DNA of 64,000 nucleotides from positions 248,001 to 312,000 of the IMG/VR virus record IMGVR_UViG_3300028676_000003. The stretch is one strand, 5' to 3'. Both the position numbers and the translations under genes were made by a program. The stretch's first letter is position 1. Each line of letters opens with the position of its first letter. Shown here piece by piece: positions 1-64,000 of the stretch. The notes below the pieces were generated by a model. It saw nothing but the letters and a program-made list of their open reading frames with translations. It ran no database searches and was not told where the DNA came from.

Positions 1-331
1 GCTTATCAGAGCAGAAAAGAGTCCAATGTCAGCCAAAGCCGTAATGAATGAAAATCAGGAACATATCAAGGTTAAGAAACACGGACCTAAAGATGTTATG
101 AATATGAAAATGTGTTTAATGTTGAAATTGAATCAACATCAAGAGCTTATCAAAGAACTAATAGATACTGGCGATGCAATGATAGTAGAAGATGTTACCA
201 AGAGAGGTAATATCGGTGGTAATCTATTTTGGGGTGCTATGCTAGTTGATGGAGAATGGGTAGGAGAAAATAAGTTAGGTCAACTATGGATGGACCTACG
301 AGAAGTTTATAAACAAAAAAATACCTTATGA
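1..331 (+). CDS. NADAR (YbiA-like) family protein, 5'-truncated by window edge
   Basis: Frame is open from base 2. KLNQH..L...LIDTGD..IVE...FWG....GENKLG.LWM.LR is the NADAR C-terminal signature. Confidence 0.85.
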   Translation, partial: LIRAEKSPMSAKAVMNENQEHIKVKKHGPKDVMNMKMCLMLKLNQHQELIKELIDTGDAMIVEDVTKRGNIGGNLFWGAMLVDGEWVGENKLGQLWMDLREVYKQKNTL

Positions 332-684
332 TGAATAACAAGGTCAGAAAATTAGACTTAAGTGTAAAGTTTTTACAAATGGGTCAAGCGTTACAGCAAG
401 AAGGTGAAGAAATTGAGGATGATGAAATAGCAATGTTAGGTACACTGCTTATTTTTGTAGGGTCCTTAGCATTAAATGATAAAGATTTGAATCAATTTGC
501 TGATATAGTAGAAATGTTTACCGCAAAAAAGACATTTGATAACTTAGCAAGAACACAACCTCAAATTATGGCACTCATTAACGGTGTAGCCGATGGTTAT
601 TCCTATGATGATTTAATAAATCGCCTTAAAAATAATAAAAAAAGAGAAGAAAACAACGAAGACGAAGAAAATATTGACGAATAA
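328..684 (+). CDS. hypothetical protein
   Basis: ORF overlaps the previous stop; codon usage fits its neighbours. Confidence 0.6.
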   Translation: MMNNKVRKLDLSVKFLQMGQALQQEGEEIEDDEIAMLGTLLIFVGSLALNDKDLNQFADIVEMFTAKKTFDNLARTQPQIMALINGVADGYSYDDLINRLKNNKKREENNEDEENIDE

Positions 685-736
685 TTTGCGTATTCCAATA
701 TAATGTTTTACCTTTGTCAAATAAAACAAAGAAATT

Positions 737-1861
737 ATGTTAGCAATACAAGAATATATCAAAAAACACGGAATAAATAAGGCAATTTCAGACTTTAATC
801 TAAAATCTAGAGAGTATGAAAACAAAATCTTATTGAAATACGACCAATTATCATCACCAACAATGATGGCAATGGCTGAAATGCAAGATTCTCGTGGTAT
901 TATCCTTGAAAAAGGAACTTGGAAGGTCTTATCACTTGCATTTAGAAAGTTCTTCAACTCAGAAGAAGGAAATGCACATAAAATTGATTGGAATACTGCC
1001 CGTGTACTAGAGAAACTAGATGGTACCCTTATACAATTGTATTGGGATGCACATAAAGGTAAGTGGTTTGCAGGTACTACAGGTACAGCAGAAGGTGAGG
1101 GTGAAGTGAATAATAAAAATGGTACTACATTTAATGACCTTTTTTTCCAAACAGTTGCTGAAAAATACAACTTGGATTTAAACAGACTTGATAAAAAATA
1201 CTGTTTTGTGTTCGAATTAACAACACCTTATAATATAGTAGTGAAGCCACACGGTGAATCATCTGCTACGTTATTAACTATTAGAAACCTTGAGACACTT
1301 GAAGAAGTTTGTTATGAAGAATTACTAAACCACGGTTCAGTATTAGGACTTCCAGTAGTTAAATCATTTGACCTTAATGCTAAGAACGTTGGAGCTTTGC
1401 TTCGTACATTCGAAAACATGCCATGGTCAGAAGAAGGTTATGTTGTTGTTGATGGAAACAATGATAGAATCAAGTGTAAAAACCCAGCTTATGTTGCGGT
1501 TCACCACTTAAAAGGTAAGTCAGCAGAACACAATATCATCACGATTGTTAAATCAAACGAGATTGAAGAATTTGGTTCTACTTTCCCTGAAAGAAAAGAA
1601 GAATTGTACAAGCTTAAGGCTAACTACGATATCCTTTTAGAAAAATTACTTGTAACTTGGGAAGAATTGAAATTACGTAAACCTAAGAATATCATGCCAG
1701 CCGAAAAGAAAAAATATGCGGCCGCTGTATTCGAAGTTTGCGAGAAACATGACTTAAAGCCATTTACAGGTTTATTCTTTGGACTAAACGATGGAAAGGT
1801 AGAAAGTGTTGAAAGCTTCCTTATGAACTACGACGATAAACTCTTATACAAGATGTTATGA
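737..1861 (+). CDS. RNA ligase, T4 Rnl1-like
   Basis: Motifs KFFN, EKLDGTLI (motif I), FELTTPYN.IV, EGYVV and RIKCKNPAY; preceded by a TACCTTTGT promoter at 709. Confidence 0.85.
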   Translation: MLAIQEYIKKHGINKAISDFNLKSREYENKILLKYDQLSSPTMMAMAEMQDSRGIILEKGTWKVLSLAFRKFFNSEEGNAHKIDWNTARVLEKLDGTLIQLYWDAHKGKWFAGTTGTAEGEGEVNNKNGTTFNDLFFQTVAEKYNLDLNRLDKKYCFVFELTTPYNIVVKPHGESSATLLTIRNLETLEEVCYEELLNHGSVLGLPVVKSFDLNAKNVGALLRTFENMPWSEEGYVVVDGNNDRIKCKNPAYVAVHHLKGKSAEHNIITIVKSNEIEEFGSTFPERKEELYKLKANYDILLEKLLVTWEELKLRKPKNIMPAEKKKYAAAVFEVCEKHDLKPFTGLFFGLNDGKVESVESFLMNYDDKLLYKML

Positions 1862-2033
1862 TTGAGCAAAAACACTTAGAAGCTGTGATTAAATCAATTA
1901 GAGAAAAACACTCTGATTTTGTGATAGTCACAGCTACTCAACCACCAAGACCTGAATCATCAATTCCACCTAGAAGACTAGGACGAGGTGATGAACTCGA
2001 CATAGTAATTATTGACTATATATCCTTAATAAA

Positions 2034-2285
2034 ATGAGAGAAAATATAACGGCAGAATGGGCCAAAGAAACAGCAACAAATATCTTAAATCAAAAGATTA
2101 AAACTCAAATCACAAAGTGTTTAGATTCAATTGAATCAGCAGTAAAAGAGAATAGGTTTAATTGTACTTATTACGGTGATTTAGACCAATTTGCAATCGC
2201 TGAAATTAAAAAACGTGGATTCGGTATTGACCAAGATGGAAATTGGAATCAACAAGACGGAACCTCATATACAATAACTTGGTAA
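2034..2285 (+). CDS. hypothetical protein
   Basis: ORF within an operon. Confidence 0.6.
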   Translation: MRENITAEWAKETATNILNQKIKTQITKCLDSIESAVKENRFNCTYYGDLDQFAIAEIKKRGFGIDQDGNWNQQDGTSYTITW

Positions 2286-2297
2286 AACAAAGAAATC

Positions 2298-2798
2298 ATG
2301 ACATATACAGAAAAAACATACCGTGAAGCAAGAATGGTAGGAGTAAAAGCCCATTCAAATCAATCATATGATGAAATATTTCCATATGAAAAACACTTAG
2401 ATGATGTTGTTGATGTTCTTAAAAGATTTGGTTTCTCAGGAAAATTTATCGTTGCAGGATATCTTCATGATTCAATTGAAGATGATGGTATCAGTTATAA
2501 CGATATCAACAAACACTTTGGTAGAGAAATTGCTGAAATGGTTTATTGTGTAAGTGATGAGTCAGGTCGTAATCGTGCTGAGAAAAAAGCTAAAACTCTT
2601 CCTAAAACTGCAAGCAACCCTGATGCTATTATCTTGAAGTTAGCTGATAGAATTGCCAATGTTGAACATGCTGGTAAAATTGGTATGTATTCTAAAGAAT
2701 ATGGAGAATTTAAAGAAGCTTTATTTGGTAGTTCAAAAGATGAAGCAAAAGCAATGTGGGAACATTTAGATAATTTATTACTAAAAGAGTTGGTTTAA
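2298..2798 (+). CDS. HD-domain small alarmone ((p)ppGpp) hydrolase, MESH1/SAH-like
   Basis: AH..Q....PY..H...V, LHD.IED, FG.EIA..V..VSD and ILKLADRIAN are typical of SpoT-type HD domains. Confidence 0.85.
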   Translation: MTYTEKTYREARMVGVKAHSNQSYDEIFPYEKHLDDVVDVLKRFGFSGKFIVAGYLHDSIEDDGISYNDINKHFGREIAEMVYCVSDESGRNRAEKKAKTLPKTASNPDAIILKLADRIANVEHAGKIGMYSKEYGEFKEALFGSSKDEAKAMWEHLDNLLLKELV

Positions 2799-3004
2799 TC
2801 AAATATTAGTTGTACATTTGTACTCTAATTTAAAAACAAGTATTATGGCAGGTGAAATAATCGGAGAAATATTAGTTGGTGCAATTGAACTAGCGGCAGA
2901 AATCGCAATAGATGAAAAGAAGCCAGGATGTGGATGCGCAATTATCATTGCCTTGCTATTAATACTAGGTTTTGGAATTTATTACTTTAACTAAAAACAA
3001 AAAT

Positions 3005-4429
3005 ATGAAAATTAAACAAATTCTTGATGAAATCGCTGGTTTCAGTGGTAAATTGGATAAAGCGAAAGCCTTAACCAAATATAAAGACAATCAATTATTA
3101 AAAGATGTGATTTATCTTGCGCATTCGCCTAGGATTAAATTCTTTATTAAACAAATACCTGAGTATCAGTTCATCGAAGCAACAACTTCACTTGAAGACG
3201 CTTTAAATGACTTAAAACAAATCTCCGACAGATTTTACACAGGTGCGGCCGCTACAGAATTCCTTTTAGGTTTACTATCTTATACGGACCCTGATGATGC
3301 TTACGTAATTGAACGTATCATTGATAAAAATCTTAAGATAGGAATGGACACAGGTATCAATAAGGTAATCCCTAAATTGATTGAAGAAACTCCTTATCAA
3401 GGTGCTACATCATTCTCAGAGAAGGGTGCATCTAAGTTATTAGATAGAAAATCTAGAACTGATAAAAATGGAGTTACAAGTCATGTGATTTCACAGATTA
3501 AAGCTGATGGTTCTTACCGTAATGCAATCATAATTGATGGAAAGGTAGAACTCTTATCAAGACAAGGAGAAGTTTCAACTCTTACAGGTGCCAAGTTCTT
3601 AGATGAACTAGCTCAAATGCCTGACTGTGTTCTAAATGGTGAACTTACTGTTGATGGAATAGAAAACCGTGCAATTGCAAACGGAGTTGTTTCTAGCATC
3701 ATGGATATCACTCAGAAAGCAGAAGAAAGAGGTGAAGTAGAAACAGCTAAGAAAATCAAAGCCTTTACTGAAAAACACGGTGATATGGCAGAAATGATTA
3801 ATAGGTTACGCTTCACGGTTTGGGATATGATTAGTGTAGATGAATACTTAAAAGCAAGTTCAGATTTTCCATATTTGAACCGTTTTACTGGTCTTCAAAC
3901 ACTTTTGATTGAAAAAGCTTTCACAAATATTGAATTGATTGAAACTCTTTTTATTGACTCTTATGAAGAAGCAATGAATCATTTCTTAGACGCTCAAAAA
4001 AGAGGTCTTGAAGGAACAATCATCAAATCAAGTACTGCTGGTTGGAAAGATGGGAAACCAACTTACCAAATCAAAATGAAACTTGAAATGGATATGGACT
4101 TAAGAATCATCGGATTCAACTATGGTACCAAAGGTACTAAGAATGAGCATGTTATTAGTGTTCTACAGTTGGAAAGTGAAGATGGGTTATTGAAGACTAA
4201 TCCTGGTGGAATGACTGAGGCTATGATGGCTGATATCACTGAAAGACAAGATGAACTAATGGGAACAATCGTTCAAATTAGATGTTGCGGGTTATCTCAA
4301 ACAGATAAAGGTTGGTCAACACAACACCCAAGTATTGTTGAACTAAGAACAGATAAAGACTCTTGTGACACACTTGAATCTTGTATCGCTATTGAGAATA
4401 TGGCAAAAACACTAAACGTAAAAAAATAA
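3005..4429 (+). CDS. ATP-dependent DNA ligase (T4 gp30-like)
   Basis: QIKADG (motif I), LNGEL, FTVWD, EGTIIK and IKMK, with a C-terminal OB fold ending HP....R.DK. ATG at 3005 chosen over the upstream TTG. Confidence 0.9.
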   Translation: MKIKQILDEIAGFSGKLDKAKALTKYKDNQLLKDVIYLAHSPRIKFFIKQIPEYQFIEATTSLEDALNDLKQISDRFYTGAAATEFLLGLLSYTDPDDAYVIERIIDKNLKIGMDTGINKVIPKLIEETPYQGATSFSEKGASKLLDRKSRTDKNGVTSHVISQIKADGSYRNAIIIDGKVELLSRQGEVSTLTGAKFLDELAQMPDCVLNGELTVDGIENRAIANGVVSSIMDITQKAEERGEVETAKKIKAFTEKHGDMAEMINRLRFTVWDMISVDEYLKASSDFPYLNRFTGLQTLLIEKAFTNIELIETLFIDSYEEAMNHFLDAQKRGLEGTIIKSSTAGWKDGKPTYQIKMKLEMDMDLRIIGFNYGTKGTKNEHVISVLQLESEDGLLKTNPGGMTEAMMADITERQDELMGTIVQIRCCGLSQTDKGWSTQHPSIVELRTDKDSCDTLESCIAIENMAKTLNVKK

Positions 4430-4611
4430 TGGAAACAATCGGTATCATCATAGGAGTAATAGTAGCTGTTATTCTTGTAGCAGGGTTAATTACCTATGCA
4501 GTAGTAGCTTATAGTATTTGGAAAGTTAAAAAAAGAGCTGAGAAGTTCATATCTGAAAAAGGTGTAGAGACTGCTGTTAAAATAACTCAAAAGTTATTAG
4601 ATAAAAAATAG
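4429..4611 (+). CDS. small membrane protein
   Basis: N-terminal hydrophobic helix and basic tail. Confidence 0.55.
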   Translation: METIGIIIGVIVAVILVAGLITYAVVAYSIWKVKKRAEKFISEKGVETAVKITQKLLDKK

Positions 4612-4661
4612 GATATTAGTTTTAATAATGATACCTTTGTATTCAAATATTAAAACAATAT

Positions 4662-4922
4662 ATGAAGAAATACTTTATCATTGCCTTATCAGCTTTTTGT
4701 TTGGAATTGGTTACTACAATGTACATCAATGGTGTTGCTGACAAAAACACTCTCCAAACACTCTTTTTCGCCTTTGTTAGTCCTTTTATGTCACTACCAT
4801 TTGTAATGTATGTAATTGAAGCTAAAGGCTTAAACGATAGAATAAAAATGGCATTCTGTTCGGGTACTGGTTACGCAATCGGAGTGTTAGTATGTATGAA
4901 TTTTTTAATGAAACACATTTAA
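4662..4922 (+). CDS. small multi-pass membrane protein
   Basis: Three hydrophobic segments; promoter at 4632. Confidence 0.6.
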   Translation: MKKYFIIALSAFCLELVTTMYINGVADKNTLQTLFFAFVSPFMSLPFVMYVIEAKGLNDRIKMAFCSGTGYAIGVLVCMNFLMKHI

Positions 4923-4924
4923 TT

Positions 4925-5173
4925 ATGAAAAAACTATTATTAATATTACTAGCTGTATTAGCTATATCTTGTAACCCTGATATTGAACAGGTAAAAAAGG
5001 TTAAGGTGGGAATATCTACCAATGAATTAAAGTATCTATTGGGTGAACCATTTGATATTGAGGTCCATAATGGATATGAAGAATGGTATTTTATGTACAG
5101 TGTAAATGGTCATAATGATGGTTTTAAGGTTACAGTAGAAAATTCAAAAGTCGCAGATTTTTATAGTTATTAA
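4925..5173 (+). CDS. lipoprotein, SmpA/BamE-like domain
   Basis: MKK + hydrophobic stretch + LAISC lipobox; VKVG.S..E...LLGEP.......EEW.Y pattern. Confidence 0.55.
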   Translation: MKKLLLILLAVLAISCNPDIEQVKKVKVGISTNELKYLLGEPFDIEVHNGYEEWYFMYSVNGHNDGFKVTVENSKVADFYSY

Positions 5174-5192
5174 TCAAAATTCAAAAACAAAT

Positions 5193-5747
5193 ATGAAAAA
5201 ATTAATTTTATTCGCTATCCTATTGGTTAGTTCGTTAACATTCGCTCAAAAGAAACATGCACCACACGGTGTTGCCGTAAAAACAAACACAGCTGAAGCA
5301 ACCGACTCAACTTCAACTGAAAAACCTAAATGGAAAAACTATATTGCCGTTGGAATATCAGTTTCAAGTGGAAACACTTATGATACTAATGAAAATAAGT
5401 ATACATTTAGTGAATCAGCTTATCCAAGTGTTGAATTTGGATTCTCAAAAGGAAATCTTGCCGCTGGTTTAGCAGTAGGACGTGGTTCTTTTAAAGGATT
5501 AGGTGCAAAAGAAGACCAATTAGGTAATTATTACGCTGAAATTAGAATTACACCATCATTTCCGTTAGGAATCATAGATGCGAATGTAGTTTTTGGTGCG
5601 GGTTCATACCTAGTATCATCAAAAGGAACCTTTATTGAGTATGGTTCAGGTATTTCTTATACCGTTGGTAACTATACATATGGTATCGGTTACTCAAATT
5701 GGGATGGGGTAGATTATATCTCTCCAAGCCTTAGTTACAGTTTCTAA
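5193..5747 (+). CDS. secreted/outer-membrane beta-barrel-like protein
   Basis: Bacteroidota-type signal peptide (FAQ), alternating beta strands and a C-terminal Phe (SYSF). Confidence 0.55.
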   Translation: MKKLILFAILLVSSLTFAQKKHAPHGVAVKTNTAEATDSTSTEKPKWKNYIAVGISVSSGNTYDTNENKYTFSESAYPSVEFGFSKGNLAAGLAVGRGSFKGLGAKEDQLGNYYAEIRITPSFPLGIIDANVVFGAGSYLVSSKGTFIEYGSGISYTVGNYTYGIGYSNWDGVDYISPSLSYSF

Positions 5748-5825
5748 GAAACAAAAATATAATAATAACTTTGGTTGGTAGAAATACCATCTGAATGGAG
5801 CAAAGCAAAAAAATTATAAGATTAA

Positions 5826-6872
5826 ATGAAGAAAATGATTAAATTTCCGTCTATCGAGCAGTTTCGTACAATTAACGCAACTATCCTTAGACAATTCAAT
5901 TTCGTCGGTTTAGACGAAACGGGAGAAGCTATCTACGATACAAACCTCCCAAAACCAAAGCTTTGGTTCAAAGGTAGTGTAAAATTACATGGTACAAATG
6001 CCGCTGTTTGTTACAATACCGCAGGTGGTTTATGGGCACAATCACGTGAAAGCATAATCACAGTTGAAAATGATAATGCAGGGTTCGCATTCTTTGTGGA
6101 AAGTAACAAAGACGCATTCAACCAATTATTCCGTAAAATTCAAGACGAAACAAGTGTTAGTTTTGAACATAATACGGTAAGTATCTATGGTGAGTGGTGC
6201 GGTGGAAACATCCAAAAAGGTGTTGCGATTACAAACTTGCCTAAGTCATTTTTCATCTTTGGTGTGAAAATCTCACCAATTCGTACAAAAGAGCAAGAAG
6301 AAGATAACAAAGAAGTATCATTTTGGGTAGAGTCAAACTATTTAGAGGTTCCTGAAAATAGAATCTACAATGTTGACAGTTTCCAAACATATGCTATTGA
6401 AATCGACTTCAATAACCCTCAATTAGTACAAGACAAATTAACTGAATTAACACTTGCTGTAGAAGCAGAGTGTCCGATTGGAAAAGCTTTCGGATTCTCA
6501 GGTGTTGGTGAAGGTATTGTTTGGAAAACGGAATTGGATGGAGAGGTCCATAGATTCAAAGTTAAGGGTGATAAACACTCTAGTTCTAAGAGCGAGAAGA
6601 TTGTTAGTATTGACGTTGAAAAATTGGAATCAATCCAAAAATTCATCGAATATGCTGTAACAGAAAGTCGCTTCAAACAAGGTCTTGAAAATGTATTCCC
6701 AAATGAAGAACCTATCGAAATCAAAAAGATGGGTGAACTTATCAAATGGGTAGTTAATGACGTTATCAAAGAAGAGACCGACACAATGGTAGCTAACAAT
6801 ATCGAACCAAAAGAGGTTAATAAATACATCTCTACAAGGGTACGTGAAATGTTCATGGCACTAAGTGTTTAA
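5826..6872 (+). CDS. RNA ligase, Rnl2 family
   Basis: Motifs KFPSIEQF, VKLHGTNA, IYGEWCG, GEGIVW and FKVKG. Confidence 0.85.
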   Translation: MKKMIKFPSIEQFRTINATILRQFNFVGLDETGEAIYDTNLPKPKLWFKGSVKLHGTNAAVCYNTAGGLWAQSRESIITVENDNAGFAFFVESNKDAFNQLFRKIQDETSVSFEHNTVSIYGEWCGGNIQKGVAITNLPKSFFIFGVKISPIRTKEQEEDNKEVSFWVESNYLEVPENRIYNVDSFQTYAIEIDFNNPQLVQDKLTELTLAVEAECPIGKAFGFSGVGEGIVWKTELDGEVHRFKVKGDKHSSSKSEKIVSIDVEKLESIQKFIEYAVTESRFKQGLENVFPNEEPIEIKKMGELIKWVVNDVIKEETDTMVANNIEPKEVNKYISTRVREMFMALSV

Positions 6873-6939
6873 TCCAAAGATAGAGGGGTAAAACCCTTTA
6901 TTTTTGCTAAAAAAGTAGTATCTTTAATAAAAGAAAATT

Positions 6940-8292
6940 ATGAATTCAAAATTATTTATTGCCGACAAAATTAAGGTCGGATTTAACCCAAGACCTGATA
7001 CTTATACTGGTTTACTAGGGTATGTTATAGGGTTTGATGGTAAGAAATGGCGTAAAGAACCTTCGTGGGAAGGTTGGCGATATAAATATGTAACTGACGA
7101 AGATTATGAATCTCAGAAGTTGGATGAATATAATAGAGCTACAGCCAATGCTACTCAAAGCTATAACCACATTTTAGCGCAAAAGGCGATTGACTATAAG
7201 GGTTGTTCACAATGGAGCATTGACCAATACAAGAAAGATGCCGCATTAACTCTAGAACAATACATTCTTCAACGTATTGGTACTTATGATGAGTATGAAA
7301 AGAGCTTTAAGAATATTTCATCAAATAGAAAAAATTCTATGGATGAAAACATCAAACCAAAAGAATTTGAAAACGTTCCAACAGAAGGTTTCGTTCTTAA
7401 CAAAAAGGTTGGTGGTTATTCTAATGGTTGGGACCACAGGTCAACTTATTGTAGAGTTTATGACCCTCGTGGGTTCGAATTCGAGATAAATGTACCAAAT
7501 CTTCTTTATATCCTTGAGCAATGTAACTCTATGAAAGGTAAAGGACTTGAAGGTGAATTTGTTTACGCTTGGGATGGGAAAGACTTGGTATTATTACCAA
7601 CTTCTAGTCAAGAGTACGTTTCATCAGCTAAGTTTACCAAGTTACAATCAGGTAAGGTATCTTCAAAAGAATTGGTTGCTGGTAATACTTACAAGACAAA
7701 ATCAATGGATGATTATATCTATTTAGGTAGATTTAACCACTTCAACAACAAAAGACACTATTGGAGAGACAAGTCTAAGGATTGTAAAAAATCTCACGTA
7801 TTTGTAAGCGTTGATAACCCTAAGAATTTCTATGCGGTTACTTCTTTGACTAATTTTGTTCAAATTGTAAGTGATGTTCCAATTTCAAATTATGCTGAGT
7901 TATATGATAACTTCATTGCATCTGATGAATACTACGATATTGAAACTCGTTTTGAAACAGAAATGGAAATTGAAACAAACCCTGATAAAGCAGGTCATTT
8001 CGGTGATTTCTATGTTAAGATTAGCGATAATCAATACAAGATGTACGAAGGTGGAGCGAATGTTGATTGGGTAGGTGGTTCAACTTACTATACAAGAGAC
8101 AGAAAACGAACAATTACTGGGTATTACACTCAATATAAGGGTATATTAACCTTTAAAGGTAATGGTGAATTTACTATTAAAAAAGTAAGTGAAGACATGA
8201 AAAATAAATTGACTCTTGGTGATGTAAAAGCACTAAATCCACTTTATTTAGAGGTTAAAACAAATAACGGAAATCAAAAAATAAATTTTTAA
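6940..8292 (+). CDS. hypothetical phage protein
   Basis: 450-aa ORF with no motif I recognise. Confidence 0.7.
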   Translation: MNSKLFIADKIKVGFNPRPDTYTGLLGYVIGFDGKKWRKEPSWEGWRYKYVTDEDYESQKLDEYNRATANATQSYNHILAQKAIDYKGCSQWSIDQYKKDAALTLEQYILQRIGTYDEYEKSFKNISSNRKNSMDENIKPKEFENVPTEGFVLNKKVGGYSNGWDHRSTYCRVYDPRGFEFEINVPNLLYILEQCNSMKGKGLEGEFVYAWDGKDLVLLPTSSQEYVSSAKFTKLQSGKVSSKELVAGNTYKTKSMDDYIYLGRFNHFNNKRHYWRDKSKDCKKSHVFVSVDNPKNFYAVTSLTNFVQIVSDVPISNYAELYDNFIASDEYYDIETRFETEMEIETNPDKAGHFGDFYVKISDNQYKMYEGGANVDWVGGSTYYTRDRKRTITGYYTQYKGILTFKGNGEFTIKKVSEDMKNKLTLGDVKALNPLYLEVKTNNGNQKINF

Positions 8293-8293
8293 G

Positions 8294-8734
8294 ATGGCTA
8301 TAGAAAAAGATAAAATTATCCAAGGATTATACAATTTAATCGAAGATAAAAAGAAAGAAATCGCAAAAGCTGAAAAGCCAAGTTGGGAAACCAATTGCGT
8401 TTTCAAATATAATAAAGAATCTCAAACAGGTACAAATCTACAAGTTTGTTCAAGTGTTGAGGAATTGGTTCACATGTTAGGTTTCTTAATCGAGAAACAG
8501 ACGGCATTTGATGCGGCTCAAAAGATTCTTGGAACTAGCGTTAAGTTTAAATGGTTAGGATTTTCATTCAAAGATTGGCAATCAGACATTCAAACTAGAG
8601 TTGCTAAGCTTGAAATTACAGCTAAGAAAAGAGAAATAGAAGTTCTTGAAGGAAAACTTAATGGTCTTGATTTAAGTAAAGAAGTAAGAGAATTAATGGA
8701 ATTAGAGAATATCAAAAAACTTCTTGGACAATAA
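8294..8734 (+). CDS. hypothetical protein (coiled-coil)
   Basis: Translationally coupled to the previous ORF. Confidence 0.65.
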   Translation: MAIEKDKIIQGLYNLIEDKKKEIAKAEKPSWETNCVFKYNKESQTGTNLQVCSSVEELVHMLGFLIEKQTAFDAAQKILGTSVKFKWLGFSFKDWQSDIQTRVAKLEITAKKREIEVLEGKLNGLDLSKEVRELMELENIKKLLGQ

Positions 8735-8943
8735 TGGCTAGTATTAAAAACGAAGTCTACAGACTAAAGAAACATGCTGTAATAGCAAAAGATGTTGAAA
8801 TGCCAGCAGGTCAAGTAGTTGAAATAGTAATGGATGTTGTTTACGTTAACGGGTATATGGTTGCGCCACCTGCGCAACCATTATTCTATAAATGGATAGT
8901 CGATAATCCAAGTCTATTCGACATTATTACAAAAAAGTATTAA
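8734..8943 (+). CDS. hypothetical protein
   Basis: TAATG overlap with the previous stop. Confidence 0.6.
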   Translation: MASIKNEVYRLKKHAVIAKDVEMPAGQVVEIVMDVVYVNGYMVAPPAQPLFYKWIVDNPSLFDIITKKY

Positions 8944-8997
8944 AAAAATTTGTGTAGGTAAAAAGATTATATTACCTTTGTAAAAAATAACGATAAT

Positions 8998-10284
8998 ATG
9001 ATAACAAACGAGAATGGTTTAAGATATGCTAAATTGATGCACGTTTCAGTTGATAACGGTCATACAGATAATAGCAATAAAGTTTATATCATGGAAGAAC
9101 TTTCCAATGGTACAATCAAATGTGAATACGGTAGAGTCGGTAATTCGATGGCCGTAGATATCAAACCCGCAAGCAAATGGGATGCAACCTATAAGCAGAA
9201 AACAAGCAAAACGAAGGGTTACACTGATGTAACTGAGTTTATGGCTGAACCTGTTGTAGATGCCGCTAAACCTTCAGGTAACAACCTGATTGATGATATT
9301 CCTGATGCTCTTGTTAAAGAACTTATTAAACGTTTAAGCGACTTCGCAAACAAATCGATTCAACAAAACTATAAGGTAACTCAAGATGCAGTATCTGAGG
9401 CCCAAGTAGTTGCGGCTCAAGCTTTATTAACTAGAATTACAACAACAGTTGCAGTTGGAGTTAGTAAAAATGACTTGAATGAAATGCTTATGCAATTATA
9501 TACGATAATCCCTCGTAACATGAGAAATGTTAAGGATTATTTGTTAGATGAAATCAAAACTGCCGATGATGTAAATCAAGCATTAGAGTTCTTGAATAAA
9601 GAACAAGCTACTCTTGATACAATGGCTGGTCAAGTTGATTTAATAAAGAAACAGAAGCCTGTAGTTGATACTGAAACCAAAGAAGTGAAACCATCAACAT
9701 ATACTATTCTTGACCAAATGGGTATTACAGCTGAGGTTGTAAATGATGCTCCAACTATCAAGATGGTAAGAGATATGCTTGAAGGACATGGTAGAAAACT
9801 TCACAGAGTCTACGCAATTACCAATAAGAAATCACAACCGCTTTACGATACCAAATTGGATTCAAGCAAAAACAAATTGGTTGAACACTTGTTCCACGGT
9901 TCAAGAAATGCCAATTGGTTTAACATTCTTCAAACTGGTCTTATGATTAGACCTTCGGGAGCTGGTTATAATGGTTCTATGTTTGATGATGGTATCTACT
10001 TCGCTAACGATGCAGATAAATCAATGGGTTACACCGATGGTGGTCGTTGGGCAGGTGGTGGAAACGCAAGTTACACTTACTTAGGTGTATTTAGCGTTCA
10101 CTTAGGAAACCAATTACACGTTCATAGACATGATTCTTCATGTTACAAAATTGGAACCAAGTGTAGAAACGAGGGTTATGATTCGGTTTATGCTCACAAA
10201 GGAGCTTCACTTAGAAAAGATGAGTTAATTATTTATAATTCTGCTCAGTGTACTGTTAAATATTTAGTAGAACTTAAAAATTAA
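8998..10284 (+). CDS. PARP-family ADP-ribosyltransferase (WGR + regulatory + catalytic domains)
   Basis: N-terminal NKVY...EYGRVG...KGY (WGR), LYTIIP (regulatory), then LFHGSR..N...IL..GL, GSMFDDGIYFA....KS.GY and DELIIY (H-Y-E triad). Confidence 0.9.
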   Translation: MITNENGLRYAKLMHVSVDNGHTDNSNKVYIMEELSNGTIKCEYGRVGNSMAVDIKPASKWDATYKQKTSKTKGYTDVTEFMAEPVVDAAKPSGNNLIDDIPDALVKELIKRLSDFANKSIQQNYKVTQDAVSEAQVVAAQALLTRITTTVAVGVSKNDLNEMLMQLYTIIPRNMRNVKDYLLDEIKTADDVNQALEFLNKEQATLDTMAGQVDLIKKQKPVVDTETKEVKPSTYTILDQMGITAEVVNDAPTIKMVRDMLEGHGRKLHRVYAITNKKSQPLYDTKLDSSKNKLVEHLFHGSRNANWFNILQTGLMIRPSGAGYNGSMFDDGIYFANDADKSMGYTDGGRWAGGGNASYTYLGVFSVHLGNQLHVHRHDSSCYKIGTKCRNEGYDSVYAHKGASLRKDELIIYNSAQCTVKYLVELKN

Positions 10285-10287
10285 GAA

Positions 10288-11340
10288 ATGGGTTATTTAA
10301 GAAATAAATTCATCCAAGTAGGTGATACATTCAAGGCTGAACAAGAAACATTTCATTTTCATAGAGGCATGACTTATACTGTAAGTCATGTTTTCAATGA
10401 TAATGGTAACTTCCGTTTTTTCATTACAGATAAACATGGATTAGATATTGAATATCGTGAATACTACTTTGCACCAACTGCTAAAACAGCTACTGCATCG
10501 CATGAACGTCAAAAGAAAGCTAGACTTGATTTCTTTTGGGATAATTGTCAAACATCTTTTGTTTTGAATAAATCCTATCATTATAACTTCGAAACAACTG
10601 AGTTTTTCGACTTCGAAAACAGAGCAGTATTTGGTGGTCAAGGAATGGAAGGTGTAAAAGCAAGAATTTCAAGATACAAAAAACAAATGGTTGATGAAAG
10701 ATGGAGACACCATAAAGTTGAAGGTACAGAAGCAAACTTTTATAATAAAGAAGATTTTTATAAATATTTCAAAAATATTGATGTTGTTGATGATTTGAGA
10801 ATAAATGGATTATATTCTGACCCGCAATCGGCTATAGATATGAATTATTTTATGCTTAGTGTTCCACATTTCGATGAAACGTTACTTACTAGACCCCAAA
10901 CTCTTGAAATGACAGAAATCAATCAATATGTTCATAGAACACCTATGGAACTTGATGGTTTTATTGACCTTGTTGCTGATGTTATCTTCGATGAAGAAGT
11001 ACTTTCTGATGAAAATAAGCTGATAGTAAGCAACGTAATGGAAGCTTTCGAGCTTTTACCTAAATCTTATGGGCCAACAGCGGCCTCTAAGTTGCTTATG
11101 GGTAAAGAGAAGAAAGAAAACAAGACTGTTAAGCATTTATCAGGAACTTGTACAACTCTTAAACAACCGCAAATATTCACATTATGTGATATGGTTGAGT
11201 CTTACTTATACGTTAATGGTATCTTTGTAACAAAAGATGAATACAGCAACGGTGTAGAGTGGAGAGGTGACTATGAGTTCATTGGTTCTAAGATGGTTAA
11301 CTTTGAAAAATTAACAATTCTTAAAAGCATGTTAAGATGA
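10288..11340 (+). CDS. hypothetical protein
   Basis: 350-aa ORF. Confidence 0.65.
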   Translation: MGYLRNKFIQVGDTFKAEQETFHFHRGMTYTVSHVFNDNGNFRFFITDKHGLDIEYREYYFAPTAKTATASHERQKKARLDFFWDNCQTSFVLNKSYHYNFETTEFFDFENRAVFGGQGMEGVKARISRYKKQMVDERWRHHKVEGTEANFYNKEDFYKYFKNIDVVDDLRINGLYSDPQSAIDMNYFMLSVPHFDETLLTRPQTLEMTEINQYVHRTPMELDGFIDLVADVIFDEEVLSDENKLIVSNVMEAFELLPKSYGPTAASKLLMGKEKKENKTVKHLSGTCTTLKQPQIFTLCDMVESYLYVNGIFVTKDEYSNGVEWRGDYEFIGSKMVNFEKLTILKSMLR

Positions 11341-11525
11341 AATTCGAATTAAACGAAAAAGAGGTTCAAAATCTTGAAGAACTTAAGTCAGCTGTAAAAT
11401 TAATACATGATGATACTGGAACTATTACTTACTCATTTGTAGAAGGTGCGATAGGAACAACAGTTAAGGTTACCTTCGAAAAACATAATATAACCAAGGA
11501 TATAACTGATTATAACTCTTGGTAA
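11337..11525 (+). CDS. small hypothetical phage protein
   Basis: ATGA overlap; TYSF...IG..V.V......DITDY.SW pattern. Confidence 0.6.
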   Translation: MKFELNEKEVQNLEELKSAVKLIHDDTGTITYSFVEGAIGTTVKVTFEKHNITKDITDYNSW

Positions 11526-11540
11526 ACAAAGAAAATAAAA

Positions 11541-12260
11541 ATGAAAAAAACAGGATATGATTGGTGTGTAGATGCCAATCTTCGAATACTTGATTTAATC
11601 AATTGGGACACAGAAATGGCTGATTGTGATGAATCATACTTTACAGAACTTATCGATGTACAAGAATTTTATCGTCGTTTAGCTCTTTGCAGAGTTAAGG
11701 CTAATTCTATGCCTCGTAAGACAGATTTATTCTTGGAATATAGAATGTATGGGTTTACACCTTATCAGTTACTTGGGATTCAAAAAGGAATTCAATTTGG
11801 TCACGCAGTTGTTGATTATGGACGTATGGTTGAGAAATCAGGTGATAAGAAAGCCAAGGCAATCTATGATAAATTTGCTGATTCAGACAAAACATTTATC
11901 GTTTTGGACGGTGGTTCAACAAATACCAATCCTGAAAGACTTGGAACCCTAAATCAATTGATGAATGAAGCCTTAGAGAATGATGTTCTATTACAAGCAT
12001 TTTATGAGCCTGATTTAGGAGACCAATTAACTGGTTTTGTATTCTTGGTTGATGAAAGAGCATACGATAAAAAGAAATATCCAAGCTTTGTAGGGACTCC
12101 ATTTCCATGGCCTTTGAATAAGAAGCCATCGGAGAAAGAATACTCTAAATGGGAAGCTGAAAACGCTAAAAACTATGCTTCTTGGGAAGAAAAGATTGGT
12201 GGTCCAAAGAACGCCTTTTTAAGAACATTTCTAGAAGGAAAAAGACTAGCTATGGGTTAA
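11541..12260 (+). CDS. peptidyl-tRNA hydrolase type 2 (PTH2)-like protein
   Basis: GIQ.GHA ... KT.IVL.G ... F.EPDLGDQLT matches the PTH2-like pattern. Confidence 0.55.
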   Translation: MKKTGYDWCVDANLRILDLINWDTEMADCDESYFTELIDVQEFYRRLALCRVKANSMPRKTDLFLEYRMYGFTPYQLLGIQKGIQFGHAVVDYGRMVEKSGDKKAKAIYDKFADSDKTFIVLDGGSTNTNPERLGTLNQLMNEALENDVLLQAFYEPDLGDQLTGFVFLVDERAYDKKKYPSFVGTPFPWPLNKKPSEKEYSKWEAENAKNYASWEEKIGGPKNAFLRTFLEGKRLAMG

Positions 12261-12297
12261 AATATTGACTTTTATATCATTTTTCGTATATTTGTGT

Positions 12298-12927
12298 ATG
12301 GAAAATGATATAAATTTTAATTTAATAGTGTTTTATCTTGATAGATATTATGACATTATAAACAACACAATCTATAACAAATTATTTGATAAAGATGAAT
12401 GGGGTTATGAAACGATAGAAGAACTTACACAAGTTCTTAGTATCGATGAAGCCTTAGTTAAAGAAGTTGTTGAATCTTGGGTTTTATCGAAGGGTTTACC
12501 TTTAGATAAATGGGAAAGTGCATATGAACCTAAGATGCTTAAAACTATATTCAACCCTCAAAGAAGACTTGAATTAGAAAGAATTATCGGTAAAAGTGCT
12601 GAGGCTCAGGTAACAGCTATGTTAGCTCAAGCGATAGCTGATGAAATCGATAGTGAAATTCTTAGAATGCTTAAAAAAAAAGTGAAGACAGCGGAATTAT
12701 TATCGGAATTGCTTAAGTGTTTAGGTTATACATTTGGACCAGTATACTATGACCCGATTACCTACGCACAAAACAGGAAGATACTAACATCCACAGAATA
12801 TAGAATGATTCATGAACAACAAAATAACCCTTACTGGCAAGATTGGTTTCGAGCCCGAAGACAAGACGAAGAAACACAAAAATCAAGCCTCTTGGAAGAG
12901 AATGGCGATGATTTACTTAGATGGTGA
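12298..12927 (+). CDS. hypothetical protein containing a T4-gp23 major-capsid-like segment
   Basis: KMLKT.F.P....EL....G.SAEA....ML...IA.EID.EILR resembles the conserved gp23 segment; the rest is unrelated and far too short for a capsid protein. Confidence 0.5.
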   Translation: MENDINFNLIVFYLDRYYDIINNTIYNKLFDKDEWGYETIEELTQVLSIDEALVKEVVESWVLSKGLPLDKWESAYEPKMLKTIFNPQRRLELERIIGKSAEAQVTAMLAQAIADEIDSEILRMLKKKVKTAELLSELLKCLGYTFGPVYYDPITYAQNRKILTSTEYRMIHEQQNNPYWQDWFRARRQDEETQKSSLLEENGDDLLRW

Positions 12928-13333
12928 TATTACAGACTACTATGCTTGGTTTATTAAACAAAGATACGGTATTACTCTAAATAAACCGCTACGTGGTGCT
13001 CATATTTCATTCATTAACGACAGCATAAGAGACTTAACTCTTAATGGTAAAAGAACCCAAGAAGAAGCTGATTGTATTTGGAATAAGGTTAAAAAGAAGT
13101 ATCACGGTAAAAAAATTGAAGTCGTTTTGGACTTAGACCCTAAGACAGACGACAGAACGTGGTGGTTAAACATACCACACGAAGACAGAGCAGATATTCA
13201 AGCAATTAGAGATGAACTTGGCTTAGGTAGACCATTTTTCGGACTACACATGAGCGTAGGTTACGCTAATGAAAGAAATATCGAACAAAGTATGTACATA
13301 CACGAATTAATCAAAAAAGGTTTTATAAAATGA
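12812..13333 (+). CDS. 2H phosphoesterase-like protein
   Basis: Two HxS motifs (GAHISF, GLHMSV) about 80 aa apart. Confidence 0.6.
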   Translation: MNNKITLTGKIGFEPEDKTKKHKNQASWKRMAMIYLDGDITDYYAWFIKQRYGITLNKPLRGAHISFINDSIRDLTLNGKRTQEEADCIWNKVKKKYHGKKIEVVLDLDPKTDDRTWWLNIPHEDRADIQAIRDELGLGRPFFGLHMSVGYANERNIEQSMYIHELIKKGFIK

Positions 13334-14595
13334 AAAAGAAAGTAGTAATTATCGGTGGTGGAACATTTTCACATGTAAGAACTCACTTGGCGTTGGCAAC
13401 TCCTGCTTGGGGTACAACAGCAAGAGCTCTTTATGAGAAATGTCAAGCAAAATTTACGCATATGGATGTTGAGCTTATCCTTACAAAGATGGCTGATTAC
13501 AAATCCGATATCGTAACAAACGAGGATGTTTCTGAATTAATAGATAAACTAATTCAAGACAATACAGTAAAAGCAATCTTCTTCAATGTCGCAATGTGTG
13601 ATTTTGACGGACAAATCGGATTAACTCAATCAGGTAAGTACGAACCAAGGCTTGAATCACGTGAAAAACCAGGTCACGGTTACAAAATTTGGCTACATCC
13701 AGCAGACAAGGTTATCAATAAGATTAGAAAACATCGTAAAGACATTTTCCTTGTTGGTTTCAAAACAACATCAAACGGAACACAAGACGAGCAATTCAAC
13801 AAGGGTCTTAACCTAATGAAGAAAAGTTCAGCAAATCTTGTTCTTGCAAATGACGTTGTAACACGTAAAAACTTTATCATTACTCCCGAAGAAGGTGTTT
13901 ACGGTAAAGATATGACTCGTGATGAGTGTCTTGAGGAGTTGGTTGATATTGCTTATCACAGAACACATTTAAGCTTCACAAACTCTACTGTTATTGCTGG
14001 GAATCCAGTGCCATGGTCTGACGAAAGAGTTCCATCAACACTTAGAAGTGTAGTTGATTGGTGCATCGAAAAGAATGCTTATAAAGAGTTCAATGGAGCA
14101 ACAACAGGTCACTTTGCGGCCAAGTTAGGGGATAACAAATTCCTTACATCTATTCGTAAGACCAACTTCAATGACATTGGAAGCAATGGAATGGTACTGG
14201 TTGAAACAGATGGTGATGATTCAGTTATTGCTTATGGTGTTAAGCCAAGTGTTGGTGGACAATCACAAAGAATTATCTTTGATAAATTCAAAGAAACTGA
14301 TTGTATCGTGCATTTCCACTGTCCATTAAAAGAAAACCATTTAGATAACATTCCAGTCGTTTCTCAAAGAGAATATGAGTGCGGTAGCCACGAGTGTGGT
14401 GAGAATACTGCTAGAGGACTTGGAGTCTTTGGTAATCTTTTATGTGTAATGCTTGATAATCACGGTCCAAATATCGTGTTTAACAATAGCATTGACCCTC
14501 AAGAGGTTATTACCTTTATTGAGAATAACTTCGATTTATCAAGTTCAACATCAGGATTTCAAAAGGTAACTCTAGGAATCCCTCAATTGGTGTAA
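13330..14595 (+). CDS. fusion of a CoaB/phosphopantothenate-cysteine-ligase-like domain and a class II aldolase/adducin-like domain
   Basis: N-term V.I.GGGT, VAMCDF, KVI..IRK....FLVGFK.T, ANLVLAND. C-term GHFA......FLTS, KPS, IVHFH, LDNHG. Confidence 0.75.
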   Translation: MKKKVVIIGGGTFSHVRTHLALATPAWGTTARALYEKCQAKFTHMDVELILTKMADYKSDIVTNEDVSELIDKLIQDNTVKAIFFNVAMCDFDGQIGLTQSGKYEPRLESREKPGHGYKIWLHPADKVINKIRKHRKDIFLVGFKTTSNGTQDEQFNKGLNLMKKSSANLVLANDVVTRKNFIITPEEGVYGKDMTRDECLEELVDIAYHRTHLSFTNSTVIAGNPVPWSDERVPSTLRSVVDWCIEKNAYKEFNGATTGHFAAKLGDNKFLTSIRKTNFNDIGSNGMVLVETDGDDSVIAYGVKPSVGGQSQRIIFDKFKETDCIVHFHCPLKENHLDNIPVVSQREYECGSHECGENTARGLGVFGNLLCVMLDNHGPNIVFNNSIDPQEVITFIENNFDLSSSTSGFQKVTLGIPQLV

Positions 14596-14596
14596 G

Positions 14597-15139
14597 ATGA
14601 TAGATTACAAACTACTAGATGATTCAATCCTTTATTATGAAGCTCACGGCTTTAAAAGGATTGAATCGCCTTGGTTAGTGACTGATGCAGTTGATTCAAT
14701 CACAAGACCACCTAATGTTGAGCCATATGTCGTTGGAGCTAAGAAGAAAAACCTTATAGCTTCAGGAGAACAAGCCTTTTTGTATCTTTATCTTAAAGAA
14801 TACTTACCAATGGGTAAGTTTCAAACAACAACACCTTGTTTCAGAAACGATTCATTCGATTTTACACATACAAAATACTTCATGAAAAATGAACTTATTC
14901 AAACTGATATTACTACAAAAAGTCAGTTGGATGAAGTAGTTGAAATAGCACTTGGGTTCTTCGAGAAACACTTTGATAACTTAAGGATAGAATATACTGG
15001 CGATGGTTACGATATCATGAAAGATAACTACGAGCTTGGAAGCTACGGAATCAGAGAGTGTGAATTCCTTAAATGGATATACGCTACTGGCTGTGCAGAA
15101 CCAAGAACGTCAAAATTAATAAAATTATACAATGGATAA
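14597..15139 (+). CDS. stand-alone class II aminoacyl-tRNA-synthetase-like catalytic domain
   Basis: Motif 1 GFKRIESPW, motif 2 TPCFRND....H..YFMKNEL, ELGSYG and motif 3 ATGCAEPR. No anticodon-binding domain. Confidence 0.75.
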   Translation: MIDYKLLDDSILYYEAHGFKRIESPWLVTDAVDSITRPPNVEPYVVGAKKKNLIASGEQAFLYLYLKEYLPMGKFQTTTPCFRNDSFDFTHTKYFMKNELIQTDITTKSQLDEVVEIALGFFEKHFDNLRIEYTGDGYDIMKDNYELGSYGIRECEFLKWIYATGCAEPRTSKLIKLYNG

Positions 15140-15698
15140 AGCACAATTGCTTGATATCGATTTCCTTAAGGCTAATCATACAAGAATCTATTACTTTGGA
15201 CTTGGATTTATTCAAGTTGTACTAAATCAATACGAACGAGTTCATTTCTATTCGGATGAACTAGCTAAAATTGCTGTAGACGAAGGTTTTCATAACCATC
15301 GATACAATTTCACATCAATAATCCTTAAAGGTGAATTCTTGCAAGGTAGATACCAATTAATTCCAGGAGATTCTCACATTCTTTCTAACGTTAACTGTAG
15401 TAAAGACAAGGAGTTAACCTATGGTAGTGAAATTCCTGTAGGTTTAAAAAGAATTGAACGTTCAGAACGTGACGTAGCTGAAGTCTACTATGAAGGTGAT
15501 ATCTATGACATTATGTATAATGAGTTTCATAAGGTAGCTTCAAGTGGAAATACCATTACTTATTTAAAGCGAAGTGACTATATCATGGAGTTTGCACAAG
15601 TTATTCGTCAAAAAGATAAAGAATTGGTTTGTCCATTTTCAATTAGTTTCACAGAAGATGAGTTATGGGCCAAGATTGAAGAAATAATCAAAAATTAA
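15132..15698 (+). CDS. cupin-fold protein
   Basis: HNHRYNFTS.IL.G ... FHKV cupin metal motifs. Confidence 0.65.
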   Translation: MDKAQLLDIDFLKANHTRIYYFGLGFIQVVLNQYERVHFYSDELAKIAVDEGFHNHRYNFTSIILKGEFLQGRYQLIPGDSHILSNVNCSKDKELTYGSEIPVGLKRIERSERDVAEVYYEGDIYDIMYNEFHKVASSGNTITYLKRSDYIMEFAQVIRQKDKELVCPFSISFTEDELWAKIEEIIKN

Positions 15699-15699
15699 G

Positions 15700-15942
15700 A
15701 TGGGATATCACACAAGAGACATAGAAAAGGGTGTTTTAGGACAATTTTCTAAGATTAAAGAAGAATTTCAAGAAGCTGAAGATGCTTTCATTCAAAATGA
15801 TGATATTCTTATGATTGTTGAATTGGCTGATATGGTTGGAGCAATTGAAGAATATGTGAAAAAATGGAACTTGGATTTACTAAGCTTGAAACAGTTCTCA
15901 GACAAGACAAAATCGGCTTTTAGAGACGGAACAAGAAAATAA
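15700..15942 (+). CDS. MazG-like nucleotide pyrophosphohydrolase
   Basis: KI.EE..E..DA........ELAD..GAI. Confidence 0.7.
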   Translation: MGYHTRDIEKGVLGQFSKIKEEFQEAEDAFIQNDDILMIVELADMVGAIEEYVKKWNLDLLSLKQFSDKTKSAFRDGTRK

Positions 15943-16009
15943 TGTTAAAAATATTTGGTAGTTTGGATTATTATGTATACCTTTGCTCTGTAATCTAAAA
16001 ACAAATAAA

Positions 16010-16459
16010 ATGAAAAAATTAATATTAGTATTATTCTTATTACCAATGTTGTCATTTGCTCAAAATCAAGTTGACGCTTTGGTTGGTTATAAAGCAGTGG
16101 AAGTAAACTTTTCAGTTAGAACGGAAACTCTTAATTACGGAATCGGTGTATCAGCAGTTGATGCTCAATTAGCAGAAAAACGTGCAAATGACAACGATAT
16201 GTTCTATAATCACCGATTTACTCAGTCTTATGTTCCAGCGGTCTTCGGATTACTTGGTGGACAATTTGATGAGTTTCAAATGGTTGGAAAAATTGGAACC
16301 GCTTATGTTAAACAAAATATAAACGACAAAAAAGATGATAAACATTTCTTTTTTGCTGTTGGGGTTGAATTTGGTTATGATATCAACGATACTATCGGTA
16401 TAAAGGCAAGTTTCGACAACGTAAACAGTTTCATGGGTGGTTTAATTGTTAAAATATAA
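16010..16459 (+). CDS. secreted/outer-membrane protein
   Basis: Signal peptide ending FAQ; beta-rich; promoter at 15978. Confidence 0.55.
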   Translation: MKKLILVLFLLPMLSFAQNQVDALVGYKAVEVNFSVRTETLNYGIGVSAVDAQLAEKRANDNDMFYNHRFTQSYVPAVFGLLGGQFDEFQMVGKIGTAYVKQNINDKKDDKHFFFAVGVEFGYDINDTIGIKASFDNVNSFMGGLIVKI

Positions 16460-16461
16460 AC

Positions 16462-16782
16462 ATGAGTAAACTAAAAGTAATTGGAGCTATTACTCCAAAA
16501 GAGATTCTAGATAACCTAGATAAAATCATTCCACAAGTAGTATTTGATGCGGTTAATCAAATATTAGCGGAACAATATCGTGGAAGTCAGATTAGCATCA
16601 AACAAAAGGAAATAATCACAAGGATTCAACGCTTAGATAAAAAACTAACCGATAAGGTAATCTATGATAACAAATACATGGATTTTGAAAAGGTATATCG
16701 AGAAAGCGGTTGGGTTGTTGGATATGATAAACCTGGGTATAATGAGTCGTATGATGCTTATTTTACCTTTAAAGCAAAATAA
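16462..16782 (+). CDS. hypothetical phage protein
   Basis: ORF ending GW.V.YDKPGYNESY.AYF.F. Confidence 0.65.
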   Translation: MSKLKVIGAITPKEILDNLDKIIPQVVFDAVNQILAEQYRGSQISIKQKEIITRIQRLDKKLTDKVIYDNKYMDFEKVYRESGWVVGYDKPGYNESYDAYFTFKAK

Positions 16783-16784
16783 AA

Positions 16785-17135
16785 ATGAGTAAAATCACCA
16801 AACTAGAAGGAAAAGCGATATTAGCTAATACAACACCAGTTGAGAATTTTTCTGATGTTTTAGCCTTTATTTGTAAAGACACACAGCGAAGTATAAGACT
16901 AACATCTTATATGAGAGATGGTTTAACTGAGTTATTCGGAAAGCACAATCAACGCTTTAAAGGAAACCACTATTATTATGTTTGGGTTTTAGAATTCAAT
17001 GGTAATGTTTTTCATCTTTATACACATAAAGATAGAGGAACAGATATTGAAATTATTCATGAACATGAAAATAAAACTGAGATTTGTCTTTCATTTCTAA
17101 CTGAGTTGGATAAATTATTAAAAGAAAATGAGTAA
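16785..17135 (+). CDS. hypothetical protein
   Basis: ORF within an operon. Confidence 0.6.
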   Translation: MSKITKLEGKAILANTTPVENFSDVLAFICKDTQRSIRLTSYMRDGLTELFGKHNQRFKGNHYYYVWVLEFNGNVFHLYTHKDRGTDIEIIHEHENKTEICLSFLTELDKLLKENE

Positions 17136-17484
17136 ACAAACATACGATAATAAAGCAATTAGAGATTATATCAGAGATAATAGACATTATACTGATGAAA
17201 TGGTAGCAGATAAATTTGGAGTTTCTACTGGAGTTGTAAGTGCAAATAAAGCTCATATTACTATGGGTACAGATACCGATAATCCACAAAAAAGAGCAGA
17301 ACCTAAATTTGCAAAAACCTATCTTAAACAGTTAATTCTTATAAAAACTAGTGCTTATCATTTAATTATTGATGAGAATGGTGGTTATATGAGACTAGAT
17401 TTAAAGAATCGTAAACTTTCAAAATTAACTGATGAACAAGCTAAAGCTATTATGCTAAATAGACTACATGAAACATATAATTAA
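17128..17484 (+). CDS. hypothetical protein, possible N-terminal HTH
   Basis: TDEMVADKFGVSTGVV resembles an HTH. Confidence 0.5.
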   Translation: MSKQTYDNKAIRDYIRDNRHYTDEMVADKFGVSTGVVSANKAHITMGTDTDNPQKRAEPKFAKTYLKQLILIKTSAYHLIIDENGGYMRLDLKNRKLSKLTDEQAKAIMLNRLHETYN

Positions 17485-18412
17485 AGACATATTGTTTGGA
17501 CTTGCTGTTGGAGACGCTTTAGGTGTTCCAGTTGAGTTTCTATCAAGAGAAGAAATTGCAAGTAATCCAGTAACTGACATGCGTGAGTTCGGAACACACC
17601 ACCAACCCAAGGGAACTTGGTCTGATGATGCTTCACTAGCGTTTTGCTTGGCTGAATCACTTACCAAGGGTTATGATATCCAAGACATTGCGAATAACTT
17701 CGTTAAATGGAAGTATGCAAACCTATGGACTGCAAGAGATGTTGTATTTGATATCGGAATTGCTACAAGTGCCGCAATTGACAGAGTTTATCGAAAAACA
17801 AATCCTATTGAATGCGGTGGTGCTGATATTTCATCAAATGGTAATGGTTCTTTAATGAGAATCCTACCACTTTTGCCTGAATTAAAAAATCTAAGTATTG
17901 AAGATTCATTCAAAAAGGTAAGTGATGTTTCGTCTATTACACATAGACACCCAATTTCACTTATTTCATGTTTTTATTACATGGAATATGCTAATTTTTT
18001 AGCAACAGGAAATGATAGATTTGAATCATATCATTTGTTACGAAGACACTTCAGAACAATGGCCGAAGGAATGGGATTTGATGAAGAAACGATAAATAAA
18101 TTGAGCCGTTTGACTGATGAAAATATATTTGACATTCCAATGGACAAGATTCATAGTAGTGGATATGTGATTCATAGTCTTGAAGCAAGCATTTATAATA
18201 TTTTAACAACAAATTCTTATTCAGAAGCTGTTTTACAAGCCGTGAATATGGGTCAAGATACAGATACAACGGCCGCTATTACTGGTGGACTTGCTGGAAT
18301 GATATATGGATTTGATTCAATCCCAAAAGAATGGATAAATGAATTGGCTAGAAAAGAGGATATCTTGGACTTGGCCGATAGATACGAAAAAAAATTAAAA
18401 GAAAATGAGTAA
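17468..18412 (+). CDS. ADP-ribosylglycohydrolase (DraG/ARH family)
   Basis: GLAVGDALGVPVEF, GTWSDD, GNGSLMRI.P, SSITH and N.G.DTDTTAAITGGLAG. Confidence 0.95.
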   Translation: MKHIIKDILFGLAVGDALGVPVEFLSREEIASNPVTDMREFGTHHQPKGTWSDDASLAFCLAESLTKGYDIQDIANNFVKWKYANLWTARDVVFDIGIATSAAIDRVYRKTNPIECGGADISSNGNGSLMRILPLLPELKNLSIEDSFKKVSDVSSITHRHPISLISCFYYMEYANFLATGNDRFESYHLLRRHFRTMAEGMGFDEETINKLSRLTDENIFDIPMDKIHSSGYVIHSLEASIYNILTTNSYSEAVLQAVNMGQDTDTTAAITGGLAGMIYGFDSIPKEWINELARKEDILDLADRYEKKLKENE

Positions 18413-19637
18413 ACAAATCACACACGAATTCCTAGTAGAGAATGGACTGATATTATTCGAAACCATTATTGGTTCACAAGCATACGGTACTCAAACACCT
18501 GCAAGTGATATTGATAAGAAATTCGTGTATATCCTTCCTGAAGACTACATCTTAGGAACTGGTTATGTTGAACAAATCAACGTAAACAAAGATTACACAG
18601 GATGGGAGATTAGGCGTTTCTTATAACTTATGGGTTCAAACAATCCAACAGTACTAGAGCTTTTAAATAGCCCTGCTGACTGTATTATCTCAAAGCATCC
18701 TCTTTTTGACCTTATTCTTGAAAATAAAGACAAGTTTATCACCAAAATCTGTAAAGATTCGTTTGGTGGTTATGCAAGACAACAAATCAAGAAAGCAAAG
18801 GGCCTAAACAAGAAACAAAATTGGGAACACGATAAGGTAGTGAGAAAAGACCTATTAGATTTCTGTTATGTTATTGAAGGAGATAAATCAATTCCTTGGA
18901 GAAAATGGAACAACGGAAAATATGATGAAAAATTCATTGGTGCCGTAAATCTTCCAAACGCAAGAGACGTTTATGCTTTACACTACGATACAGTTGGTGA
19001 ATTGACTCATTCTGAGATTCATCCTGTTAAAGACAGAGAATACAGAAAAATTATTCTTAAAGAAGCTGGTAAACCAATGGGATTAGGATATAAAGGACTT
19101 ATCAACACTGGACAAGAAGACTCAGAAGGTAAGATTAACTATGGTATTTCAAACCAATTACGTCTATCTAGTATTCCAAAAGATGAAAAGGTTATTTGTA
19201 ACATAGTTTACAACAAAGATGGTTATTCAGAACACTGTAAAGATTTCAAAGAGTATGAAGAATGGTTGGAAAATCGTAATGAAGCTCGTTATGTTGAAAC
19301 ACAAGAACACGGTCAAAGAATTGATGGTAAGAATATGATGCATTGTATGCGACTTATCAAAATGTCTCAAGAAATCGGAGAAGGTAAAGGTATCATCGTT
19401 AGAAGACCTGATGCTCAAGAACTTCTTAAAATTAGACGTGGTGAGGTTGATTTAGAAACACTTATTGCGCTTGCCGATGAAGAGATTGAAAAGATGGATA
19501 AAATCTTTGATAATTCAAACCTTCCATCAAGCGTTGACAAGAAACTTGTTAACCAACTATTAATAAAAATCCGTAAAGGGTTCTATAAAAAAGAAAAAAA
19601 ATCATGGATATCTACTCTGCTCCAAAAGATACGATAA
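18405..19637 (+). pseudogene. DNA-pol-beta-superfamily nucleotidyltransferase (RlaP/YcgL-like) interrupted by an in-frame TAA at 18624-18626
   Basis: GSQAYG..TP.SD.D lies in the first ORF and continues in the same frame as WEIRRFL*LMGSNNP.VLELL; C-term DGKNMMHC.RL. Confidence 0.75.
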
Positions 19638-20158
19638 GAACAAATTCAGGGTTATTCATCAACGTGTTTGAGACTGACCCTGATACTATCATAATCGAAG
19701 ATGTTGCTCACGCACTAGCACACATGCCAAGATTTGGTGCTCACTTGGATGAATTTTATTCAGTTGCGCAACATAGCGTATATTGCTTTAATCTTGCAAT
19801 AATGCATGGACTTGAATACGGCCTAGCCGCTCTTCTTCACGATGCAAGTGAAGCATATATTCTAGATATGCCAACACCAATCAAGAGACACTTACCTGAT
19901 TATCAGGCGGTGGAACACAAGTTGATGATGGCTATTGCAAAGAAATTTGGTTTCGAGTTTCCATTGAATCCTGTTATTAAAGAAGTTGATAAAGAAGCAT
20001 TGGATTATGAGTATAAGAATATGGTAAACGAAGATACTAAGGGTCTTGACCCTAATTTCGTTATCATGACACCAAAAGAGGCTAAAGCTGAATTCCTAGC
20101 AATGTTTCAATTGATTCAAAAATATCTTGCAAAACAAGAGGTACACGAGGTTGATTAA
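19604..20158 (+). CDS. HD-domain 5'-deoxynucleotidase (YfbR-like)
   Basis: I.DVAHALA..PRF.AH...FYSVAQHS ... LLHDASEAY..D.PTP.K. Confidence 0.85.
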   Translation: MDIYSAPKDTIRTNSGLFINVFETDPDTIIIEDVAHALAHMPRFGAHLDEFYSVAQHSVYCFNLAIMHGLEYGLAALLHDASEAYILDMPTPIKRHLPDYQAVEHKLMMAIAKKFGFEFPLNPVIKEVDKEALDYEYKNMVNEDTKGLDPNFVIMTPKEAKAEFLAMFQLIQKYLAKQEVHEVD

Positions 20159-20481
20159 TCAACAAAAGGATTATGTTTTTGTAGAAATTTGATGTTATCA
20201 TCAGCAATTTCACAATCACCAATAAAAGCAAATACTTCTTCATCTGATAACTTACGCCATTCGTTTTTGGCTTCAGTTTTAGATGAAAAGTGCTTACGGT
20301 GCATCCAACGTTCTACTTTAAGGTAGTTGTTAGATTCGTAGAATTTAAGTAAGACGATTTTATCAGGATTACCTGTTTGAAGCTGTTTTACCCTCTTTTT
20401 CGGGTCGTTCTTGGTAATTCCAATTTTGTGTTTTTCGACACCATCTGTGTCGGTGCATAATAGTAAGTAGACATATCCCAT
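20155..20481 (-). CDS. GIY-YIG nuclease family protein (T5orf172/Mug113-like)
   Basis: GYVYL.......KIGIT.....R..QLQTGNP ... E...H ... EW. Confidence 0.8.
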   Translation of the reverse strand: MGYVYLLLCTDTDGVEKHKIGITKNDPKKRVKQLQTGNPDKIVLLKFYESNNYLKVERWMHRKHFSSKTEAKNEWRKLSDEEVFAFIGDCEIADDNIKFLQKHNPFVD

Positions 20482-20558
20482 AATACAAAGATACGAAGAA
20501 ATACCTGGTAGGTCAAGTAGTATCGAATAAAAAATTTAAAAAATAATTACAAAAAAGC

Positions 20559-20590
20559 TTGACTTATAAGAAAAAAGTTAGTACCTTTGT
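20559..20590 (+). promoter_or_regulatory. Bacteroidota sigma70-type promoter (TTG-N20-TACCTTTG) driving tRNA array 1
   Basis: TTG at 20559 and TACCTTTGT at 20582. The same 23-nt offset recurs at 29464/29487, 49350/49373 and 50543/50566, and about 25 TAcctTTGt copies precede genes across the window. Confidence 0.8.
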
Positions 20591-20642
20591 ATAACATTTA
20601 GAAATAAGTGTATATTTATAAACAAACAATAAACTAAAAATT

Positions 20643-20717
20643 ATGAAAACTTTAGCAAGCTTATTAGTCATTTTATTATGTTCACTAGTCGTGAACAGGG
20701 TGGGTTATGCCTGTTAA
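20643..20717 (+). CDS. leader peptide 1 (MKTLASLLVILLCSLVVNRVGYAC), Leu/Val/Cys-rich attenuator
   Basis: 24-aa ORF between promoter and terminator; 12 of 24 residues are L, V or C. Confidence 0.8.
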   Translation: MKTLASLLVILLCSLVVNRVGYAC

Positions 20718-20744
20718 GTAGAGTTATTTTTACTTAAACAATAT

Positions 20745-20781
20745 AATCCCATCTATTAAAATTAGATGGGATTTTTTTTTT
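20745..20781 (+). terminator. intrinsic terminator/attenuator of array 1
   Basis: AATCCCATCTA-loop-TAGATGGGATT plus T-run. Leader segment GGGTGGGTTAT (20698-20708) can pair with the 5' arm. Confidence 0.85.
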
Positions 20782-20789
20782 ACATATAT

Positions 20790-20872
20790 GCCGTGGTACC
20801 AAAGTGGTTGAATGGGGTGGTCTGCAAAACCATTAGCGAAAGCTCTCGTCGGTTCGAATCCGACCCACGGTT
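20790..20872 (+). tRNA. tRNA-Cys(GCA) with a long variable arm
   Basis: Cloverleaf, loop CTGCAAA, variable hairpin AGCGAAAGCT, T-loop TTCGAAT. Confidence 0.85.
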
Positions 20873-20886
20873 CAAAAAAGAGTATT

Positions 20887-21261
20887 ATGAATGAAATAGA
20901 AATCAAAAAAGACTTATATAAGTCTAAAGCAATGGCTAAATTTAGTCATTACAAAGCTGGTGAATTGTTTTACAATGTTGAACTGATAGACGGAATATAT
21001 CAATTCCCAATCTCAACAGTAGAAGATAAAGAAACTGAAGTGCTTTACGAAGTTAAGGTTGTTTCAAATAACATAGATGGTGAAAAGGCTTCTAAACAAG
21101 CAGAGCCTATCAAGATTATTGTTAATGAGAAACAATTATCAGAAGACTTAGGAGAAACTGAATTTGCTAATGAAATTAAGGGTTCTGAGTTGATTAGATG
21201 GATATTCAAAGCTATCAAGGCTGAAAAGATAAGAAAAATTGGTACCAAGCCAGTTCGTTAA
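20887..21261 (+). CDS. hypothetical protein
   Basis: Start reassigned to ATG 20887 because the track start lies inside tRNA-Cys. Confidence 0.6.
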   Translation: MNEIEIKKDLYKSKAMAKFSHYKAGELFYNVELIDGIYQFPISTVEDKETEVLYEVKVVSNNIDGEKASKQAEPIKIIVNEKQLSEDLGETEFANEIKGSELIRWIFKAIKAEKIRKIGTKPVR

Positions 21262-21315
21262 AACGGAGAAATAATTGGGTATCAAGGATAAAATAGGTAA
21301 CTCAGGTTACCATTT

Positions 21316-21387
21316 GGGAGTGTAGCTCAGAGGAAGAGCGGTTGTGTTACATACAACAGGTCGGGATTTCAAAATTCCCCGTTCCCA
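21316..21387 (+). tRNA. tRNA-Val(TAC)
   Basis: Stem GTTGT/ACAAC, loop GTTACAT. Confidence 0.85.
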
Positions 21388-21565
21388 CAAAAATAACGTA
21401 AACTAAAAAATACTGAATATGGATTTTAATTGTGTATATTGCAAAAAGTCTCACGGGGTTATGACAATAGTTGACGGAAATATGGTTCATCTATCCTGCT
21501 TGAAAGATTATATTGCTGAAAATGAGTATGATAGTGAAGTAGAAGAAATTCTTGAAGAATAAATC

Positions 21566-21639
21566 GTCGAGGTGGTGAAATTGGTAAACACGGTAAGTTC
21601 AAACCTTACATGCTGAGGGTTCGAGTCCCTTCTTCGATA
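21566..21639 (+). tRNA. tRNA-Leu(CAA), short variable loop
   Basis: GTAAG-TTCAAAC-CTTAC, Leu-type D arm, variable region only ATGCT. Confidence 0.85.
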
Positions 21640-21748
21640 CTGTTCTTGCACAAAGTGTAAGGGACTTGGGTGGGTGACTAGAGTCAATATGTTCACTGCA
21701 ATCGCAATCCCTAAAGTTGCGCTCCCCATCTACGGGATGGGGTATTTT

Positions 21749-21822
21749 GGCCCTGTAGCCCAATTGGTAGAGGCATCAGATTTAAATCCTGTATAGTGTG
21801 GGTTCGAATCCCATCGGGGCTA
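21749..21822 (+). tRNA. tRNA-Leu(TAA), short variable loop, weak anticodon stem
   Basis: TCAGA-TTTAAAT-CCTGT, canonical T arm. Confidence 0.7.
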
Positions 21823-21879
21823 CTACATCTCCCTAGGGAGAAGGTGCTGGTTGATGAGCTGACCTTATAGCTCATATTT

Positions 21880-21959
21880 GTCGGGGTGATGAAATTGGTA
21901 GACATGAGGTCCTTAAACGGCCTTGCTTAAGCATACGGGTTCGAGTCCCGTTCCCGATA
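21880..21959 (+). tRNA. tRNA-Leu(TAA)
   Basis: AGGTC-CTTAAAC-GGCCT, variable arm TGCTTAAGCA. Confidence 0.9.
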
Positions 21960-21974
21960 CTAAAAAGAAATAAA

Positions 21975-22190
21975 ATGGGAAAAATATTAGAAATAACAGA
22001 AAAGGTACCACAGGTTGCAAAGCTTCCTGATGGAGTTTACAACGGAACTTGGGGTGGTTATGTAATTGAACTTGTTTATCAAGGTAAAACATTTCAACTT
22101 AAAACAGAAGAAGGTGTCAGAGGTATGGGATTCAAGGTAGTTGTATTTGTAAAGGACGGAGTAGCAACCTATGAAGAAATAAATAACTAA
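21975..22190 (+). CDS. hypothetical protein
   Basis: ORF between tRNAs. Confidence 0.6.
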   Translation: MGKILEITEKVPQVAKLPDGVYNGTWGGYVIELVYQGKTFQLKTEEGVRGMGFKVVVFVKDGVATYEEINN

Positions 22191-22196
22191 AATAAT

Positions 22197-22270
22197 GCAC
22201 GTGTAGCCCAATTGGAAGAGGCGATGGTCTTAGAAGCCATACAGTGTGGGTTCGAATCCCATCATGTGTA
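22197..22270 (+). tRNA. tRNA-Leu(TAG), short variable loop
   Basis: ATGGT-CTTAGAA-GCCAT. Confidence 0.85.
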
Positions 22271-22539
22271 CAAAAACAAAGAAAATGGGAATATTAAAAA
22301 TTCATAATGCAGGATTAACAGGGTATTATTTGGAGCAAACTCTTGGTGGTAAACCTCTTATAGATTCAGGACTTATAATTAGTCAAGAAGACGATGATTC
22401 AGATGAACCATCAACAATTGAGCTTCATTATACTGATGAAAAGGACCTAGAAGCTAAGGTATCAATAATTATTGAAATGTTAACTGATAAATAATAGGAA
22501 ATGTCATTTATTTGTTATACCTTTGTAAAAAATTAAGCT

Positions 22540-22950
22540 ATGGATAATGTAATACTACTAGATTTAGACGGAGTTCTGATAACAACGAAGCCTTGGGAAT
22601 CAGATGTAATTATTGAAGACGGATTTGCCCAATTCAACGAAAAATCAGTTGCAAAGCTAAACGAATACTTGGAATCAACAGGCTACGATATAGTATTAAC
22701 TTCATCAAGACGTTATACGACTGAAATAGACCAAATGAACGAGTTTTTCAAGGCAAGAGGTATCAAAGGACAGATAATTCAATATCTTCCGTTATATGAC
22801 CTAGATTTGCGTTATTCAAGATATGATGAGGTAATGAGATTCATTATGAAGCATAGGCCTGAGAATTATTTGGTAATTGATGATGATAAGTCTCTTGCGA
22901 AGTTAGGTAACAACAAATGGATTAAAACTGACCCAATGATTGGTTTATGA
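22540..22950 (+). CDS. HAD-family phosphatase (HAD_SAK-like)
   Basis: LLDLDGVL, IVLTSSRR, R..E, YLVIDDD, TDP..GL. Confidence 0.8.
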   Translation: MDNVILLDLDGVLITTKPWESDVIIEDGFAQFNEKSVAKLNEYLESTGYDIVLTSSRRYTTEIDQMNEFFKARGIKGQIIQYLPLYDLDLRYSRYDEVMRFIMKHRPENYLVIDDDKSLAKLGNNKWIKTDPMIGL

Positions 22951-23183
22951 TAAGATATTTTTGCGATAACAAAAGACATATTGTATGTTTACCTTATTCC
23001 GTTGAAAATCTTCATAAGATGGCTGAGGACTTGGGTTTAAACAGAAGATGGTTTCATAAAGGGAAAAATAACAATTCTCATTATGATATGCCGATAAAAG
23101 AAATAGCAGTTATTACTGCAAAGTGTGAATTAGTAACCAGTGAAGAAATAGTTGATATTATACGTGGAAGATTTACAAAATAA
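22947..23183 (+). CDS. DUF4031-like protein
   Basis: LH.MA..LGL.RRWFH.......HYD.P. Confidence 0.6.
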   Translation: MIRYFCDNKRHIVCLPYSVENLHKMAEDLGLNRRWFHKGKNNNSHYDMPIKEIAVITAKCELVTSEEIVDIIRGRFTK

Positions 23184-23348
23184 GTTAGAAATACTAAATA
23201 GCAATTATTGGGAACATTTCAAGTTTGCTAAGGACTTGGCAGGGTTTTTAGCCCATGACCATCCTAGAAGACGAAGAATAGAAGAGAAGTTAAACGAAAT
23301 GGTTGATGAAATTCAAGAATTGAATCGACTATTACAAAATAAAAACAA

Positions 23349-23424
23349 GGGAGTATAGCTCAGTTGGTTCAGCAGCGTCTCGTTTACACCGAGAAGGTCG
23401 GGGGTTCGAATCCCTCTACTCCTA
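23349..23424 (+). tRNA. tRNA-Val(TAC)
   Basis: TCTCG-TTTACAC-CGAGA. Confidence 0.9.
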
Positions 23425-23428
23425 CTAA

Positions 23429-23507
23429 AAGATAGTTTCAGCAAGCAAACGGTTAAAAATTTGTCTCATAAACAAACTGAGTGGTTCAATCCCACAAAAC
23501 TATCTTG
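23429..23507 (+). ncRNA. CAGCAA-stem element (skipping-rope-like) enclosing a Met(CAT) anticodon arm and a T arm
   Basis: AAGATAGTT.CAGCAA ... TTTGT-CTCATAA-ACAAA, GTGG-TTCAATC-CCAC ... AACTATCTT-G. Confidence 0.6.
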
Positions 23508-23512
23508 AATTT

Positions 23513-23595
23513 GGCCGAGTGGTGGAATTGGTAGACACGCTAGTTTAAGAAGCTAGTGCTGTAATGGCATGCGGGTTCGAGTCCCGCCTTGGTCA
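23513..23595 (+). tRNA. tRNA-Leu(AAG), A34
   Basis: CTAGT-TTAAGAA-GCTAG, Leu D arm, long variable arm. Confidence 0.85.
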
Positions 23596-23617
23596 CAAAC
23601 GTTTTAAATAAATTATT

Positions 23618-24886
23618 ATGGAAAATACAGAATATGTCTGTGTAATGTTCCCTTATCCTTCAGGAGATGGATTACATGTTGGGCATGTCTATAACTACGC
23701 AATCGTCGATAGTTATTGCCGATGGAAACGTTACAATAAAATTCCAGTCTTTCAACCATTTGGATATGATTCATTTGGATTGCCAGCGGAAAACTACGCA
23801 AAAAAGGTCGGTAGAGACCCAAAAGAAGTCACTTACGAAAATATCGCAAAGTTCCGTAAACAAATGGAACGAATGAACACTCAATATGAAGAATTATTAG
23901 TTACATCTGATGAATCTTACTATGTATGGAGTCAAAGATTATTTACTGAATTACATAGCAGAGGGTTAGCCTACCAAAAGATGGGTCCTGTAAATCATTG
24001 TTCAAGCTGTGAAACAGTCTTGGCTAATGAACAAGTTAAGGACGACCATTGTGAAAGATGTGGTACAAGAGTAGAAATCAAAGATTTAAACCAATGGTAT
24101 TTCAAAATTACTGACTATAAGCAACGATTAATTGATAACTTGGATAAGATTGATTATCCTGAGAAAACAAAGAAACAGCAATTGCATTGGTTAGAGAACT
24201 TAAATGATTGGTGTGTTTCAAGACAGCGAAAATGGGGAACTCCAATACCGTTGATTGATTCAGAAGACACCTTAGATACATTCGTTGATAGTTCATTCTA
24301 TTTTTTAAGATACTTGGACCCAAATAACTTAGAAGAATTGGTTGATATCAATAAAGCTAAGCAAGTTGACTTATATGTTGGTGGAAACGAACATGCTTGT
24401 ATGCACTTGATTTATGCTAGGTTTATCACGATGTTCTTACATGATTGTGGTTATATCCCTTTTGATGAGCCTTTTAAGAAGGTAATTCACCAAGGAATGA
24501 TTACTCATAATGGAGAAAAAATGTCCAAGTCAAAAGGCAACGTAATAAATCCTGATGATTATGACCCTGATGAATTGAGGTTATATTCAATGTTTATCGG
24601 CCATTATTTTGACGGTGGAGATTGGGATGATTCAAAGATTAGCGGAATTAGACGTTTTATTGGAAGATTTGGTAAATGGACAAATGAATCTACTCAAGAA
24701 GGTGAAACTATTGACTTAACAGCATTTAAAGAGACTATTAATGGTTATGTAATATCGTTTAAGTTCAATAAGGTTGTTAGTACATTCATGGAGTTTTACA
24801 ACAAGAATAAGAACAAAACATTAAGTGTATCAACAGCTAACGATTTGATTGAAATCTTACGTGTGTTTGCACCGAGTTTTAAATAA
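23618..24886 (+). CDS. leuS: minimal leucyl-tRNA synthetase (no CP1 editing domain, truncated C-terminus)
   Basis: MFPYPSG.GLHVGH, GYDSFGLPAEN, Zn knuckle, DWCVSRQR.WGTPIP, DTFVDSS.YFLRY, GG.EHA.MHL.YARF and KMSKS; only 422 aa. Confidence 0.9.
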   Translation: MENTEYVCVMFPYPSGDGLHVGHVYNYAIVDSYCRWKRYNKIPVFQPFGYDSFGLPAENYAKKVGRDPKEVTYENIAKFRKQMERMNTQYEELLVTSDESYYVWSQRLFTELHSRGLAYQKMGPVNHCSSCETVLANEQVKDDHCERCGTRVEIKDLNQWYFKITDYKQRLIDNLDKIDYPEKTKKQQLHWLENLNDWCVSRQRKWGTPIPLIDSEDTLDTFVDSSFYFLRYLDPNNLEELVDINKAKQVDLYVGGNEHACMHLIYARFITMFLHDCGYIPFDEPFKKVIHQGMITHNGEKMSKSKGNVINPDDYDPDELRLYSMFIGHYFDGGDWDDSKISGIRRFIGRFGKWTNESTQEGETIDLTAFKETINGYVISFKFNKVVSTFMEFYNKNKNKTLSVSTANDLIEILRVFAPSFK

Positions 24887-24892
24887 AATAAT

Positions 24893-25747
24893 ATGAAAAA
24901 AGTATTGGTTACTGGCGCAAATAGTCAGTTAGCATCTGAAATCAAGGAACTAGAGCTTAATTATCCTAGACTTGAATTCATCTTTGCTGATAAGACAGAA
25001 TTTCCGCTGGACAAGAAAGAAGACATAATTACTAACTTTAAGAAGATAAAGCCCGATGTTGTAATCAATTGTGCGGCTTATACCGCAGTTGATAAGGCAG
25101 AAGACGATACAATGACAGCAGACGCTGTAAATCGTTTAGGTGTAGGTATTCTTGCCAAGTTATGTCATGAATCTGACACACAACTAATCCACATTTCAAC
25201 AGACTACGTATTTGATGGTGAATCTCCGATTCCTTATAAAGAAGACGATATTCCAAATCCAAAAAATGCTTATGGTCTTACGAAACTAGCGGGTGAAATG
25301 GTTTGTCAAGAGAATTGTCCTAATAGTGTCGTAATCAGAACATCTTGGTTGTATTCCATCTTTGGAAACAATTTCGTGAAGACAATGCTTAGACTAATGA
25401 GTGAAAGAGATACCTTCGGTGTTGTAAATGACCAAATTGGTTCTCCAACATATGCTGGCGACTTGGCTCAAGCTATCATGGATATCATAGAGTTTAAGAC
25501 TTGGATTGGTGGAATATATCACTATTCAAATGAAGGTAATATTTCATGGTTTGAATTTGCACTAGCAATCAAAGAAATAGCTGAAGAGACTTGTAATATC
25601 AAGCCAATTGATTCATCAAGTTATCCAACACCAGCAAAGCGACCCAATTATTCGTTACTAGATAATACCAAGATACAAGAAGTCTATGGAATACAAACCA
25701 TTGATTATCTGATAAGTCTGAGAAGGATGATGGAAAAACTAGGTTAA
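24893..25747 (+). CDS. rfbD: dTDP-4-dehydrorhamnose reductase
   Basis: LVTGA..QL, NCAAYTAVDKAE, HISTDYVFDG, YG.TKL.GE, DQIGSPTY, PAKRP.YS.L. Confidence 0.95.
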   Translation: MKKVLVTGANSQLASEIKELELNYPRLEFIFADKTEFPLDKKEDIITNFKKIKPDVVINCAAYTAVDKAEDDTMTADAVNRLGVGILAKLCHESDTQLIHISTDYVFDGESPIPYKEDDIPNPKNAYGLTKLAGEMVCQENCPNSVVIRTSWLYSIFGNNFVKTMLRLMSERDTFGVVNDQIGSPTYAGDLAQAIMDIIEFKTWIGGIYHYSNEGNISWFEFALAIKEIAEETCNIKPIDSSSYPTPAKRPNYSLLDNTKIQEVYGIQTIDYLISLRRMMEKLG

Positions 25748-25785
25748 GTAGCTTCATTTTTATATGTTATTGGATATTTATTAGT

Positions 25786-26130
25786 ATGGAAACAAAATCA
25801 CTAATAAAAAAACTACTACATGAAAATCTTTTAAAAGAGGAATTCAATTATGAAATAGAACACCTAGATAGCTACAATGGACAAGATAATTACGAATTGG
25901 GGTTATATCAAGACGGTGAAATCATTGGACTTGTTCAATATACAATTTATAACGATATCTTAAAGGTTAGCGATATTCTTGTTAGACCTGAATATCGTAG
26001 GCAAGGAATGGGTTCAAGAATGATGCAATACATTAAAACCAAGCATCCAACAGCTAAATATGAACCATCAATGATGACTGATTTAGGAGCCCAATTTAAA
26101 CATAAGGAAATACAAGATTTAAATAAATAA
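25786..26130 (+). CDS. GNAT-family acetyltransferase
   Basis: I.VRPEYRRQGMGS motif A. Confidence 0.75.
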   Translation: METKSLIKKLLHENLLKEEFNYEIEHLDSYNGQDNYELGLYQDGEIIGLVQYTIYNDILKVSDILVRPEYRRQGMGSRMMQYIKTKHPTAKYEPSMMTDLGAQFKHKEIQDLNK

Positions 26131-26195
26131 AAAAAATAAGCTAATGATTAGGTTCGTTAGCTTTTTTTATTTACCTTTGTTAAAAATTAAACGAT

Positions 26196-26753
26196 ATGGA
26201 AACAACATTTAAGATTTCAAAAGCAGGTAAGTATATCGATATCAAGTATATCGTAGGAATTCAATTACCAATGTCAGTATATGACAATGTACTTGTTAGC
26301 TCAGCTAAAGAAGGACGAAAGTTGATTCAACTAATTCGTGATTTTGAGAAAGGTGTTAAGGAAGAGCTTGTTAAACAAGGTATTGACTTGGATTACCGAA
26401 TGATTATGATTAGACATTTACAAGTAATTGATTCTATTGCCAGTGGCCTAGATATCAGAAGCAAAATGTCGGTTGCAGAATTATCAGATAGATTTGTATT
26501 CGGATATAAAAGAATGTACGATACAATGATTGATGAAGTTGAAGAAACTCTCAAATATTTCAATGAAGTTAAAGCTGAGAGTTCTTATGTGAAGGATTGG
26601 AGACGCTTTGATAAGTACAATGAATATATTAGAGATTACTCATTGAATTATCCAAAGATTAGTTCAGATGATTTTGGAAAGGACCCATTAAAAAATATGC
26701 AAGCACTAGCAAATGAAATGCTTGAAACATTAATTAAAGACAGAAAAAAATGA
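26196..26753 (+). CDS. hypothetical protein
   Basis: ORF after promoter at 26172. Confidence 0.6.
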   Translation: METTFKISKAGKYIDIKYIVGIQLPMSVYDNVLVSSAKEGRKLIQLIRDFEKGVKEELVKQGIDLDYRMIMIRHLQVIDSIASGLDIRSKMSVAELSDRFVFGYKRMYDTMIDEVEETLKYFNEVKAESSYVKDWRRFDKYNEYIRDYSLNYPKISSDDFGKDPLKNMQALANEMLETLIKDRKK

Positions 26754-27433
26754 AAAATATAGTTTTTGTTGCTGATATTGCAGATGATATCGACGACTTA
26801 ATAGCAATCGAATACTTAGCCGTAAATGGTTATTTAAAATGCTTGGTATTAGACGGTAAAAGCAACGATGAATCAAGAGAAAAATATCTATCAGATTTAG
26901 GTGTTACCGTAACAAGTGAAATTCCAACAGATACAAAGATTATCTTCTGTGGTGGAGCACTAACTAAGATTGCTGATTTTGTTAAAACTAATGAAATCGA
27001 CTTATTGGTTGCAAACGGTGGATTTGCTGGTAGTAATGTAGTAGCAGAACCACTTGAGAAGTTTAGAGGAAAGAATAAAATCAGAACCTACAACTTCAAT
27101 ATGGATATTCTAGCAACACTTGAAGTAATCAACTCACCAAATATTAATGAAACGATACTAGTTTCAAAAAATGTGTGTCACAGCGCAGAAAATGTAATTG
27201 GTAAGATACACACTGATGAATTTTTAAAGAATCACGAATTGAGTGATACCAAGCGTTTACACGATTTATTGATGGTTAAAGAAGGTGTTAATTACTTGAA
27301 TAACAACGAAATGATTTGTGAATACTTAAATGTAAACCCAATCATTGAGCCGAGATATCCTGACAATATGTCTTTATGGGGTTCAGAGCCGAATCCAACA
27401 TCAAAAATAAAAATAAGTATAAAATACAAATAA
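26750..27433 (+). CDS. nucleoside-hydrolase-like (IUNH) protein
   Basis: ADI..DIDD..A, GG.LT, GG, .NFN.D, LHD. Confidence 0.6.
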   Translation: MKNIVFVADIADDIDDLIAIEYLAVNGYLKCLVLDGKSNDESREKYLSDLGVTVTSEIPTDTKIIFCGGALTKIADFVKTNEIDLLVANGGFAGSNVVAEPLEKFRGKNKIRTYNFNMDILATLEVINSPNINETILVSKNVCHSAENVIGKIHTDEFLKNHELSDTKRLHDLLMVKEGVNYLNNNEMICEYLNVNPIIEPRYPDNMSLWGSEPNPTSKIKISIKYK

Positions 27434-27434
27434 A

Positions 27435-27965
27435 ATGAAAACACTAGTAATACATCCGAAAGACGCATCCACAGATTTCTTGAAAAAGATATATGATGGA
27501 AGAGGTTGGACTGAAGTTAACTCTAGAATACCTAAGCGTGACATGAAAACTCTTATAAAAGAGCACGACAGGGTTATCATACTTGGACATGGTACTGAAA
27601 AGGGGTTATTTGACCCTGAAACGTACCTGCCACTTATAGATAGCAACTACGTTTATTTACTTAGAGAGAAACAAGTCATAGCCATATGGTGTAACGCTGA
27701 CGTTTTCTTCTTGAAATATGGTCTTAAAGGACTATACACTGGAATGATAATATCTGAGTATGGTGAAGCACTGCTTGAATGTGTTACAACAACTTACCAA
27801 GAAATAGACGAATCTAACTTATTGTTTGGAAGAGCTATGCAAGAGGGAATAACACAAGATGGTTTTGATTTAGAGAAGATACTTGAGGTTTATACTAGTG
27901 ATGGTCTAAACAGACCAATGGATTTCAACAAAACCAAGATATACAAGACAAGTATCGATGAATAA
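27435..27965 (+). CDS. hypothetical protein (caspase/CHAT-like HG...C dyad possible)
   Basis: ILGHGT ... AIWCNAD. Confidence 0.5.
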   Translation: MKTLVIHPKDASTDFLKKIYDGRGWTEVNSRIPKRDMKTLIKEHDRVIILGHGTEKGLFDPETYLPLIDSNYVYLLREKQVIAIWCNADVFFLKYGLKGLYTGMIISEYGEALLECVTTTYQEIDESNLLFGRAMQEGITQDGFDLEKILEVYTSDGLNRPMDFNKTKIYKTSIDE

Positions 27966-28302
27966 GGTTGTTAACCTTAAAAAGGAGTCTTATGATGTGT
28001 TTATTGGTCGAGGTAGCAAGTGGGGTAATCCTTTTACACATATAAAGGATAAAAAGACCCTTGCAGATTTTGTTGTTGAAACACGAGAAGAAGCAATCGA
28101 GAGTTATAGAGAGTATCTAGCAGGAAATCAAGAACTGTTAGATTCTTTAGATGAATTGGAAGGAAAAACTCTAGGATGTTATTGTAAGCCTGAATCATGT
28201 CATGGCGATATCATCTTAGAGTTCCTAACAAAGAGAAAAATGGTTAAATTTTTAAAAAATAAAGATGAAAACAAGGGAAGGCAGAATAATAACGCTTTAT
28301 AA
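27958..28302 (+). CDS. DUF4326 family protein
   Basis: YDVFIGR.SKWGNPF ... L.GK.LGCYCKP..CHGD. Confidence 0.85.
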   Translation: MNKVVNLKKESYDVFIGRGSKWGNPFTHIKDKKTLADFVVETREEAIESYREYLAGNQELLDSLDELEGKTLGCYCKPESCHGDIILEFLTKRKMVKFLKNKDENKGRQNNNAL

Positions 28303-28900
28303 TGCGAATAATAACGATACTTCATGGACCCACAAGTTTATGATTGTTGATGTTAGAACATATAAACACTTGGCAACACCATTTACTATACCTGATGATT
28401 TTGAAAAGAATTTCAATAGTCTTCATGTACTTGTTGAAGTTGATAATAACGACTTACCTATTCTAGATGAAAATGGCAAGTGTAAGCTACATAAAAAGAC
28501 AATGAATATCAGAGAGTACTTAAGCTTTTTTGGTCCTTCTAAAGAGATTAAACAGCGTATGAGTAACGGTCAGATAAAGATAAACAATAAGGTTGTTAAA
28601 AGCTTTGATGTTGAGTGTGCATTTGACTATGATGCTGAAGATGTTGCAATAGTTGAATTGGCTGATTTCCTTATGGATTGTGGACTTGATTTAAAACAAT
28701 TAAATCTTTTGAAGTCCTACGCAGGATTGAATATCATGGATTTCTTCGGAACGCCTACAATTCAAGAAGGTCCAACAAATATCCATAAGTTCAAGTTCTT
28801 AGAAAAATATATCCTGATTTCAGTATCAAAGAGAGAACACTATGTTGTTTTAAATGATGAATATCCAAGCAGGGTTCCTTATCAATTATTATGGGCCTGA
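28265..28900 (+). CDS. hypothetical protein with an S4-like segment
   Basis: S.EIKQ....GQIKIN.K.V resembles an S4 RNA-binding motif. Confidence 0.5.
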   Translation: MKTREGRIITLYNANNNDTSWTHKFMIVDVRTYKHLATPFTIPDDFEKNFNSLHVLVEVDNNDLPILDENGKCKLHKKTMNIREYLSFFGPSKEIKQRMSNGQIKINNKVVKSFDVECAFDYDAEDVAIVELADFLMDCGLDLKQLNLLKSYAGLNIMDFFGTPTIQEGPTNIHKFKFLEKYILISVSKREHYVVLNDEYPSRVPYQLLWA

Positions 28901-28949
28901 TACTTGTATCTAAATGAATAAAATAGTATCTTTGTTAAAAGACAAAAAT

Positions 28950-29435
28950 ATGACAAAAAAGAAAACACTTTATTTAGACATGGATGGTGTAATAGCCAAC
29001 TTTGATAAGATGATTCACGATTTACACCCTGAATTACTTGAAATTACGGATTACGACGAAAGGTCAGATATGATTGACAAGGTAGCGATGGAAAACCCAA
29101 ATTTATTTTGTGAATTGGAACCAATCGAAGGAGCAATCGAAGCTGTAAACAAATTATTCGAAATATTCGATGTTTATTTCTTATCTACTCCAATGTACGA
29201 AATCCCTGAGAGTTATATGGGTAAAAGAATTTGGCTTGAAAAGCACTTCGGTGAAAAAGCTAAAAAGAGACTAACGCTAACACATAGAAAGGACCTTTCA
29301 ATAGGTGAGTTCTTGGTTGATGATAGAATCAAAAATGGAGCTGGTGAGTTTACAGGTAAACATATTCACTTTGCAACACCTGAATTCCCAAATTGGGAAA
29401 CAACACTTAAATACTTAGAAGACAATGTTTTATAA
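28950..29435 (+). CDS. 5'(3')-deoxyribonucleotidase (NT5C, HAD)
   Basis: LYLDMDGVIANF, K..WL..HF, LVDDR..N...F.G..IHF. Confidence 0.85.
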   Translation: MTKKKTLYLDMDGVIANFDKMIHDLHPELLEITDYDERSDMIDKVAMENPNLFCELEPIEGAIEAVNKLFEIFDVYFLSTPMYEIPESYMGKRIWLEKHFGEKAKKRLTLTHRKDLSIGEFLVDDRIKNGAGEFTGKHIHFATPEFPNWETTLKYLEDNVL

Positions 29436-29463
29436 AATAATTTAAAAATAATCATTAAAAAAC

Positions 29464-29495
29464 TTGACTTATGTACTAACTTTTAGTACCTTTGT
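29464..29495 (+). promoter_or_regulatory. promoter upstream of leader 2
   Basis: TTGACT ... TACCTTTGT, followed by ATATTTAT at 29498. Confidence 0.8.
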
Positions 29496-29530
29496 ATATA
29501 TTTATTAAACAAACGAATAAACACAATATT

Positions 29531-29614
29531 ATGAGAACACTTACAAACATATTTGATTTTGCATTTACAGCAGCCGAAGAGGATTACTCTTGGGAAGGTC
29601 AACTAGTGTCGTAA
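29531..29614 (+). CDS. leader peptide 2 (MRTLTNIFDFAFTAAEEDYSWEGQLVS), Phe/Asp/Ala/Glu-rich attenuator
   Basis: 27-aa ORF; codons 8-18 (FDFAFTAAEED) are 10/11 F, D, A or E. Confidence 0.8.
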   Translation: MRTLTNIFDFAFTAAEEDYSWEGQLVS

Positions 29615-29640
29615 GTTAAGTAATATTAACAATACAATCA

Positions 29641-29674
29641 AGAGTCTGACCATAAAACGTCAGACTTTTTTTTT
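29641..29674 (+). terminator. intrinsic terminator/attenuator of array 2
   Basis: AGTCTGAC-loop-GTCAGACT plus T-run. Leader segment GGTCAACT (29597-29604) can pair with the 5' arm. Confidence 0.8.
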
Positions 29675-29749
29675 GGAAAAAATGTTCTTTAAAATTTTGA
29701 AATTAAGAAAATAAGTATTACCTTTGTATCATCAAAAAATATAAGGATT

Positions 29750-30205
29750 ATGAAAAAGTTTTTACAATATTTAACGCTTAGGGATTTTAATGATGAATTT
29801 TTATTTCCATCACCAATTGGACATATTGTTTTTGTGATATTATTTGTAATATTCGTAGGAACATGTAGTCATAAAAGACAAAATGAAGAACCAAAGGTAA
29901 ACCATATCATAATGGAAGATGCTGTACAAGTTGGTGATTCAATCGAAGCTCCATGGGCTGAGAAAACAGATTCAACGGAAGTCGAGTTTAGTGTTCCAAA
30001 AGGAACATATTGGTCAAGCGAAGAAACAAAGTTACCAAGAGGTATTGTTAAAGTAACTGACCACGCTCATGGTAGTAATGGTAAAAGTGATAACAAAAGT
30101 GATAATTATGTTACTATAAAGGGAACCGATGGTCAGTTAACTATTGTTAGAGATGTTGAGATTGATTTATATTTGAATCTTCAAGTTGGAGATACAATTA
30201 AATAA
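29750..30205 (+). CDS. membrane-anchored hypothetical protein
   Basis: One hydrophobic helix; own promoter at about 29719. Confidence 0.6.
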   Translation: MKKFLQYLTLRDFNDEFLFPSPIGHIVFVILFVIFVGTCSHKRQNEEPKVNHIIMEDAVQVGDSIEAPWAEKTDSTEVEFSVPKGTYWSSEETKLPRGIVKVTDHAHGSNGKSDNKSDNYVTIKGTDGQLTIVRDVEIDLYLNLQVGDTIK

Positions 30206-30277
30206 AAAAAATATCAAAAAACATTAGGTTATTAAATTTAAAAGTTATACCTTTGTACTATCAAAATAACGAAAGAT

Positions 30278-30562
30278 ATGATAAGAATACTAGTAGAATT
30301 TGAGTTTATTCCTGAGCATACAGAAGAAGCTAAAAAGCTTATAAAAGAGTTAGCAATCAAATCAGCTCAAGAAAAAGGATGTGTGATGTATCATGCACTT
30401 GAAAGTCTTAATGATGAAAATTCAGTGATACTTTATGAAAGTTTCGCAGATAAAGAAGCACAAGACTTCCATAAAACGACAAGTCATTACAAGGAAATCT
30501 TGCAAGAGAAATTACCAAGCTTGATTAAAGAACGTAAGGTTCGTTTCTTGGAAATATTATAA
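30278..30562 (+). CDS. antibiotic biosynthesis monooxygenase (ABM/YgiN-like) protein
   Basis: S..E.GC..Y ... LYE.F.D.EA...H..T.HY. Confidence 0.85.
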   Translation: MIRILVEFEFIPEHTEEAKKLIKELAIKSAQEKGCVMYHALESLNDENSVILYESFADKEAQDFHKTTSHYKEILQEKLPSLIKERKVRFLEIL

Positions 30563-30567
30563 TAATT

Positions 30568-30640
30568 GGTACCTTAGCTCAGTTGGTAGAGCACCGCACT
30601 GAAGATGCGGGTGTCGCTGGTTCGAATCCAGCAGGTACCA
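30568..30640 (+). tRNA. tRNA-Phe(GAA)
   Basis: CCGCA-CTGAAGA-TGCGG. Confidence 0.9.
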
Positions 30641-30700
30641 CAAATGTGACTGAGTTTTTCTATGGCTCACAAAGGGATGCATCCCTACATAGAAGCAATT

Positions 30701-30773
30701 GGTACTGTAGCTCAATTGGTAGAGCACTCGTCTGAAGAGCGGGGTGTTGTGGGTTCGAGTCCCACTGGTACCA
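30701..30773 (+). tRNA. tRNA-Phe(GAA)
   Basis: CTCGT-CTGAAGA-GCGGG. Confidence 0.9.
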
Positions 30774-30836
30774 CAAACTCATTAATGCCGTTGATGGTGT
30801 GCTCAAGAGTATAAAAACCGCAGTAACCATCATTTT

Positions 30837-30909
30837 GGTCTATTCGTCTAGTCGGTCAGGACGTGCCCCTTTCACGGGTAAAACACGGGTTCGAATCCCG
30901 TATAGACTA
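30837..30909 (+). tRNA. tRNA-Glu(TTC)
   Basis: TGCCC-CTTTCAC-GGGTA. Confidence 0.9.
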
Positions 30910-30911
30910 CT

Positions 30912-31059
30912 GGGAATGTACGTTCAGCGGTCCGATTGGCTCTTAGGAGATGGTTTAAAACAATTGGGAAGTGTGTCAAGAAATTGATTGGGTAAAAACA
31001 CTATCAGAACGACTCCCGTGAAGGGGAGAAAGTCGCAGGTTCGAATCCTGTCGTTCCTA
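30912..31059 (+). ncRNA. tRNA-like RNA with an ~80-nt D-loop and a 6-nt anticodon loop
   Basis: GGGAATG/CGTTCCT acceptor, CGTTC/GAACG D stem, CTCCC-GTGAAG-GGGAG, T arm TTCGAAT. Confidence 0.6.
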
Positions 31060-31129
31060 CTATGAAGTACCTACGGCAATAGGTATAACAGAGCCAACGA
31101 ATTTGAATTGCCGTTTGAAGGTGTTGGTA

Positions 31130-31200
31130 GAAGCGTTCGTCTAGTGGACCAGGACACAGCCAATGGGGCTGAAACACAGGTTCGAGTCCTGTACGCTTTG
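31130..31200 (+). ncRNA. Glu-type tRNA body with a 5-nt anticodon loop
   Basis: GAAGCGT/ACGCTTT, D arm GTCTAGTGGACCAGGAC, CAGCC-AATGG-GGCTG. Confidence 0.65.
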
Positions 31201-31290
31201 CAATTAAGAGCACGTGGAAGTACGATAGCCCCCACAGTATAGAAAAAAACTAAGGTATCGTTGACTTCATGGTGGAAAGAAACCATATTT

Positions 31291-31362
31291 GGTCCTATCG
31301 TCTAGGGGTCAGGACACTAGGTTTTCAGCCTATAAACGAGGGTTCGATTCCCTCTAGGACTA
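31291..31362 (+). tRNA. tRNA-Glu(TTC)
   Basis: CTAGG-TTTTCAG-CCTAT. Confidence 0.85.
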
Positions 31363-31364
31363 CA

Positions 31365-31420
31365 AGAGACTGTTACTAATTTATAGGACTCCGAGTGAGG
31401 GGAAGCGTAGAATTAGAATT
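31365..31420 (+). repeat. inter-tRNA motif, copy 1 (AGACTGTT..TAATTYATAG...GCGTAGAATTA)
   Basis: Further copies at 52482-52545 and 52826-52881. Confidence 0.75.
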
Positions 31421-31423
31421 TTT

Positions 31424-31496
31424 GGAGCAGAGGTGTTGATGGTAACATACTCCCCTGTCACGGGATAGATTGAGGGTTCGACTCCCTTGTGCTCCG
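31424..31496 (+). tRNA. tRNA-Asp(GTC)
   Basis: CTCCC-CTGTCAC-GGGAT. Confidence 0.85.
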
Positions 31497-31652
31497 CAAG
31501 TCTATTAGGGTCGGCTGGAGACAAAGAGACTAAAATCATAAGGGTTCTAGTAGGGGTTGTGAACCGTATAATGACACATGACGTTGGGAAGTATAGCCAA
31601 AATGACACTCGGAAAGACGAAGGTTTGATGTTGAACCATATCAACATAATTC

Positions 31653-31725
31653 GGATGTGAGGTCAAATGGTTAAGATATCACCCTGTCACGGTGTTTGGA
31701 GCGGGTTCGAATCCCGTCACATCCG
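31653..31725 (+). tRNA. tRNA-Asp(GTC)
   Basis: Loop CTGTCAC, acceptor GGATGTG/CACATCC. Confidence 0.85.
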
Positions 31726-31731
31726 CAAATT

Positions 31732-31862
31732 GGAAATGTTACCCCAAAGCATGAGATTAATCAGAATGCGAGTCTATCAATGATAACGAAACCTTGATAG
31801 ATTTAGGAATAAGGGTACCTCTAATGGGATTTCGTTTGCAGGTTCGAGTCCTGCCATTTCCG
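31732..31862 (+). ncRNA. tRNA-like RNA with an expanded interior
   Basis: Perfect acceptor GGAAATG/CATTTCC and T arm GCAGG-TTCGAGT-CCTGC, with about 100 nt between and no clean anticodon arm. Confidence 0.55.
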
Positions 31863-31944
31863 CAATAATGTAACAAAAAAAATTGAGTTATGAAAACAAT
31901 GCGTAAATTCAGTCTCTTCTAAGGTCAAATCCTTACAAGAGAAA

Positions 31945-32646
31945 ATGAGTAAAAACACAAAAAAAGAAAGTTATAAGCCTTTTATTAAGCTTATTAACGA
32001 AAGAGCTAAAATTTGGAAGCTTATCGATGATTTAGGTTACATCGAGTTAGAAGAACCTATTCATCACGGTTACGATTCGTTTTTCGTATTAAGAGACGAT
32101 ATTTCAAGAAGAAAAGATGCTCCTTTATTAGAAGATTTGTTAAAGAATTATACTAGTGTTGCATGGTGTAGAAATAAAGACTTCATTGTCAAAAGAAGAG
32201 GTAAGAAAGAAAAAATTGAACCTAGTCTTGTTCACGTAAGTGTAGCGGCATATTTGTTATTTTCACCAAAGAAACAAGAGTTCTTTACCAAGCACTTCAT
32301 TAGAGGTTGGCATAGTGTTCGAGAAGTATATTGTCTTAATTTACCAAGACACTATTACGTAATCAAAAAGAAAAAAAGTTACATTACACATAGAAAGGTA
32401 ATGGATGCTCAATTGCAAAGTGACTTGGACTTGGTTTATGACCAAATCAACGAAATCACAGAAGTTTCAAACCCTTATAACAATCCTTGTGGTTGGGATG
32501 TAAGATTTTGGAACAAGGCTTCAAGAAGAAAAGATAATGTTATAACTAGCAATATCAAAAACCACTTCGATGGAGAACTTGATAGTGATTTATTAGAATA
32601 TGGTCTTTCTGAGAAAGCAAGACATGGAGCAAATTGGTATCGATAA
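31945..32646 (+). CDS. basic hypothetical protein
   Basis: 233-aa K/R-rich ORF. Confidence 0.65.
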   Translation: MSKNTKKESYKPFIKLINERAKIWKLIDDLGYIELEEPIHHGYDSFFVLRDDISRRKDAPLLEDLLKNYTSVAWCRNKDFIVKRRGKKEKIEPSLVHVSVAAYLLFSPKKQEFFTKHFIRGWHSVREVYCLNLPRHYYVIKKKKSYITHRKVMDAQLQSDLDLVYDQINEITEVSNPYNNPCGWDVRFWNKASRRKDNVITSNIKNHFDGELDSDLLEYGLSEKARHGANWYR

Positions 32647-32863
32647 AATACAGAAATGGTTAACGATGTGACCTCTATTTATAAGTCATGTTGTTGCCAT
32701 ATGTAACAAAATTTAGATAATAACTCGGAGACGAGCATGCGAAAGGTACCCACAGAGGGTCTAAGTCCGATTGATACGATACATAAGAACAGTTTCATAG
32801 GTTCCCAGCTGAATAAGGTAAGAGGGTATAAAATCATATCGTTCAAAATCTAAATTTTTTAAT

Positions 32864-32935
32864 GGCCCGTTCGTCTAGGGGTTAGGACGACTGGTTTTCG
32901 ACCAGTAAACAGGGGTTCGATTCCCCTACGGGCTG
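32864..32935 (+). tRNA. tRNA-Glu(TTC)
   Basis: ACTGG-TTTTCGA-CCAGT. Confidence 0.9.
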
Positions 32936-33034
32936 CAATAATTGGTTGACGAAAATACTCTTGCTGGAACAAGGGTAGAAGTAGTTGGATATTATATATT
33001 TGAAGCAAGGATTCCAGTCTGAGCGGAGAGTATC

Positions 33035-33105
33035 TTGGTACTAGTTTAATTGGAAAAAACGGGTGCGCTGAGCATTTAATATGGGTTCGAGTCCCATGTA
33101 TCGAA
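33035..33105 (+). ncRNA. tRNA-like RNA with a 5-nt anticodon loop
   Basis: TTGGTAC/GTATCGA, D stem GTTT/AAAC, GGTGC-GCTGA-GCATT, T arm ATGGG-TTCGAGT-CCCAT. Confidence 0.6.
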
Positions 33106-33334
33106 CTAATTTCAACTGAAGATAAATGTAAGTATCGTGCTTAATAACCACGGAAACCTTGGTGAGGGGTCCATAGTCATCACTTATATCATTGCTAAGA
33201 ATGAGTATTTATTGTAAGATATTTAAAACATCATTTATTCGGCCAATGTGGTTGATTTATAAGTGATTAAATAGGGTGTAGAGACGTTTGATGCTCTACT
33301 AGGTATTCCACTTAGAAATGGATTGAAATTTTAA

Positions 33335-33408
33335 GGGGTCTTAGCTCAGCTGGCTAGAGCATCTGCCTTGCACGTAGAAGGTCGTGGGTTCGACTCCCAC
33401 AGGCTCCA
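33335..33408 (+). tRNA. tRNA-Ala(TGC)
   Basis: TCTGC-CTTGCAC-GTAGA, G3:U70. Confidence 0.9.
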
Positions 33409-33533
33409 CAAAGTTAACAAATACAAAAGTTCCCGAACGGTAGTAGGGCTTAGGTGAAGCGGAGTTCGAAACTCCAAATGAATCTGTTCGACTCAGGCTC
33501 GTGCTTGGTGTGCAAGAAACTAAGTTTGTTAAT

Positions 33534-33618
33534 GGGAGTGTAGCTCAGTTGGTAGAGCAGGATGTATAGGAATGCATACTTTAAATCTGTGTCAATGGTT
33601 CGATTCCATTCACTCTTA
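33534..33618 (+). ncRNA. tRNA-like RNA with an enlarged anticodon arm
   Basis: Canonical D arm (AGCTCAGTTGGTAGAGC) and T arm; about 20 nt in the anticodon-loop position. Confidence 0.6.
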
Positions 33619-33627
33619 CAAAATATT

Positions 33628-33700
33628 GGGGAAGTAGCTCAACTGGCTGAGCGTTACCTTTGCAAGGTAAAGGATGCGGGTTCGAATCCCGTCTTCTCCA
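33628..33700 (+). tRNA. tRNA-Ala(TGC)
   Basis: TTACC-TTTGCAA-GGTAA, G3:U70. Confidence 0.9.
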
Positions 33701-34104
33701 CTAAAAGTTTTAAAGATGGCAAAAACCGTTATAGATAAAGCGAAAGAGCTTATCGAAGAAGTAGGAAAAGAAAAAGCAATTGAGTATTTTCAGAAAAGAA
33801 TCAGTGATATCGGAGAACCTAAATCATTTGAGGATATTTGTATGATAACGGGTAACAAAACGGCCATAGCCTATATTAATGGCGAAATTAAATCAAAAAA
33901 GAAATAAAATGTTAGGAGTAGTAATTGAAGTTGTTGAAGGACCATTGAAACATACTAATGGTTATTCTGTTAAGGTTAAGGCAATGAATCCTGATGGAAA
34001 GGTATTTGATTACCAATTCATTAAGAATCATAAAGCTGATGCAGAGATTATAATTCCTGGTTGGAGTTGGGAAATGAAGTTTAAACGTAAAAATTGGATA
34101 TAAG

Positions 34105-34902
34105 ATGAGAACAAGAGTAGCACCGTCACCAACTGGAATTTTCCATTTGGGAACACTTAGAACAGCATTATTAAACTATTTACTGGCTAAGGCAAACGGT
34201 GGTGATTTCATTCTCCGTATTGATGATACCGATGTAGTTAGAAATGATGATAAATACATAGATTATATCTATGACCAAATGAAACACTTTGGCCTTAATC
34301 ATGACCTAACGTTTAAACAGTCAGATAGACTAGCACGATATGCAGAAGTTGCCAATAAGATTGGTTTTGCTTCACCTGATGGAATAAAGTTGAATATGGG
34401 TGACTATGATATGGTTATTCTTAGAACAAATGGATATCCAACATATAACTTTGCAAGTATTCTTGATGATTATGACTACGATATCACTGATTTTGTCAGA
34501 GGTGTAGACCACATCAACAATCTAGATAAACAAAAACATATTTGGGACTTGATTGCAAGTGTTTATGGTGATAAGCCTTTTCCAAATGTAATTCATGCTG
34601 GATTGTTATTTGATGGGAAGAGTAAGTTATCGAAAAGAAGCGGAAACGGAACGACAGCTGACTATGTTGACTTTGATAAGGATGCATTATTAAATTGGTT
34701 GTTTAAGATGGGTTGGTCTCATAAGGACCCGAATTTCGATAGAGATTTTCCTTTTTTACTGATGATTCAAATGATTGCTTTCTTTAATGATGGTAATATC
34801 ACGAAATCTAACTGTAAGATTGATAGACCAAAGCTTGATTTTTTGAATAAAAAACATAAAAACTTTAAGAAATTCAAAGAAAGTTTTGGTGAATTCAAAT
34901 AA
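34105..34902 (+). CDS. glutamyl-tRNA-synthetase-family catalytic domain only (GluRS/GluQ-like)
   Basis: RTRVAPSPTG.FHLGTLR, LRIDDTD, PTYNFA..DD..ITD.VRG.DH, KLSKR. 265 aa with no anticodon-binding domain. Confidence 0.85.
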   Translation: MRTRVAPSPTGIFHLGTLRTALLNYLLAKANGGDFILRIDDTDVVRNDDKYIDYIYDQMKHFGLNHDLTFKQSDRLARYAEVANKIGFASPDGIKLNMGDYDMVILRTNGYPTYNFASILDDYDYDITDFVRGVDHINNLDKQKHIWDLIASVYGDKPFPNVIHAGLLFDGKSKLSKRSGNGTTADYVDFDKDALLNWLFKMGWSHKDPNFDRDFPFLLMIQMIAFFNDGNITKSNCKIDRPKLDFLNKKHKNFKKFKESFGEFK

Positions 34903-34941
34903 AAGTTATACCTTTGTCCTCTAATCTTAAAACATAAGAAA

Positions 34942-35472
34942 ATGGCAAAAGTTGAAATAAATGCAGTTTTTTACGATTCTCCTGAAGGAGCATATGTATA
35001 TTGTGTCTTAGACCCAAGTATTGATGGTGAAGAATATGTTAAAAATTTAAATGAAAGAGCCGCTGAATATAATAAAGATGTTGAAAAATATCAAGAATTG
35101 ATTCAAGAGCTAAAAACCAAACATAAATGGTTTGCTTCATTTAAAGAAGTTACTGGTGCGGATATGTTAAATGCTCGTGAACCAAAATTTCCAGCCAATA
35201 TGCCAAAAGGTGTAAAGAATGCTGAAGAAGCATATCCTGAAATTGCCCTTGAAAGACAAAGAAGACGTGAAATAAATGCTGTAAATATTGAAATTAACAA
35301 TAAATACGGTAATGAAGTTAGGGAAAAAGTTGAACTAGAATCGAAAGATTTAAAGGATGAAATTAAATCAAAATGGGGTGAATTTACTGGCTTTGATAGT
35401 CATTTTCATTCATTTGAAAAGATTTACTATAAATTCTTTTTATCACCATGTGATTATATAACAAAAGACTAA
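34942..35472 (+). CDS. hypothetical protein
   Basis: ORF after promoter at 34909. Confidence 0.6.
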   Translation: MAKVEINAVFYDSPEGAYVYCVLDPSIDGEEYVKNLNERAAEYNKDVEKYQELIQELKTKHKWFASFKEVTGADMLNAREPKFPANMPKGVKNAEEAYPEIALERQRRREINAVNIEINNKYGNEVREKVELESKDLKDEIKSKWGEFTGFDSHFHSFEKIYYKFFLSPCDYITKD

Positions 35473-35976
35473 TGAGATGTAGTATTCGTAGGTTAATCGG
35501 ACTTAATTTCATGTCAGAATCAATTGACATGAAAAATAAGAAGAAGTTACAAAGACAATTTAAGATTCTTTTTGAGCATACAGGGTTATTAGACCCAAAT
35601 ACAAAGCTTACAAAAGAAGAAGATAAAGCAACTGGAGCAATCCTAAAGATACTCATTCAAATGGGTCATACTAATTGGTATGCAAAGTTTGATGTGTTGG
35701 TATTGTATGAGACTCTTGTACAATTTCTAAAAGACATTTGGACAGACAAAAAAATAATAAATAAGGATGGTGTAGAAGAAGACTTGAACGATAAAGCTGT
35801 TTTAGCTTTTATTAGCATCCATTTTAAAGGAATAAAAAGACAATGAAAAATTTACAATTAGGGGGTGACGGCTTGGGAGCCATCTAACCAAACAACAACG
35901 TATTGATTTACGAAAACAAGAAATCGGAAGTAAGCATGACAGAAAGCTTACCAAATACTCAGACAGTTTTAACGAA

Positions 35977-36357
35977 ATGTTTACCTTTTTCCTACAATCA
36001 TATAGGAAAGGACTCTTGACCTTTTGTGGGTCCATTGTCAAGGTAGAATTCGATATCAACTCAACAGAAGCTAAGAACACCTTTAGGAAATTCGACAACG
36101 GAGACTATAAGATGAAAGATATTGTTTCAAAGCATCCTAATATGGTCAAGGCTGTAATCATAGGTAAAAAAGCTTGGGGACTTTGGGTAGGCCAATGGAC
36201 TGATGGTATAGTTGAAGGAACCTTCACACCGATGGAAATACTTCAAGAATTTGAGGATAAGGGTATTGTGATACCTAAGCCTTTATTGAATGAATTTAAC
36301 AAGATGATTGTAAAAAAATTCAAAAAAAAGTACCCCGAAAGTTTTGTTATTAAATAA
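35977..36357 (+). CDS. hypothetical protein (frame open from about 35869; true start uncertain)
   Basis: A protein-like open frame extends upstream of the ATG. Confidence 0.5.
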   Translation: MFTFFLQSYRKGLLTFCGSIVKVEFDINSTEAKNTFRKFDNGDYKMKDIVSKHPNMVKAVIIGKKAWGLWVGQWTDGIVEGTFTPMEILQEFEDKGIVIPKPLLNEFNKMIVKKFKKKYPESFVIK

Positions 36358-36847
36358 ATTAGTTGTACCTTTGTAATGTAATAAAAATTAAACTATGAGA
36401 AATTTAAAAAAGCGATTTTTTCAATATTTGGCCGATTATATAATCGAGAGGTTACGATTCGAGTTGAATAGTCAATTCTATAATGAGAAGGTTTTTTACT
36501 TCTATTTAGAAATGGGAATATGTTTAGATTTTTATTGTACGGAGTATTTTAACGTAGAATTAGACTAAAAAAAAAATAAGTTTTAGTTGCAAGTTAAAAA
36601 AACGTTTCGTACCTTTGTTAAAGAAAAAGAAATTAGGTTAGGTTAGGTTAATAAATTTTGGTTTTTGGTTTTGAATTGCGTTTGTCACAAGTAAATGTTA
36701 ATTGATTTCGGTAAGATTAGCATTCGTCATGCTTGTGACGTTTTTAGATTGAATTAGGTTAAACTCGTTAGTTCTATTAGGGCCTGTCGTCATGGCAGAT
36801 AATCATAGGGAATTACGTCAGAACGTCCTACAGACGTAACTAACACT

Positions 36848-36919
36848 GGAGATGTAGCTCAGTTGGTAGAGCGGCCCCTCAAACGGGGTGTGTCGCAGGT
36901 TCGAACCCTGCCGTCTCCA
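36848..36919 (+). ncRNA. tRNA with a 6-nt anticodon loop
   Basis: Canonical body, GCCCC-TCAAAC-GGGGT. Confidence 0.7.
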
Positions 36920-37077
36920 CTTCTTCGATGAAAGGTGGTGCCTTCCTTTAAATCTCGGCATAGATTTTTGTTAGTTCAGCCTAGGTTCCAAGACCAAAAA
37001 ATGAATTGGTGTTTATTACTTTAAACCAAGTTAAAGAAAAGTATTCGGGTAACAACTTGGAAATTGTTACTCATCAG

Positions 37078-37150
37078 GGTGGGATAGCTCAGTTGGTAGA
37101 GCACTAGCCTGAAGAGCTAGGTGTCGTTGGTTCGAATCCAACTCTCACCA
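37078..37150 (+). tRNA. tRNA-Phe(GAA)
   Basis: CTAGC-CTGAAGA-GCTAG. Confidence 0.9.
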
Positions 37151-37463
37151 CATGGTTAAAATATATCAGGACCTAGGAAGCCTTATATGTGGATACCTTG
37201 AGTGGTTCACTACTCCCAATGTGAAGTTGGTGTCGTACTTTAACCGACACGGGTTTATGTCTTTTTAACCCTGTCTTCCAAGAGAAAAACAAAAGATTGG
37301 TTACATGACATGACCAAGAAGCGTTCAAAAAATGTCATCGAGTAGTAACTTGGAATTACTACTCAATTTTCGGGAATGACGTTAGGGCTAACAGGTTGCA
37401 AGACTGAATACTAGTAGTTGAGGAGTTCGACTCTCCTCTTCCCGTCAAAAATTAAAATTAAGT

Positions 37464-37637
37464 ATGGCAACGATTGCAAAAAAGTCTAGACAAGCTAGAG
37501 CGTTAAATGTTCTTGAACAACAACTGAAAAATGGTGTAAAAACCCAAAAGAAAACAACAAACACAAAGATTCCTTTGACTGACGCTGATGTTAAGCGTAT
37601 CAACAAAGAAATCGAAGTTCTAAAAACACGAGTGTAA
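37464..37637 (+). CDS. small basic protein (57 aa)
   Basis: MATIAKKSRQARALNVLEQQLK...; below the ORF track cut-off. Confidence 0.55.
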   Translation: MATIAKKSRQARALNVLEQQLKNGVKTQKKTTNTKIPLTDADVKRINKEIEVLKTRV

Positions 37638-37643
37638 TAACAC

Positions 37644-37688
37644 GTTGCTTTGTCAGCCCACGTATAGGTTCAAGTCCTGTAAGCAACA
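37644..37688 (+). ncRNA. tRNA minihelix (acceptor stem + T arm only)
   Basis: GTTGCTT/AAGCAAC-A with ATAGG-TTCAAGT-CCTGT, joined by 13 nt. Confidence 0.55.
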
Positions 37689-37893
37689 CTAGGAAGATGG
37701 ATATTTCATCCTTCTAATACACTGGGTATTAGAGCATTAAAAAGTTCGTTAATTTATTGGGAATCAAGAAGTTACAAACAAAAATAAATGAAAATAATTC
37801 GTTTATTCACTTGACTTTTGATGTTAATTATAGTATCTTTGTATTATAAATTAGTATAATATAATAACATAAATAAACACACAAAAAGAAAGA

Positions 37894-38529
37894 ATGGCAG
37901 TAACAAAACCAACAGCGAAAAAAGGAAGCGTAGCTACAGAGCAAATCGTAGGGCAAGCGGCTCAACAAATCACTAAAGCAGTAGCAGAATTAGCAGGAGC
38001 TACAAAAACTATCGAAACACTTGTTTCTCAATCTGAGGAATTAACACTTTTGGTAGCTAACAAAGAAGAACAAATTAAAGATTTAGATGTTCAATTCGCA
38101 GAAAAAGAGCGTCAATTAAACGTTAACTTGGATTTAAGTTTCAAAGCTAACGCTGAGAAAATGGTAAGCGAAAATTTATCTGCAAATGGTAAAGTAGCTA
38201 TCTCTTCTACAGAATTGAAAGAATTACGTTCTGAGTTAGAAACTGTAAAATCAGGTACAGAAGCATTAGTGAAAAAAGAGACTGCAATCATTGCGTCTAC
38301 GTTGAAATCTCAACACGAGAATGAAATCAAATTGATTCACTCTGAAAACAAAGCTATTGCCGCTGAAAACGCTGCTAAGTTAGGTTCGTTAACAAAACAA
38401 AACGAGTTCTTAGAAGAGCAAGTAACTAAATTGTACTTACAATTAGACGCTGAAAGAGCGGCTGGTACAGAAAGAGCAAAAGCTGGTTCAATCGGGAACA
38501 TCACTGTTGGAGAAACAGGTCGTAAGTAA
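37894..38529 (+). CDS. coiled-coil hypothetical protein
   Basis: A/E/K/L-rich helical protein; promoter at 37833. Confidence 0.7.
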   Translation: MAVTKPTAKKGSVATEQIVGQAAQQITKAVAELAGATKTIETLVSQSEELTLLVANKEEQIKDLDVQFAEKERQLNVNLDLSFKANAEKMVSENLSANGKVAISSTELKELRSELETVKSGTEALVKKETAIIASTLKSQHENEIKLIHSENKAIAAENAAKLGSLTKQNEFLEEQVTKLYLQLDAERAAGTERAKAGSIGNITVGETGRK

Positions 38530-38589
38530 TCGTTGACAAAAAGAAAGGTCGTCTAAATCGTAATTGGTTTAGACACCACAAGGTATAAA

Positions 38590-38722
38590 AAAATTCGTTC
38601 AGCATAAAAAGCAATTCCAAACTTCGGGTCGTAGGTTCGAGTCCTACCCTCTCCACTAGGGTTATAATCGGAGAGGTAGCTCGGTCGGATTAGAGCAGAA
38701 GTCAGCAAAAAAAGCAATTTTG
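38590..38722 (+). ncRNA. circularly permuted tRNA (3' half precedes 5' half) flanked by 18-nt direct repeats
   Basis: 3' half ACTTC-GGGTC-GTAGG-TTCGAGT-CCTAC-CCTCTCC-A (38621-38655), 14-nt linker, 5' half GGAGAGG-TA-GCTC...GAGC-A-GAAGT (38670-38702). Confidence 0.75.
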
Positions 38723-38731
38723 ATACCCCAT

Positions 38732-38850
38732 ATAGTAGTCGTCTAGTGGACAAAGACACCGCCCCTGTATTCGTGTATGAGGTTCGACTCCTCTTTAGCA
38801 GTGGTGGTATGACGTAGGTGGAAACATTGGTTCAAATCCAATCTGCTGTA
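38732..38850 (+). ncRNA. Glu/Asp-type tRNA body with an ~50-nt insertion in the anticodon loop
   Basis: ATAGTAG/CTGCTGT, D arm GTCTAGTGGACAAAGAC; the CCGCC/GGTGG stem encloses a second T-arm (GAGG-TTCGACT-CCTC). Confidence 0.6.
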
Positions 38851-38884
38851 CAAAAGGTTCCTCTTGCCTTACAAGAGAATAAAA

Positions 38885-39013
38885 AAGATTATTTCAGCAA
38901 TCAAACAAAAAAAATCTATTTGAAAGAGAGCGGAGGGGTTCGACTCCCCATTTGTCTATAAGAGGTATGACAATTTGTTGTAACGGTAGCACTAATAAAA
39001 AAAATTAATCTTG
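38885..39013 (+). ncRNA. CAGCAA-stem element enclosing a permuted Gln(TTG)-like tRNA
   Basis: AAGATTA...CAGCAA, anticodon arm, GGGG-TTCGACT-CCCC, TTGTC-linker-GACAA, D arm TTGTAACGGTAGCA, closing TAATCTT-G. Confidence 0.6.
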
Positions 39014-39023
39014 ATTCTCACAT

Positions 39024-39094
39024 ACTTCTGTCGTCTAAGTGTTAGGATGCCCTCGTTGTAGAGGGTGATAGTGGTTCAAATCCATTCGGAAGTG
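39024..39094 (+). ncRNA. Glu-type tRNA body with a 6-nt anticodon loop
   Basis: ACTTCTG/CGGAAGT, CCCTC-GTTGTA-GAGGG. Confidence 0.65.
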
Positions 39095-39240
39095 CAAATA
39101 CTGACCTCCACTTCAGTAATTATTTCGTTTTTTAGAGGTGGCTCCCTTTCCACAATTGTGGATATAACCAAAAATTGCTGTGGCAGACCACGGGCATCTG
39201 ATAGGTCAACTATCTATACAGGGGGCGAAACTAAATGTTT

Positions 39241-39292
39241 TAAAATAACTCATCATTTATTTGGTGGGTTATTTTTTTTTACGTACCTTTGT
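39241..39292 (+). terminator. terminator-promoter cassette closing array 2 (duplicated at 55357-55409)
   Basis: AATAACTCATCA-TTTATT-TGGTGGGTTATT, T-run, then TACCTTTGT. Confidence 0.75.
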
Positions 39293-39410
39293 TATATAGA
39301 AATAAGGACTTAAAAAAGTTTTAAAAATATTTTACAAAAAGCTTGTTTATATGAAAATAAAGTAATACCTTTGTTCTCGATATAAATGTTAATTTTAAAA
39401 CAATCTAATT

Positions 39411-40187
39411 ATGGCGTTTAAAAATTTATTTATCAAAAGCGATGAGAGTCCTGATGATAAACCAGTAGAAAAACAAATAGTGAAAAAACAAACAGAACAA
39501 CCAATCAAGTTCCCGACAGCATCAAGGAATGAAGAAGTAGAAACACCTTCATTTGCAAGACCTGCCGCAGGATTTGGATTCGGAGATGCACCTGCAACAC
39601 CTAGTGCGCCAGTAACTCCAAGCTTTGCCCCATCATTTTCAACTCAACCAACAAGTTCAGGTGAAGTGACGCAAGAGCAAGTTGAAAATGCTTATAAGAT
39701 ATACGAAAAAGGTTTCGAATCACTTAACCAACCAGGTTATGACTTCTTCGAATACTTCAAAGCAGTAAGTGCTGGTGGTGTGAATAACCCGCCAATTTAT
39801 GAGATGGCTCTTGCCATGGCTCATAGTACTGACCCAAGCGTTACCAAAGAGAAATTACTTTCTCAGTCAGAATTCTATATCACAGAAATCAACAAGGTTT
39901 TTGAAGATTTTTCTGCCAAGGGTAATGGTAAAAAACAAGAAATTATCAATCAGAAGTCTTATGAAAACCAAGCATTGGTAAATGAGGTAAGTAACATTAG
40001 AGAACAAATTGATGCTCTTACAGTTACCCTTAAAGACAGAGAGTCTAAGCTTAATCGTATTGATGCAACATATGCTGATAAGATTAACGACATTGATGGT
40101 AAGATAAATGCCAACGTTCTTGCAAAAGACAAAATTATCGGAGCAATTCAAACCGTTAAAAACGGAATATCAATTAATATTAAATAA
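39411..40187 (+). CDS. hypothetical protein (Pro-rich linker, coiled-coil C-terminus), first gene of the ABC/OmpA operon
   Basis: PGYDFFEY motif and coiled-coil. Confidence 0.7.
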   Translation: MAFKNLFIKSDESPDDKPVEKQIVKKQTEQPIKFPTASRNEEVETPSFARPAAGFGFGDAPATPSAPVTPSFAPSFSTQPTSSGEVTQEQVENAYKIYEKGFESLNQPGYDFFEYFKAVSAGGVNNPPIYEMALAMAHSTDPSVTKEKLLSQSEFYITEINKVFEDFSAKGNGKKQEIINQKSYENQALVNEVSNIREQIDALTVTLKDRESKLNRIDATYADKINDIDGKINANVLAKDKIIGAIQTVKNGISINIK

Positions 40188-40194
40188 CTAAAAA

Positions 40195-41310
40195 ATGAGT
40201 ACAACACCGACATTTAATGCGAAGTTTATGGACTTGCCTATCGTAAAATCTTTAGGACAAGAACAATTAGTTACCAAAGTGGATAACTTTAGAAAAGGAG
40301 AAAAAGGATTATATAATGTGTTAAGAATTGGTACATATGGTGCCATTGGTTATGGGATTTGGACATACGTTCTGCCAATAGCTTTCGTAGCATTAGGACA
40401 GCTTATAGCATTAGCTATTACAGCGGCTCTTGCATTATTCTTATTCTTTGCGGCCCCTGCAATCTTCTCTTGGATTAGAATTGCGGCTAGAGCACTACAC
40501 AAAAGTGCTATCAAATACGACCCTTTCAAGCAATTGGAAATCGAAAAACAGAAGTTGATTGCGAATCAAACAACATTTCGTGTTGCTAAGCAAAACATCA
40601 AATCACTTCAATCTGATATGGGTAGTTCTGCTGAAAGAATGAAAAAAGAAGCTGAAACAGCTAATGAAAACATTTTCAGACTTGAAGGTAAAGCTGAATC
40701 TCTTAGAACAAAAATGAAAGAGATGGTTGAAAGATTGGGTGTTGATGCAAAACAAGAAGATGAGTATGTAGGATATGCCTCTCAACTTAATAAGGTTCTT
40801 GGTGATGCACAACGTGTTATCAATAAAGAAAAACAATCTAAAGACTTTATGGATAAATACCAAGCTCGTGAGCAAGTAATGAGAAAAATGTCACAAAAGT
40901 TGGTAATGGTTGAAAGTGTAATGGAAAACAAAATTGCCGATTTTGATGCAACAGTTGAGTTCTTGAAAAATGACTACGAATTCGCACAAAAATCAAATGC
41001 CGCTACATATGCCGCTAAGAGTGCAATTGGATTTAGTGGTGGTTGGGAACGTGACTATGCATTAGAAGTAATTGCTGAGTCTATCTCTAACGATACTGCT
41101 ATGACAGCGGGTAACTTAAGAGACATTGAAAGTCTTACATCTAACTACGATTTAAATTCTGACGATTTGTTCCTTAAATTGGACCAAGCGGCTGATAGAT
41201 TGAGAGTTGATGATGGACTAGGAGACTTCAACAAGTACAAAAATCCTGATTACGTAATGACTGAGAAAGATAAAAGAAACTCAGGTGGATTTGACGATAT
41301 GTTCAACTAA
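40195..41310 (+). CDS. membrane-anchored coiled-coil protein (PspA-like architecture)
   Basis: Two TM helices followed by a long coiled-coil. Confidence 0.65.
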   Translation: MSTTPTFNAKFMDLPIVKSLGQEQLVTKVDNFRKGEKGLYNVLRIGTYGAIGYGIWTYVLPIAFVALGQLIALAITAALALFLFFAAPAIFSWIRIAARALHKSAIKYDPFKQLEIEKQKLIANQTTFRVAKQNIKSLQSDMGSSAERMKKEAETANENIFRLEGKAESLRTKMKEMVERLGVDAKQEDEYVGYASQLNKVLGDAQRVINKEKQSKDFMDKYQAREQVMRKMSQKLVMVESVMENKIADFDATVEFLKNDYEFAQKSNAATYAAKSAIGFSGGWERDYALEVIAESISNDTAMTAGNLRDIESLTSNYDLNSDDLFLKLDQAADRLRVDDGLGDFNKYKNPDYVMTEKDKRNSGGFDDMFN

Positions 41311-41575
41311 GAACATCGAAAATATAAAAACTGTTCGATTAGCAGTTCGTGACTTATCATCCGAATGTGAAGTGGTGGACAATATAAAGTGGACGGCCGA
41401 GCCAAATTGAGTAAGTAGGAAGTTGCTGTGTTTTAGAGGGATAAGCTAAGTTTTTAACAGACAACGAAAAAAATTATTAAAAACTTTACAAAAAGTTTGG
41501 TAGTGTCAAAAATAATACATACCTTTGTAGAGTTAAAATTAATAAGTAAAACAATAACGTAAAAATTAAAACAAC

Positions 41576-43390
41576 ATGGAAAAAAAATCATTTTGGTCAA
41601 GTTTGACTAATTTAGCTAAGGGTGGAATTATCGTCGTAGCTACAGCATTAATCGTAGGAGTGGTTGCATTTGTATCACCTGGGTTGAGAGTTGCAGTGTC
41701 ACAGACACTAGAGTTTAAAGCAATCAATAGCGACAACTTAAACAACGTAACAGCAGGTGCAAAATTACCTTTACCTTCGGAATCAGTATCTTCAAAATTT
41801 GCTGACAAAGGTTTAATCAGAATTGCAGAATATGCATGGAATGGTAACTCAGCGATGATTGCCGCAAATGGTGGACCTCGTACCACAGAAGGAAGTCTTA
41901 TGGAAGCTTCGGGTGTAAACCTTGAAATTGTAAGACAAGATATGGTTGGTGGACTTAGAGATATGCAGTTAAAGTTCATTGAAGAATTGGACAAAGGTGC
42001 TACATATCCACAATCAGATAAATCAGCAGTAGCTGTTAGTATCATGGGTGACGGTGTACCGTTCTATATCACGACAACACAAAAAGCGATTGACGACAAA
42101 TTCGGTAAAGATAAGTATCACGTACAAGTAATTGGTGCATACGGTTTATCTTACGGTGAAGATAAGTTAATCGGGCCTAAAAAATGGAGAGATAACCCAC
42201 AAACTATGAAAGGTGCTCTTGTATCAAGTGTAATTGGTGATGGGGATTGGGTTGTAGCTTGTAACTTTGCTTTCGCAAACAAAATCAAGGTAAATCCTGA
42301 CCCAACAACTTACGATGCTGAAGCGTTAAACTTCGTTCCTTCACAAGATGATGATTATATCAACTCTGTTAAAGAATTAATCAAATCACAAAAAAGTGGG
42401 TTTAAGATTCCTTTAGACGTGGTTAAAGATGGTAAACGTACTGGTGAGAAAATCAACAAAGCTATTGATGGTGCTACTACTTGGACTCCTGGGGATAAGT
42501 TAGCATTTGACAACTTAGACGGTTTCACTGACGTTGCTTCAACAAAAGATTTCGTTAACCAAATGGCTACGACTCTTGTAATTGTTAAAGAATGGGCTAT
42601 CGCTCACGAAAAAGAAGTTGTAGGTTTGTTAAAATCAACTTATGTTGCCGCTAATCAAATCAAACAATACGACGAATGGGCTGTTAAAGCTTCTGAAGCT
42701 GTAGCTAAAACTTATGACTTAGAAACTCCAAAATATTGGTATGACTTATTTAAAGGTCAAAAAGGTTCTAAAGGTGGTGTTGATTTCAATGTAGGTGGTA
42801 CAAGAGTATTCAACTATGCTGATGCTGTTCAATACTACGGTATTACTGACGGAAAAAACAGATACGAAGCAGTTTATAACCAAGTATCTAGCTATTTAAC
42901 TGACTTGAACCCAATGGGATTCAATGAAAGTAATAAAGATGGTGTTGTAAAATACGAAGATGCAGTTAACTTGTACTTCTTGAAAAGCATTACAAATATC
43001 GATGCAGGTAAGATTGAGAAAATCTCTTATACAGCTGAGAAAACTAATGTATTGGCAAGTGGACAATGGAATATCAATTTCCAAACTGGTAGCTCAAATA
43101 TCGCAGGTTCTGACAAGGATTTAGAGACAATCTATAACTTACTTGTTCAATCTGAAGAGTCTAAATTGAAAATCGTAGGATTTACTGATAATGTTGGTAA
43201 CTCTGAAAGCAACGTAGCCTTGTCTAAAGGTCGTGCTAACTCAGTAGTTCAATACTTAACAAATAGAGGTATCGATTCTGAAAGATTCCAATTGGTTGAC
43301 GGTAAAGGTGATGCAAATCCAGTAGCTGACAACTCAACTGCACAAGGAAAAGCCAAAAATAGACGTGTGGAAATCACTCTATTAAACTAA
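41576..43390 (+). CDS. ABC substrate-binding (SsuA/THI5-like) protein fused to an OmpA peptidoglycan-binding domain
   Basis: N-terminal TM. C-terminal INFQTGS ... VGFTDNVG...N..LS..RA.SV..YL...GI ... KNRRVEI. Confidence 0.85.
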   Translation: MEKKSFWSSLTNLAKGGIIVVATALIVGVVAFVSPGLRVAVSQTLEFKAINSDNLNNVTAGAKLPLPSESVSSKFADKGLIRIAEYAWNGNSAMIAANGGPRTTEGSLMEASGVNLEIVRQDMVGGLRDMQLKFIEELDKGATYPQSDKSAVAVSIMGDGVPFYITTTQKAIDDKFGKDKYHVQVIGAYGLSYGEDKLIGPKKWRDNPQTMKGALVSSVIGDGDWVVACNFAFANKIKVNPDPTTYDAEALNFVPSQDDDYINSVKELIKSQKSGFKIPLDVVKDGKRTGEKINKAIDGATTWTPGDKLAFDNLDGFTDVASTKDFVNQMATTLVIVKEWAIAHEKEVVGLLKSTYVAANQIKQYDEWAVKASEAVAKTYDLETPKYWYDLFKGQKGSKGGVDFNVGGTRVFNYADAVQYYGITDGKNRYEAVYNQVSSYLTDLNPMGFNESNKDGVVKYEDAVNLYFLKSITNIDAGKIEKISYTAEKTNVLASGQWNINFQTGSSNIAGSDKDLETIYNLLVQSEESKLKIVGFTDNVGNSESNVALSKGRANSVVQYLTNRGIDSERFQLVDGKGDANPVADNSTAQGKAKNRRVEITLLN

Positions 43391-43430
43391 TACGTTCTCT
43401 TCTTCAGAACGTCTCAATTTTTAAAGTTAA

Positions 43431-43458
43431 AAACCCTAGAGAAATCTAGGGTTTTTTT
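43431..43458 (+). terminator. intrinsic terminator
   Basis: AAACCCTAGA-GAAA-TCTAGGGTTT plus T-run. Confidence 0.8.
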
Positions 43459-43538
43459 ATTAAAAATACTTGCATATATGAAATAAGTTTCATACCTTTG
43501 TAAGGTAATAAGAATAACACAAAATTAAATACAATAAA

Positions 43539-43901
43539 ATGGAAGTAGTCGGAAAGATTAAAGAAGTAAATGCAGAACAACAAGTTAGTGCCGCATTTAA
43601 AAAAAGAGAATTAGTTGTTACAACTGATGAGCAATATCCTCAACACATTTTGATTGAGTTCAATCAAGATAAATGCGATTTGTTAAGCTCATACAAAAAA
43701 GGTGAAGCTGTTAAGGTTTCTATCAACTTAAGAGGAAGAGAATGGGTTAACCCACAAGGTGAAACTCGTTATTTCAACTCAATCCAAGGATGGAGAATTG
43801 AAAGAGTAGGTTCTGAAACACCTGCAACGCCTCAAGCAACTCCTGCTCAAGCATTTGAACCAGCTGTTAGCGGTGATGAGCCTGATGATTTGCCTTTCTA
43901 A
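43539..43901 (+). CDS. DUF3127 family (Bacteroidota SSB-like OB-fold) protein
   Basis: F.KRELVVTT.EQYPQ.I.IEF.QDK, INLRGREW, YFNSIQGWRIE, acidic DDLPF tail. Confidence 0.9.
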   Translation: MEVVGKIKEVNAEQQVSAAFKKRELVVTTDEQYPQHILIEFNQDKCDLLSSYKKGEAVKVSINLRGREWVNPQGETRYFNSIQGWRIERVGSETPATPQATPAQAFEPAVSGDEPDDLPF

Positions 43902-43982
43902 TCATCGAAACAATGGATAATCATCGGTAACTCGATTGGTTATCCACAAGAATACAAAGTAAAAACCATTAAAAATTAAAAA

Positions 43983-44756
43983 ATGAAAAAATTCTTTAAA
44001 CCTTTCGAAGGTATTAGCGATACAAACCGAAGCTCAATAATTGGTGGTTGGTTAGTATGTTTACTCTTATTTTGGGTTGCTTGCGCAAGCATTGGTACAA
44101 CTCACTTATTTCCAACACCTTCACAAGTAGGTAATGGATTTGTTAGCCTTTGGAAAGATGGACTTATTGTTCATATTGGAAGCTCTATTTGGTTATGTGC
44201 CAAGGCAGTTTTCTTTTCAGTAGCAATTGCATTAGCTTTTGCATATTCTTCAACAATTTCAGCTTTTAAGCCAATTGCTTTATTCGTATCTAAGCTTAGA
44301 TTCTTACCTTTAACAGGTATCGCTTTCTACTTATCATTACTATTTAATGATGCTAGAAACTTACAAGTTGCTGTATTGGTTGTTTTCATGACAACATTCT
44401 TAACAACAAGTCTTATGCAGATGATTAAGGATATCGCACCTGAAGAGTTTGACCACGCAAGAACGCTTGGTTGTTCAAGATGGGAAATGCTTTGGGAAGT
44501 TGTAATAAAGGGTCGTATTGACTATGTTTTTGAGTTGGTTAGACAAAACTTAGCTATCGTATGGATGATGCTTGTAACAGTTGAATCTATCCTTGTAGCG
44601 GCTGGTGGTCTTGGTTTCCTTATCAAGAATAACGATAAATTGGGTGATGCAGGTAAGGTTATTGCATTACAAATCATAATCGTTCTTGTAGGATTACTTT
44701 TAGACTTCGTTATCACTAAGATACGTAAAACAGTCTTCCGTTACTCAAACTACTAA
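43983..44756 (+). CDS. ABC transporter permease (SsuC/TauC-like)
   Basis: FPTP, about 6 TM helices, EAA loop (DHARTLGCS), GGLG. Confidence 0.85.
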   Translation: MKKFFKPFEGISDTNRSSIIGGWLVCLLLFWVACASIGTTHLFPTPSQVGNGFVSLWKDGLIVHIGSSIWLCAKAVFFSVAIALAFAYSSTISAFKPIALFVSKLRFLPLTGIAFYLSLLFNDARNLQVAVLVVFMTTFLTTSLMQMIKDIAPEEFDHARTLGCSRWEMLWEVVIKGRIDYVFELVRQNLAIVWMMLVTVESILVAAGGLGFLIKNNDKLGDAGKVIALQIIIVLVGLLLDFVITKIRKTVFRYSNY

Positions 44757-44850
44757 TGAGTTATTTTATCTCATTCATTTCAGGTATGTTCGGGTATATT
44801 ATCGGAGCTTATTTGATGGATATTTTTTTAAAACGTAAAAACAAAAACAA

Positions 44851-45675
44851 ATGAAACAATATAGTCAAGAAGAAGTAATTCTTAACCTTTCAGACGTAAG
44901 TCTTGGATATGGTGGAAAACCAATCCTTAAACACGTTAATCTTACTGAGTTTAACGTCACTAGAGAAGGTCATGATTCAACAGGACAAATCATTGCATTT
45001 ATCGGTCGTTCAGGTAGAGGTAAATCAACACTTTTTAAAGGTCTTACTGGTCTATTACAACCAATTGAAGGACAAATCCTTATTACAAACGCAAACACAG
45101 AAGACAAAGATGATGCAAAGATTCTTTCTGAAGGTGATGTTGGATTTGTAGACCAAAAATACACGCTTTTTAGACACAAAACCATCACGGAAATCTGTCA
45201 ATATGCATTAAGAAAATCTAACGCTCCAAAGGCAGAAAAAGATGCTCTAATCACCGATTACTTAACTCAATGGGGTCTATTAGAACACAAGAACAAATAC
45301 TCTTGTGAGTTATCAGGTGGACAGAGACAAAGAACTGCTATCATTGAGCAAATGCTTACATCTAAGCACTTTATGATTCTTGATGAACCATTCTCAGGAC
45401 TTGACGTTGGAAACATCGAAAAGGTAAAAGAGAATTTCCAAAGAATTAGTGATGCAGATGAATTGAATACAATTATTTTCTCTACTCACGATATCCGTTT
45501 AGCAGTTGAATTAGCTGACAGTATCTACATCATTGGTTTCCCTGAAGGTGAAACCGAGTTTAGTACAGTTGTTGGTCACTATGACTTGAAAAAAATGGGT
45601 CTTGCTTGGGAAGAATACGGAAGCGGTCATGTCGCTCTTGAAAGAGATATCAAAGAACTATTATTGAAATCATAA
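44851..45675 (+). CDS. ABC transporter ATPase (SsuB/TauB-like)
   Basis: GRSGRGKST, LSGGQRQR, ILDEPFSGLD, STHD. Confidence 0.95.
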   Translation: MKQYSQEEVILNLSDVSLGYGGKPILKHVNLTEFNVTREGHDSTGQIIAFIGRSGRGKSTLFKGLTGLLQPIEGQILITNANTEDKDDAKILSEGDVGFVDQKYTLFRHKTITEICQYALRKSNAPKAEKDALITDYLTQWGLLEHKNKYSCELSGGQRQRTAIIEQMLTSKHFMILDEPFSGLDVGNIEKVKENFQRISDADELNTIIFSTHDIRLAVELADSIYIIGFPEGETEFSTVVGHYDLKKMGLAWEEYGSGHVALERDIKELLLKS

Positions 45676-46055
45676 TGGCTGAACAAGTAAATTTTTGGAA
45701 ATCAGAGGATGGAAGTCTTCATAAGACTGAAGCCGAAGCAGTAGAAGCAGATATCGCACATTTAGGTGGTGATGGTGAATTCTATAATTTGATAGTTGAA
45801 AAGCTTGAGAAGTGTAATGAATCAATTAGTTTCAGACATGATGCGATTCCACCAAGAATTGCGTATCGTTTGATGTATTCAGGCTATATTGGTCAATTAT
45901 ATACATGGCACAGCAACGCTGATTCAGCTGACCAATATCAAATCATATTCTATAAGAAAGGTGTAAAACCAACAACTCAATTGAATATGGTGATTCAACA
46001 TGAAAAAACTGAAAAGTATAAACACTTTAAAGAGTTATATGCTAATAGTCAGTGA
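45675..46055 (+). CDS. hypothetical protein
   Basis: Translationally coupled ORF. Confidence 0.55.
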   Translation: MAEQVNFWKSEDGSLHKTEAEAVEADIAHLGGDGEFYNLIVEKLEKCNESISFRHDAIPPRIAYRLMYSGYIGQLYTWHSNADSADQYQIIFYKKGVKPTTQLNMVIQHEKTEKYKHFKELYANSQ

Positions 46056-46404
46056 TAGAGCCATTTGGTTCTTTGAGTTGATACTTGGTAAAGGAATAAG
46101 GGGCCTAGCATTTTGGCCCTTTATCTTTGTACCATCGACAACAGTCGTTGATGAGGTTCTGCTAAATCACGAACGTATTCATTTAAAGCAACAACTCGAA
46201 ATGCTGATTATACCGTTTTATATATGGTATTTGATTGCATTAAGGCGAAAGGGTTATATGGGTATTAGCTTTGAAAAAGAAGCATACGCCAATGAGAGAG
46301 ACTTAGGTTATTTAACCAAAAGAAAGAATTATTCATTTTTAAAATATCAAAATGAAAATAGAAATAAACAAAATAAAAACAGTACCAAAGGGTTTAGGTT
46401 TTAA
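46039..46404 (+). CDS. HExxH-motif protein
   Basis: LNHERIHLKQQ ... ISFEKEAY. Confidence 0.65.
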   Translation: MLIVSDRAIWFFELILGKGIRGLAFWPFIFVPSTTVVDEVLLNHERIHLKQQLEMLIIPFYIWYLIALRRKGYMGISFEKEAYANERDLGYLTKRKNYSFLKYQNENRNKQNKNSTKGFRF

Positions 46405-47527
46405 TTTCTGCGTTTACGGTGAACCATCTGAAGAAATTCAAAAATGGTGTAAGTATTGGGATTTTAAAACAGAACCATCAGGTCCATATACCAATATTAT
46501 CCTTACAGATGATGTTGACATTAAAAATATCTTTGTTGGTCCTAAGAAATACCATTATATTGATGGTTTTAGCCCAAATCTTAACAAGAACCTACATGTA
46601 GGTCACTTATCAAATCTTGTATTAGCAAATGCGTTCCAACACTTGGGTCTTGGAGATGAATTTATCTCGATATTTGGTGATACGCTAAATGGTGAGGTTA
46701 CCAAAGATGAGGCTTATTACAATTTCCTTAAAATGACCAAGTTTTTTGGTTATAAGGTTGATAAAGAGTATTTTGCTTCTGAAATGAAGCTTGATGAAAA
46801 GCTTTTAAAAGACGGCCAAGGTGACTATGAAGGTTCAAAGGTATTTGACTTAGAAGATGAACAAATCGTAGGTATTAAATCCAGCGGAGCAACAACATAC
46901 TTCTATCAAGACGTAGCACTAGCTAATGAATTGAGTGCTTCTACCTTGTATCTAACTGGCTTGGAGCAAGAAAATCATTTTAATTCGCTTAAGAAGTTAT
47001 TTCCAAATAACAATCATATCGGTCTTGGACTTGTTTATCTTGATGGTAAAAAGATGTCTAGCAGTGAAGGAAATATCATTTATATGAATGAGTTCATTCA
47101 TGGACTTATGGAAAAGTTTAATCATGATGCTGGTGTTGTAGCTAATATTATTATTGGACAAATCCTTAAATCTGAGCCAAAGTCAAAGAAAACAATTGAT
47201 TCTAGTCTTATAGATAATCCAAGATTATCATTAGGATTATACTTGAGCTACACGTTAGCACATGTTAAGAGTTGTGGTGTCACAACCAAGCAGATTTATA
47301 AGTATCAATCTAAAAAGTTACAATTTGCTGAATTAAGAGCTAAAACAAACTTATCACCAAATGTCTTATTTGATGAATTGGTGAGCCATTGTAAACATAT
47401 CAACGCTTTATATGAGACTCATTATATCAAGGGGAATGAAGAGAACATTGAGTTGTTTTCTAATTTGATTTCTGACTTGGAGTTGGGTATGTTGAGAGTG
47501 GGTATGTATTCAGTAGAAAAAGTTTAA
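46352..47527 (+). CDS. argS: arginyl-tRNA synthetase (compact)
   Basis: FSPNLNK.LHVGH, KS.G.TTY..QD, EQ..HF, KMSSSEG, YL.Y..A; C-term LGM...G. Confidence 0.85.
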   Translation: MKIEINKIKTVPKGLGFNFCVYGEPSEEIQKWCKYWDFKTEPSGPYTNIILTDDVDIKNIFVGPKKYHYIDGFSPNLNKNLHVGHLSNLVLANAFQHLGLGDEFISIFGDTLNGEVTKDEAYYNFLKMTKFFGYKVDKEYFASEMKLDEKLLKDGQGDYEGSKVFDLEDEQIVGIKSSGATTYFYQDVALANELSASTLYLTGLEQENHFNSLKKLFPNNNHIGLGLVYLDGKKMSSSEGNIIYMNEFIHGLMEKFNHDAGVVANIIIGQILKSEPKSKKTIDSSLIDNPRLSLGLYLSYTLAHVKSCGVTTKQIYKYQSKKLQFAELRAKTNLSPNVLFDELVSHCKHINALYETHYIKGNEENIELFSNLISDLELGMLRVGMYSVEKV

Positions 47528-47685
47528 AAATATTTCAAAAAAGGCTTGTTTTTTAATTAAAAATGATGTACCTTTGCTCTAACGAAACACATTTATTCTT
47601 TTAGTTGATATTTATAGTAAAATAAAATTACAGTTTTAAAGAAAATACAAGATTGTAGTTATACTTAAATACCAAAACATGGATA

Positions 47686-48141
47686 GTGAAGAAAAGAGTG
47701 ACACGAAAAATGATGGCGACTATCAGTCTAATGATAGCGACCTTCCTAAACCCTTTTGGGTTCGACATATTGGTTTACAAACTGACAGAGTTGACAAACG
47801 ATTATTGGACTACAATGTATGTTCTATATTCATTGGCCTTTCTATCATTTTGCTTAGCTTATCCATTTTTTAGATATGGAAAAAGGCTAATTGGAAATTT
47901 ACTTATTACACTAGCGTTATTCCTTAACCCGCTGGGCTACGATATTATCGTTTATGGAATTACACTGTTAACTAAGAGCTATTGGATAACAATGAGTATT
48001 ATGTATGCTTTGGCTGTCATTTTCTTTGGATTATTTGTTCACTTGAGTGATATGGATTTGAAAAAGAAACTAAGAGTCAACACAAAGATAATAATTCGAA
48101 ACATTAAAAACAAACTTAAAAGCTATGAACAAGTTCAATAA
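47686..48141 (+). CDS. membrane protein with an internal duplication
   Basis: The unit FLNP.G.DI.VY..T.LT..YW.TM...Y.LA occurs twice. Confidence 0.65.
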   Translation: MKKRVTRKMMATISLMIATFLNPFGFDILVYKLTELTNDYWTTMYVLYSLAFLSFCLAYPFFRYGKRLIGNLLITLALFLNPLGYDIIVYGITLLTKSYWITMSIMYALAVIFFGLFVHLSDMDLKKKLRVNTKIIIRNIKNKLKSYEQVQ

Positions 48142-48544
48142 TTTTTTTAACAAGTTTTTCGGAAAAAAAACCGAACAACCTAAAAAACCGATTAATCAAC
48201 TACCACAACCTGATGATGCATTTATCGAAAGCATTATGGGTTCATTAAAGCTAATGAAGGAGCTGAGTGAAAACAACGGAGACCCAAGTGTTTCTTTAGG
48301 ACCACCTGACAGAATTGACTATTCTGAAAGAGATGGATTGTATTTCAGAGACCTTGTATGGATTCAAAATGGTGGTAAAGGAGAAATCCACAGCCAAGAA
48401 ATGTCAGATGTTCCATTTGACAGAGAAGAATTAAAGGTAAAAGAAAATAAGCCTGAAACTCTTGAAGACCGTTTAGCTGACGCATTGAAAAATGAAGATT
48501 ACGAGGCGGCCGCTAGTCTAAGAGACGAAATGAATAAAAAGTAA
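48125..48544 (+). CDS. UVR-domain protein
   Basis: C-terminal L..AL.NEDYE.AA.LRDE. Confidence 0.7.
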   Translation: MNKFNNFFNKFFGKKTEQPKKPINQLPQPDDAFIESIMGSLKLMKELSENNGDPSVSLGPPDRIDYSERDGLYFRDLVWIQNGGKGEIHSQEMSDVPFDREELKVKENKPETLEDRLADALKNEDYEAAASLRDEMNKK

Positions 48545-48627
48545 AAAAAAAAGTTAAAATAAATTTGGTAGTTTAAAATAATATTTGTACCTTTGTAATG
48601 TAAAAATATTAACAAATAAATTAAACT

Positions 48628-49035
48628 ATGAAAAAATTTTTATTAATTGGATTATTCTTAATCTTTAGTTTACCTTCGTTTTCACAGGCATTAGCAAATG
48701 GCTATTACTACAAATCGGATATCAAAGTATATTCAAGTGGTACATCAAACACTTATACATATCACTTCTATGTGAATGCAAGTGGTGAGATTAGACAAAT
48801 TGATTTTGCTAAAAACCAATACATGTCATTCAAGACATATGGTACTGTATCTAACGCTCAATCAAGTGCTTATACTTGGGCCAATGATGGTGGTATTTGG
48901 TCAGAAACACAAACATTTGTGTTTACCAAAGACAAATCAACTGGTGACCTTAGTGTCTTCTTGATGAGAGTAGTACAAAATGAGGGTCAAGACCCTTGGC
49001 AAAGCTACGGTGTTGGAGTTGTTGAAAAACTCTGA
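48628..49035 (+). CDS. secreted hypothetical protein
   Basis: Signal peptide ending FSQ. Confidence 0.6.
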   Translation: MKKFLLIGLFLIFSLPSFSQALANGYYYKSDIKVYSSGTSNTYTYHFYVNASGEIRQIDFAKNQYMSFKTYGTVSNAQSSAYTWANDGGIWSETQTFVFTKDKSTGDLSVFLMRVVQNEGQDPWQSYGVGVVEKL

Positions 49036-49098
49036 GGGAGCTTAGTATTAAGAAAAATATAGTTGGTTATCAATTCTTACTTAGTAGAATTGAAACAA

Positions 49099-49315
49099 GG
49101 GGAATCGTTGTAAGGTAAGCATGTACTGTGGAGAACGGTATGCAATCAAGACGAGTATCAATAATAGGTGAGGATGGTGTACAACAGAGCCATTAACGAT
49201 TGATACTGGTGGAGATAGTTCAGAAGATACCTAAGAAATCACTGGTTAGCGCAATCAGAATGAACTAAGGGATGATATGGGTGAAAGCTTGGGGGTTCGA
49301 GTCCTTCATTCCCTA
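49099..49315 (+). ncRNA. ~215-nt RNA with a tRNA-like acceptor and T arm
   Basis: GGGGAAT/ATTCCCT-A and GGGGG-TTCGAGT-CCTTC, with a multi-hairpin interior. Confidence 0.55.
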
Positions 49316-49387
49316 CTAGAAAAAAAATAAAAAATAATTGGTAAAACACTTGACTTGTAAAGAAAATTGTCGTACCTTTGTAGTATA

Positions 49388-50195
49388 TTAATAAGATGTT
49401 GGTTCGCCCATGCTTTTTAACATAAGGCCGCTTATGGTCTTCAGGATAAACATAGTGATATGTAGAAAGCGATTTAGCGGAAGCAAGATTGCGTTGGGAA
49501 TTTATTACCAATCCGAGTAAGCGATGATAAACGCAGTGTTTATGTAAAGGCAACAAGAGACAAAATCTGTTGGAGTTGGAAGTAAACATTATAGCCCAAA
49601 TTTTGATTCATGGGTTATTGAGTACGAAAGTATAATAGAGGTTTATCAGGATTTGGTGAATAACTGTAAAAGGGGAATAAGCTGGGTCCAGTATTTAGAT
49701 TATGGTGTAGCTGAAAGGTGATATTAATCGAAGGTACCATGTTCGAGAGAGCATATCGGGGTGTCGTTAGCTGGGCTACTCAAAAGGTAGTACGTTAGCA
49801 AATCTGAGGACACATCCTGAACTGAAATGAATCGATGCAATTTATTTAGGTTTTTAACCTGAAATATCTTTTAAGAAAAGGAAATTTTATAAAAAGCAAA
49901 AGTTCCTCAGAACATGATTTGAAAAATGAGTTATACTGTTGTAAAATACAGTTGTTGCTAGGCCGCAAGCCAAAGTGACAAAATAAAGTAAGTAGTTCTA
50001 AGCTAATAGCCCGCAAGCTATGCAGACTCGCAAGGTCAGTCGGATGAAAATGGAGTTTATATAGAATCATGTAGTGATTGCAGAATCGTATATCTGTCTC
50101 ATTGTTGACTATTCCTGTAGCAATATAGGTGTGTGTAACAAACCGAAAGGTTTCAAAACGTCAACAGTATAGCTGAACACTCAGGCGACTACAAA
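49388..50195 (+). ncRNA. large structured ncRNA, GOLLD-like
   Basis: About 800 nt with no plausible + ORF and its own promoter (49350-49381). Many GNRA-capped hairpins (GCAA, GAAA) and a CTCAAAAGG element, next to tRNAs. Family assignment is from memory only. Confidence 0.55.
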
Positions 50196-50253
50196 ATTTT
50201 GGGGATAACCTTTAATCGGTTCATAAGGCGTAAAACCTTATATCCCCACACAT

Positions 50254-50326
50254 TCCGTGTTAGAGCAGTCAGGTAGCTCGCTCCCGTGTGAGGGAGAGGT
50301 CAGGGGTTCGAATCCTTTACACGGTA
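50254..50326 (+). ncRNA. initiator-like tRNA body with a 6-nt anticodon loop
   Basis: 1:72 mismatch, D stem GAGC/GCTC, CTCCC-GTGTGA-GGGAG. Confidence 0.65.
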
Positions 50327-50542
50327 CTAATTTTTACTAGACATATTAATTAAATTCGGGAGCAATACATATAGTATTGAATAGGTGGAAACCCTTATGC
50401 TCCCACTAGGCTTCGTAATTAGGAAATATGGATGCGGTTAAAAGAAACGACCAAAGATAAGGTTTCACGGCAAAAGGCTCTATTCGTTAACCAGCGAGCT
50501 TTTACTTATCTTTGGAAATTTCAAAAAAAAATGACAAAAGGC

Positions 50543-50574
50543 TTGCTTTTTACAAAAATAGTTAGTACCTTTGT
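50543..50574 (+). promoter_or_regulatory. promoter upstream of leader 3
   Basis: TTG ... TACCTTTGT; ATATTTAT at 50625. Confidence 0.8.
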
Positions 50575-50665
50575 ATAAGAAATAAAAAAATAAACAGAAA
50601 AACAAAACTTTTGCTAAAAGCAATATATTTATAATAAACGTAGAAATACACAACAAACAGAAATT

Positions 50666-50773
50666 ATGACAACAAGTACCACATATCAAACGCAAAAACA
50701 ACAACCTAAAGGCGGGAAGCCTTATGGCTTGGCTGGGTGTGTCAACAACTTGTTTGACTTAGTTACAATATAA
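50666..50773 (+). CDS. leader peptide 3 (MTTSTTYQTQKQQPKGGKPYGLAGCVNNLFDLVTI), Thr/Tyr/Gln/Lys/Pro/Gly-rich attenuator
   Basis: 35-aa ORF; codons 2-21 are 19/20 T, Y, Q, K, P or G. Confidence 0.85.
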   Translation: MTTSTTYQTQKQQPKGGKPYGLAGCVNNLFDLVTI

Positions 50774-50797
50774 TTAGTAGTAATACTGATTTTGTAG

Positions 50798-50832
50798 ACC
50801 CAGCTTAATGTAAAAATTAGGCTGGGTTTTTT
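50798..50832 (+). terminator. intrinsic terminator/attenuator of array 3
   Basis: ACCCAGCTTAAT-loop-ATTAGGCTGGGT plus T-run. The leader carries an identical GGCTGGGT at 50731-50738. Confidence 0.85.
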
Positions 50833-50837
50833 CATTT

Positions 50838-50910
50838 CGGGGGATAGCTTATATGGTAAAGCACTGACCGTTGGGGTCAGGAGAATGAGGTTCGAGTACT
50901 CATCTACCGA
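50838..50910 (+). tRNA. Pro-type tRNA body with an atypical anticodon loop (CGTTGGG)
   Basis: C1:G72, A73; CTGAC-CGTTGGG-GTCAG lacks U33. Confidence 0.6.
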
Positions 50911-51024
50911 CAAACACAAAACGGGTTAACCTCTGCGAACAGAAAGTACGAGGATGGAACAATTGGAAAGATATCGCTAGTTGCAAAGGGTTCGATTCCC
51001 TATAACCTGACAAAAGAATTAATC

Positions 51025-51315
51025 ATGAGTAAAGGAAATTGTGAATTATGTGAACGAGAGAAGGAATTGACCTTTCATCACCTAATACCTCAAATCAACC
51101 ACTCGAAGAATGCCTTTCAAAGGTTATTCAGTAAAGAGGATATGAAAACAAGAGGTCTTATGTTATGTAGAGAGTGTCATTCAATGATTCATCGAACGCT
51201 AGACAACAAAACACTCGGATTAGAGTACAATACAAAAGAATTATTACTCGGACATGAAGGAATCTTCAAGTTTGTAGAATGGGTTAAAAAACAAAACAAA
51301 AAAGTAAAAAAATAG
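51025..51315 (+). CDS. HNH-family protein
   Basis: CELC, TFHHLIP, LCRECHSMIH. Confidence 0.75.
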   Translation: MSKGNCELCEREKELTFHHLIPQINHSKNAFQRLFSKEDMKTRGLMLCRECHSMIHRTLDNKTLGLEYNTKELLLGHEGIFKFVEWVKKQNKKVKK

Positions 51316-51387
51316 AACAAATGAAAAATATTAAACGTATAAAGAATAAACAGTAACCACCTTCAAATCATGAGGGTGATATGATAT

Positions 51388-51458
51388 GCCCTCTAAGCTT
51401 TAAGGTGAAGCACGATACTTTTAATATCGGGAAAATGGTCCAATACCATTAGGGGGTA
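51388..51458 (+). tRNA. tRNA-Lys(TTT)
   Basis: CGATA-CTTTTAA-TATCG; divergent T loop. Confidence 0.75.
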
Positions 51459-51477
51459 CAAGTTTTAATAAACGAAT

Positions 51478-51550
51478 GCCCTCGAAACATTGCTGGCGAT
51501 GTACTCCGCTTTTAACGGAGGAATAATTGGTTCGATTCCAATCGGGGGTA
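51478..51550 (+). tRNA. tRNA-Lys(TTT)
   Basis: CTCCG-CTTTTAA-CGGAG. Confidence 0.85.
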
Positions 51551-51569
51551 CAAGACGAAAGTCGAATAC

Positions 51570-51644
51570 TCTCCTATGGCTGACTGGGTAAAGCACCATA
51601 CTTTTAATATGGCATCAATGTCGGTTCGAACCCGACTGGGAGAA
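51570..51644 (+). tRNA. tRNA-Lys(TTT)
   Basis: CCATA-CTTTTAA-TATGG. Confidence 0.85.
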
Positions 51645-51706
51645 CAAATTAAGTTTTTAACCTTTACTTTTGTTTAAAAGCGCATATTATTGTAATAAAA
51701 TTTATT

Positions 51707-52147
51707 ATGAAAATATGTGGAACATGTAAAGTACCGAAATCCGAAGAAGATTTCAACAAGAATAAAAGCAAACCAGATGGTTTAAATAGCATTTGTAGAG
51801 AATGTAGTAACAAACGGTCTAAACGATATTATACTGAGAATAAAGAACATCATATTGGTGTTATTAAAGATAGGAAGGTTAAAACATTAATCGATACTAG
51901 AACAAAAATTTTTGAGTATTTTAAAGAAAACCCGTGTATTGATTGTGGTGAAACAGACCCAATAGTACTAGAATTTGACCATCGAGACGATGTTATCAAA
52001 GAGAGAAATATTGCTGATTTAGTCGGAAATAGTTGTTCTTGGACGATGATTAAGAAAGAGATTGACAAGTGTGATGTAAGGTGTGCAAATTGCCACAGAA
52101 GAAGAACAGCAATCCAACAAGGTTGGTATAAAGGAGTTATATTATGA
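51707..52147 (+). CDS. HNH homing-endonuclease-like protein
   Basis: N-term CxxC Zn finger, CIDCG....LEFDH, KC...CANCHR. Confidence 0.8.
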   Translation: MKICGTCKVPKSEEDFNKNKSKPDGLNSICRECSNKRSKRYYTENKEHHIGVIKDRKVKTLIDTRTKIFEYFKENPCIDCGETDPIVLEFDHRDDVIKERNIADLVGNSCSWTMIKKEIDKCDVRCANCHRRRTAIQQGWYKGVIL

Positions 52148-52400
52148 CAGAACAAGAAAAGCACATAGCAGATAGTATGACATTATTTGCCGCTAACATA
52201 GCAGATTTTGAAGTAGGTGATTTAGTAAAAGAGGCGAATGGTATCGTGTCCAAGATAACGAACAAAACCATCAACTCTATTGAAGTGGAAATTGACAAGC
52301 TACCACTTAAAAAAAATGCGTCAAAAGAAAATATCGGGATTAAAGCAAGACAATGGTTTACCATGGAAAATTTTAATCGTAGATTTAAAAAGTAATTATT

Positions 52401-52476
52401 CGGGTGGTATAGGAGCCAGGTTTATCTAGTCGCACTTGGACTGCGAATCACGTGGGTTCGAATCCCACTCACCCGA
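52401..52476 (+). tRNA. tRNA-Pro(TGG)
   Basis: TCGCA-CTTGGAC-TGCGA. Confidence 0.85.
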
Positions 52477-52481
52477 CGAGA

Positions 52482-52545
52482 AGAGACTGTTATTAATTCA
52501 TAGAACACCATACTTAGTAAGTACTGGAAGCGTAGAATTAAAAAT
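52482..52545 (+). repeat. inter-tRNA motif, copy 2
   Basis: AGAGACTGTTATTAATTCATAG...GAAGCGTAGAATTAA. Confidence 0.75.
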
Positions 52546-52547
52546 TA

Positions 52548-52623
52548 CGAGATGTGGACTAATTGGCTAAGTCGCTTGCTTTGGGAGCAAGACATCGTGC
52601 AGGTTCGAGTCCTGTCATCTCGA
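52548..52623 (+). tRNA. tRNA-Pro(TGG)
   Basis: CTTGC-TTTGGGA-GCAAG. Confidence 0.9.
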
Positions 52624-52745
52624 CATACTGGGTTTTGATACCGATTTACCGTTAGGAAACGGAGCGTGAAGGGGTTCGTCAAACAAACTCTGCTCCCGAA
52701 ACAGAATTGAAGTGGGGTATGACGGATGCAGAGAGAGGCATATAT

Positions 52746-52817
52746 GCGGGAGTAGCTCAATGGTAGAGTTCCTGATTTCCAATCAGGTTGTTGCGAGTTC
52801 GAGCCTCGTCTTCCGCT
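52746..52817 (+). tRNA. tRNA-Gly(TCC)
   Basis: CCTGA-TTTCCAA-TCAGG. Confidence 0.9.
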
Positions 52818-52825
52818 CGAAGATA

Positions 52826-52881
52826 AGACTGTTGCTAATTCATAGGGTACCAAGGTAAAAACTGCGTAGAATTAGAAAATT
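52826..52881 (+). repeat. inter-tRNA motif, copy 3
   Basis: AAGACTGTTGCTAATTCATAG...TGCGTAGAATTAG. Confidence 0.75.
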
Positions 52882-52955
52882 GCGACCATCGCCTAGTTGG
52901 TATGGCATCTGACTTCCAATCAGAAATAGGGCGGGTTCGAGACCCGCTGGTCGCT
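52882..52955 (+). tRNA. tRNA-Gly(TCC)
   Basis: TCTGA-CTTCCAA-TCAGA. Confidence 0.9.
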
Positions 52956-52963
52956 CAAAATAT

Positions 52964-53038
52964 TGGCCTATGGTGTAATTGGCAACACTACTGTTTTTGG
53001 TGCAGTCATTCAAGGTTCGAGTCCTTGTGGGCCAACCA
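52964..53038 (+). tRNA. tRNA-Gln(TTG)
   Basis: ACTGT-TTTTGGT-GCAGT, encoded CCA. Confidence 0.9.
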
Positions 53039-53042
53039 ATAT

Positions 53043-53113
53043 TGGGGATTGATGTAATGGTAGCATACTTGGTTTTGAGCCAAACTGTATAAGTTCGACC
53101 CTTATATCCCTAA
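53043..53113 (+). tRNA. tRNA-Gln(TTG)
   Basis: CTTGG-TTTTGAG-CCAAA. Confidence 0.8.
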
Positions 53114-53116
53114 CTA

Positions 53117-53188
53117 TGTCAAGTAGTTTAATTGAGAAAACTCCCTGCGTTGGGCGGGGCGATTTGGGTTTGAATCCCGATTTGACAG
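53117..53188 (+). tRNA. Gln-like tRNA with an atypical anticodon loop (CGTTGGG)
   Basis: TGTCAAG/TTTGACA-G; CCCTG-CGTTGGG-CGGGG. Confidence 0.55.
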
Positions 53189-53197
53189 CAAAGATAA

Positions 53198-53257
53198 AAA
53201 ATGATTTCAGCAAATATTATCATCAAACTTTTAATTTGAAACAGATATATCATTTTG
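53198..53257 (+). ncRNA. CAGCAA-stem element enclosing a Lys(TTT) anticodon arm
   Basis: AAAATGAT..CAGCAA ... TCAAA-CTTTTAA-TTTGA ... ATCATTTT-G. Confidence 0.6.
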
Positions 53258-53265
53258 TTCTTTTT

Positions 53266-53344
53266 GGGTCTATGGCAGAGCGGTCGATTGCGACAGACTG
53301 TAAATCTGTTATTCCACACCGTGGTTCGAATCCACGTGGGCCCA
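53266..53344 (+). tRNA. tRNA-Tyr(GTA)
   Basis: ACAGA-CTGTAAA-TCTGT. Confidence 0.9.
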
Positions 53345-53404
53345 CTGGCGAGTATGTTGTTTTATGATTTTCAGGAAAAGGCGTTAGAGAAAAAAATCAA
53401 ATTT

Positions 53405-53486
53405 GGGGTATCGCCAAAGTAGGAGAGTTGGGACGGTCTGTAACACCGTTGCGAAAGCTGAGTAGGTTCGATTCCTACATGCCTCA
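53405..53486 (+). tRNA. tRNA-Tyr(GTA)
   Basis: ACGGT-CTGTAAC-ACCGT with a variable arm. Confidence 0.85.
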
Positions 53487-53549
53487 CTGAGCAGTTGTGG
53501 TCTGCTTGCAATTAAATTCCACCGTTTGATTCACGTAACGAATCACTAT

Positions 53550-53622
53550 GCTTCCGTAGCTCAATTGGTGGAGCATCTCATTTGTAACGAGAAGGTCGCA
53601 GGTTCGAAGCCTGTCGGGAGCT
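53550..53622 (+). tRNA. tRNA-Thr(TGT)
   Basis: TCTCA-TTTGTAA-CGAGA. Confidence 0.85.
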
Positions 53623-53773
53623 CAATAAGCAGGATATCGTAAGAAACGTCCACATAGGTTAATTACCTGTTGAAGAAAGGATAAAGACAGGGGCTCCTTT
53701 TAAGTCCTGCTGACGTTATTAAAAATCGTTGCACGTAGCGAACCAACCTAGTTATACGATTCTAGGTAAAATT

Positions 53774-53846
53774 GCCGATGTAGCTCAGTAGGTAGAGTAC
53801 CTGTTTTGTAAACAGATTGTCGCAGGTTCGATTCCTGTCATCGGCT
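53774..53846 (+). tRNA. tRNA-Thr(TGT)
   Basis: CCTGT-TTTGTAA-ACAGA. Confidence 0.9.
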
Positions 53847-54451
53847 CAAACATAAAAAAAAATTGATATGAAAGGACTTAAATTTATTCCACTAGTAGAA
53901 GTAAGTGAGGAAACCAAGGCTAAATTGGACCTTATGATGAAGAAAAGAGATGAGCGAATTCAATCAATGATTGATGATTATCGAAATGGTAGATTTGCAG
54001 AAGAAATGAAAAACCTGCCAAAAAATTAGGTTATTAAAAAGTTTATTTGTACCTTTGTAAGGTAATAATTAAACCGAACAAAATGACAAGAGAAGATTTT
54101 AGAATTGTACAAAAGTATTATGCAACTAGTAGCCTAGTTATGATTTTTTATGGTAGTGTTATCATTGAAAGTGTTGAAATCTATAAGAATTATTCAACGT
54201 TTGAAGATGAAGCAGACAAAGCGGCTAGACTAGCTGAGATGGGTAAAGAAGGTGGTAAAAAAGCTAAGCCAAAACCAATCAAGATGAAGTCTAAAAAAGA
54301 CGACCGTACCAAAGATGAAATTAGTGCTGAATGTGAGAGCAAAATCAAAAAATACATTGCGGCTAATAGCCAAAAATAAAAAACCGCTGGCGAAAGCCGA
54401 AGTGGCGTAATGATATCAGTCACGAGATGGTAAGCGGTGCCATCTCAAAAT

Positions 54452-54524
54452 GCGAGTGTAGCTCAGTTGGCAGAGCACCTGATTACCAATTAGGTTGTCG
54501 TGGGTTCGAATCCCATCACTCGCT
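54452..54524 (+). tRNA. tRNA-Gly(ACC), A34
   Basis: GCG-start, U73 Gly body; CCTGA-TTACCAA-TTAGG. Confidence 0.85.
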
Positions 54525-54562
54525 CTCTTGACTTTTTGGTACCATCTAGTATATTTATATAC

Positions 54563-55219
54563 ATGGGAAGAAAAGTAAAAAATATACATTACATTTATAA
54601 AATAACGTGTAATGTGACAGGAAGGTATTATGTAGGAATGCGTAGTACTTGTAAAGAAGATGATAATTACATGGGTTCAGGAAAAGTTCTCAGATATTCA
54701 ATACGAAAGTATGGTGTTGAAAACCATACAAAAGAAATTCTGAGTTATCATGAAACACGTGAGTTATTAGTTGAAGCTGAGATATTAGCTATTACTGCTG
54801 ATATGATTACAGATAAGAACTGTATGAATATTAGATTAGGTGGTTCAGGTGGTTTCACAAGTGAAGAAGCGAAAAAAGGTAGACTAGCGACAGATAAGAT
54901 TTTATTTGAAAAATTTGGTGATGATTTTAGAATAATAATAAACCAAAATTATCATAATAATATGTCTGAAACTGAAAAAATTGCTTTTAGTAATAAAGTA
55001 AAAGTTGGTCAACAAAGTAATGGCTATAATAATATAACTTTCAAGAATAAAAGGCATTCAGATAAAACAAAACAATTAATGTCTAAACCAAAAAATATTG
55101 GTGAAACAAATTCACAATTCGGAACTTGTTGGATAACTAAGGAAGGCATTAATAAGAAGATTAAGAAAGAAGACCTTGATACATTTATCACTGATGGATG
55201 GGTTCAAGGAAGAAAATAA
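54563..55219 (+). CDS. GIY-YIG homing endonuclease (Seg-like, NUMOD3-type tail)
   Basis: YIYKIT..VTGRYYVG, YMGSG, E, N.R.GG.GG, KRHSDKTK.LMS, WV.GR. Confidence 0.85.
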   Translation: MGRKVKNIHYIYKITCNVTGRYYVGMRSTCKEDDNYMGSGKVLRYSIRKYGVENHTKEILSYHETRELLVEAEILAITADMITDKNCMNIRLGGSGGFTSEEAKKGRLATDKILFEKFGDDFRIIINQNYHNNMSETEKIAFSNKVKVGQQSNGYNNITFKNKRHSDKTKQLMSKPKNIGETNSQFGTCWITKEGINKKIKKEDLDTFITDGWVQGRK

Positions 55220-55224
55220 CATAA

Positions 55225-55345
55225 GGGGGTATTAAAATATTGGCAAACGGCATTCTGCAATTTAAAAAAGAATGATTACTGCAAAATTCAAAAAAACAAT
55301 CTGTAACATTGAAATTAATACGTGGTTCGATTCCCGTTGCCCCCA
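55225..55345 (+). ncRNA. Tyr(GTA)-like tRNA interrupted between the D and anticodon arms by a CTGCAA-stem element with its arms in reversed order
   Basis: GGGGGTA/TGCCCCC-A acceptor; insert CATTCTG...AGAATG.TTACTGCAA; CAAT-CTGTAAC-ATTG; T loop TTCGATT. Confidence 0.6.
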
Positions 55346-55356
55346 CAAAACTTTTT

Positions 55357-55409
55357 TAAAAATAACTCATCATTTATTTGGTGGGTTATTTTTTTTTGCA
55401 TACCTTTGT
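55357..55409 (+). terminator. terminator-promoter cassette closing array 3
   Basis: Near-identical to 39241-39292. Confidence 0.75.
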
Positions 55410-56161
55410 AATCTAAATATAAGACAATTATCCCTAGTTTAAAATATACAGCATTTCAAATTCTATCATATGTTAAAAGTAATACATTTGATACCAAAGA
55501 ACGTTTATCTCAACACATTGAGTATTCACTAGAATCTATCAATGAACATACTAAGAGACCACAAAAAAAAGATTTTCTCTTAAACCAAGCGAGAGAAAGT
55601 GGTAGGACCCATTTTAAATTAATAGGTAAGGTCAACGATGGTGGTCTTCAATTGATGGAGTGGTGTGACGAAGCTTTCAACTTTGACGGTATGTGTTCGG
55701 ATATTGAAATTATCAAAACACATAAAGATGGTGAATATATGAAGAGAACATATACTATTGATGAATTACCTGAAGTAATAGATAGAGCCTTGAGTTGGTT
55801 CAATTCAATGAGAGCAAGAGAAGATTTTTGGGATGAATATTTACACATTTTAGCTATATGATAGAACCTACAAAATTAAATAAAGGAATATTTACGTTTT
55901 TCGTAAAGAATGGCTTAGACCATTCAGAAATGCATAGAATCTTAAAGTTTTATGCCAAGGAACATCTTGATAGAACCCTACCTACTAGAAGACACCTTAA
56001 ATGGTATGCTAGTGTTAGCGAAAAAGCTGGTGCGGACTTCGAGAATTTCAAAAAATGTTTTAATAAACACAAGCGAAGAAACAGAAGAAGAGCACAAACT
56101 TACGATGAGTGGTTTGTTGAATCTAGCCTTGATGGAACTTTCGCTTATAACGGCTCAGCAG

Positions 56162-56764
56162 ATGATTTGTAGTGTAGAAGAAGAATTATTCAACGAAATA
56201 AAGGATAAGCGTAACGGCAAGGAATCCAATTACTTAGAGAATCTATTACAAGAGATTTACGAAGCCGATTGCTACGACTTAAAGAAAGTTGAGAAGAAGT
56301 ATCATTGTAGTATCGATAGAAGCATTGATAAAGTACATCAACTTCAATCAAACTTTTATTACACGATTACTTCACCATGGATTAATGCTGAATTGAACCT
56401 AGAAGTTGAAAGTGGAATTAATAACGGAACTCAAATGAATTCTTATTCATTTGAAGGTGATGTAAGACCTGAAACCAAAACTGTTGAAGTCTTGAAGGAT
56501 GTTATTTTGAATGTTGAGAAATATAAAACATTCGAAGCTGAACGACAAGGTTTTACACTAGAAAAAGGTCAGCGGTTATTGAATGAACATAAAGCTAATA
56601 TTTTGAAGCTTCATAGTAACCAAAGCTACGACAATTATGTTACTGGCGGTGGAACAAATGTTACTGATAAACACTACGCTAACGAAGTTGAAAAACTAAG
56701 GAACTTAGGTCTTTATTGGGAATATGTCTATGAAGAAATCGAAATTCCAATTTATTACAAATAA
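56162..56764 (+). CDS. hypothetical protein
   Basis: Likely start is ATG 56162; the upstream part of the track ORF overlaps 55858-56172. Confidence 0.55.
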   Translation: MICSVEEELFNEIKDKRNGKESNYLENLLQEIYEADCYDLKKVEKKYHCSIDRSIDKVHQLQSNFYYTITSPWINAELNLEVESGINNGTQMNSYSFEGDVRPETKTVEVLKDVILNVEKYKTFEAERQGFTLEKGQRLLNEHKANILKLHSNQSYDNYVTGGGTNVTDKHYANEVEKLRNLGLYWEYVYEEIEIPIYYK

Positions 56765-57139
56765 GATGAAAGAAGAACATAAAGTTAAATTGGTAGATAT
56801 GCTTGGTGAGGAAAAAGCCAATCTAATCTTCAAGCAAGTAGAAGACCAAGCAAAGTTAAATGAAATTCACGAAAAGGCTAAAAAAGATGAAGAAGCAAGA
56901 ATGGTTAATGCCATGATTGATAAGGGTTATCTTATAAGTGGTGAATACTATTCGGGCCACAGGTTCCGTGGGAAGCACGTAGCAATGTGGGATGGTCAAG
57001 ATAATTGTTTTAGAACAATCAATTTCAAAATGGGAAGTTTTTTTGTTGAAAAGTTACCTTATTTTGGAGACGTTGCAGATACAAATCAAGATGGTTTTAT
57101 ACCATTTGATAGGATTGAAAAAAGAAAAATCTAGAAATT

Positions 57140-57514
57140 ATGAAATATACGTGGTTAGTTAAAAGAGTTAAAGCTGTTCAAGCCGTTAGAGATTATCTAG
57201 GTGTTGGTTATATTGAAGCAGTTTCAAAATACAATGAAATAATTGAGTTTTTAGATGGAACCAAAAATTTGGAGAACGAGCATAATCTACATAATTCATC
57301 ATTGGGTAGTATTGCTTTTGGTTTACGATATCGAGGAATCATTTCGTTTGAAACACAAGATGATGTCGAGGATAAAAAAGAACAAGAAAGACAGACGATT
57401 ATTTCTCATGAAAACAAAAAAGCTAAAGAATGGTTTGATAAACAAACTGAGTTTGACCAAGAAATGATTAATCGTTTAATTAGAATGAATCAAGTAGGCC
57501 CAGCAATGGGGTAA
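57140..57514 (+). CDS. paralog 1 of a tandem family with a ribosomal L7/L12-CTD-like motif
   Basis: AVQAVRDYLGVGYIEA; C-term A.EWF......QEMI..L. Confidence 0.55.
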   Translation: MKYTWLVKRVKAVQAVRDYLGVGYIEAVSKYNEIIEFLDGTKNLENEHNLHNSSLGSIAFGLRYRGIISFETQDDVEDKKEQERQTIISHENKKAKEWFDKQTEFDQEMINRLIRMNQVGPAMG

Positions 57515-57531
57515 AAAGAAAAATAATTAGT

Positions 57532-57915
57532 ATGGGACCAAAAGTAGATTTAAGAGATTTTAAATGGGTTTTAGAAAGAACAAAAGCAATTGTTGCTATT
57601 GGTAAAGAAGAAGGCATGGGTCTTACGGTTGCCAAAAACACCTATGAGAAGATAAATGCGATTGTTGCTGATGGAATTTATTCAGTAGATTCTAACACAC
57701 CTTTTGAGGACAGAAATTATATTTGTTTTTTGGAAAGACTAAAATATAGGGGTGTTTTGTCATATACTGAATGGGACTATCATAGGGAAGAACAAGCAGA
57801 ACGTTATCGACTTGAAGAAGAAACACATGCCAAGGCTGTTAAGTGGATGAAATCACTAAGCAAAGAGGAACAAGAAATGGTACAAACACTAATGAATGGA
57901 ATGATTCTTAGATAA
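57532..57915 (+). CDS. paralog 2 of the tandem family
   Basis: AIVAIGKEEGMGLTVAK; C-term A.KWM.SL..EEQEMVQTL. Confidence 0.55.
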   Translation: MGPKVDLRDFKWVLERTKAIVAIGKEEGMGLTVAKNTYEKINAIVADGIYSVDSNTPFEDRNYICFLERLKYRGVLSYTEWDYHREEQAERYRLEEETHAKAVKWMKSLSKEEQEMVQTLMNGMILR

Positions 57916-57926
57916 AAACAAAAATT

Positions 57927-58310
57927 ATGGTAGCAATATTAATAACATACAATAAATGGCTTACAGAGTCTAAGTTATTTGTAGTAAAAGAAGTGAAGAT
58001 GTTCGCAGGAATTGGACTTAAAGAGGCCAAGGATTTTGTGGACGAAATTGATAATAACATCCGTTTGGGTAAAACTATTTCTATTGGAAAAGGGAGTGAA
58101 ACACACGAAATACTAAAATTCTTAAAAGAGAAAGACTTACTTTCATTTGTGGAAGCTCATAAGACTGGGCTAAAGAAAGAAAATCATCGTGTGGTTGCTA
58201 AGCGTAGCAAGGAATATGATATAGCTAGGTCTTGGTTCGATTCTTTGCACCCAAAGAAACAAGCTATGATTCAAACGCTAATAAACGAAGAAAATGGCAT
58301 TTCAGGATAA
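57927..58310 (+). CDS. paralog 3, ribosomal L7/L12-CTD-like
   Basis: KL.VVKEVK.FAGIGLKEAKDFVD. Confidence 0.65.
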   Translation: MVAILITYNKWLTESKLFVVKEVKMFAGIGLKEAKDFVDEIDNNIRLGKTISIGKGSETHEILKFLKEKDLLSFVEAHKTGLKKENHRVVAKRSKEYDIARSWFDSLHPKKQAMIQTLINEENGISG

Positions 58311-58992
58311 ATACGGAAGAACCCTACATTTTGATTTTAGTCCTGGAACTACATCGGATGATAGAATAAATACAGAATGGAGAGAGCAGGTACAGAAGTT
58401 TCCTAAGCTGATTCATACTGAGAAACTAGACGGAGAAAACTCTTGTCTATCTCAATATGGTGTCTTTGCTAGGTCACATGCGGCACCTACACTACATCCA
58501 TGGGCTAACCACTTGAAAGAGAAGCAATCAGTAATTCAACATGACCTAAAAAGCATGGATTTTGAAATATTTGGTGAAAACCTATATGCTTTACACTCAA
58601 TCATTTACCCTGAACTTACAGCACATTTCTATGTGTTTGGAATTAGGGTCCTTGATAAGTGGCTTTCATGGGAAGAAACCAAGCAATGGGCTGGATTCTT
58701 TGATTTTCAAGTGGTTCCCGAATTGGGAATTCAAGATACAACTGAACCTGAACTAATAAAATCAAGGGTACTAGAATTAGGTAGTCAGCCAAGCGTATTT
58801 GGTTCACAACAAAATAATACTGACCCGCTTATTGATTGTACACGTGAAGGTATTGTAAGTAGGAATATAGACGAATACACAGTTGAAGGTTTCAAAGAGA
58901 ATATCTTCAAATATGTGAGAAAAGACCACGTTCAAACGGACGTTCATTGGAGTAAAACAATAACAAGAGCAAGACTAATACACGAATACTAA
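58294..58992 (+). CDS. RNA ligase family protein
   Basis: KY.RT.H..FSPG..SDD, TEKLDGEN, GENLYA.HSI.Y, REGIV, FKYVR..HVQTD.HW. Confidence 0.85.
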   Translation: MAFQDKYGRTLHFDFSPGTTSDDRINTEWREQVQKFPKLIHTEKLDGENSCLSQYGVFARSHAAPTLHPWANHLKEKQSVIQHDLKSMDFEIFGENLYALHSIIYPELTAHFYVFGIRVLDKWLSWEETKQWAGFFDFQVVPELGIQDTTEPELIKSRVLELGSQPSVFGSQQNNTDPLIDCTREGIVSRNIDEYTVEGFKENIFKYVRKDHVQTDVHWSKTITRARLIHEY

Positions 58993-59403
58993 TGTTAGAA
59001 ATATTTTTAACCATTTATATGGTATTGATTTGTGGAATACTTTTAAATATCTTAGCTGGAACAGCATTTGATAGTTATTATGATAGAAGCAAAAAAGGTT
59101 TTTTATTAGGATGTTCATTGCTAATAATAAGTTGGTTTATACATGGATTATTAATTCTATGGGGACATGGGAATTAGAAATCTAATTGGAGCGATTGCCT
59201 CAGCCCATCAACGAAATAAGACCAAACCAAGAGGTAAAGAGGAAAAAGAGGTTTTAGAGCCTGACCATACTGGTTTTGTCCCTTATACAAAAGGATGGAA
59301 AGAGAAGCACTTAGAATGGGCCAATGCTGGCTTATGTGGTGAGTGTGGTGAACCATCGGGTGATGAATTAGGTATTTGTAATGAATGCCGTTGGAGTTAA
59401 ATC

Positions 59404-59730
59404 ATGGGAAAGAAAGAAATTCGTAGAGACTTCAGAAATGACGTTTTTACAAGAGATAAAAATACCTGTAAAGTATGTGGTGAAGTCCGAGAGTTAAGTC
59501 TTTTGGATGCTCACCACATTACTGATAGAGGGGAGATGCCTAATGGTGGTTACGTCAAAGAAAATGGTATTACCGTTTGTAAGGAAGACTGCCATTTGAA
59601 GGTTGAATGGTTCCATATCACTGAAGGTAAAGAATGGGAAGAAGGACTTCACCCTGACGACTTGTATAAGATGATTGGTTCATCTAAGGAGTTGGCTATT
59701 CAAAAAAGTGAGAGATTGCTTGCGAGATAA
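59404..59730 (+). CDS. HNH endonuclease
   Basis: VF.RD..TCKVCG, LDAHHI, NGITVC..DCH. Confidence 0.8.
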   Translation: MGKKEIRRDFRNDVFTRDKNTCKVCGEVRELSLLDAHHITDRGEMPNGGYVKENGITVCKEDCHLKVEWFHITEGKEWEEGLHPDDLYKMIGSSKELAIQKSERLLAR

Positions 59731-59754
59731 CTTAATAATTTGTACCTTTGTAAT

Positions 59755-60471
59755 ATGGAATTTAAAAAGAAAGAAATAATCGGAATGATTCACTTGGCTG
59801 GCCCTGATGTGGTTGAAAAAGCTATGGAAGAAATCAAAATATATGAGGAAGAAGGTCTTTCAGGTATCATCATTGAAAATTATCACGGTAATACCAGTGA
59901 AGTTTTGAAGGTATTATCTCGATTAGAGCATCAACCAACTAGTCTTAGTGTAGGTATTAATATTCTACCTAATGAGTTCGAATTTGCTTTTAAGCTTTGT
60001 GATGATTATGAGTTTATTGATTTCATTCAATTAGACTATATCGCTGGTGCTTATGCTATTGGAGACAAGGTAATTAAGCTTGATGCAGATAAATTTATTG
60101 AGTTATCGATGAACCACAGCAAGGTTGAGGTTTACGGTGGCGTTTGGCCTAAATATTATAAACCATTGAAAGATAGTGTTCTTAGCGTTGATTTATTTGA
60201 TGCTGTTTTCCTTGGAAGTGCCGTTGTTGTAACTGGTGAAGGTACTGGTTATGAAACACCTCTTGATAAGGTGAAAGAATTTGCTACCCTAATTGATGGT
60301 AAGGCTCCGCTAATTGTTGGAGCAGGACTTACAGCTGAAAATGTTAAAGAGCAACTTGAATTTGCTCAAGGTGGTATTGTTGGTAGTGCTTTTAAACCTA
60401 ACGGTCGAACTCAGCAAATGGTTGATAGAGACTTGGTTAAAGCTTTTATGGACGAAGTAAAAAAACTATGA
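59755..60471 (+). CDS. BtpA/SgcQ-family TIM-barrel protein
   Basis: IGMIHL, IIENY, VGINIL.N, AVVVTG.GTG, IVG.G.T.EN, IVGSAFK. Confidence 0.85.
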   Translation: MEFKKKEIIGMIHLAGPDVVEKAMEEIKIYEEEGLSGIIIENYHGNTSEVLKVLSRLEHQPTSLSVGINILPNEFEFAFKLCDDYEFIDFIQLDYIAGAYAIGDKVIKLDADKFIELSMNHSKVEVYGGVWPKYYKPLKDSVLSVDLFDAVFLGSAVVVTGEGTGYETPLDKVKEFATLIDGKAPLIVGAGLTAENVKEQLEFAQGGIVGSAFKPNGRTQQMVDRDLVKAFMDEVKKL

Positions 60472-60472
60472 T

Positions 60473-60973
60473 ATGGAATGTAAAACTATTAAGTTCGTTA
60501 AAAAAAATGGTGAAGCAGTAATAGTAAATAAAGTAAAATATCCTAATTTTTTTGAAGCTGAAGCTCAAGCAAATGGAATAAATACACAATCTAAGGTATT
60601 CACTAAAAGAATGGCTTATCATTGTAGTATTTGTGGTCATTATCACGTTGGAACTTCGATTGAAGCACTAAAGAAACCGAAACCCAAAGATAAAAAAATA
60701 AAGCTTATTGGTGGTATCAAGATGCCGAAGGTAGTTGGTAGTATTGATTTACGATTGTTTAATAATCCACAACCAAGAGTCAAAAAAGTGATGAATAGCG
60801 TTTATGTTAATCGAAAAATTTATCATTATATGATAAAGATTAAGATTGTTGAAGTAATCTGCCCTGATGGAAAGAAAAAAAGACCTAAAATTGATAAAAT
60901 TCTTGGACAACAAAAAAAGCTTAACCAAAAAAAGATAATTGAATACATCTCTAAAGAGATAGCAAAAAAATAG
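60473..60973 (+). CDS. Zn-ribbon hypothetical protein
   Basis: AYHCSICGHYHVG; paralog of 62099-62374. Confidence 0.6.
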   Translation: MECKTIKFVKKNGEAVIVNKVKYPNFFEAEAQANGINTQSKVFTKRMAYHCSICGHYHVGTSIEALKKPKPKDKKIKLIGGIKMPKVVGSIDLRLFNNPQPRVKKVMNSVYVNRKIYHYMIKIKIVEVICPDGKKKRPKIDKILGQQKKLNQKKIIEYISKEIAKK

Positions 60974-60978
60974 AAATC

Positions 60979-62091
60979 ATGTGGAAGTTTAAGTATTACG
61001 ATATAGAGAAGGGTCCTGATTGGACAGCAATTGAAAGGAATTGCGAGTGGTTTCGTGATATGAAAGACGTTCCACAAGACAAGATATGGCATGCCGAAGG
61101 TGATGTTCAAATCCATACAAAAATGGTTTGTGAAGCACTTATCCAATTGTCTGAATTTCAAGAACTTAGTGAAGAAAAGAAACACATTATGTTTACAGGT
61201 GCGCTTATGCACGACATAGAGAAACGTTCTACAACTACAACTGAGTTCAAGAATGACAGAGAGTGTATTATTGCTCCTAAGCATGCTGAAAGAGGTGAGA
61301 AAACAGCAAGAGAAATTCTTTATATGGATTTTGATTGTCCTTATCATTCTAGAGAACAAATCTGTAAGATTGTTAAGTGGCACGGGAAGCCTCTACACGA
61401 TGCATCTAATAAGACACTTGCTAGACTAGCAACACAAGTTCAATTACCATTTCTAGCAATGATTGCAAAGGCCGATATTCTTGGCCGTATTTGTACTGAT
61501 GCTGAAGAACACTTGGAAAGAATTGAATTTTTCCAAATGCAAGCAGAAGACATTGGTTGTTGGGGTCGTACAATGTACTTTCAAAATCAATTGATTGAAT
61601 ATGAAGCTTTAAAAACGGGTAATTTATATTCACATCGTTTTGATGATACGAAGTTTGAGGTAATGATGATGTCCGCAATCCCAGGTTCAGGCAAAGACCA
61701 CTACGTTAAGAATAACCTTCAAGGGTGGCCTGTAATCAGTCTTGACGATATTAGAGCTGAGCTTAAGGTTAAGCCTTTAGATAAAAAGGGTAACGGACAA
61801 GTGATTCAACTAGCTAAAAAGAGAGCTAAGGAACTAATGGCTAAGCATACAAATTTTGTATGGAATGCCACAAATATAACTCAACAAATGAGAGGTCAGT
61901 TGATTGAGTTATTTGAAGAATATGGTGGAAAGGTAACAATTGTTTATATTGAGGTCCCTTATAAGACTCTTATCAAGCAAAATAACGATAGAGAAGCGAT
62001 AGTTCCTCAAAGTGTTATTGAAAAGATGATTAGAAAATGGGAACCACCTATTCGTGAAGAAGCATATAGAATATTAACTTTTACAAATTAA
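60979..62091 (+). CDS. HD phosphohydrolase + P-loop (AAA_33) kinase fusion, RNA end-healing type
   Basis: PQD..WHAEGDV..HT, LMHDIEK, AD..GR; then IPGSGKD, ISLDDIR, VWNATN.....R. Confidence 0.85.
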   Translation: MWKFKYYDIEKGPDWTAIERNCEWFRDMKDVPQDKIWHAEGDVQIHTKMVCEALIQLSEFQELSEEKKHIMFTGALMHDIEKRSTTTTEFKNDRECIIAPKHAERGEKTAREILYMDFDCPYHSREQICKIVKWHGKPLHDASNKTLARLATQVQLPFLAMIAKADILGRICTDAEEHLERIEFFQMQAEDIGCWGRTMYFQNQLIEYEALKTGNLYSHRFDDTKFEVMMMSAIPGSGKDHYVKNNLQGWPVISLDDIRAELKVKPLDKKGNGQVIQLAKKRAKELMAKHTNFVWNATNITQQMRGQLIELFEEYGGKVTIVYIEVPYKTLIKQNNDREAIVPQSVIEKMIRKWEPPIREEAYRILTFTN

Positions 62092-62098
62092 ATATGAT

Positions 62099-62374
62099 AT
62101 GGAATGCACAACCAAACACATCAACCCTGTTAGTGGGTTAGAAGAAGATAAACCTAAGAAACCGTTCAACACAAATGAACAAGCAATTTCACATGCTAAG
62201 TATGTAAATGGACTACCTGACAGAACCTACAAGGTTGTTGCCTATAAGTGCCCTGTTTGCTTCAAGTTTCATGTTGGACGTAATGGTAAACCACTCACCA
62301 AGAAGTATGTGGATAAAATAACAAAACCAAAGACATTCCAAGGGTTTAAAATTATTGGAAAAATTGAATTATGA
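62099..62374 (+). CDS. Zn-ribbon hypothetical protein
   Basis: AYKCPVCFKFHVG. Confidence 0.6.
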   Translation: MECTTKHINPVSGLEEDKPKKPFNTNEQAISHAKYVNGLPDRTYKVVAYKCPVCFKFHVGRNGKPLTKKYVDKITKPKTFQGFKIIGKIEL

Positions 62375-62796
62375 TTGAAAAATTTAGAATTATATTTGTA
62401 ACAGTTCTGTTAGTAGGACTATTTGCATATTCTATAAATGCTATACATTTCTTTATAAAGAATGACACATTTATTCATTATCAAGATTGTGGTAAGGTAG
62501 TAGGAAGTTCAAGTGAAGACAGACCAGTAAAACATGGAAGTGAAACTGAGTTTTATTTATTGATGCAATACGAAAAACAAGGCTTCAAAACTCAAGATGT
62601 TGGCGTTACAACCTATTACCAATACAAGGATGCTATCGGTAAGAAGCTATGTTTTGAACAATCAGAACCAAATCCAGCGATATCAACGATATCCGACCAC
62701 ATTAAACATTTCCTAGGAGTTTTCTTTATAGTTGTTTACGTTATAGTTTTTTTGGTTATATTTATAGGATGGTGCGCAGGCGACCTGAAAATATAA
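62371..62796 (+). CDS. membrane protein
   Basis: TM helices at both ends. Confidence 0.6.
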   Translation: MIEKFRIIFVTVLLVGLFAYSINAIHFFIKNDTFIHYQDCGKVVGSSSEDRPVKHGSETEFYLLMQYEKQGFKTQDVGVTTYYQYKDAIGKKLCFEQSEPNPAISTISDHIKHFLGVFFIVVYVIVFLVIFIGWCAGDLKI

Positions 62797-62821
62797 TAAC
62801 GAAAAGATTTATAACATATGA

Positions 62822-63394
62822 ATGAATATTAAACAAAGACTTAGAGAGGTTTTATTAGAAGCCGAAAAAAAGGACCACAAACGAGAGTATGGTTGCCTTA
62901 TGGTTTTCTTAGATGTTGACAAGAAAGCTTGGAAAGAATTACAAGATATGATTGACAAGGACGACTTGTATACAGAAAAAGACGATGATGGTTATGGTCT
63001 AGAAGATAAACCACACGTTACAGTACTTTACGGACTTCATGGAGAGATTGAAGATAAGGAATTAGAGGTTGAAATCAATAAGATTACAGAACCTAAGATT
63101 TCTTTTAAGAATATTTCAACATTTGAGGCCGATAAGTATGATGTATTGAAATTTGATGTATCGAGTAGCGACTTGGTTAAACTTAACAAGAAATTCAAGG
63201 AATTTCCACATACTAGTACGTTCCCTAATTATCATCCTCATTGTACAATTGCTTATCTGAAAAAGGGTGTTGCTGAAAAGTACATCAAAAAGGCTAAGGA
63301 TTTGGTTAAGATGGATATGGAACCTGAAAAGGTTGTTTATTCTAAGGTTGATGGAACTGAGAAGAATTATAAAATAAATAAAAAAGAGGCTTAA
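62822..63394 (+). CDS. 2H phosphoesterase, T4 gp57B/Acb1-like
   Basis: PHVTVLYG and YHPHCTIAY (two HxT motifs), with YDVLK between them. Confidence 0.75.
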   Translation: MNIKQRLREVLLEAEKKDHKREYGCLMVFLDVDKKAWKELQDMIDKDDLYTEKDDDGYGLEDKPHVTVLYGLHGEIEDKELEVEINKITEPKISFKNISTFEADKYDVLKFDVSSSDLVKLNKKFKEFPHTSTFPNYHPHCTIAYLKKGVAEKYIKKAKDLVKMDMEPEKVVYSKVDGTEKNYKINKKEA

Positions 63395-63406
63395 CACCTC
63401 TTTTTT

Positions 63407-63553
63407 TTATTTACCTTGACCTTTGTTTTTCTTAAGATAGTTCTTAGAACCTTTAAGTTTTGAGGCTTTTGATTTTGAGTGAACGCCTGGACGTTTCTTT
63501 CTTGTTTTGTGTACTTTTACACTTGTTGTAGTCCCTTTTGCTTTTGTTGCCAT
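63407..63553 (-). CDS. small very basic protein (48 aa)
   Basis: MATKAKG...KNKGQGK; TATTTATA motif upstream on the minus strand. Confidence 0.6.
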   Translation of the reverse strand: MATKAKGTTTSVKVHKTRKKRPGVHSKSKASKLKGSKNYLKKNKGQGK

Positions 63554-63625
63554 AGTATGTGTTTTTCTTATAAATACTTGCATACTTGGAAAAAAAATAG
63601 TACTTTTGTAAAAATAATTTAAAAT

Positions 63626-63946
63626 ATGAAAAATACAATTTACATTGACATTGACACAGACAGAGAACAAGTAATCCTTTTAGGAAAAGGAGCTGATTCT
63701 CCACCACCAACATCACCTGAAGAAGCCAAAGAAATGGTATTAAATGATGTTGAATGTATGACAGAAGCGTTGATATCACTGATGCATTTAGCACATGAAA
63801 ATAAGTTTGGAGACAAAGAAGTTTTATTTGATGGTGTGATGAAAAAATTCTTCGATTATCGTAAAACATTCAATGTTGAAGTAGACATTGACCAACCAAC
63901 AGAGCCTTCTGAAACAGAAGATAATACGAACGAAACTAATGAATAA
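63626..63946 (+). CDS. hypothetical protein
   Basis: ORF after the TTG...TACTTTTGT promoter. Confidence 0.6.
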   Translation: MKNTIYIDIDTDREQVILLGKGADSPPPTSPEEAKEMVLNDVECMTEALISLMHLAHENKFGDKEVLFDGVMKKFFDYRKTFNVEVDIDQPTEPSETEDNTNETNE

Positions 63947-64000
63947 TGGACGAATCAAGAAAGAAAGTGATTGCAACCATAAATTCATGCACGCAATTAC

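What the first reader, a model, noticed from the sequence alone, without database searches (positions are those of the whole stretch)
31130..53188. Recurrent tRNAs with intact bodies but aberrant anticodon loops
5-nt loops: 31130 (AATGG) and 33035 (GCTGA). 6-nt loops: 36848 (TCAAAC), 39024 (GTTGTA) and 50254 (GTGTGA). Loops lacking U33: 50838 and 53117 (both CGTTGGG). Acceptor, D and T arms stay well paired while the defect is confined to the loop, unlike random decay. Options: nuclease-resistant amino-acid donors charged by the anticodon-blind GluRS-like enzyme (two have Glu-type bodies), frameshift or rescue tRNAs, processing spacers, or scars of cleavage and repair.
Basis: partly seen in the sequence, partly recalled or inferred. 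Interest (0 to 1): 0.65.

Follow-up and report, generated by a model that had tools for sequence, protein, structure and literature searches.

The report
Conserved non-decoding tRNA look-alikes in phage
A huge uncultivated phage carries, among its 40 tRNA genes, a set of tRNA-shaped RNA genes whose anticodon loop is closed down to 4-6 bases; related phages keep the same closed loops, so these are preserved tRNA mimics of unknown job that cannot read codons, not dying genes.

Summary
All seven genes have the stated loops. Two independent assemblies are identical over 24105-57524, which holds all seven, so these are not assembly errors. 50838 and 53117 are better read as a 6-bp stem plus a 5-nt GUUGG loop.

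Six of the seven have positional orthologues in related huge phages (65-83% protein identity), and these also carry 4-6-nt loops. 50838 shares its arm only with a 92%-identical relative. Among orthologues the would-be anticodon changes (CUG, CAU, UGA), while acceptor, D and T stems are kept by compensatory changes: 40 of 59 variable pairs, with 2.4% of cells unpaired. They are therefore selected, non-decoding tRNA-like RNAs.

The bodies derive from Glu, Gln, Pro and Phe-like tRNAs. They sit among other tRNA mimics: a GOLLD-like RNA ends about 65 nt before 50254 in three genomes, and 39024 closes a conserved cluster that starts with a YrlA-like permuted tRNA. RNA-repair genes lie nearby.

"Intact bodies" is only partly right. 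Three of the seven fall below Rfam's tRNA threshold, and 50838 has a broken T arm.

Their function is unproven. I favour tRNA-shaped ligands or decoys that are matured like tRNAs. RNase P/Z processing modules and amino-acid carriers for the anticodon-blind GluRS-like enzyme remain open. Decay, frameshift decoding and repair scars are disfavoured.

The parts
31130..31201 (+). Glu-type tRNA-like (D arm GTCT/GGAC, variable AAAC) with a 5-bp anticodon stem and a 5-nt loop AAUGG. It lies between two tRNA-Glu genes.
   Evidence: Searches give the structure. It scores below Rfam's 29 bits. Positional orthologues L163:605-676 (loop GUCGGA) and L158:477-548 (loop AUGGGA) lie between the same two Glu orthologues. 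It is absent in L164, L165 and L007.
33035..33106 (+). Gln-type tRNA-like (U1-A72, A73) with a 6-bp stem closed by C-G and a pentaloop GCUGA.
   Evidence: Rfam 40.2 bits. Orthologues are L158:2579 (GCAUA), L164:4319 = L165:1605 (GUGAA) and L163:3851 (CCGAAA).
   Evidence: Rfam 45.3 bits. Related genes L164:6793, L164:4543 and L158:1759 all carry C-AGGAA-G.
36848..36920 (+). Phe-like body with a 5-bp stem and a 6-nt loop UCAAAC, 158 nt upstream of tRNA-Phe 37078. A promoter-like TACCTTTG box lies at 36610.
   Evidence: Rfam 57 bits. Family members are L163:6641, L164:6506, L165:4382 and L167:1001 (CUAAAA), L167:1288 (CCAACA) and L007:15473 (stem plus UUAG tetraloop, before tRNA-Phe).
38621..38702 (+). 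YrlA-like, circularly permuted tRNA-like. The ends pair as the 'anticodon' stem ACTTC/GAAGT. The order is T arm, then an acceptor stem CTCTCC/GGAGAG closed by a 15-nt loop, then the D arm.
   Evidence: Rfam YrlA 29.3 bits, E = 0.031. The sequence was read and folded. Matches in relatives are stronger: L163:8085-8210 at 49.9 bits, L154:3970-4075 at 40.4 bits, L156:7254-7370 at 36 bits. All are below the gathering score of 69 bits.
38732..38850 (+). 119-nt Glu-like tRNA-like carrying a second T-arm-like hairpin (GAGG TTCGACT CCTC) where the anticodon loop should be.
   Evidence: Rfam tRNA 36.7 bits; sequence. The orthologue is L158:7145-7261. Similar 117-123-nt hits occur in L155 and L151.
39024..39095 (+). 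Glu-type tRNA-like with a 6-nt loop GUUGUA. It is the last member of the conserved cluster YrlA-like, then 119-nt tRNA-like, then this gene. A terminator-like hairpin follows at 39242-39275.
   Evidence: below Rfam's 29 bits. Orthologues are L159:1967 (AUUGGA), L158:7442 and L163:8462 = L167:2913 (UUGGU).
49756..50187 (+). GOLLD-like RNA, 3' conserved domain. It probably starts near the TACCTTTG box at 49373.
   Evidence: RF02032 over the full model, 95.6 bits, E = 1e-23, below the gathering score of 150. The same element occurs in L162:10210-10624 (100.1 bits) and L161:8909-9331 (77.6 bits).
50254..50327 (+). tRNA-like with a 6-nt loop GUGUGA, 66 nt downstream of the GOLLD-like domain.
   Evidence: Rfam 43.3 bits. 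Orthologues lie at the same spacing: L161:9397 (65 nt) and L162:10689 (64 nt). L168:9901 and L166:12304 are further orthologues. Loops are GUUUGA, GUUUGA, CAUACA and a short A-rich loop, with compensatory stem changes.
50838..50911 (+). Pro-type body (C1-G72, A73) with a 6-bp stem and a GUUGG loop. The T arm is irregular (G53.A61). It starts right after the terminator-like hairpin 50796-50829.
   Evidence: Rfam 32.4 bits. In L168 (92% nt identity) the anticodon arm is identical but the T and D loops differ. In L161 the same position holds a 92-nt tRNA-Pro(UGG) with a normal 7-nt loop.
50922..51010 (+). 89-nt tRNA-like (acceptor, T arm, 7-bp arm with a 10-nt loop). It is almost invariant between relatives.
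   Evidence: It differs at one base from L168 and is about 90% alike in L161, with a 9-nt gap.
53117..53189 (+). Third copy of a tRNA-Gln triplet (U1-A72, G73) with a 6-bp stem closed by C-G and a loop GUUGG. Its T-loop is UUUGAAU.
   Evidence: below Rfam's 29 bits. The orthologue L162:12333 follows Gln-Gln with C-GUGGA-G and compensatory acceptor changes. L161 has a diverged copy without a T-loop. L016 has three normal Gln genes; whether the third is an orthologue is unclear.
31006..31060 (+). D-armless mini tRNA-like: a 5-bp acceptor, a hairpin CTCCC-GTGAA(G)-GGGAG and a canonical T arm.
34105..34902 (+). GluRS-like protein of 265 aa. It has the catalytic core with HIGH-type (HLGT) and KMSKS-type (KLSKR) motifs, no anticodon-binding domain, and an internal deletion.
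   Evidence: Pfam tRNA-synt_1c, 5e-45. NCBIfam gltX_bact matches at profile positions 2-86 and 172-317 of 470, and scores better than GluQRS.

Best explanation
Shown: the seven genes, and at least six more nearby, are real genes for tRNA-shaped RNAs that cannot decode, and selection maintains them.

Each arose from an ordinary phage tRNA gene and usually still sits beside its parent isoacceptor:
- Glu: 31130 and 39024.
- Gln: 33035 and 53117.
- Pro: 50838.
- Phe-like: 36848.
- Unassigned: 50254.

In each, the anticodon arm has become a closed hairpin with a 4-6-nt loop, often sealed by an extra C-G pair. There is no U33, and the 'anticodon' is not conserved among orthologues.

Inferred: they are transcribed in long operons together with tRNAs and ORFs. 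RNase P and 3'-end enzymes cut them out, and they are completed to CCA, because C74 but not CCA is encoded in all of them. They then persist as L-shaped RNAs. The closed loop keeps them off the ribosome's decoding site and out of reach of anticodon-loop nucleases.

I think they most likely act through their shape, as ligands or decoys for proteins that recognise tRNA bodies. They would then belong to the same tRNA-centred conflict and repair toolkit as their neighbours: the GOLLD-like RNA, the YrlA-like RNA, three RNA ligases, a kinase-phosphatase and a nucleotidyltransferase. At least 50254 may instead, or also, be a 3' module of the GOLLD-like RNA. The target proteins are unknown.
For: Structure and reality:
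- establish the structures.
- Two assemblies are identical over 24105-57524.

Orthologues with short loops:
- 31130 family: AAUGG, GUCGGA, AUGGGA.
- 33035 family: GCUGA, GCAUA, GUGAA, CCGAAA.
- 36848 family: UCAAAC, CUAAAA (four copies), CCAACA, and a UUAG tetraloop.
- 39024 family: GUUGUA, AUUGGA, UUGGU.
- 50254 family: GUGUGA, GUUUGA (two copies), CAUACA.
- 53117 family: GUUGG, GUGGA.
- 50838: identical arm in L168.

Selection on the cloverleaf:
- 40 of 59 variable stem pairs show compensatory double changes, and only 12 of 496 cells are non-canonical.
- The covariation score exceeds all 500 shuffles and all slid controls for two families.
- L168, at 92% nt identity, has a whole base pair inserted in the 50254 anticodon stem.
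- L154 and L155 orthologues differ at 11 of 74 positions. Four of these form two compensatory acceptor pairs, the rest lie in loops, and the closed arm is identical.

Non-decoding:
- If the closing pair is opened, the 33035 family would read CUG, CAU or UGA.

Context:
- A GOLLD-like RNA lies at constant spacing before 50254 in three genomes.
- The YrlA-like cluster before 39024 is conserved.
- RNA-repair genes are nearby.
- All 40 tRNAs, including the aberrant ones, have C74 but no encoded CCA.
- Operon layout comes from promoter-like TACCTTTG boxes, 29 observed against 2.7 expected.
- Unrelated phage tRNA islands also hold closed-arm tRNA-likes.
Against: - No expression data exist, and no binding partner has been identified.
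- No Ro60/TROVE or RtcB gene was found among the window ORFs scanned. These were most ORFs of 120 aa or more, scanned with Pfam, NCBIfam or PHROGs. About 300 kb of the genome was not examined.
- Loop sequences drift within families. That argues against a decoy for a sequence-specific anticodon nuclease.
- Some family members are missing in some relatives. The 31130 family is absent in L164, L165 and L007, so the genes are dispensable.
- 50838 has a degenerate T arm and a normal-loop counterpart in L161. The 53117-like copy in L161 has lost its T-loop. Part of the set may therefore be decaying.
- Family assignment for a few members rests on position and similarity only: L158:477, L167:1288, L007:15473 and the 33534 family. 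If these are paralogues, their 'compensatory' changes say less.
Confidence: 0.45

Rival explanations
1. They are processing and stability modules. The tRNA shape recruits RNase P and 3'-end enzymes to cut long operon transcripts, to define the ends of neighbouring RNAs, and perhaps to stabilise them. The clearest case would be the 3' end of the GOLLD-like RNA upstream of 50254, much as mascRNA defines the 3' end of MALAT1. The excised tRNA-like would be a by-product that must not decode.
For: - 50254 lies 64-66 nt behind the GOLLD-like domain in three genomes, and the 24 nt before it are nearly invariant.
- The genes lie inside operons with few promoter boxes, so processing is needed.
- Loop sequence is free to vary while the shape is kept.
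- The literature reports tRNAs in and beside GOLLD, including a pseudo-tRNA inside the gene (PMC6582537; bioRxiv 10.1101/2024.12.08.627333).
Against: - Most of the seven sit directly beside canonical tRNAs that already provide RNase P and Z sites.
- RNase P needs only the acceptor and T arms (established knowledge). Yet D stems and anticodon stems are also kept by compensatory changes.
- The short-loop architecture itself is conserved, which a mere cleavage signal would not require.
Confidence: 0.25
2. One reading: they are nuclease-proof, non-decoding amino-acid carriers. They would be charged by the phage's anticodon-blind minimal synthetases (GluRS-like 34105-34902, LeuRS-like 23618-24886) and used for a non-ribosomal transfer.
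For: - The GluRS-like protein keeps its catalytic motifs but lacks the anticodon-binding domain.
- Four or five of the mimics have Glu- or Gln-type bodies, the natural substrates of a non-discriminating GluRS.
- The Glu-type D helix (U11-A24, U13.G22) is kept in 31130 and 39024 (read from the drawings).
- C74 is encoded, so a CCA end is likely.
- A closed loop would prevent miscoding by a mischarged RNA.
Against: - The discriminator base varies within the 31130, 36848, 39024 and 50254 families.
- Other bodies are Pro-type (50838) and Phe-like (36848).
- L163, L164 and L165 span the syntenic interval and keep three or all four of the 31130, 33035, 36848 and 39024 families (31130 is missing in L164 and L165), but carry no GluRS-like gene there.
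- Conversely, L003-L006 and L012-L015 have the GluRS-like gene with hardly any tRNAs nearby: one tRNA-Trp in L003 and one dubious call on the opposite strand in L012.
- No aminoacyl-transferase candidate was seen in the window.
Confidence: 0.15
3. They are ordinary tRNA pseudogenes: redundant duplicates in a duplication-prone array that contains homing endonucleases, decaying slowly.
For: - The array has many duplicates and two homing-endonuclease genes.
- Three of the seven fall below Rfam's threshold, and 50838 and 53117 have damaged T or D loops.
- Some families are missing in some relatives.
- The 50838 position holds a normal tRNA-Pro in L161.
- The 53117-like copy in L161 lacks a T-loop.
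Against: - Short loops persist in orthologues across phages whose proteins are only 65-83% identical, while stems change by compensation.
- 50838 and 53117 share the loop CGTTGGG although their bodies are only background-level similar to each other; each one's closest window tRNAs are 0.65-0.69 identical.
- Neutral decay would hit stems in proportion to their length.
Confidence: 0.08
4. They are decoders of an unusual kind: frameshift-promoting or rescue tRNAs with non-standard loops.
For: Altered anticodon-loop size is known to shift the reading frame in engineered and suppressor tRNAs (established knowledge). 36848 can be drawn with a 7-nt CUCAAAC loop.
Against: - The loops are 4-6 nt, not 8. 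U33 is absent, and C-G closing pairs shrink the loop.
- Loop sequences differ between orthologues.
- The window's ORFs read through in the standard code on one strand.
Confidence: 0.02

Closest known systems
Bacterial and phage Y RNA-like RNAs (YrlA, Rfam RF02553; D. radiodurans Yrn1), as in Chen et al. 2014, PMC4201824
   Same: Both are non-decoding tRNA mimics with D and T arms and tertiary-pair nucleotides. Both are found in phages and linked to RNA repair. Yrn1's 'anticodon arm' has a 5-bp stem and a 6-nt loop. A YrlA-like permuted element lies 320 nt upstream of 39024.
   Different: Y RNAs are permuted, or carry a Ro60-binding helix, and are encoded next to Ro60. The seven genes have ordinary tRNA topology with free acceptor ends. 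No Ro60 gene was found in the window. The YrlA-like matches are all below Rfam's gathering score.
Nuclease-insensitive phage tRNAs (van den Berg et al. 2023, PMC10264068)
   Same: Both are phage-encoded tRNAs whose anticodon loops differ from the host's in ways that should block anticodon nucleases. Both occur in tRNA-rich phages.
   Different: Those tRNAs keep a 7-nt loop and still decode, replacing cleaved host tRNAs. The genes here cannot decode, so they cannot replace anything in translation.
tRNAs and pseudo-tRNAs linked to GOLLD RNA in phage and mycobacterial tRNA islands (PMC6582537; bioRxiv 10.1101/2024.12.08.627333)
   Same: GOLLD lies in tRNA islands together with an HNH endonuclease. 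tRNAs or a pseudo-tRNA can lie within or beside it. Here a GOLLD-like RNA is followed by 50254, and an HNH gene lies at 51707-52147.
   Different: Here the partner is a conserved 6-nt-loop tRNA-like at a fixed 64-66 nt behind the 3' domain, not in the linker. The GOLLD match is below the gathering score. Only one of the seven is GOLLD-linked.
mascRNA, the tRNA-like RNA cut from the 3' end of MALAT1 (from my own knowledge, not checked here)
   Same: It has a cloverleaf with an atypical anticodon loop, is cut out by RNase P and Z, and receives CCA. Its main role is end formation of the upstream long RNA.
   Different: It is eukaryotic and a single locus. Nothing is known here about processing.
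tRNA-Other of Bacillus cereus, a pseudo-tRNA with a regulatory role (PMC3399842, title and abstract seen)
   Same: It is a tRNA-like gene that does not act in translation yet has a phenotype.
   Different: It is chromosomal, a single gene, and acts in a different way. The paper's details were not checked here.
Ordinary tRNA pseudogenes
   Same: They have a defective anticodon loop and some low covariance-model scores.
   Different: Orthologues here keep the defect and keep the stems through compensatory changes.

Membership tests
Canonical elongator tRNA (Rfam RF00005) | 7-nt anticodon loop with U33 and a purine at position 37 | tested here: not met
   Loops are 5 or 6 nt, or 7 nt with G33 or A33 and a pairable C32-G38, in all seven.
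Canonical elongator tRNA (Rfam RF00005) | Cloverleaf with 7-bp acceptor, D, anticodon and T stems | tested here: met
   5 of 7 have all stems paired. There are 3 mismatches in total, in 50254 and 50838. Covariation supports the stems in the families.
Canonical elongator tRNA (Rfam RF00005) | Score at or above the gathering threshold (29 bits) | tested here: inconclusive
   Four pass: 36848 at 57, 50254 at 43.3, 33035 at 40.2 and 50838 at 32.4 bits. Three fail: 31130, 39024 and 53117.
Canonical elongator tRNA (Rfam RF00005) | Anticodon conserved among orthologues | tested here: not met
   Central loop triplets differ among orthologues in every family with two or more members.
Canonical elongator tRNA (Rfam RF00005) | Aminoacylation and use on the ribosome | not testable with these tools
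   This needs charging assays and tRNA-seq.
YrlA / Y RNA-like (RF02553) | Permuted tRNA-like domain: ends in the 'anticodon' helix and the acceptor stem closed by a loop | tested here: not met
   The seven have normal 5'/3' acceptor ends. The neighbouring element 38621-38702 does meet this feature.
YrlA / Y RNA-like (RF02553) | Score at or above the gathering threshold (69 bits) | tested here: not met
   The best score for the neighbouring element is 29.3 bits in the window and 49.9 bits in L163.
YrlA / Y RNA-like (RF02553) | Encoded next to a Ro60 (TROVE) gene | tested here: not met
   No TROVE hit among the window ORFs scanned. The flanking ORFs are coiled-coil or membrane proteins. The rest of the 368-kb genome was not examined.
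GOLLD RNA (RF02032), for the neighbour of 50254 | Match to the conserved 3' domain at or above the gathering score (150 bits) | tested here: inconclusive
   The match covers the full model at 95.6 bits, E = 1e-23, below gathering. It is conserved in L161 and L162.
GOLLD RNA (RF02032), for the neighbour of 50254 | Location in a phage tRNA island | tested here: met
   The association is described in the literature.
tRNA pseudogene (neutral decay) | Stems accumulate unpaired substitutions, and the defect is not shared by diverged orthologues | tested here: not met
   2.4% of cells are non-canonical and 40 of 59 variable pairs are compensatory. Short loops are shared by orthologues. 50838 is the weakest case.

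The most novel reading that the evidence does not exclude
Huge phages of this clade, probably infecting Bacteroidota, maintain a dedicated repertoire of 'anticodon-closed' tRNA mimics. Each mimic copies the body of one isoacceptor (Glu, Gln, Pro, Phe-like). They would form a new class of RNA-based counter-defence or regulators. In one version they are decoys that soak up host proteins attacking or sensing tRNA bodies. In another they are orthogonal, non-decoding aminoacyl carriers for the phage's minimal anticodon-blind synthetases. Either way they would work together with the GOLLD and Y-RNA-like RNAs encoded beside them.
Probability: 0.3. Interest if true: 0.85.

Novelty: new variant of a known kind. 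Interest (0 to 1): 0.62.

Why it matters
The purpose of phage tRNA islands is still debated: codon supply, or escape from tRNA-cutting defences. This locus shows that part of such an island is not there for decoding at all.

About a quarter of the tRNA-shaped genes in this window are conserved RNAs with a sealed anticodon arm, roughly 13 of some 46. They sit next to two other enigmatic RNA classes that lack a known function: GOLLD, which forms nanocages, and Y-RNA-like tRNA mimics.

This gives a concrete, testable set of small RNAs, each with natural variants. They can be used to ask what tRNA mimicry does during infection, and what GOLLD and Y-like RNAs interact with.

It also matters for annotation. 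Such genes are currently reported as odd tRNAs with nonsense anticodons ('His-ATG', 'Gln-CTG', undetermined) or as pseudogenes, and they inflate tRNA counts for huge phages.

Tried and rejected
- **Sequencing or assembly error: rejected.** Two contigs from different metagenomes are identical over 24105-57524.
- **Close cultured relatives: none.** Megablast of 30000-54600 against GenBank phages gave only a 57-nt tRNA-Ala match. The conserved 371-aa protein hits one unannotated 462-kb uncultured phage at 42% identity, and that 41-kb locus has no tRNAs.
- **Relatives in IMG/VR:** searches with the GluRS-like and ArgRS-like proteins and two tRNA patterns gave only distant relatives. A pattern for the 50254 family was written too strictly and found only the window's own contigs. 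Closer relatives came from homologues of ORF 40195-41310.
- **A Ro60-like partner next to the YrlA-like cluster: not found.**
  - ORF 40195-41310 is a membrane plus coiled-coil protein.
  - ORF 37894-38529 is a coiled-coil protein.
  - ORF 39411-40187 has no family.
  - I therefore ran no structure predictions.
- **Sigma-70 promoter scan: no enrichment**. A Bacteroidota-type -7 box, TACCTTTG, is strongly enriched instead.
- **Motif ATTTCAGCAA near the small RNAs:** only mildly enriched, and not followed up.
- **G-rich loops as Shine-Dalgarno mimics: dropped.** The phage's genes have no Shine-Dalgarno sequences.
- **The 50254 loop pairing with the conserved CACAC just upstream: rejected.** The loop changes (GUGUGA to GUUUGA) but the leader does not.
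- **MAFFT alignments of the anticodon arms:** unreliable because of indels. Stems were therefore segmented per sequence.
- **ARAGORN isotype labels for the aberrant genes (His, Gln, Leu):** artefacts of forcing a 7-nt loop.

Full report
**Source and setting**

The window is 34.6% G+C, and all long ORFs lie on the + strand. Positions 24105-57524 are identical to two IMG/VR contigs from different metagenomes: IMGVR_UViG_3300028676_000003 (368,549 bp) and IMGVR_UViG_3300030838_000001 (274,025 bp). It is therefore part of an uncultivated huge phage.

GenBank phages hold no close relative.

The host is probably a member of Bacteroidota; this is an inference from the known Bacteroides promoter consensus.
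- Genes lack Shine-Dalgarno sequences.
- The box TACCTTTG occurs 29 times against 2.7 expected, mostly on the + strand in intergenic DNA.

ARAGORN finds 40 tRNA genes between 20.8 and 54.5 kb. Rfam finds 37 at gathering score.

Genes around and between the tRNAs include:
- an Rnl1-like, an Rnl2-like and a third RNA ligase;
- a protein with an HD domain plus a P-loop kinase domain;
- a 2H phosphoesterase and a nucleotidyltransferase;
- a PARP-like protein and an ADP-ribosylglycohydrolase;
- minimal LeuRS-, GluRS- and ArgRS-like proteins;
- HNH and GIY-YIG endonucleases.

**Check of the observation**

| Gene | Anticodon stem | Loop |
|---|---|---|
| 31130 | CAGCC/GGCTG | AATGG |
| 33035 | GGGTGC/GCATTT | GCTGA |
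| 36848 | GCCCC/GGGGT | TCAAAC |
| 39024 | CCCTC/GAGGG | GTTGTA |
| 50254 | CTCCC/GGGAG | GTGTGA |
| 50838, 53117 | see below | CGTTGGG |

In 50838 and 53117 the C32-G38 pair can form, so the natural fold is a 6-bp stem with a GTTGG pentaloop.

Loops flagged as aberrant make up 7 of 40 tRNAs here, against 17 of 344 distinct tRNAs from other phage tRNA islands (p = 0.007).

"Intact bodies" needs qualifying.
- Stems are almost fully paired.
- 31130, 39024 and 53117 score under Rfam's 29 bits.
- 50838 has G4.A69 and G53.A61 mismatches.
- 53117 has T-loop UUUGAAU and no GG in its D-loop.
- 50254 has U1.U72.

Body types, read from acceptor and D-arm features:
- Glu: 31130 and 39024.
- Gln (U1-A72): 33035 and 53117.
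- Pro (C1-G72, A73): 50838.
- Phe-like: 36848.
- Unassigned: 50254.

ARAGORN's isotype names for these genes are artefacts of forcing a 7-nt loop.

**Relatives**

IMG/VR gave distant syntenic phages (L007, L149-L156, L146, L095, L104). Homologues of ORF 40195-41310 led to closer ones in Logan, ENA and JGI assemblies (L157-L168). Over 49000-51365, L168 is 91.6% identical in DNA and L161 is 78% identical.

| Family | Loops in orthologues (locus) | Notes |
|---|---|---|
| 31130 | AAUGG (window), GUCGGA (L163), AUGGGA (L158) | All between the same two tRNA-Glu orthologues |
| 33035 | GCUGA, GCAUA (L158), GUGAA (L164, L165), CCGAAA (L163) | All closed by C-G |
| 36848 | UCAAAC, CUAAAA (L163, L164, L165, L167), CCAACA (L167), UUAG tetraloop (L007) | L007 copy lies before tRNA-Phe |
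| 39024 | GUUGUA, AUUGGA (L159), UUGGU (L158, L163, L167) | |
| 50254 | GUGUGA, GUUUGA (L168, L161), CAUACA (L162), short A-rich loop (L166) | |
| 53117 | GUUGG, GUGGA (L162) | Both are the third gene after two normal tRNA-Gln |
| 50838 | Identical arm in L168 | L161 has a 92-nt tRNA-Pro(UGG) with a normal loop at that position, so 50838 is the youngest and weakest case |

**Selection**

I segmented each family member into tRNA parts.
- Of 59 variable stem pairs in acceptor, D and T stems, 40 show compensatory double changes and 12 show one-sided changes that keep pairing.
- Only 12 of 496 cells are non-canonical.

Formal counts support this.
- 50254 family: 95% of cells are paired. The covariation score is 0.257 against 0.142 in shuffles (0 of 500 reach it), and it beats all slid controls.
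- 33035 family with L154 and L155: 0.524 against 0.244, again 0 of 500.

Two close comparisons are telling.
- L168 carries a whole extra base pair in the 50254 anticodon stem, and all of its other differences preserve structure.
- The L154 and L155 orthologues (7-bp stem plus AGAC tetraloop) differ at 11 of 74 positions. Four form two compensatory acceptor pairs, the rest lie in loops, and the closed arm is identical.

In contrast, the would-be anticodon is not conserved. The 33035 family would read CUG, CAU or UGA. These RNAs are under selection for shape, not for decoding.

**Context that changes the picture**

An Rfam scan in E-value mode shows two things.
- A GOLLD-like RNA at 49756-50187: full model, 95.6 bits, E = 1e-23, below gathering.
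- A weak YrlA-like match at 38623-38700.

The GOLLD-like RNA, followed 64-66 nt later by a 50254-family tRNA-like, recurs in L161 and L162. A TACCTTTG box at 49373 would give an RNA of about 800 nt, the size reported for GOLLD.

The YrlA-like element (38621-38702) is a true permuted tRNA-like, not a tRNA dimer. Its ends pair as an 'anticodon' stem, and its acceptor stem is closed by a loop.

It heads a cluster that is conserved in L158 and, with a shorter middle element, in L163; L159 holds a related one:
1. the YrlA-like element;
2. a roughly 118-nt tRNA-like with a T-arm-like hairpin in place of the anticodon loop (38732-38850);
3. a 39024-family gene.

Further tRNA-likes in the window:
- 33534-33619, with an AGGA tetraloop (its family carries C-AGGAA-G);
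- 31006-31060, which lacks a D arm;
- 50922-51010, 89 nt and nearly invariant.

Unrelated phage tRNA islands also contain closed-arm tRNA-likes.

No Ro60/TROVE or RtcB gene was found among the window ORFs scanned. The ORFs flanking the cluster are coiled-coil or membrane proteins.

**How it most likely works**

Shown: these are conserved genes for tRNA-shaped RNAs that cannot decode.

Inferred:
- They are co-transcribed with tRNAs and ORFs. Promoter boxes are few, and terminator-like hairpins lie at 39242-39275 and 50796-50829.
- The tRNA maturation enzymes cut them out.
- They are completed to CCA. All 40 tRNA genes, aberrant ones included, encode C74 but, with one exception (tRNA-Gln 52964), not CCA.

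I think the sealed loop serves to keep a tRNA-shaped RNA off the decoding site and safe from anticodon-loop nucleases. The RNAs would then act through shape, as ligands or decoys for tRNA-recognising proteins in the tRNA attack-and-repair conflict that the neighbouring genes point to. The target is unknown.

Loop sequences drift, which argues against mimicry of a sequence-specific nuclease site.

**Rivals**

1. Processing and end-forming modules. This is a good fit for 50254 behind GOLLD. It is a weaker fit for the others, which sit beside real tRNAs and conserve more structure than RNase P needs.
2. Amino-acid carriers for the anticodon-blind GluRS-like enzyme.
   - For: the enzyme is real and keeps its catalytic motifs, and Glu- and Gln-type bodies fit.
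   - Against: discriminator bases vary, and Pro- and Phe-like bodies do not fit.
   - Against: L163, L164 and L165 keep the mimics with no GluRS-like gene in the syntenic interval.
3. Decay. This fits only the damaged features of 50838 and 53117, and losses in some lineages.
4. Frameshift or rescue decoding, and repair scars. Both are rejected.

**Comparison with what is known, and novelty**

The closest known things are:
- Y-RNA tRNA-like domains. Yrn1 even has a 6-nt 'anticodon loop' (PMC4201824).
- GOLLD-linked tRNAs and pseudo-tRNAs.
- Nuclease-insensitive phage tRNAs, which still decode (PMC10264068).
- mascRNA (from memory).

The seven fail the defining tests of canonical tRNA, of YrlA and of neutral pseudogenes.

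Five literature searches found no description of conserved families of normal-topology tRNA-likes with closed anticodon arms in phage tRNA islands. Absence from this library does not prove novelty.

I rate it a new variant of a known kind (tRNA mimics).

Noticed in passing
window 49756-50187 (perhaps from about 49390): GOLLD-like RNA: RF02032 full model, 95.6 bits, E = 1e-23, below the gathering score of 150. It is conserved in L161, L162, L166 and L168, and a TACCTTTG promoter-like box lies at 49373.
   Followed up: partly
window 38621-38702; L163:8085-8210; L154:3970-4075; L156:7254-7370; L158:7018-7142: YrlA-like, circularly permuted tRNA-like RNAs, all below Rfam's gathering score. They head a conserved cluster of small tRNA-derived RNAs. 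No Ro60 gene lies nearby.
   Followed up: partly
window 38732-38850; L158:7145-7261; L155:8028-8144(-) and 12435-12553(-); L151:89-211(-): tRNA-likes of about 118 nt with a second T-arm-like hairpin inserted where the anticodon loop should be.
   Followed up: partly
window 50922-51010: 89-nt tRNA-like (Pro-type acceptor, T arm, 7-bp arm with a 10-nt loop). It differs at one base from L168 and is about 90% alike in L161 with a 9-nt gap, so it is more conserved than its surroundings.
   Followed up: partly
window 31006-31060 and about 38926-38990: Two further tRNA-derived elements. The first is a D-armless mini tRNA-like with a C-GTGAA-G hairpin. The second is a second permuted T-arm/acceptor element.
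   Followed up: no
window 50330-50540 and 50666-50829: A stretch of about 200 nt after 50254 is highly conserved in L168 and L161 and may be structured RNA. It is followed by a conserved 35-codon ORF (50666-50773) with its own TACCTTTG box (50566) and a strong terminator-like hairpin (50796-50829) ending 8 nt before 50838.
   Followed up: no
window 21566-21640, 21749-21823, 22197-22271: Three 75-nt tRNAs with Leu anticodons (CAA, UAA, UAG) lack the long variable arm of class II tRNA-Leu. The relative L007 has 84-87-nt class II versions. A 422-aa minimal LeuRS-like gene (23618-24886) follows the Leu cluster.
   Followed up: no
window 23618-24886, 34105-34902, 46352-47527: Minimal aminoacyl-tRNA-synthetase-like genes. 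The LeuRS-like gene appears to lack most of the editing and C-terminal parts, judged from which profile regions match. The GluRS-like gene lacks the anticodon-binding domain. The ArgRS-like similarity is weak.
   Followed up: partly
window 737-1861, 5826-6872, 18630-19637, 58294-58992, 60979-62091, 62822-63394, 8998-10284, 17468-18412: A dense RNA-repair and ADP-ribose gene set: Rnl1-like, Rnl2-like and a third RNA ligase, a nucleotidyltransferase, an HD plus P-loop kinase protein, a 2H phosphoesterase (Acb1-like), a PARP-like protein and an ADP-ribosylglycohydrolase.
   Followed up: no
whole window, e.g. 709, 8973, 15978, 29719, 34909, 36366, 36610, 39284, 41520, 48588, 49373, 50566, 55401: TACCTTTG, a Bacteroidota-type -7 promoter box, occurs 29 times against 2.7 expected. 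The genes have no Shine-Dalgarno sequences. The host is probably Bacteroidota.
   Followed up: partly
all 40 tRNA genes of the window: Every tRNA gene encodes C at position 74, usually followed by A, but not CCA (one exception, 52964). Several orthologues in relatives encode a full CCA.
   Followed up: no
L158:1151, L163:1847, L164:3354, L165:640: Relatives share a tRNA-Asp(GUC) with loop CUGUCUA, which has U37 instead of a purine. L164:3965 is a tRNA-Glu with U37.
   Followed up: no
window 51707-52147 and 54500-55219: An HNH and a GIY-YIG (SegE-like) endonuclease gene lie inside the tRNA array. Copies of the GIY-YIG gene sit at different places in the arrays of relatives (L007, L104, L111, L096, L163).
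   Followed up: no
L119:4918-4995 = L122:7135-7212; L120:12754-12840; L165:5911-5983: Closed-arm tRNA-likes occur outside the seven families: in unrelated phage tRNA islands (L119/L122, 8-bp stem plus GUCAA; L120, 9-bp stem plus tetraloop) and one more in the relative L165 (6-bp stem plus CUUU). The phenomenon is therefore wider than this clade.
   Followed up: no

Follow-up and report, generated by a model that had tools for sequence, protein, structure and literature searches.

A roughly 50-nt folded RNA motif with about 20 almost unchangeable nucleotides was found between neighboring tRNA genes of a 368,549-bp phage genome and of over a hundred other phages; it matches no Rfam 15 family, no paper describing it was found, and it may represent either a new small phage RNA or a new self-cleaving RNA. 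The analyzed window was a 64,000-nt stretch of this genome (IMGVR_UViG_3300028676_000003:248001-312000), in which the motif occurs three times on the + strand, with cores at 31368-31416, 52485-52541, and 52827-52875, and no further copy was found in the window by a covariance model or elsewhere in the genome. The same motif is carried by at least 111 IMG/VR loci (83 distinct sequences) and by the cultured Bacteroidota phages Cellulophaga phi4:1 and phi17:2 and Tenacibaculum Gundel_1, at 1–3 copies per genome. In contrast, only 3 true hits were found in 596 Gb of cellular genomes, all on contigs of metagenome-assembled genomes.

A preliminary description of the window had reported a conserved motif at 31365, 52482, and 52826, always between the 3′ end of one tRNA and the 5′ end of the next, and this observation was confirmed. 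The pattern AGACTGTTRYTAATTYATAG matched exactly three times in the window, at 31367, 52484, and 52826, while 0.09 matches were expected from shuffles and 0 of 100 shuffles reached three; the first two previously given starts are therefore 2 nt early and the third is exact. The pairing proposed earlier, including a compensatory change in copy 2, also holds, as the helix arms are CUAAUUU/GAAUUAG in copy 1, UUAAUUC/GAAUUAA in copy 2, and CUAAUUC/GAAUUAG in copy 3, so that copy 2 carries a true compensatory change at the outermost pair (U-A in place of C-G), whereas copy 1 has a U-G wobble at the innermost pair.

The flanking tRNAs, all on the + strand, were identified by ARAGORN and the Rfam tRNA model. 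Copy 1 lies in the tRNA-Glu(UUC) to tRNA-Asp(GUC) spacer (31364-31423). The upstream tRNA-Glu (31291-31362) ends at the discriminator base A31362 with no encoded CCA, and is followed by a 5-nt trailer, CAAGA (31363-31367). The core then comprises GACUGUU (31368-31374), A (31375), the helix 5′ arm (31376-31382), AUAG (31383-31386), a variable hairpin (31387-31404), GCG (31405-31407), UA (31408-31409), and the helix 3′ arm (31410-31416), with a covariance-model score of 69.7 bits (E = 9.6e-13); an A/U-rich leader, AAUUUUU (31417-31423), precedes tRNA-Asp (31424-31496).

Copy 2 lies in the spacer (52478-52547) between two different types of tRNA-Pro(UGG), the upstream one (52401-52476) being the first tRNA of the dense array 52401-54525 and the downstream one spanning 52548-52623. 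After the trailer CGAGAAGA (52477-52484), its core comprises GACUGUU (52485-52491), A (52492), the 5′ arm (52493-52499), AUAG (52500-52503), a variable hairpin (52504-52529), GCG (52530-52532), UA (52533-52534), and the 3′ arm (52535-52541), followed by the leader AAAUUA (52542-52547), and it scored 69.5 bits. Copy 3 lies in the spacer (52819-52881) between two tRNA-Gly(UCC) genes (52746-52817 and 52882-52955). After the trailer CGAAGAUAA (52818-52826), its core comprises GACUGUU (52827-52833), G (52834), the 5′ arm (52835-52841), AUAG (52842-52845), a variable region (52846-52863), GCG (52864-52866), UA (52867-52868), and the 3′ arm (52869-52875), followed by the leader AAAAUU (52876-52881), and it scored 60.1 bits.

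Since three copies alone prove little, the helix was then evaluated in related phages. Of 123 matches to a pattern that leaves the helix free, 77 had 7 of 7 pairs, against 0 of 59 for a control pattern with the spacing off by one, and fourteen different helix sequences were seen. The absence of covariation in homologs had been named beforehand as a result that would count against the motif, but the outer four helix pairs do covary, with 45 cells changed on both sides, 0 of 500 shuffles as high, and 98.5% of cells paired; RNAalifold found the same helix independently. The consensus is A|GAYUGUU-A-[7-bp helix]-AUAG-[8–32 nt, weak hairpin]-NCN-UA-[helix 3′ arm]-A, in which the inner UUC/GAA pairs, GAYUGUU, AUAG, and the lone C are nearly invariant and the 8-nt spacing is obligatory. 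In detail, when only the helix was fixed, the 5′ block was GACUGUU 57 times, GAUUGUU 5 times, and GACCGUU twice, AUAG was kept in 63 of 64, and the triplet varied (GCG, GCA, UCA, GCU) but nearly always kept its middle C. Searches that forced a change at AUAG position 3 or 4 found no true variant. The motif is also far more conserved than the tRNA-Pro genes beside it, which are only about 54% identical to each other. These results indicated strong purifying selection on an RNA structure.

More than 90% of copies are wedged between two same-strand tRNA or tRNA-like genes, 3–10 nt after one and 2–8 nt before the next. Among 92 unique copies, 69 have a called tRNA within 14 nt upstream and 68 downstream, while most of the remainder abut tRNA-like genes missed by ARAGORN or are cut by a locus end, and about 5 at most on each side lack a tRNA neighbor. 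The spacers themselves are not tRNAs, as no tRNA call by ARAGORN or the Rfam model covers them. However, 314 of 974 spacers in the same arrays are only 0–10 nt long, so processing does not need a structured spacer. Other conserved, structured, non-tRNA spacer families also recur in these arrays. No shared phage partner was found: Gundel_1 and the present phage share only a dUTPase, an SSB, and one weakly matching hypothetical protein, and no gene family sits near the motif in more than 27 of 116 loci.

To assign the motif to a known class, Rfam 15 was searched. The window at gathering thresholds gave only tRNAs, and the spacers at E ≤ 10 gave only one chance CRISPR-repeat hit, on the opposite strand and at 12 bits against a threshold of 38, with no match to hammerhead, twister, twister-sister, pistol, hatchet, hairpin, HDV, preQ1, or ToxI; for 14 related loci, the 150 best-scoring of 200 gathering-threshold matches were all tRNAs. 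The theta/HDV-like P3-L3 core ([AG]CC-U-YC-NCGN-GGY, from supplementary file 4 of PMC10879173) is absent from all three copies, and a descriptor-style scan of about 3.5 Mb of loci and the whole genome gave 0 hits. Nor does a P1 3′ strand exist, since no AACAGUC-like partner of the 5′ strand lies in the motif, whose shortest variable region is 8 nt (in the locus L101), and AACAGUC is not enriched in spacers. A 7-bp helix with covarying outer pairs and a near-invariant C two to three nucleotides before its 3′ strand are present, although this C is preceded by a variable nucleotide and any catalytic role for it is conjectural.

The interpretation offered earlier, a candidate ribozyme or processing element of no recognized class, is therefore only partly supported: a genuine, strongly selected, structured RNA motif tied to tRNA genes in phages and matching no known class is supported, a processing element remains possible, and a ribozyme is a live rival rather than the demonstrated answer. 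The simple idea that it cuts the 3′ end of the upstream tRNA is weakened by the variable distance from the discriminator base, by the almost constant need for a tRNA downstream as well, by the short spacers of the same arrays, and by the simple fold.

The reading tentatively preferred, though held with less than even confidence, is that the motif is a discrete, phage-specific small structured RNA carried as cargo inside polycistronic tRNA transcripts. In this view, the spacer would be transcribed with the tRNAs and set free as an RNA of about 60–70 nt when host RNase Z or 3′ trimming cuts at the upstream tRNA and RNase P at the downstream one, as with spacer-derived small RNAs of E. coli tRNA operons. 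The invariant 5′ strand GAYUGUU, exactly 8 nt upstream of AUAG, probably folds back so that CUGU pairs with AUAG, which would give an H-type pseudoknot in which 2 nt cross the 7-bp helix, whose inner end carries the invariant loop (AUAG opposite N-C-N-U-A) and the small variable hairpin. This compact core would bind or act on a component common to the Bacteroidota-type hosts, not a phage protein. The helix, the conserved nucleotides, and the placement between tRNAs were shown by the analysis and the fold only in part, while the release of the RNA is predicted from established tRNA processing, its stable accumulation and its action on a host component are inferred, and any catalysis is hypothetical. 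The selected structure, the same-strand tRNAs on both sides, by which RNase P and RNase Z would set its ends, the short spacers that show processing does not need it, the lack of a shared phage partner, and the restriction to phages support this reading, and the recurrence of other structured spacer families suits a cargo reading. However, no RNA ends were observed, as the one RNA library that held part of the array gave contigs only and none over the motif, and no target was found, AACAGUC being also absent from a Bacteroidota 16S rRNA. The pseudoknot has no compensatory support, since the C3-to-U and AUAG-to-GUAG variants keep wobble pairs but two GACCGUU variants and one AUUG variant break a pair. 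Moreover, an invariant junction C, a compact fold, and a position next to phage tRNAs fit a ribozyme equally well, and near-invariance of 20 or so nucleotides is unusual for a simple protein-binding site.

A new class of small self-cleaving ribozyme is the closest rival, possible but somewhat less likely. It would cut the polycistronic tRNA precursor inside the spacer, most plausibly at its own 5′ edge just before the G of GAYUGUU, as HDV-like and hatchet ribozymes cut at their 5′ edge, separating the two tRNAs and leaving a short trailer on the upstream one, with the invariant C of N-C-N acting in catalysis. If so, it would be the smallest and simplest natural self-cleaving ribozyme yet, with one 7-bp helix, a 4-bp pseudoknot, and a junction cytosine, evolved in environmental Bacteroidota phages as a functional counterpart of the gut-phage theta ribozymes with an unrelated core. 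The precedent of theta ribozymes directly 3′ of phage tRNAs, about 90% of these phages having predicted Bacteroidota hosts (PMC10879173), the cultured carriers that also infect Bacteroidota, an outer layout that parallels theta, the about 20 near-invariant nucleotides in junctions, the fixed 8-nt spacing, and a possible pseudoknot, the low copy number, and the lack of a shared phage protein, so that the RNA may act alone, favor this reading. Against it, besides the failed class searches, the 3–10 nt distance to the tRNA end (most often 8 nt) varies, so it could not make the mature 3′ end, and the motif is almost never found after the last tRNA of an array, where a 3′-end ribozyme should still be useful. 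The second hairpin is weak, 36 of 92 variable regions having no predicted stable fold, which makes the fold simpler than any known natural self-cleaver, and few new RNA motifs turn out to be ribozymes.

Less likely still, the motif may be a non-catalytic cis-acting element of the precursor serving the downstream tRNAs, such as a recognition site for a host endoribonuclease, a read-through element protecting the long untranslated array from termination in the manner of put or nut sites, or a folding insulator between neighboring tRNAs. A downstream tRNA is nearly obligatory, while a few copies follow an ORF rather than a tRNA (loci L072/L127 and L101), and reliance on host machinery would fit the lack of shared phage proteins. 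A mild bias to the first spacers was found, with 18–20 copies in the first spacer against about 13 expected, and the motif follows the first tRNA of the array in phi4:1, Gundel_1, and window copy 2. However, this bias is weak, short spacers work in the same arrays, an insulator would not need 20 invariant nucleotides, and the helix is too short for RNase III.

A DNA-level element, namely a promoter, a terminator, a homing-endonuclease or recombinase site, or a mobile intergenic cassette like the promoter-stem-loop cassettes of T4-type phages, is very unlikely. Homing and HNH endonuclease genes are the commonest neighbors (27, 21, 16, and 15 of 116 loci for the four largest such gene clusters), and one overlaps the 5′ end of the tRNA-Pro gene upstream of the motif in Gundel_1; TAGAAU looks like a -10 box, the motif is more conserved than its neighbors, as a mobile unit would be, and mobile regulatory cassettes are reported in T4-type phages (PMC2839356). 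However, the motif is always on the tRNA strand and its helix covaries, so pairing of a transcript is what is selected, the final T of the would-be -10 box is lost in helix variants such as GAAAUUC and GAACAUA, and no conserved -35 box sits at a fixed distance because the middle region varies from 8 to 32 nt. There is also no G+C-rich stem followed by a U-tract, and the motif does not fit the integron attC R-box sequence. Chance similarity or a functionless duplicated spacer, suggested only by the three window copies and by two of them lying between tRNAs of the same isotype, is refuted by the shuffles, the 111 loci and three cultured phage lineages, the sequence-unrelated flanking tRNAs, and the covariation.

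Among known systems, phage nut sites and rRNA boxA/boxB signals likewise place a conserved single-stranded 8-mer before a hairpin inside a long untranslated operon, but GACUGUUA does not resemble the boxA GUUCUUUGAAAA read in the 16S rRNA leader of a Labilibaculum (Bacteroidota) rRNA operon, and no N-like protein is shared between carrier phages. Pistol, hatchet, twister, twister-sister, and hammerhead ribozymes are small, often phage-associated, and have conserved junction nucleotides and pseudoknots, and pistol also contains AUAG and AAGCG strings; however, their order of elements differs and the present motif has fewer helices. Spacer- and trailer-derived or tRNA-punctuated small RNAs, such as E. 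coli 3′ETS-leuZ and the metZWV spacers or the tRNA-linked miRNAs of a herpesvirus, also sit between or beside tRNAs, so that their ends would be set by RNase P and by RNase Z or RNase E, but they are lineage-specific and act by long base-pairing or as miRNA precursors, whereas this motif is a compact fold with about 20 invariant nucleotides, shared by unrelated phages and without an identified complementary target. The theta ribozymes (Kienbeck et al., 2024; PMC10879173) are likewise small (56 nt in one example), lie just 3′ of tRNA genes lacking an encoded CCA, occur in Caudoviricetes whose known or predicted hosts are mostly Bacteroidota, and have a parallel outer layout of a 6–7-nt strand starting with G (7 nt here), 1–3 linker nucleotides, usually A (one here), a 7-bp closing helix, and a C-led junction (C-N-(U/A)-A, with a variable nucleotide before the C in the present motif) just before the helix 3′ strand. 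In contrast, the present motif has no P3/L3 core (GCC-U-CC-NCGY-GGC), P1 3′ strand, or P1.1 pair, has an invariant 5′ strand where theta has a covarying P1, starts 3–10 nt from the tRNA end where theta mostly starts within 1 nt, almost always has a tRNA downstream too, and is found in soil, peat, freshwater, and marine phages, whereas theta is mainly in gut phages.

The window is bases 248001-312000 of a single 368,549-bp virus record that is rated complete. Its G+C content is about 34% and nearly all ORFs lie on the + strand, and the best DNA matches were found in peat metagenomes. ARAGORN predicted 40 tRNA genes in the window and 62 in the genome. The 20-nt pattern of the preliminary description matched exactly three times in the window, at 31367, 52484 and 52826 on the + strand, against an expected number of 0.09 from shuffled sequences, and neither a scan of the rest of the genome nor a covariance model search of the window found a further copy. 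Each copy fills the spacer between two same-strand tRNAs, namely Glu to Asp, Pro to Pro, and Gly to Gly, respectively. The two arms pair in all three copies, with a compensatory U-A at the outer pair of the second copy and a U-G at the inner pair of the first. The observation of a paired motif in three inter-tRNA spacers was confirmed.

To evaluate how widespread the motif is, IMG/VR was scanned with a pattern that leaves the helix unspecified (GACTGTT-N8-ATAG-N8..38-GCGTAG). At least 118 loci were returned, and 77 of the 123 matches have 7 of 7 helix pairs, whereas a control pattern with 9 instead of 8 unspecified bases returned 60 loci and none of its 59 matches has 7 of 7 pairs. The 8-nt distance between GACUGUU and AUAG is therefore obligatory, although one variant with a 10-nt distance and a longer helix exists (L081; L numbers denote the collected phage loci). 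In all, at least 111 IMG/VR loci carry a perfect copy, comprising 83 distinct core sequences and 14 different helix sequences; as all collection scans were pattern-based and limited in the rows returned, these counts are lower bounds and the variation is under-sampled. Further, blastn found the motif in three cultured phages, Cellulophaga phages phi4:1 and phi17:2 and Tenacibaculum phage Gundel_1, which carry a single copy after tRNA-Pro. In phi4:1 and Gundel_1, it lies directly after tRNA-Pro(UGG) and before tRNA-Glu or tRNA-Gln, and the covariance model, which was itself built from pattern-selected sequences, confirmed both at 35 and 48 bits. In contrast, a blastn hit in the 642-kb uncultured phage LR756502.1 was not confirmed by the covariance model, and a look-alike family in loci L183, L271, L277 and L279 lies inside coding sequence with no tRNAs nearby and is unrelated. 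In 596 Gb of bacterial and archaeal genomes, a stringent pattern gave 15 hits, of which only 3 are true, all on contigs of metagenome-assembled genomes.

The consensus consists of an A followed by GAYUGUU-A-[7 bp]-AUAG-[variable]-N-C-N-U-A-[7 bp]-A. When only the helix sequence was fixed in the search, the 5' block was GACUGUU 57 times, GAUUGUU 5 times and GACCGUU twice, and AUAG was kept in 63 of 64 copies, while the triplet was GCG 34 times, GCA 15, UCA 10 and GCU 3, so that only its middle C is kept. The outer four helix pairs covary, with 45 cells carrying changes on both sides and 0 of 500 shuffles as high, and the signal collapsed when the partner column was slid, while the inner three pairs (U-A, U-A, C-G) are nearly invariant. 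RNAalifold predicted the same helix. The variable region is 8-32 nt long, most often 15-18 nt, and forms only a weak predicted hairpin, as its mean folding energy was -1.6 kcal/mol against -0.9 for shuffles (p=0.02) and 36 of 92 regions have no predicted stable fold.

The nearly invariant CUGU can pair with AUAG, and with 2 nt left to cross a 7-bp helix this would be the standard geometry of an H-type pseudoknot and would explain the fixed spacing. Searches that forced a change at AUAG position 3 or 4 returned only chance matches, indicating that these positions are effectively invariant, and among natural variants six keep a wobble pair, three break a pair and none is compensatory. The pairing is neither proved nor disproved by these data, and we treat the pseudoknot as a model rather than a result. 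A pseudoknot between the trailer and the variable region was rejected, because the mean longest helix was 3.61 against 3.56 in shuffled pairings. As for a cis or trans partner of GACUGUU, its complement AACAGUC ranked only 5859th among spacer 7-mers and was absent from a Bacteroidota 16S rRNA, and a possible mimicry of 16S rRNA helix 23 (GCRUAGA) was dropped since only 7-13-nt matches with E of at least 0.1 were obtained.

The genomic context was then assayed on 92 unique copies, of which 69 have a called tRNA within 14 nt upstream and 68 downstream. Most of the remainder abut tRNA-like genes that ARAGORN missed or are cut by a locus end, these neighbours including sequences with T-loop matches 27-30 nt upstream, a recurrent odd tRNA-Lys-like gene and type-II tRNA 5' ends, and about five at most on each side lack a tRNA neighbour. 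A recurrent tRNA-like gene of about 72 nt, which begins GCCCUCUAGGCUUUAAAGUGAAGC and ends AGGGGGUAC, has the anticodon loop CUUUUAA and an aberrant T-loop, and is missed by ARAGORN, flanks many motif copies (L074:8640-8836, L108, L316, L353, L356, L374 and L139). tRNA-Pro(UGG) is upstream in 33 of 69 cases, yet these tRNA-Pro genes are only about 54% identical to one another; the motif is therefore more conserved than its neighbour and is not a recently copied cassette.

The trailer from the discriminator base to the first G of GAYUGUU is 3-10 nt, most often 8 nt, starts with C, is never CCA and usually ends in A, while the leader is 2-8 nt and A/U-rich. These lengths rest on ARAGORN, whose tRNA ends run one base past the Rfam ends in the four cases compared (the three window copies and L068). 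None of the upstream tRNA genes checked (69 motif-linked trailers) encodes CCA, and the base after the discriminator is C in about 95% of about 1000 tRNAs in the window and related loci, most often followed by AA (CAA). All of these tRNAs must therefore be trimmed and receive CCA from a nucleotidyltransferase.

Spacers in these arrays are bimodal in length, with 314 of 974 being 0-10 nt and a second peak at 50-100 nt, and several other conserved, structured spacer families recur in the arrays, three of them in this window. Four other inter-tRNA spacers of this phage, at 21641-21748, 23426-23512, 53190-53265 and 53346-53404, belong to further conserved spacer families shared with other phage tRNA arrays, which are a 94-108-nt family (8 loci), a family with a T-arm-like hairpin GUGGUUCAAUCCCAC (4 loci), a Gln-to-Tyr family sharing UUCAGCAA (6 loci) and a Tyr-to-Tyr family (2 sequences), and none has an Rfam match at gathering thresholds. 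The arrays seem to carry several kinds of non-tRNA RNA. Several more spacers, at 30642-30700, 30775-30836, 21824-21879 and 53488-53549, are also 56-62 nt long and fold into predicted hairpins; the Phe-to-Phe spacer has a 7-bp helix, UUCUAUG/CAUAGAA, preceded by GACUGAG, which loosely echoes the layout of the motif, but no relatives were found among the loci collected. In addition, two longer inter-tRNA gaps, at 21389-21565 and 21961-22196, each contain a small ORF that starts with ATG (about 45 and about 70 codons), the first with CxxC...C-type cysteines; small proteins appear to be interleaved with the tRNAs.

Some tRNA calls in the window are themselves unusual (33534-33619, 39024-39095, 50254-50327, 31130-31201, 54452-54525 and 23513-23596), as some have anticodon loops of 8 or 6 nt (listed as 'agga', 'tg' and 'gt') and others have the A34 anticodons His-AUG, Gly-ACC and Leu-AAG; they may be degenerate copies, frameshift-type tRNAs or prediction errors. 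The Rfam tRNA model also matched a 119-nt stretch at 38732-38850 (36.7 bits) that ARAGORN does not call and that may be a tRNA with an insertion or intron. Outside the window, at 228804-228879 of the genome, ARAGORN called a tRNA with anticodon CUA, an amber suppressor type that it labels Pyl; theta ribozymes were linked to suppressor tRNAs and stop-codon recoding.

No gene family lies near the motif in more than 27 of 116 loci, and the most frequent neighbours are homing and HNH endonucleases, a phosphoesterase and a QueC-like protein. In the window, an ORF at 54500-55219 that matches homing endonucleases (phrog_314, E=1e-36) starts inside the 3' part of tRNA-Gly(ACC), which spans 54452-54525, and in Gundel_1 a homing or HNH endonuclease gene overlaps the 5' end of tRNA-Pro. 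PHROG annotation of 20 ORFs around the arrays found no tRNA-processing enzyme, the nearest match being one weak polynucleotide-kinase-like HAD phosphatase at 28914-29435. Gundel_1 (79 kb, 10 annotated tRNAs, no annotated RNA-processing gene) and this phage share only a dUTPase, an SSB and one weak hypothetical match. The gene for the single-stranded-DNA-binding protein, at 43539-43898, encodes a product 62% identical over 125 residues to the Gundel_1 SSB, which hints at a Bacteroidota host or at gene exchange. Whatever the RNA does, it therefore does alone or with host machinery.

As to transcripts, a 227-nt contig from a peat metatranscriptome library matched 53186-53409 without a mismatch over 224 nt (end of tRNA-Gln, spacer, tRNA-Tyr, spacer), so the array is present in an RNA library in unprocessed form, though DNA carry-over cannot be excluded; among the assembled contigs examined, there was no RNA evidence over the motif. 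The analysis demonstrates a new, phage-restricted, strongly selected structured RNA embedded between tRNA genes, and from established tRNA processing it follows that RNase P at the downstream tRNA and RNase Z or exonucleases at the upstream one would release a spacer RNA of about 60-70 nt. Whether that RNA is the functional product, whether it first cuts itself, or whether it acts in cis on the precursor is inferred from sequence alone, as are its accumulation and any catalysis. The preliminary suggestion of a candidate ribozyme or processing element is partly supported.

The need for tRNAs on both sides, the variable linkers, the many short spacers in the same arrays and the presence of other spacer families tilt us, tentatively, towards an excised cargo RNA. 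The theta precedent, the junction C, the compact core and the lack of a protein partner keep a new self-cleaving ribozyme close behind, as a possible reading. A cis-acting processing or read-through element comes third and appears unlikely; it is supported by the need for a downstream tRNA and by a weak bias to early spacers, but the motif does not resemble the boxA of a Bacteroidota rRNA leader. A sigma-70 or Bacteroidota-type promoter or a terminator was rejected, since the -10-like TAGAAU is not kept in helix variants, TAnnTTTG appears only in the roughly one in five copies whose leader is AUUU, and there is no U-tract. DNA-level readings in general are very unlikely, because the element is strand-specific and covaries.

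Phage tRNA arrays are usually read simply as extra tRNAs, whereas this motif, together with the other conserved spacer families seen beside it, shows that the gaps between the tRNAs carry their own strongly selected RNAs. If it is an excised small RNA, it would point to an unrecognised way for phages to deliver abundant small RNAs, which would act on a component shared by many Bacteroidota hosts. If it cuts itself, it would be a new ribozyme class and a second, independent case of RNA-catalysed tRNA-precursor processing in phages. Either reading is open to direct test, since cultured phages carry the motif and it is short enough for complete mutational and structural study.

Finally, the motif was compared with known RNA families. 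Rfam 15 gave only tRNAs at gathering thresholds, and nothing relevant at E<=10 on the spacers, while for 14 related loci the 150 best-scoring of 200 gathering-threshold matches were all tRNAs. Literature searches for the sequence strings, for tRNA-array ribozymes and for related topics found no description of this motif. The nearest precedent is that of the theta ribozymes (PMC10879173), but an HDV/theta fold was rejected because the motif has neither the core nor a P1 partner, and a descriptor-style scan found no theta ribozyme in any locus or in the genome. The theta descriptor rows show, in order, P1, J, P2, GCC, U, CC, ACGY, GGC, P1', GG, L4, CUAA and P2', and of this arrangement the motif shares only the outer frame.

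What the first reader, a model, noticed from the sequence alone, without database searches (positions are those of the whole stretch)
38590..38722. Circularly permuted tRNA gene bounded by 18-nt direct repeats
A well-formed 3' half (anticodon 3' strand, T arm, acceptor 3' strand, A73) precedes a well-formed 5' half (GGAGAGG, D arm, GAAGT), and all stems pair across the halves. It is flanked by TCAGCATAAAAAGCAATT (38599-38616) and TCAGCAAAAAAAGCAATT (38702-38719). Permuted tRNAs are known in some algae and an archaeon, where a splicing endonuclease matures them; I do not know of bacterial or phage examples. The repeats suggest a circular intermediate, and the phage encodes three RNA ligases.
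Basis: partly seen in the sequence, partly recalled or inferred. Interest (0 to 1): 0.85.

Follow-up and report, generated by a model that had tools for sequence, protein, structure and literature searches.

The report
Phage Y-RNA-like tRNA mimic
The "permuted tRNA" is real in layout, but relatives show it is a small structured RNA that imitates a tRNA with a sealed acceptor end, mounted on a conserved stem like bacterial Y RNAs; it is probably not a gene for a working tRNA.

Summary
At 38621-38702 a tRNA 3' half precedes a 5' half, every stem pairs, and the 18-nt repeats exist (0 of 2000 shuffles).

Related huge phages carry one or two such modules at the same spot. They do not share the direct repeats. 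They share flanks that pair into a two-part basal stem, supported by compensatory changes. In relatives the acceptor end is a sealed hairpin, in one case capped by a UUCG tetraloop, and the anticodon-like loops vary between orthologues.

This layout is the one published for bacterial YrlA-type Y RNAs: closing stem, T arm, closed acceptor hairpin, D arm, closing stem. Rfam YrlA is the best non-tRNA match, at 29 bits here and 41 in relatives. A model built only from phage modules finds the Ro60-linked Y RNAs in three Bacteroidota genomes.

These phages encode no Ro60, RtcB or splicing endonuclease, and the modules lack the Ro60-binding motif. I read it as a new variant of Y-RNA-like tRNA mimic. 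A second copy lies at 38875-39019. No expression data could be obtained, and maturation into a real tRNA is not excluded for this copy.

The parts
38582..38586 (+). Outer basal helix, 5' strand (GGTAT); pairs with 38723-38727
   Evidence: RNAalifold and covariation across 24 modules. All four modelled pairs of this helix show changes on both sides. The MFE fold also forms it.
38590..38595 (+). Inner basal helix, 5' strand (AAAATT); family consensus AAGAUUR. Pairs with 38716-38721.
   Evidence: G-C becomes A-U in this copy, and A-U swaps with G-C between module types a and b.
38598..38604 (+). Conserved unpaired motif TTCAGCA (family UUUCAGCAA)
   Evidence: Invariant in the 13 modules of alignment A1. 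In the 24-row alignment A2 one weak row (the 57-bit hit in L260) lacks it. Its function is unknown.
38599..38616 (+). Upstream copy of the 18-nt direct repeat (5' linker)
   Evidence: Not found in any relative.
38621..38625 (+). Closing stem, 5' strand ACTTC (equivalent to tRNA positions 39-43); pairs with GAAGT 38698-38702
   Evidence: Two of its pairs are compensatory changes relative to the CG/CG closing pairs of relatives.
38626..38647 (+). Variable loop GGGTC plus T arm (GTAGG TTCGAGT CCTAC)
38648..38676 (+). Closed acceptor hairpin: CCTCTCC, A73, the loop CTAGGGTTATAATC, then GGAGAGG
   Evidence: The stem is 7 bp with a 15-nt loop (A73 plus the 14-nt spacer).
38679..38696 (+). D arm (GCTC, GGTCGGATTA, GAGC). 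Position 14 is G rather than the usual A.
38698..38702 (+). Closing stem, 3' strand GAAGT (equivalent to tRNA positions 27-31)
38702..38719 (+). Downstream copy of the 18-nt direct repeat. It overlaps the A-rich 3' linker and the inner-helix 3' strand.
38716..38727 (+). Inner helix 3' strand AATTTT (38716-38721), conserved G (38722), outer helix 3' strand ATACC (38723-38727)
38875..39019 (+). Second, paralogous module (type b). It has outer helix GAGAAT/ATTCTC, inner helix AAGATTA/TAATCTT, the small hairpin TCT-ATTTGAA-AGA, a T arm, a closed acceptor hairpin and a D arm.
   Evidence: Model R1 scores 108.5 bits. Only this module and the first one score above 30 bits in the whole 368.5-kb genome. 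Orthologues are present in relatives.
39242..39282 (+). Terminator-like hairpin with a T run, at the end of the intergenic RNA cluster
   Evidence: This is a consensus scan only.

Best explanation
The locus encodes a non-coding RNA of about 146 nt (38582-38727, + strand) that mimics a tRNA and has the architecture of a bacterial YrlA-type Y RNA.

Shown by sequence and comparison:
- The 5' and 3' flanks pair into a two-part basal stem, about 5 bp outer and 6-7 bp inner, separated by a small asymmetric internal loop.
- Next come a conserved unpaired UUUCAGCAA motif and A-rich linkers.
- A short closing stem then carries a tRNA-like head: variable loop, T arm, an acceptor stem sealed by a loop, and a D arm.
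- The phage has two such modules in tandem. Related huge phages, probably of Bacteroidota, have the same pair at the same position.

Inferred:
- The RNA is not matured into a decoding tRNA.
- It acts as a protein-binding scaffold or decoy. The L-shaped head would engage tRNA-recognising proteins such as RNase P, TruB or Dus-type modifiers, the CCA-adding enzyme, RNA-repair enzymes or anticodon nucleases.
- The conserved stem and motif would recruit a dedicated partner, which is not a phage-encoded Ro60.
- In this copy the 7-bp acceptor stem with A73 and a loose loop could allow RNase P cleavage, as happens with Mycobacterium smegmatis YrlA.
- The 18-nt direct repeat is a lineage-specific partial duplication of linker sequence, not part of the mechanism.
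For: - Rfam's best non-tRNA match at 38623-38700 is the tRNA-like domain of YrlA (model positions 23-85, 29.3 bits, E 5e-4). Module a of relatives matches YrlA full length at 41 bits. Ro60-linked Bacteroidota Y RNAs score in the same range, 34-54 bits.
- Conservation: 24 modules from IMG/VR and metagenome contigs share the flanks and the T, acceptor and D order.
- Covariation: 95.3% of cells pair, against 36-48% when partners are slid. Seventeen of 25 pairs change on both sides, including both basal helices.
- Model R1, built only from phage modules, finds only the two modules in its own genome (107 and 108 bits; next best 30).
- In Bacteroidota genomes R1's three true full-length hits lie next to TROVE/Ro60 genes on the same strand. 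In one case the hit sits between rsr and rtcB.
- Acceptor ends are sealed. Forms seen are a UUCG tetraloop on 7 bp, a 3-nt loop on 8 bp, a 9-bp stem, and extended helices.
- The literature describes YrlA as resembling circularly permuted tRNAs with closed acceptor stems, modified by TruB and DusA. M. smegmatis YrlA is cut by RNase P and receives CCA.
Against: - There is no expression evidence. No RNA contig covers 38550-39240.
- YrlA membership criteria fail. Rfam scores are below the gathering score of 69. There is no GNCGAAN0-1G motif or its Bacteroidota form UGYCGUAG. No TROVE gene is found in this phage, in four related records, or in 135 kb of module-bearing loci.
- TROVE is rare in the one possible host order sampled, 3 of 121 genomes. 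A Ro60 partner is therefore doubtful.
- Most relatives carry a hairpin with a canonical 7-nt, U33-type loop stacked on the closing pairs. YrlA lacks this feature, and it would also fit a true tRNA precursor.
- Folding energy alone is not significant (z = -1.5).
- Any model of the T arm, closed acceptor, D arm order would find YrlA. The genome hits therefore show shared architecture, not necessarily common descent.
Confidence: 0.72

Rival explanations
1. It is a true circularly permuted tRNA gene. The precursor is cut in both flanks and the ends are joined by one of the phage's RNA ligases into a circle. RNase P and a 3' nuclease then open the acceptor loop and CCA is added, giving a working tRNA (Gly-UCC here; Asn, Lys or others in relatives).
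For: - All four stems pair and the rejoined sequence is called a tRNA.
- This copy has a perfect 7-bp acceptor stem, A73 and a 14-nt spacer.
- The phage encodes one Rnl1-like and two Rnl2-like ligases.
- In relatives an intact hairpin with a 7-nt U33-type loop stacks on two closing pairs to give a 5-bp anticodon-arm equivalent, with compensatory changes in its stem. A nick-sealing ligase could in principle close it.
- The YrlA structure paper itself raises possible processing of such RNAs.
Against: - No bulge-helix-bulge motif forms at the junction, and no splicing endonuclease or RtcB is encoded.
- Joining through the repeats leaves a 21-nt loop.
- Relatives have sealed acceptor hairpins with tetraloops or extended helices.
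- The break point differs between modules: 26/27, 28/29 or 31/32.
- The 'anticodons' differ among orthologues: GUA, GGA, AGA, UUA and UUG in type b; GUU, CUU and UUU in type a.
- The discriminator bases I read are C, U or A, which do not fit bacterial Asn or Lys identity rules as I recall them.
- The genome already has standard genes for Gly-UCC (2), Lys-UUU (3) and Asn-GUU (3).
- Position 14 is G in this copy.
Confidence: 0.07
2. It is a Y RNA in the strict sense. The phage RNA binds the host's Ro60 (Rsr) through its basal stem and redirects or blocks the host Rsr, PNPase and RtcB RNA-repair and decay machinery during infection.
For: - The architecture is the same as that of Ro60-linked RNAs in Bacteroidota, and the phage-derived model finds those RNAs.
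- The long terminal stem with an internal loop, followed by single-stranded linkers, is the general Y RNA plan.
Against: - The motifs shared by Ro60-linked Bacteroidota RNAs (UGYCGUAG, UACUUCG) are absent from the phage modules.
- The basal stem sequence is unrelated to theirs.
- Ro60 is found in only 3 of 121 genomes of one candidate host order.
- The host is unknown.
Confidence: 0.15
3. It is inert debris: the junction of two tandem tRNA copies left by deletion, a one-off rearrangement, an assembly artefact, or a tRNA-derived attachment site.
For: - tRNA arrays in this genome are full of duplicates, and junctions between tandem tRNAs weakly match the same model.
- The 18-nt repeat looks like a duplication scar.
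- One relative (L007) has lost the modules by deletion.
- The window's two copies are the lowest-scoring full-length family members apart from L208.
Against: - The element is conserved at the same position in phages whose neighbouring protein is only 63-69% identical.
- Compensatory changes maintain six helices, including flanks that have no tRNA origin.
- The sequence is identical in an IMG/VR contig filed under a different sample number.
- I did not look for an integrase or for an att-like duplication of a host tRNA end, and I saw neither in passing.
Confidence: 0.04

Closest known systems
YrlA-type bacterial Y RNAs (Rfam RF02553; Salmonella, Mycobacterium smegmatis, mycobacteriophages)
   Same: - Same order of elements: closing stem, variable region, T arm, closed acceptor stem-loop, UA, D arm, closing stem.
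- Mounted on a stem formed by the RNA's two ends.
- Canonical T-loop and D-loop residues.
- It is the best Rfam match after tRNA.
- Described in print as resembling circularly permuted tRNAs.
   Different: - No Ro60 gene nearby or anywhere in the phage.
- No GNCGAAN0-1G motif.
- The basal stem has its own conserved sequence (AAGAUUR, UUUCAGCAA, YAAUCUUG).
- Most family members add an anticodon-arm-like hairpin that YrlA lacks.
- Scores are below Rfam's gathering threshold.
   Same: tRNA-like head, two-part terminal stem, several copies in tandem, and detection by the phage-derived model.
   Different: They carry UGYCGUAG and UACUUCG motifs and sit in rsr or rsr-rtcB operons. The phage modules have neither feature.
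Circularly permuted tRNA genes of Cyanidioschyzon merolae and other algae, and of Thermofilum pendens
   Same: The 3' half lies upstream of the 5' half, the acceptor is initially closed by an intervening loop, and the ends of the transcript pair (paper summary).
   Different: Those precursors form a bulge-helix-bulge motif that is cut by the splicing endonuclease and ligated into a circle. They give tRNAs with fixed anticodons. Here there is no such motif or enzyme, the acceptor hairpins are sealed, and the loops vary.
Two-piece (permuted) tmRNA
   Same: A permuted tRNA-like domain in bacteria, with the T arm ahead of the acceptor 5' strand.
   Different: ARAGORN finds no tmRNA. Rfam tmRNA_permuted scores 17 bits against a threshold of 47. 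There is no tag reading frame, and a full D arm is present.

Membership tests
YrlA / bacterial Y RNA | tRNA-like domain ordered T arm, closed acceptor stem-loop, D arm, enclosed by a stem | tested here: met
   Direct reading, Rfam alignment to YrlA positions 23-85, and covariation.
YrlA / bacterial Y RNA | Score at or above the Rfam RF02553 gathering threshold (69 bits) | tested here: not met
   29.3 bits for this copy and 41 bits for relatives. Ro60-linked Bacteroidota RNAs also fall short at 34-54 bits, so this criterion is weak for this phylum.
YrlA / bacterial Y RNA | Conserved 5' motif GNCGAAN0-1G, thought to contact Ro60 (PMC4201824) | tested here: not met
   The motif is absent from all 24 modules, and so is the Bacteroidota form UGYCGUAG.
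YrlA / bacterial Y RNA | Encoded within about 4 kb of an rsr (TROVE) gene on the same strand | tested here: not met
   No TROVE match in the 368.5-kb genome, in four related phage records, or by tblastn in 135 kb of module-bearing loci.
YrlA / bacterial Y RNA | Bound by Ro60/Rsr; modified by TruB and DusA | not testable with these tools
   Needs biochemistry.
Circularly permuted tRNA gene | 3' half upstream of 5' half, with all cloverleaf stems able to form | tested here: met
Circularly permuted tRNA gene | Leader and trailer form a bulge-helix-bulge motif at the junction, and a splicing endonuclease is available | tested here: not met
   The flanks pair 12-25 nt away from the closing stem, as plain helices. 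There is no tRNA-intron endonuclease domain or RtcB.
Circularly permuted tRNA gene | Joining yields a 7-nt anticodon loop, and the anticodon is conserved among orthologues | tested here: not met
   Joining through the repeats gives a 21-nt loop. The loops of orthologues differ.
Circularly permuted tRNA gene | The intervening sequence at the acceptor end can be removed to give a free discriminator and CCA end | tested here: inconclusive
   This copy is compatible: 7 bp, A73 and a 14-nt spacer. Relatives have tetraloop-capped or extended sealed stems.
Circularly permuted tRNA gene | Circular intermediate or ligated junction detectable in RNA | not testable with these tools
   The available runs gave no contig over the element.
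Permuted tmRNA | Detected by ARAGORN or Rfam, with a tag peptide frame | tested here: not met

The most novel reading that the evidence does not exclude
The modules are real permuted or split tRNA precursors. RNase P and CCA addition open the acceptor loop, as in M. smegmatis YrlA. The phage's nick-sealing Rnl2-type ligases then close the anticodon arm after the flanks are trimmed. This would give phage-made tRNAs through a protein-only, non-archaeal route, the first permuted tRNA maturation pathway in the bacterial world. A milder form of the same idea is a two-piece, chargeable tRNA-like molecule held together by the basal stem.
Probability: 0.07. Interest if true: 0.9.

Novelty: new variant of a known kind. 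Interest (0 to 1): 0.52.

Why it matters
Y-RNA-like tRNA mimics are known next to Ro60 genes in bacteria and in some mycobacteriophages, but what their tRNA-like head binds is still unknown.

This family is a conserved pair of such RNAs in huge environmental phages that have no Ro60. They carry their own conserved stem motif, and in most members an added anticodon-arm look-alike. This suggests the tRNA-mimic scaffold is used with other partners. One possibility is a decoy or adaptor in the contest over tRNAs between phages and hosts, since the same genomes carry about 60 tRNAs and three RNA ligases.

The family offers a compact, testable RNA for finding that partner. It also gives annotators a warning: permuted-looking tRNA pieces in phage tRNA arrays can be functional RNAs of this kind.

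Tried and rejected
- Nucleotide search of the phage collection found nothing near the element. Only a 70%-identical stretch in an unannotated 462-kb uncultured phage matched a neighbouring gene.
- Sequencing runs: one soil metatranscriptome contig stops at 38512. Wastewater RNA contigs only cross-match T arms. Low-coverage DNA contigs break at 38550 and resume at 39251. No statement on expression or junctions is therefore possible.
- A 15-nt flank pattern alone gave mostly chance hits in IMG/VR. It needed filtering for a T arm and the 3' flank.
- The two-flank pattern in prokaryote genomes gave no true module among the first 120 rows.
- In large genome batches the model lost weak true hits to stricter filters and returned tandem-tRNA junctions.
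- The TATAAT in the acceptor loop as an internal promoter: rejected. Relatives have 3-9-nt loops there, and the genes here carry TAnnTTTG-type upstream motifs.
- The Rfam-suggested pairing CAACAA/UUGUUG in one relative: rejected because it is not conserved in other modules.
- A codon-like AAC in the 5' linker pairing with the GUU loop: rejected as inconsistent across modules.
- Minus-strand ORFs of 51 and 68 aa over the element: rejected in favour of RNA, because substitutions are compensatory in helices.
- Folding energy z-scores are uninformative.

Full report
**Setting.** The window is bases 248001-312000 of a 368.5-kb virus record judged complete. It comes from peat metagenomes. ARAGORN finds 62 tRNA genes in the genome, 40 of them in the window and many duplicated or odd. 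Genes around the finding are preceded by TAnnTTTG-like motifs (TACCTTTG seen). From general knowledge of Bacteroidota promoters, this suggests a Bacteroidota host. That is an inference.

**The observation.** ACTTC, GGGTC, the T arm, CCTCTCC and A73 occupy 38621-38655. A 14-nt spacer follows. Then GGAGAGG, the D arm and GAAGT occupy 38670-38702. All stems are perfectly paired. ARAGORN calls the rejoined halves tRNA-Gly(UCC), but only if seven linker bases are chosen as the loop or if a 14-nt intron is allowed. The 18-nt repeats match 17 of 18 and never arise in shuffles. An IMG/VR contig filed under a different sample number has the same sequence, which argues against an assembly artefact, although I did not verify that the two assemblies are independent. 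The three RNA ligases exist, one Rnl1-like and two Rnl2-like, all inside the window.

**What relatives show.** The protein encoded just upstream (37894-38529) has relatives at 63-69% identity in six IMG/VR contigs. In five of them the same intergenic position holds a permuted tRNA-like element, usually two in tandem. The sixth has a deletion there. Pattern scans of IMG/VR and metagenomes added more, giving 24 distinct modules.

None of the relatives has the direct repeat. They share the following features:
- A variable outer helix of 5-7 bp formed by the two ends of the element.
- An inner helix AAGAUUR/YAAUCUU followed by an invariant G.
- An unpaired UUUCAGCAA motif and A-rich linkers.
- The tRNA-like core in the order T arm, acceptor hairpin, D arm.

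RNAalifold recovered both flank helices without guidance. On the 24-sequence alignment 95.3% of cells pair, against 36-48% when partners are slid. Seventeen of 25 pairs change on both sides. That alignment is fitted to the model, which favours the structure. Examples include the A-U/G-C switch between the two module types and the G-C to A-U change in the window's own copy. With its flanks the window element spans 38582-38727. A second module lies at 38875-39019. A covariance model built from the phage modules finds only these two in the whole genome (107 and 108 bits; next best 30), and one or two per related phage.

**Evidence against maturation into a tRNA.**
- The acceptor end is a sealed hairpin in relatives. 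Forms seen are 7 bp capped by UUCG, 8 bp with a 3-nt loop, a 9-bp stem, and stems extended by extra pairs.
- Most relatives have a small hairpin with a 7-nt, U33-type loop stacked on two closing pairs. Its 'anticodon' varies: GUU, CUU or UUU in type a, and GUA, GGA, AGA, UUA or UUG in type b.
- The window's first module lacks that hairpin. It has a 5-bp closing stem instead, and two of its pairs are compensatory relative to the CG/CG of relatives.
- The position where the flanks leave the tRNA body differs between modules: 26/27, 28/29 or 31/32.
- No bulge-helix-bulge motif forms, and the genome has no splicing-endonuclease domain and no RtcB.
- Standard Gly-UCC, Lys-UUU and Asn-GUU genes are already present.

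**What it resembles.** A permissive Rfam scan gave, after tRNA, the tRNA-like domain of YrlA as the best match at 38623-38700 (29.3 bits, E 5e-4). Module a of relatives matches YrlA over its full length at 41 bits. According to the literature, YrlA RNAs:
- are Ro60-associated Y RNAs of bacteria and some phages;
- have a head that is a tRNA mimic with a closed acceptor stem;
- 'resemble circularly permuted tRNAs';
- are modified by TruB and DusA;
- in M. smegmatis are cut by RNase P and receive CCA (PMC4201824; 10.1101/312249).

The phage-derived model's three true full-length hits in Bacteroidota genomes all lie beside a TROVE/Ro60 gene on the same strand. One is 3 kb downstream in a Chryseobacterium, one is 1 kb downstream in a Pseudoflavitalea, and one lies between rsr and rtcB in a third genome. 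Other hits were junctions of tandem tRNAs, plus one unexplained bacterial element.

**Why it is not simply a member of that family.**
- The Ro60-linked Bacteroidota RNAs share UGYCGUAG and UACUUCG motifs. The phage modules have neither, nor the published GNCGAAN0-1G.
- No TROVE gene exists in this phage, in four related records including a complete 362-kb genome, or in 135 kb of module-bearing loci.
- TROVE occurs in only 3 of 121 genomes of one candidate host order.
- All Rfam scores are below the gathering score, although the Ro60-linked Bacteroidota RNAs are too.

The architecture is therefore shared, but the Ro60 link is not shown. The basal stem is a distinct conserved module that presumably binds something else.

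**Mechanism proposed.** Shown: a conserved, structurally constrained RNA with a tRNA-like head on a two-part stem, present as two paralogues at a fixed place in a clade of huge phages, on the + strand, in a cluster that ends at a terminator-like hairpin. Inferred: it works as a scaffold or decoy, with its head recognised by tRNA-binding proteins and its stem and motif by a specific partner. Processing at the acceptor loop by RNase P is plausible for this copy by analogy with M. smegmatis YrlA. The direct repeat is best read as a lineage-specific duplication of linker sequence that accompanied loss of the small hairpin.

**Limits.** There are no expression or end-mapping data, the host is unknown, and folding energy alone is not significant.

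**Verdict.** The best reading is a new variant of Y-RNA-like tRNA mimic (confidence 0.72). The true permuted-tRNA reading stays at about 0.07.

Noticed in passing
window 38732-38850: A tRNA with normal connectivity (Rfam tRNA, 36.7 bits) has a 51-nt insert in its anticodon loop, and the insert contains a T-arm-like hairpin (GAGG TTCGACT CCTC). Orthologues follow the modules in relatives and end in ...CTGTACA. Some carry the same kind of insert and others have enlarged anticodon arms or loops. ARAGORN misses them.
   Followed up: partly
window 39024-39095: A tRNA-like gene with a 6-nt anticodon loop (ARAGORN '???', anticodon 'tg'). The genome also holds class-I-shaped 'Leu' tRNAs of 73-75 nt, His(AUG), Gly(ACC) and a 4-base anticodon call at 33534-33619.
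   Followed up: no
window 39133-39245 (terminator-like hairpin at 39242-39282): A conserved structured-looking RNA (GGTGGCTCCC ... GCTGTGGCAGACCACGGGCATC ... ATACAGGGGGCGAAAC) is shared with L003, L004, L007 and L208. In relatives it is embedded in a longer element closed by a GAACAAAC.../...CTGTTC helix. It has no Rfam match.
   Followed up: partly
window 890-1492, 5976-6566, 58408-58917: One Rnl1-like and two Rnl2-like RNA ligase genes lie in the same 64-kb tRNA-rich region. No RtcB is present.
   Followed up: partly
genome C1:228804-228879 (outside the window): ARAGORN calls a tRNA with anticodon CUA (amber-reading), which hints at stop-codon suppression or recoding in this phage.
   Followed up: no
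window 34105-34902: A 265-aa ORF carries only the catalytic-domain N-terminal part of a class I Glu/Gln tRNA synthetase (Pfam tRNA-synt_1c, E 5e-45).
   Followed up: no
L391 about 1490-1720 (bacterial genome G097): A bacterial chromosome with no TROVE match holds a permuted tRNA-like element: T arm, CAACTCC-A, a spacer of about 70 nt, GGAGTTG, D arm. It is enclosed by a long terminal helix and sits in a tRNA cluster whose leader sequence it shares with the next tRNA-Phe.
   Followed up: partly
L393, L395, L396, L400 (Bacteroidota rsr loci): Ro60-linked Y RNAs of Bacteroidota occur in tandem sets and share UGYCGUAG and UACUUCG motifs. They score only 34-54 bits on Rfam YrlA (threshold 69), so the curated model under-detects them in this phylum.
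   Followed up: partly
L007 4640-4700: One related phage contig keeps the 5' flank and the start of the small hairpin, then jumps to the downstream conserved RNA. This is a deletion at a short GCT-GTGG homology that removes both modules and the odd tRNA, so the RNAs seem dispensable in that lineage.
   Followed up: no
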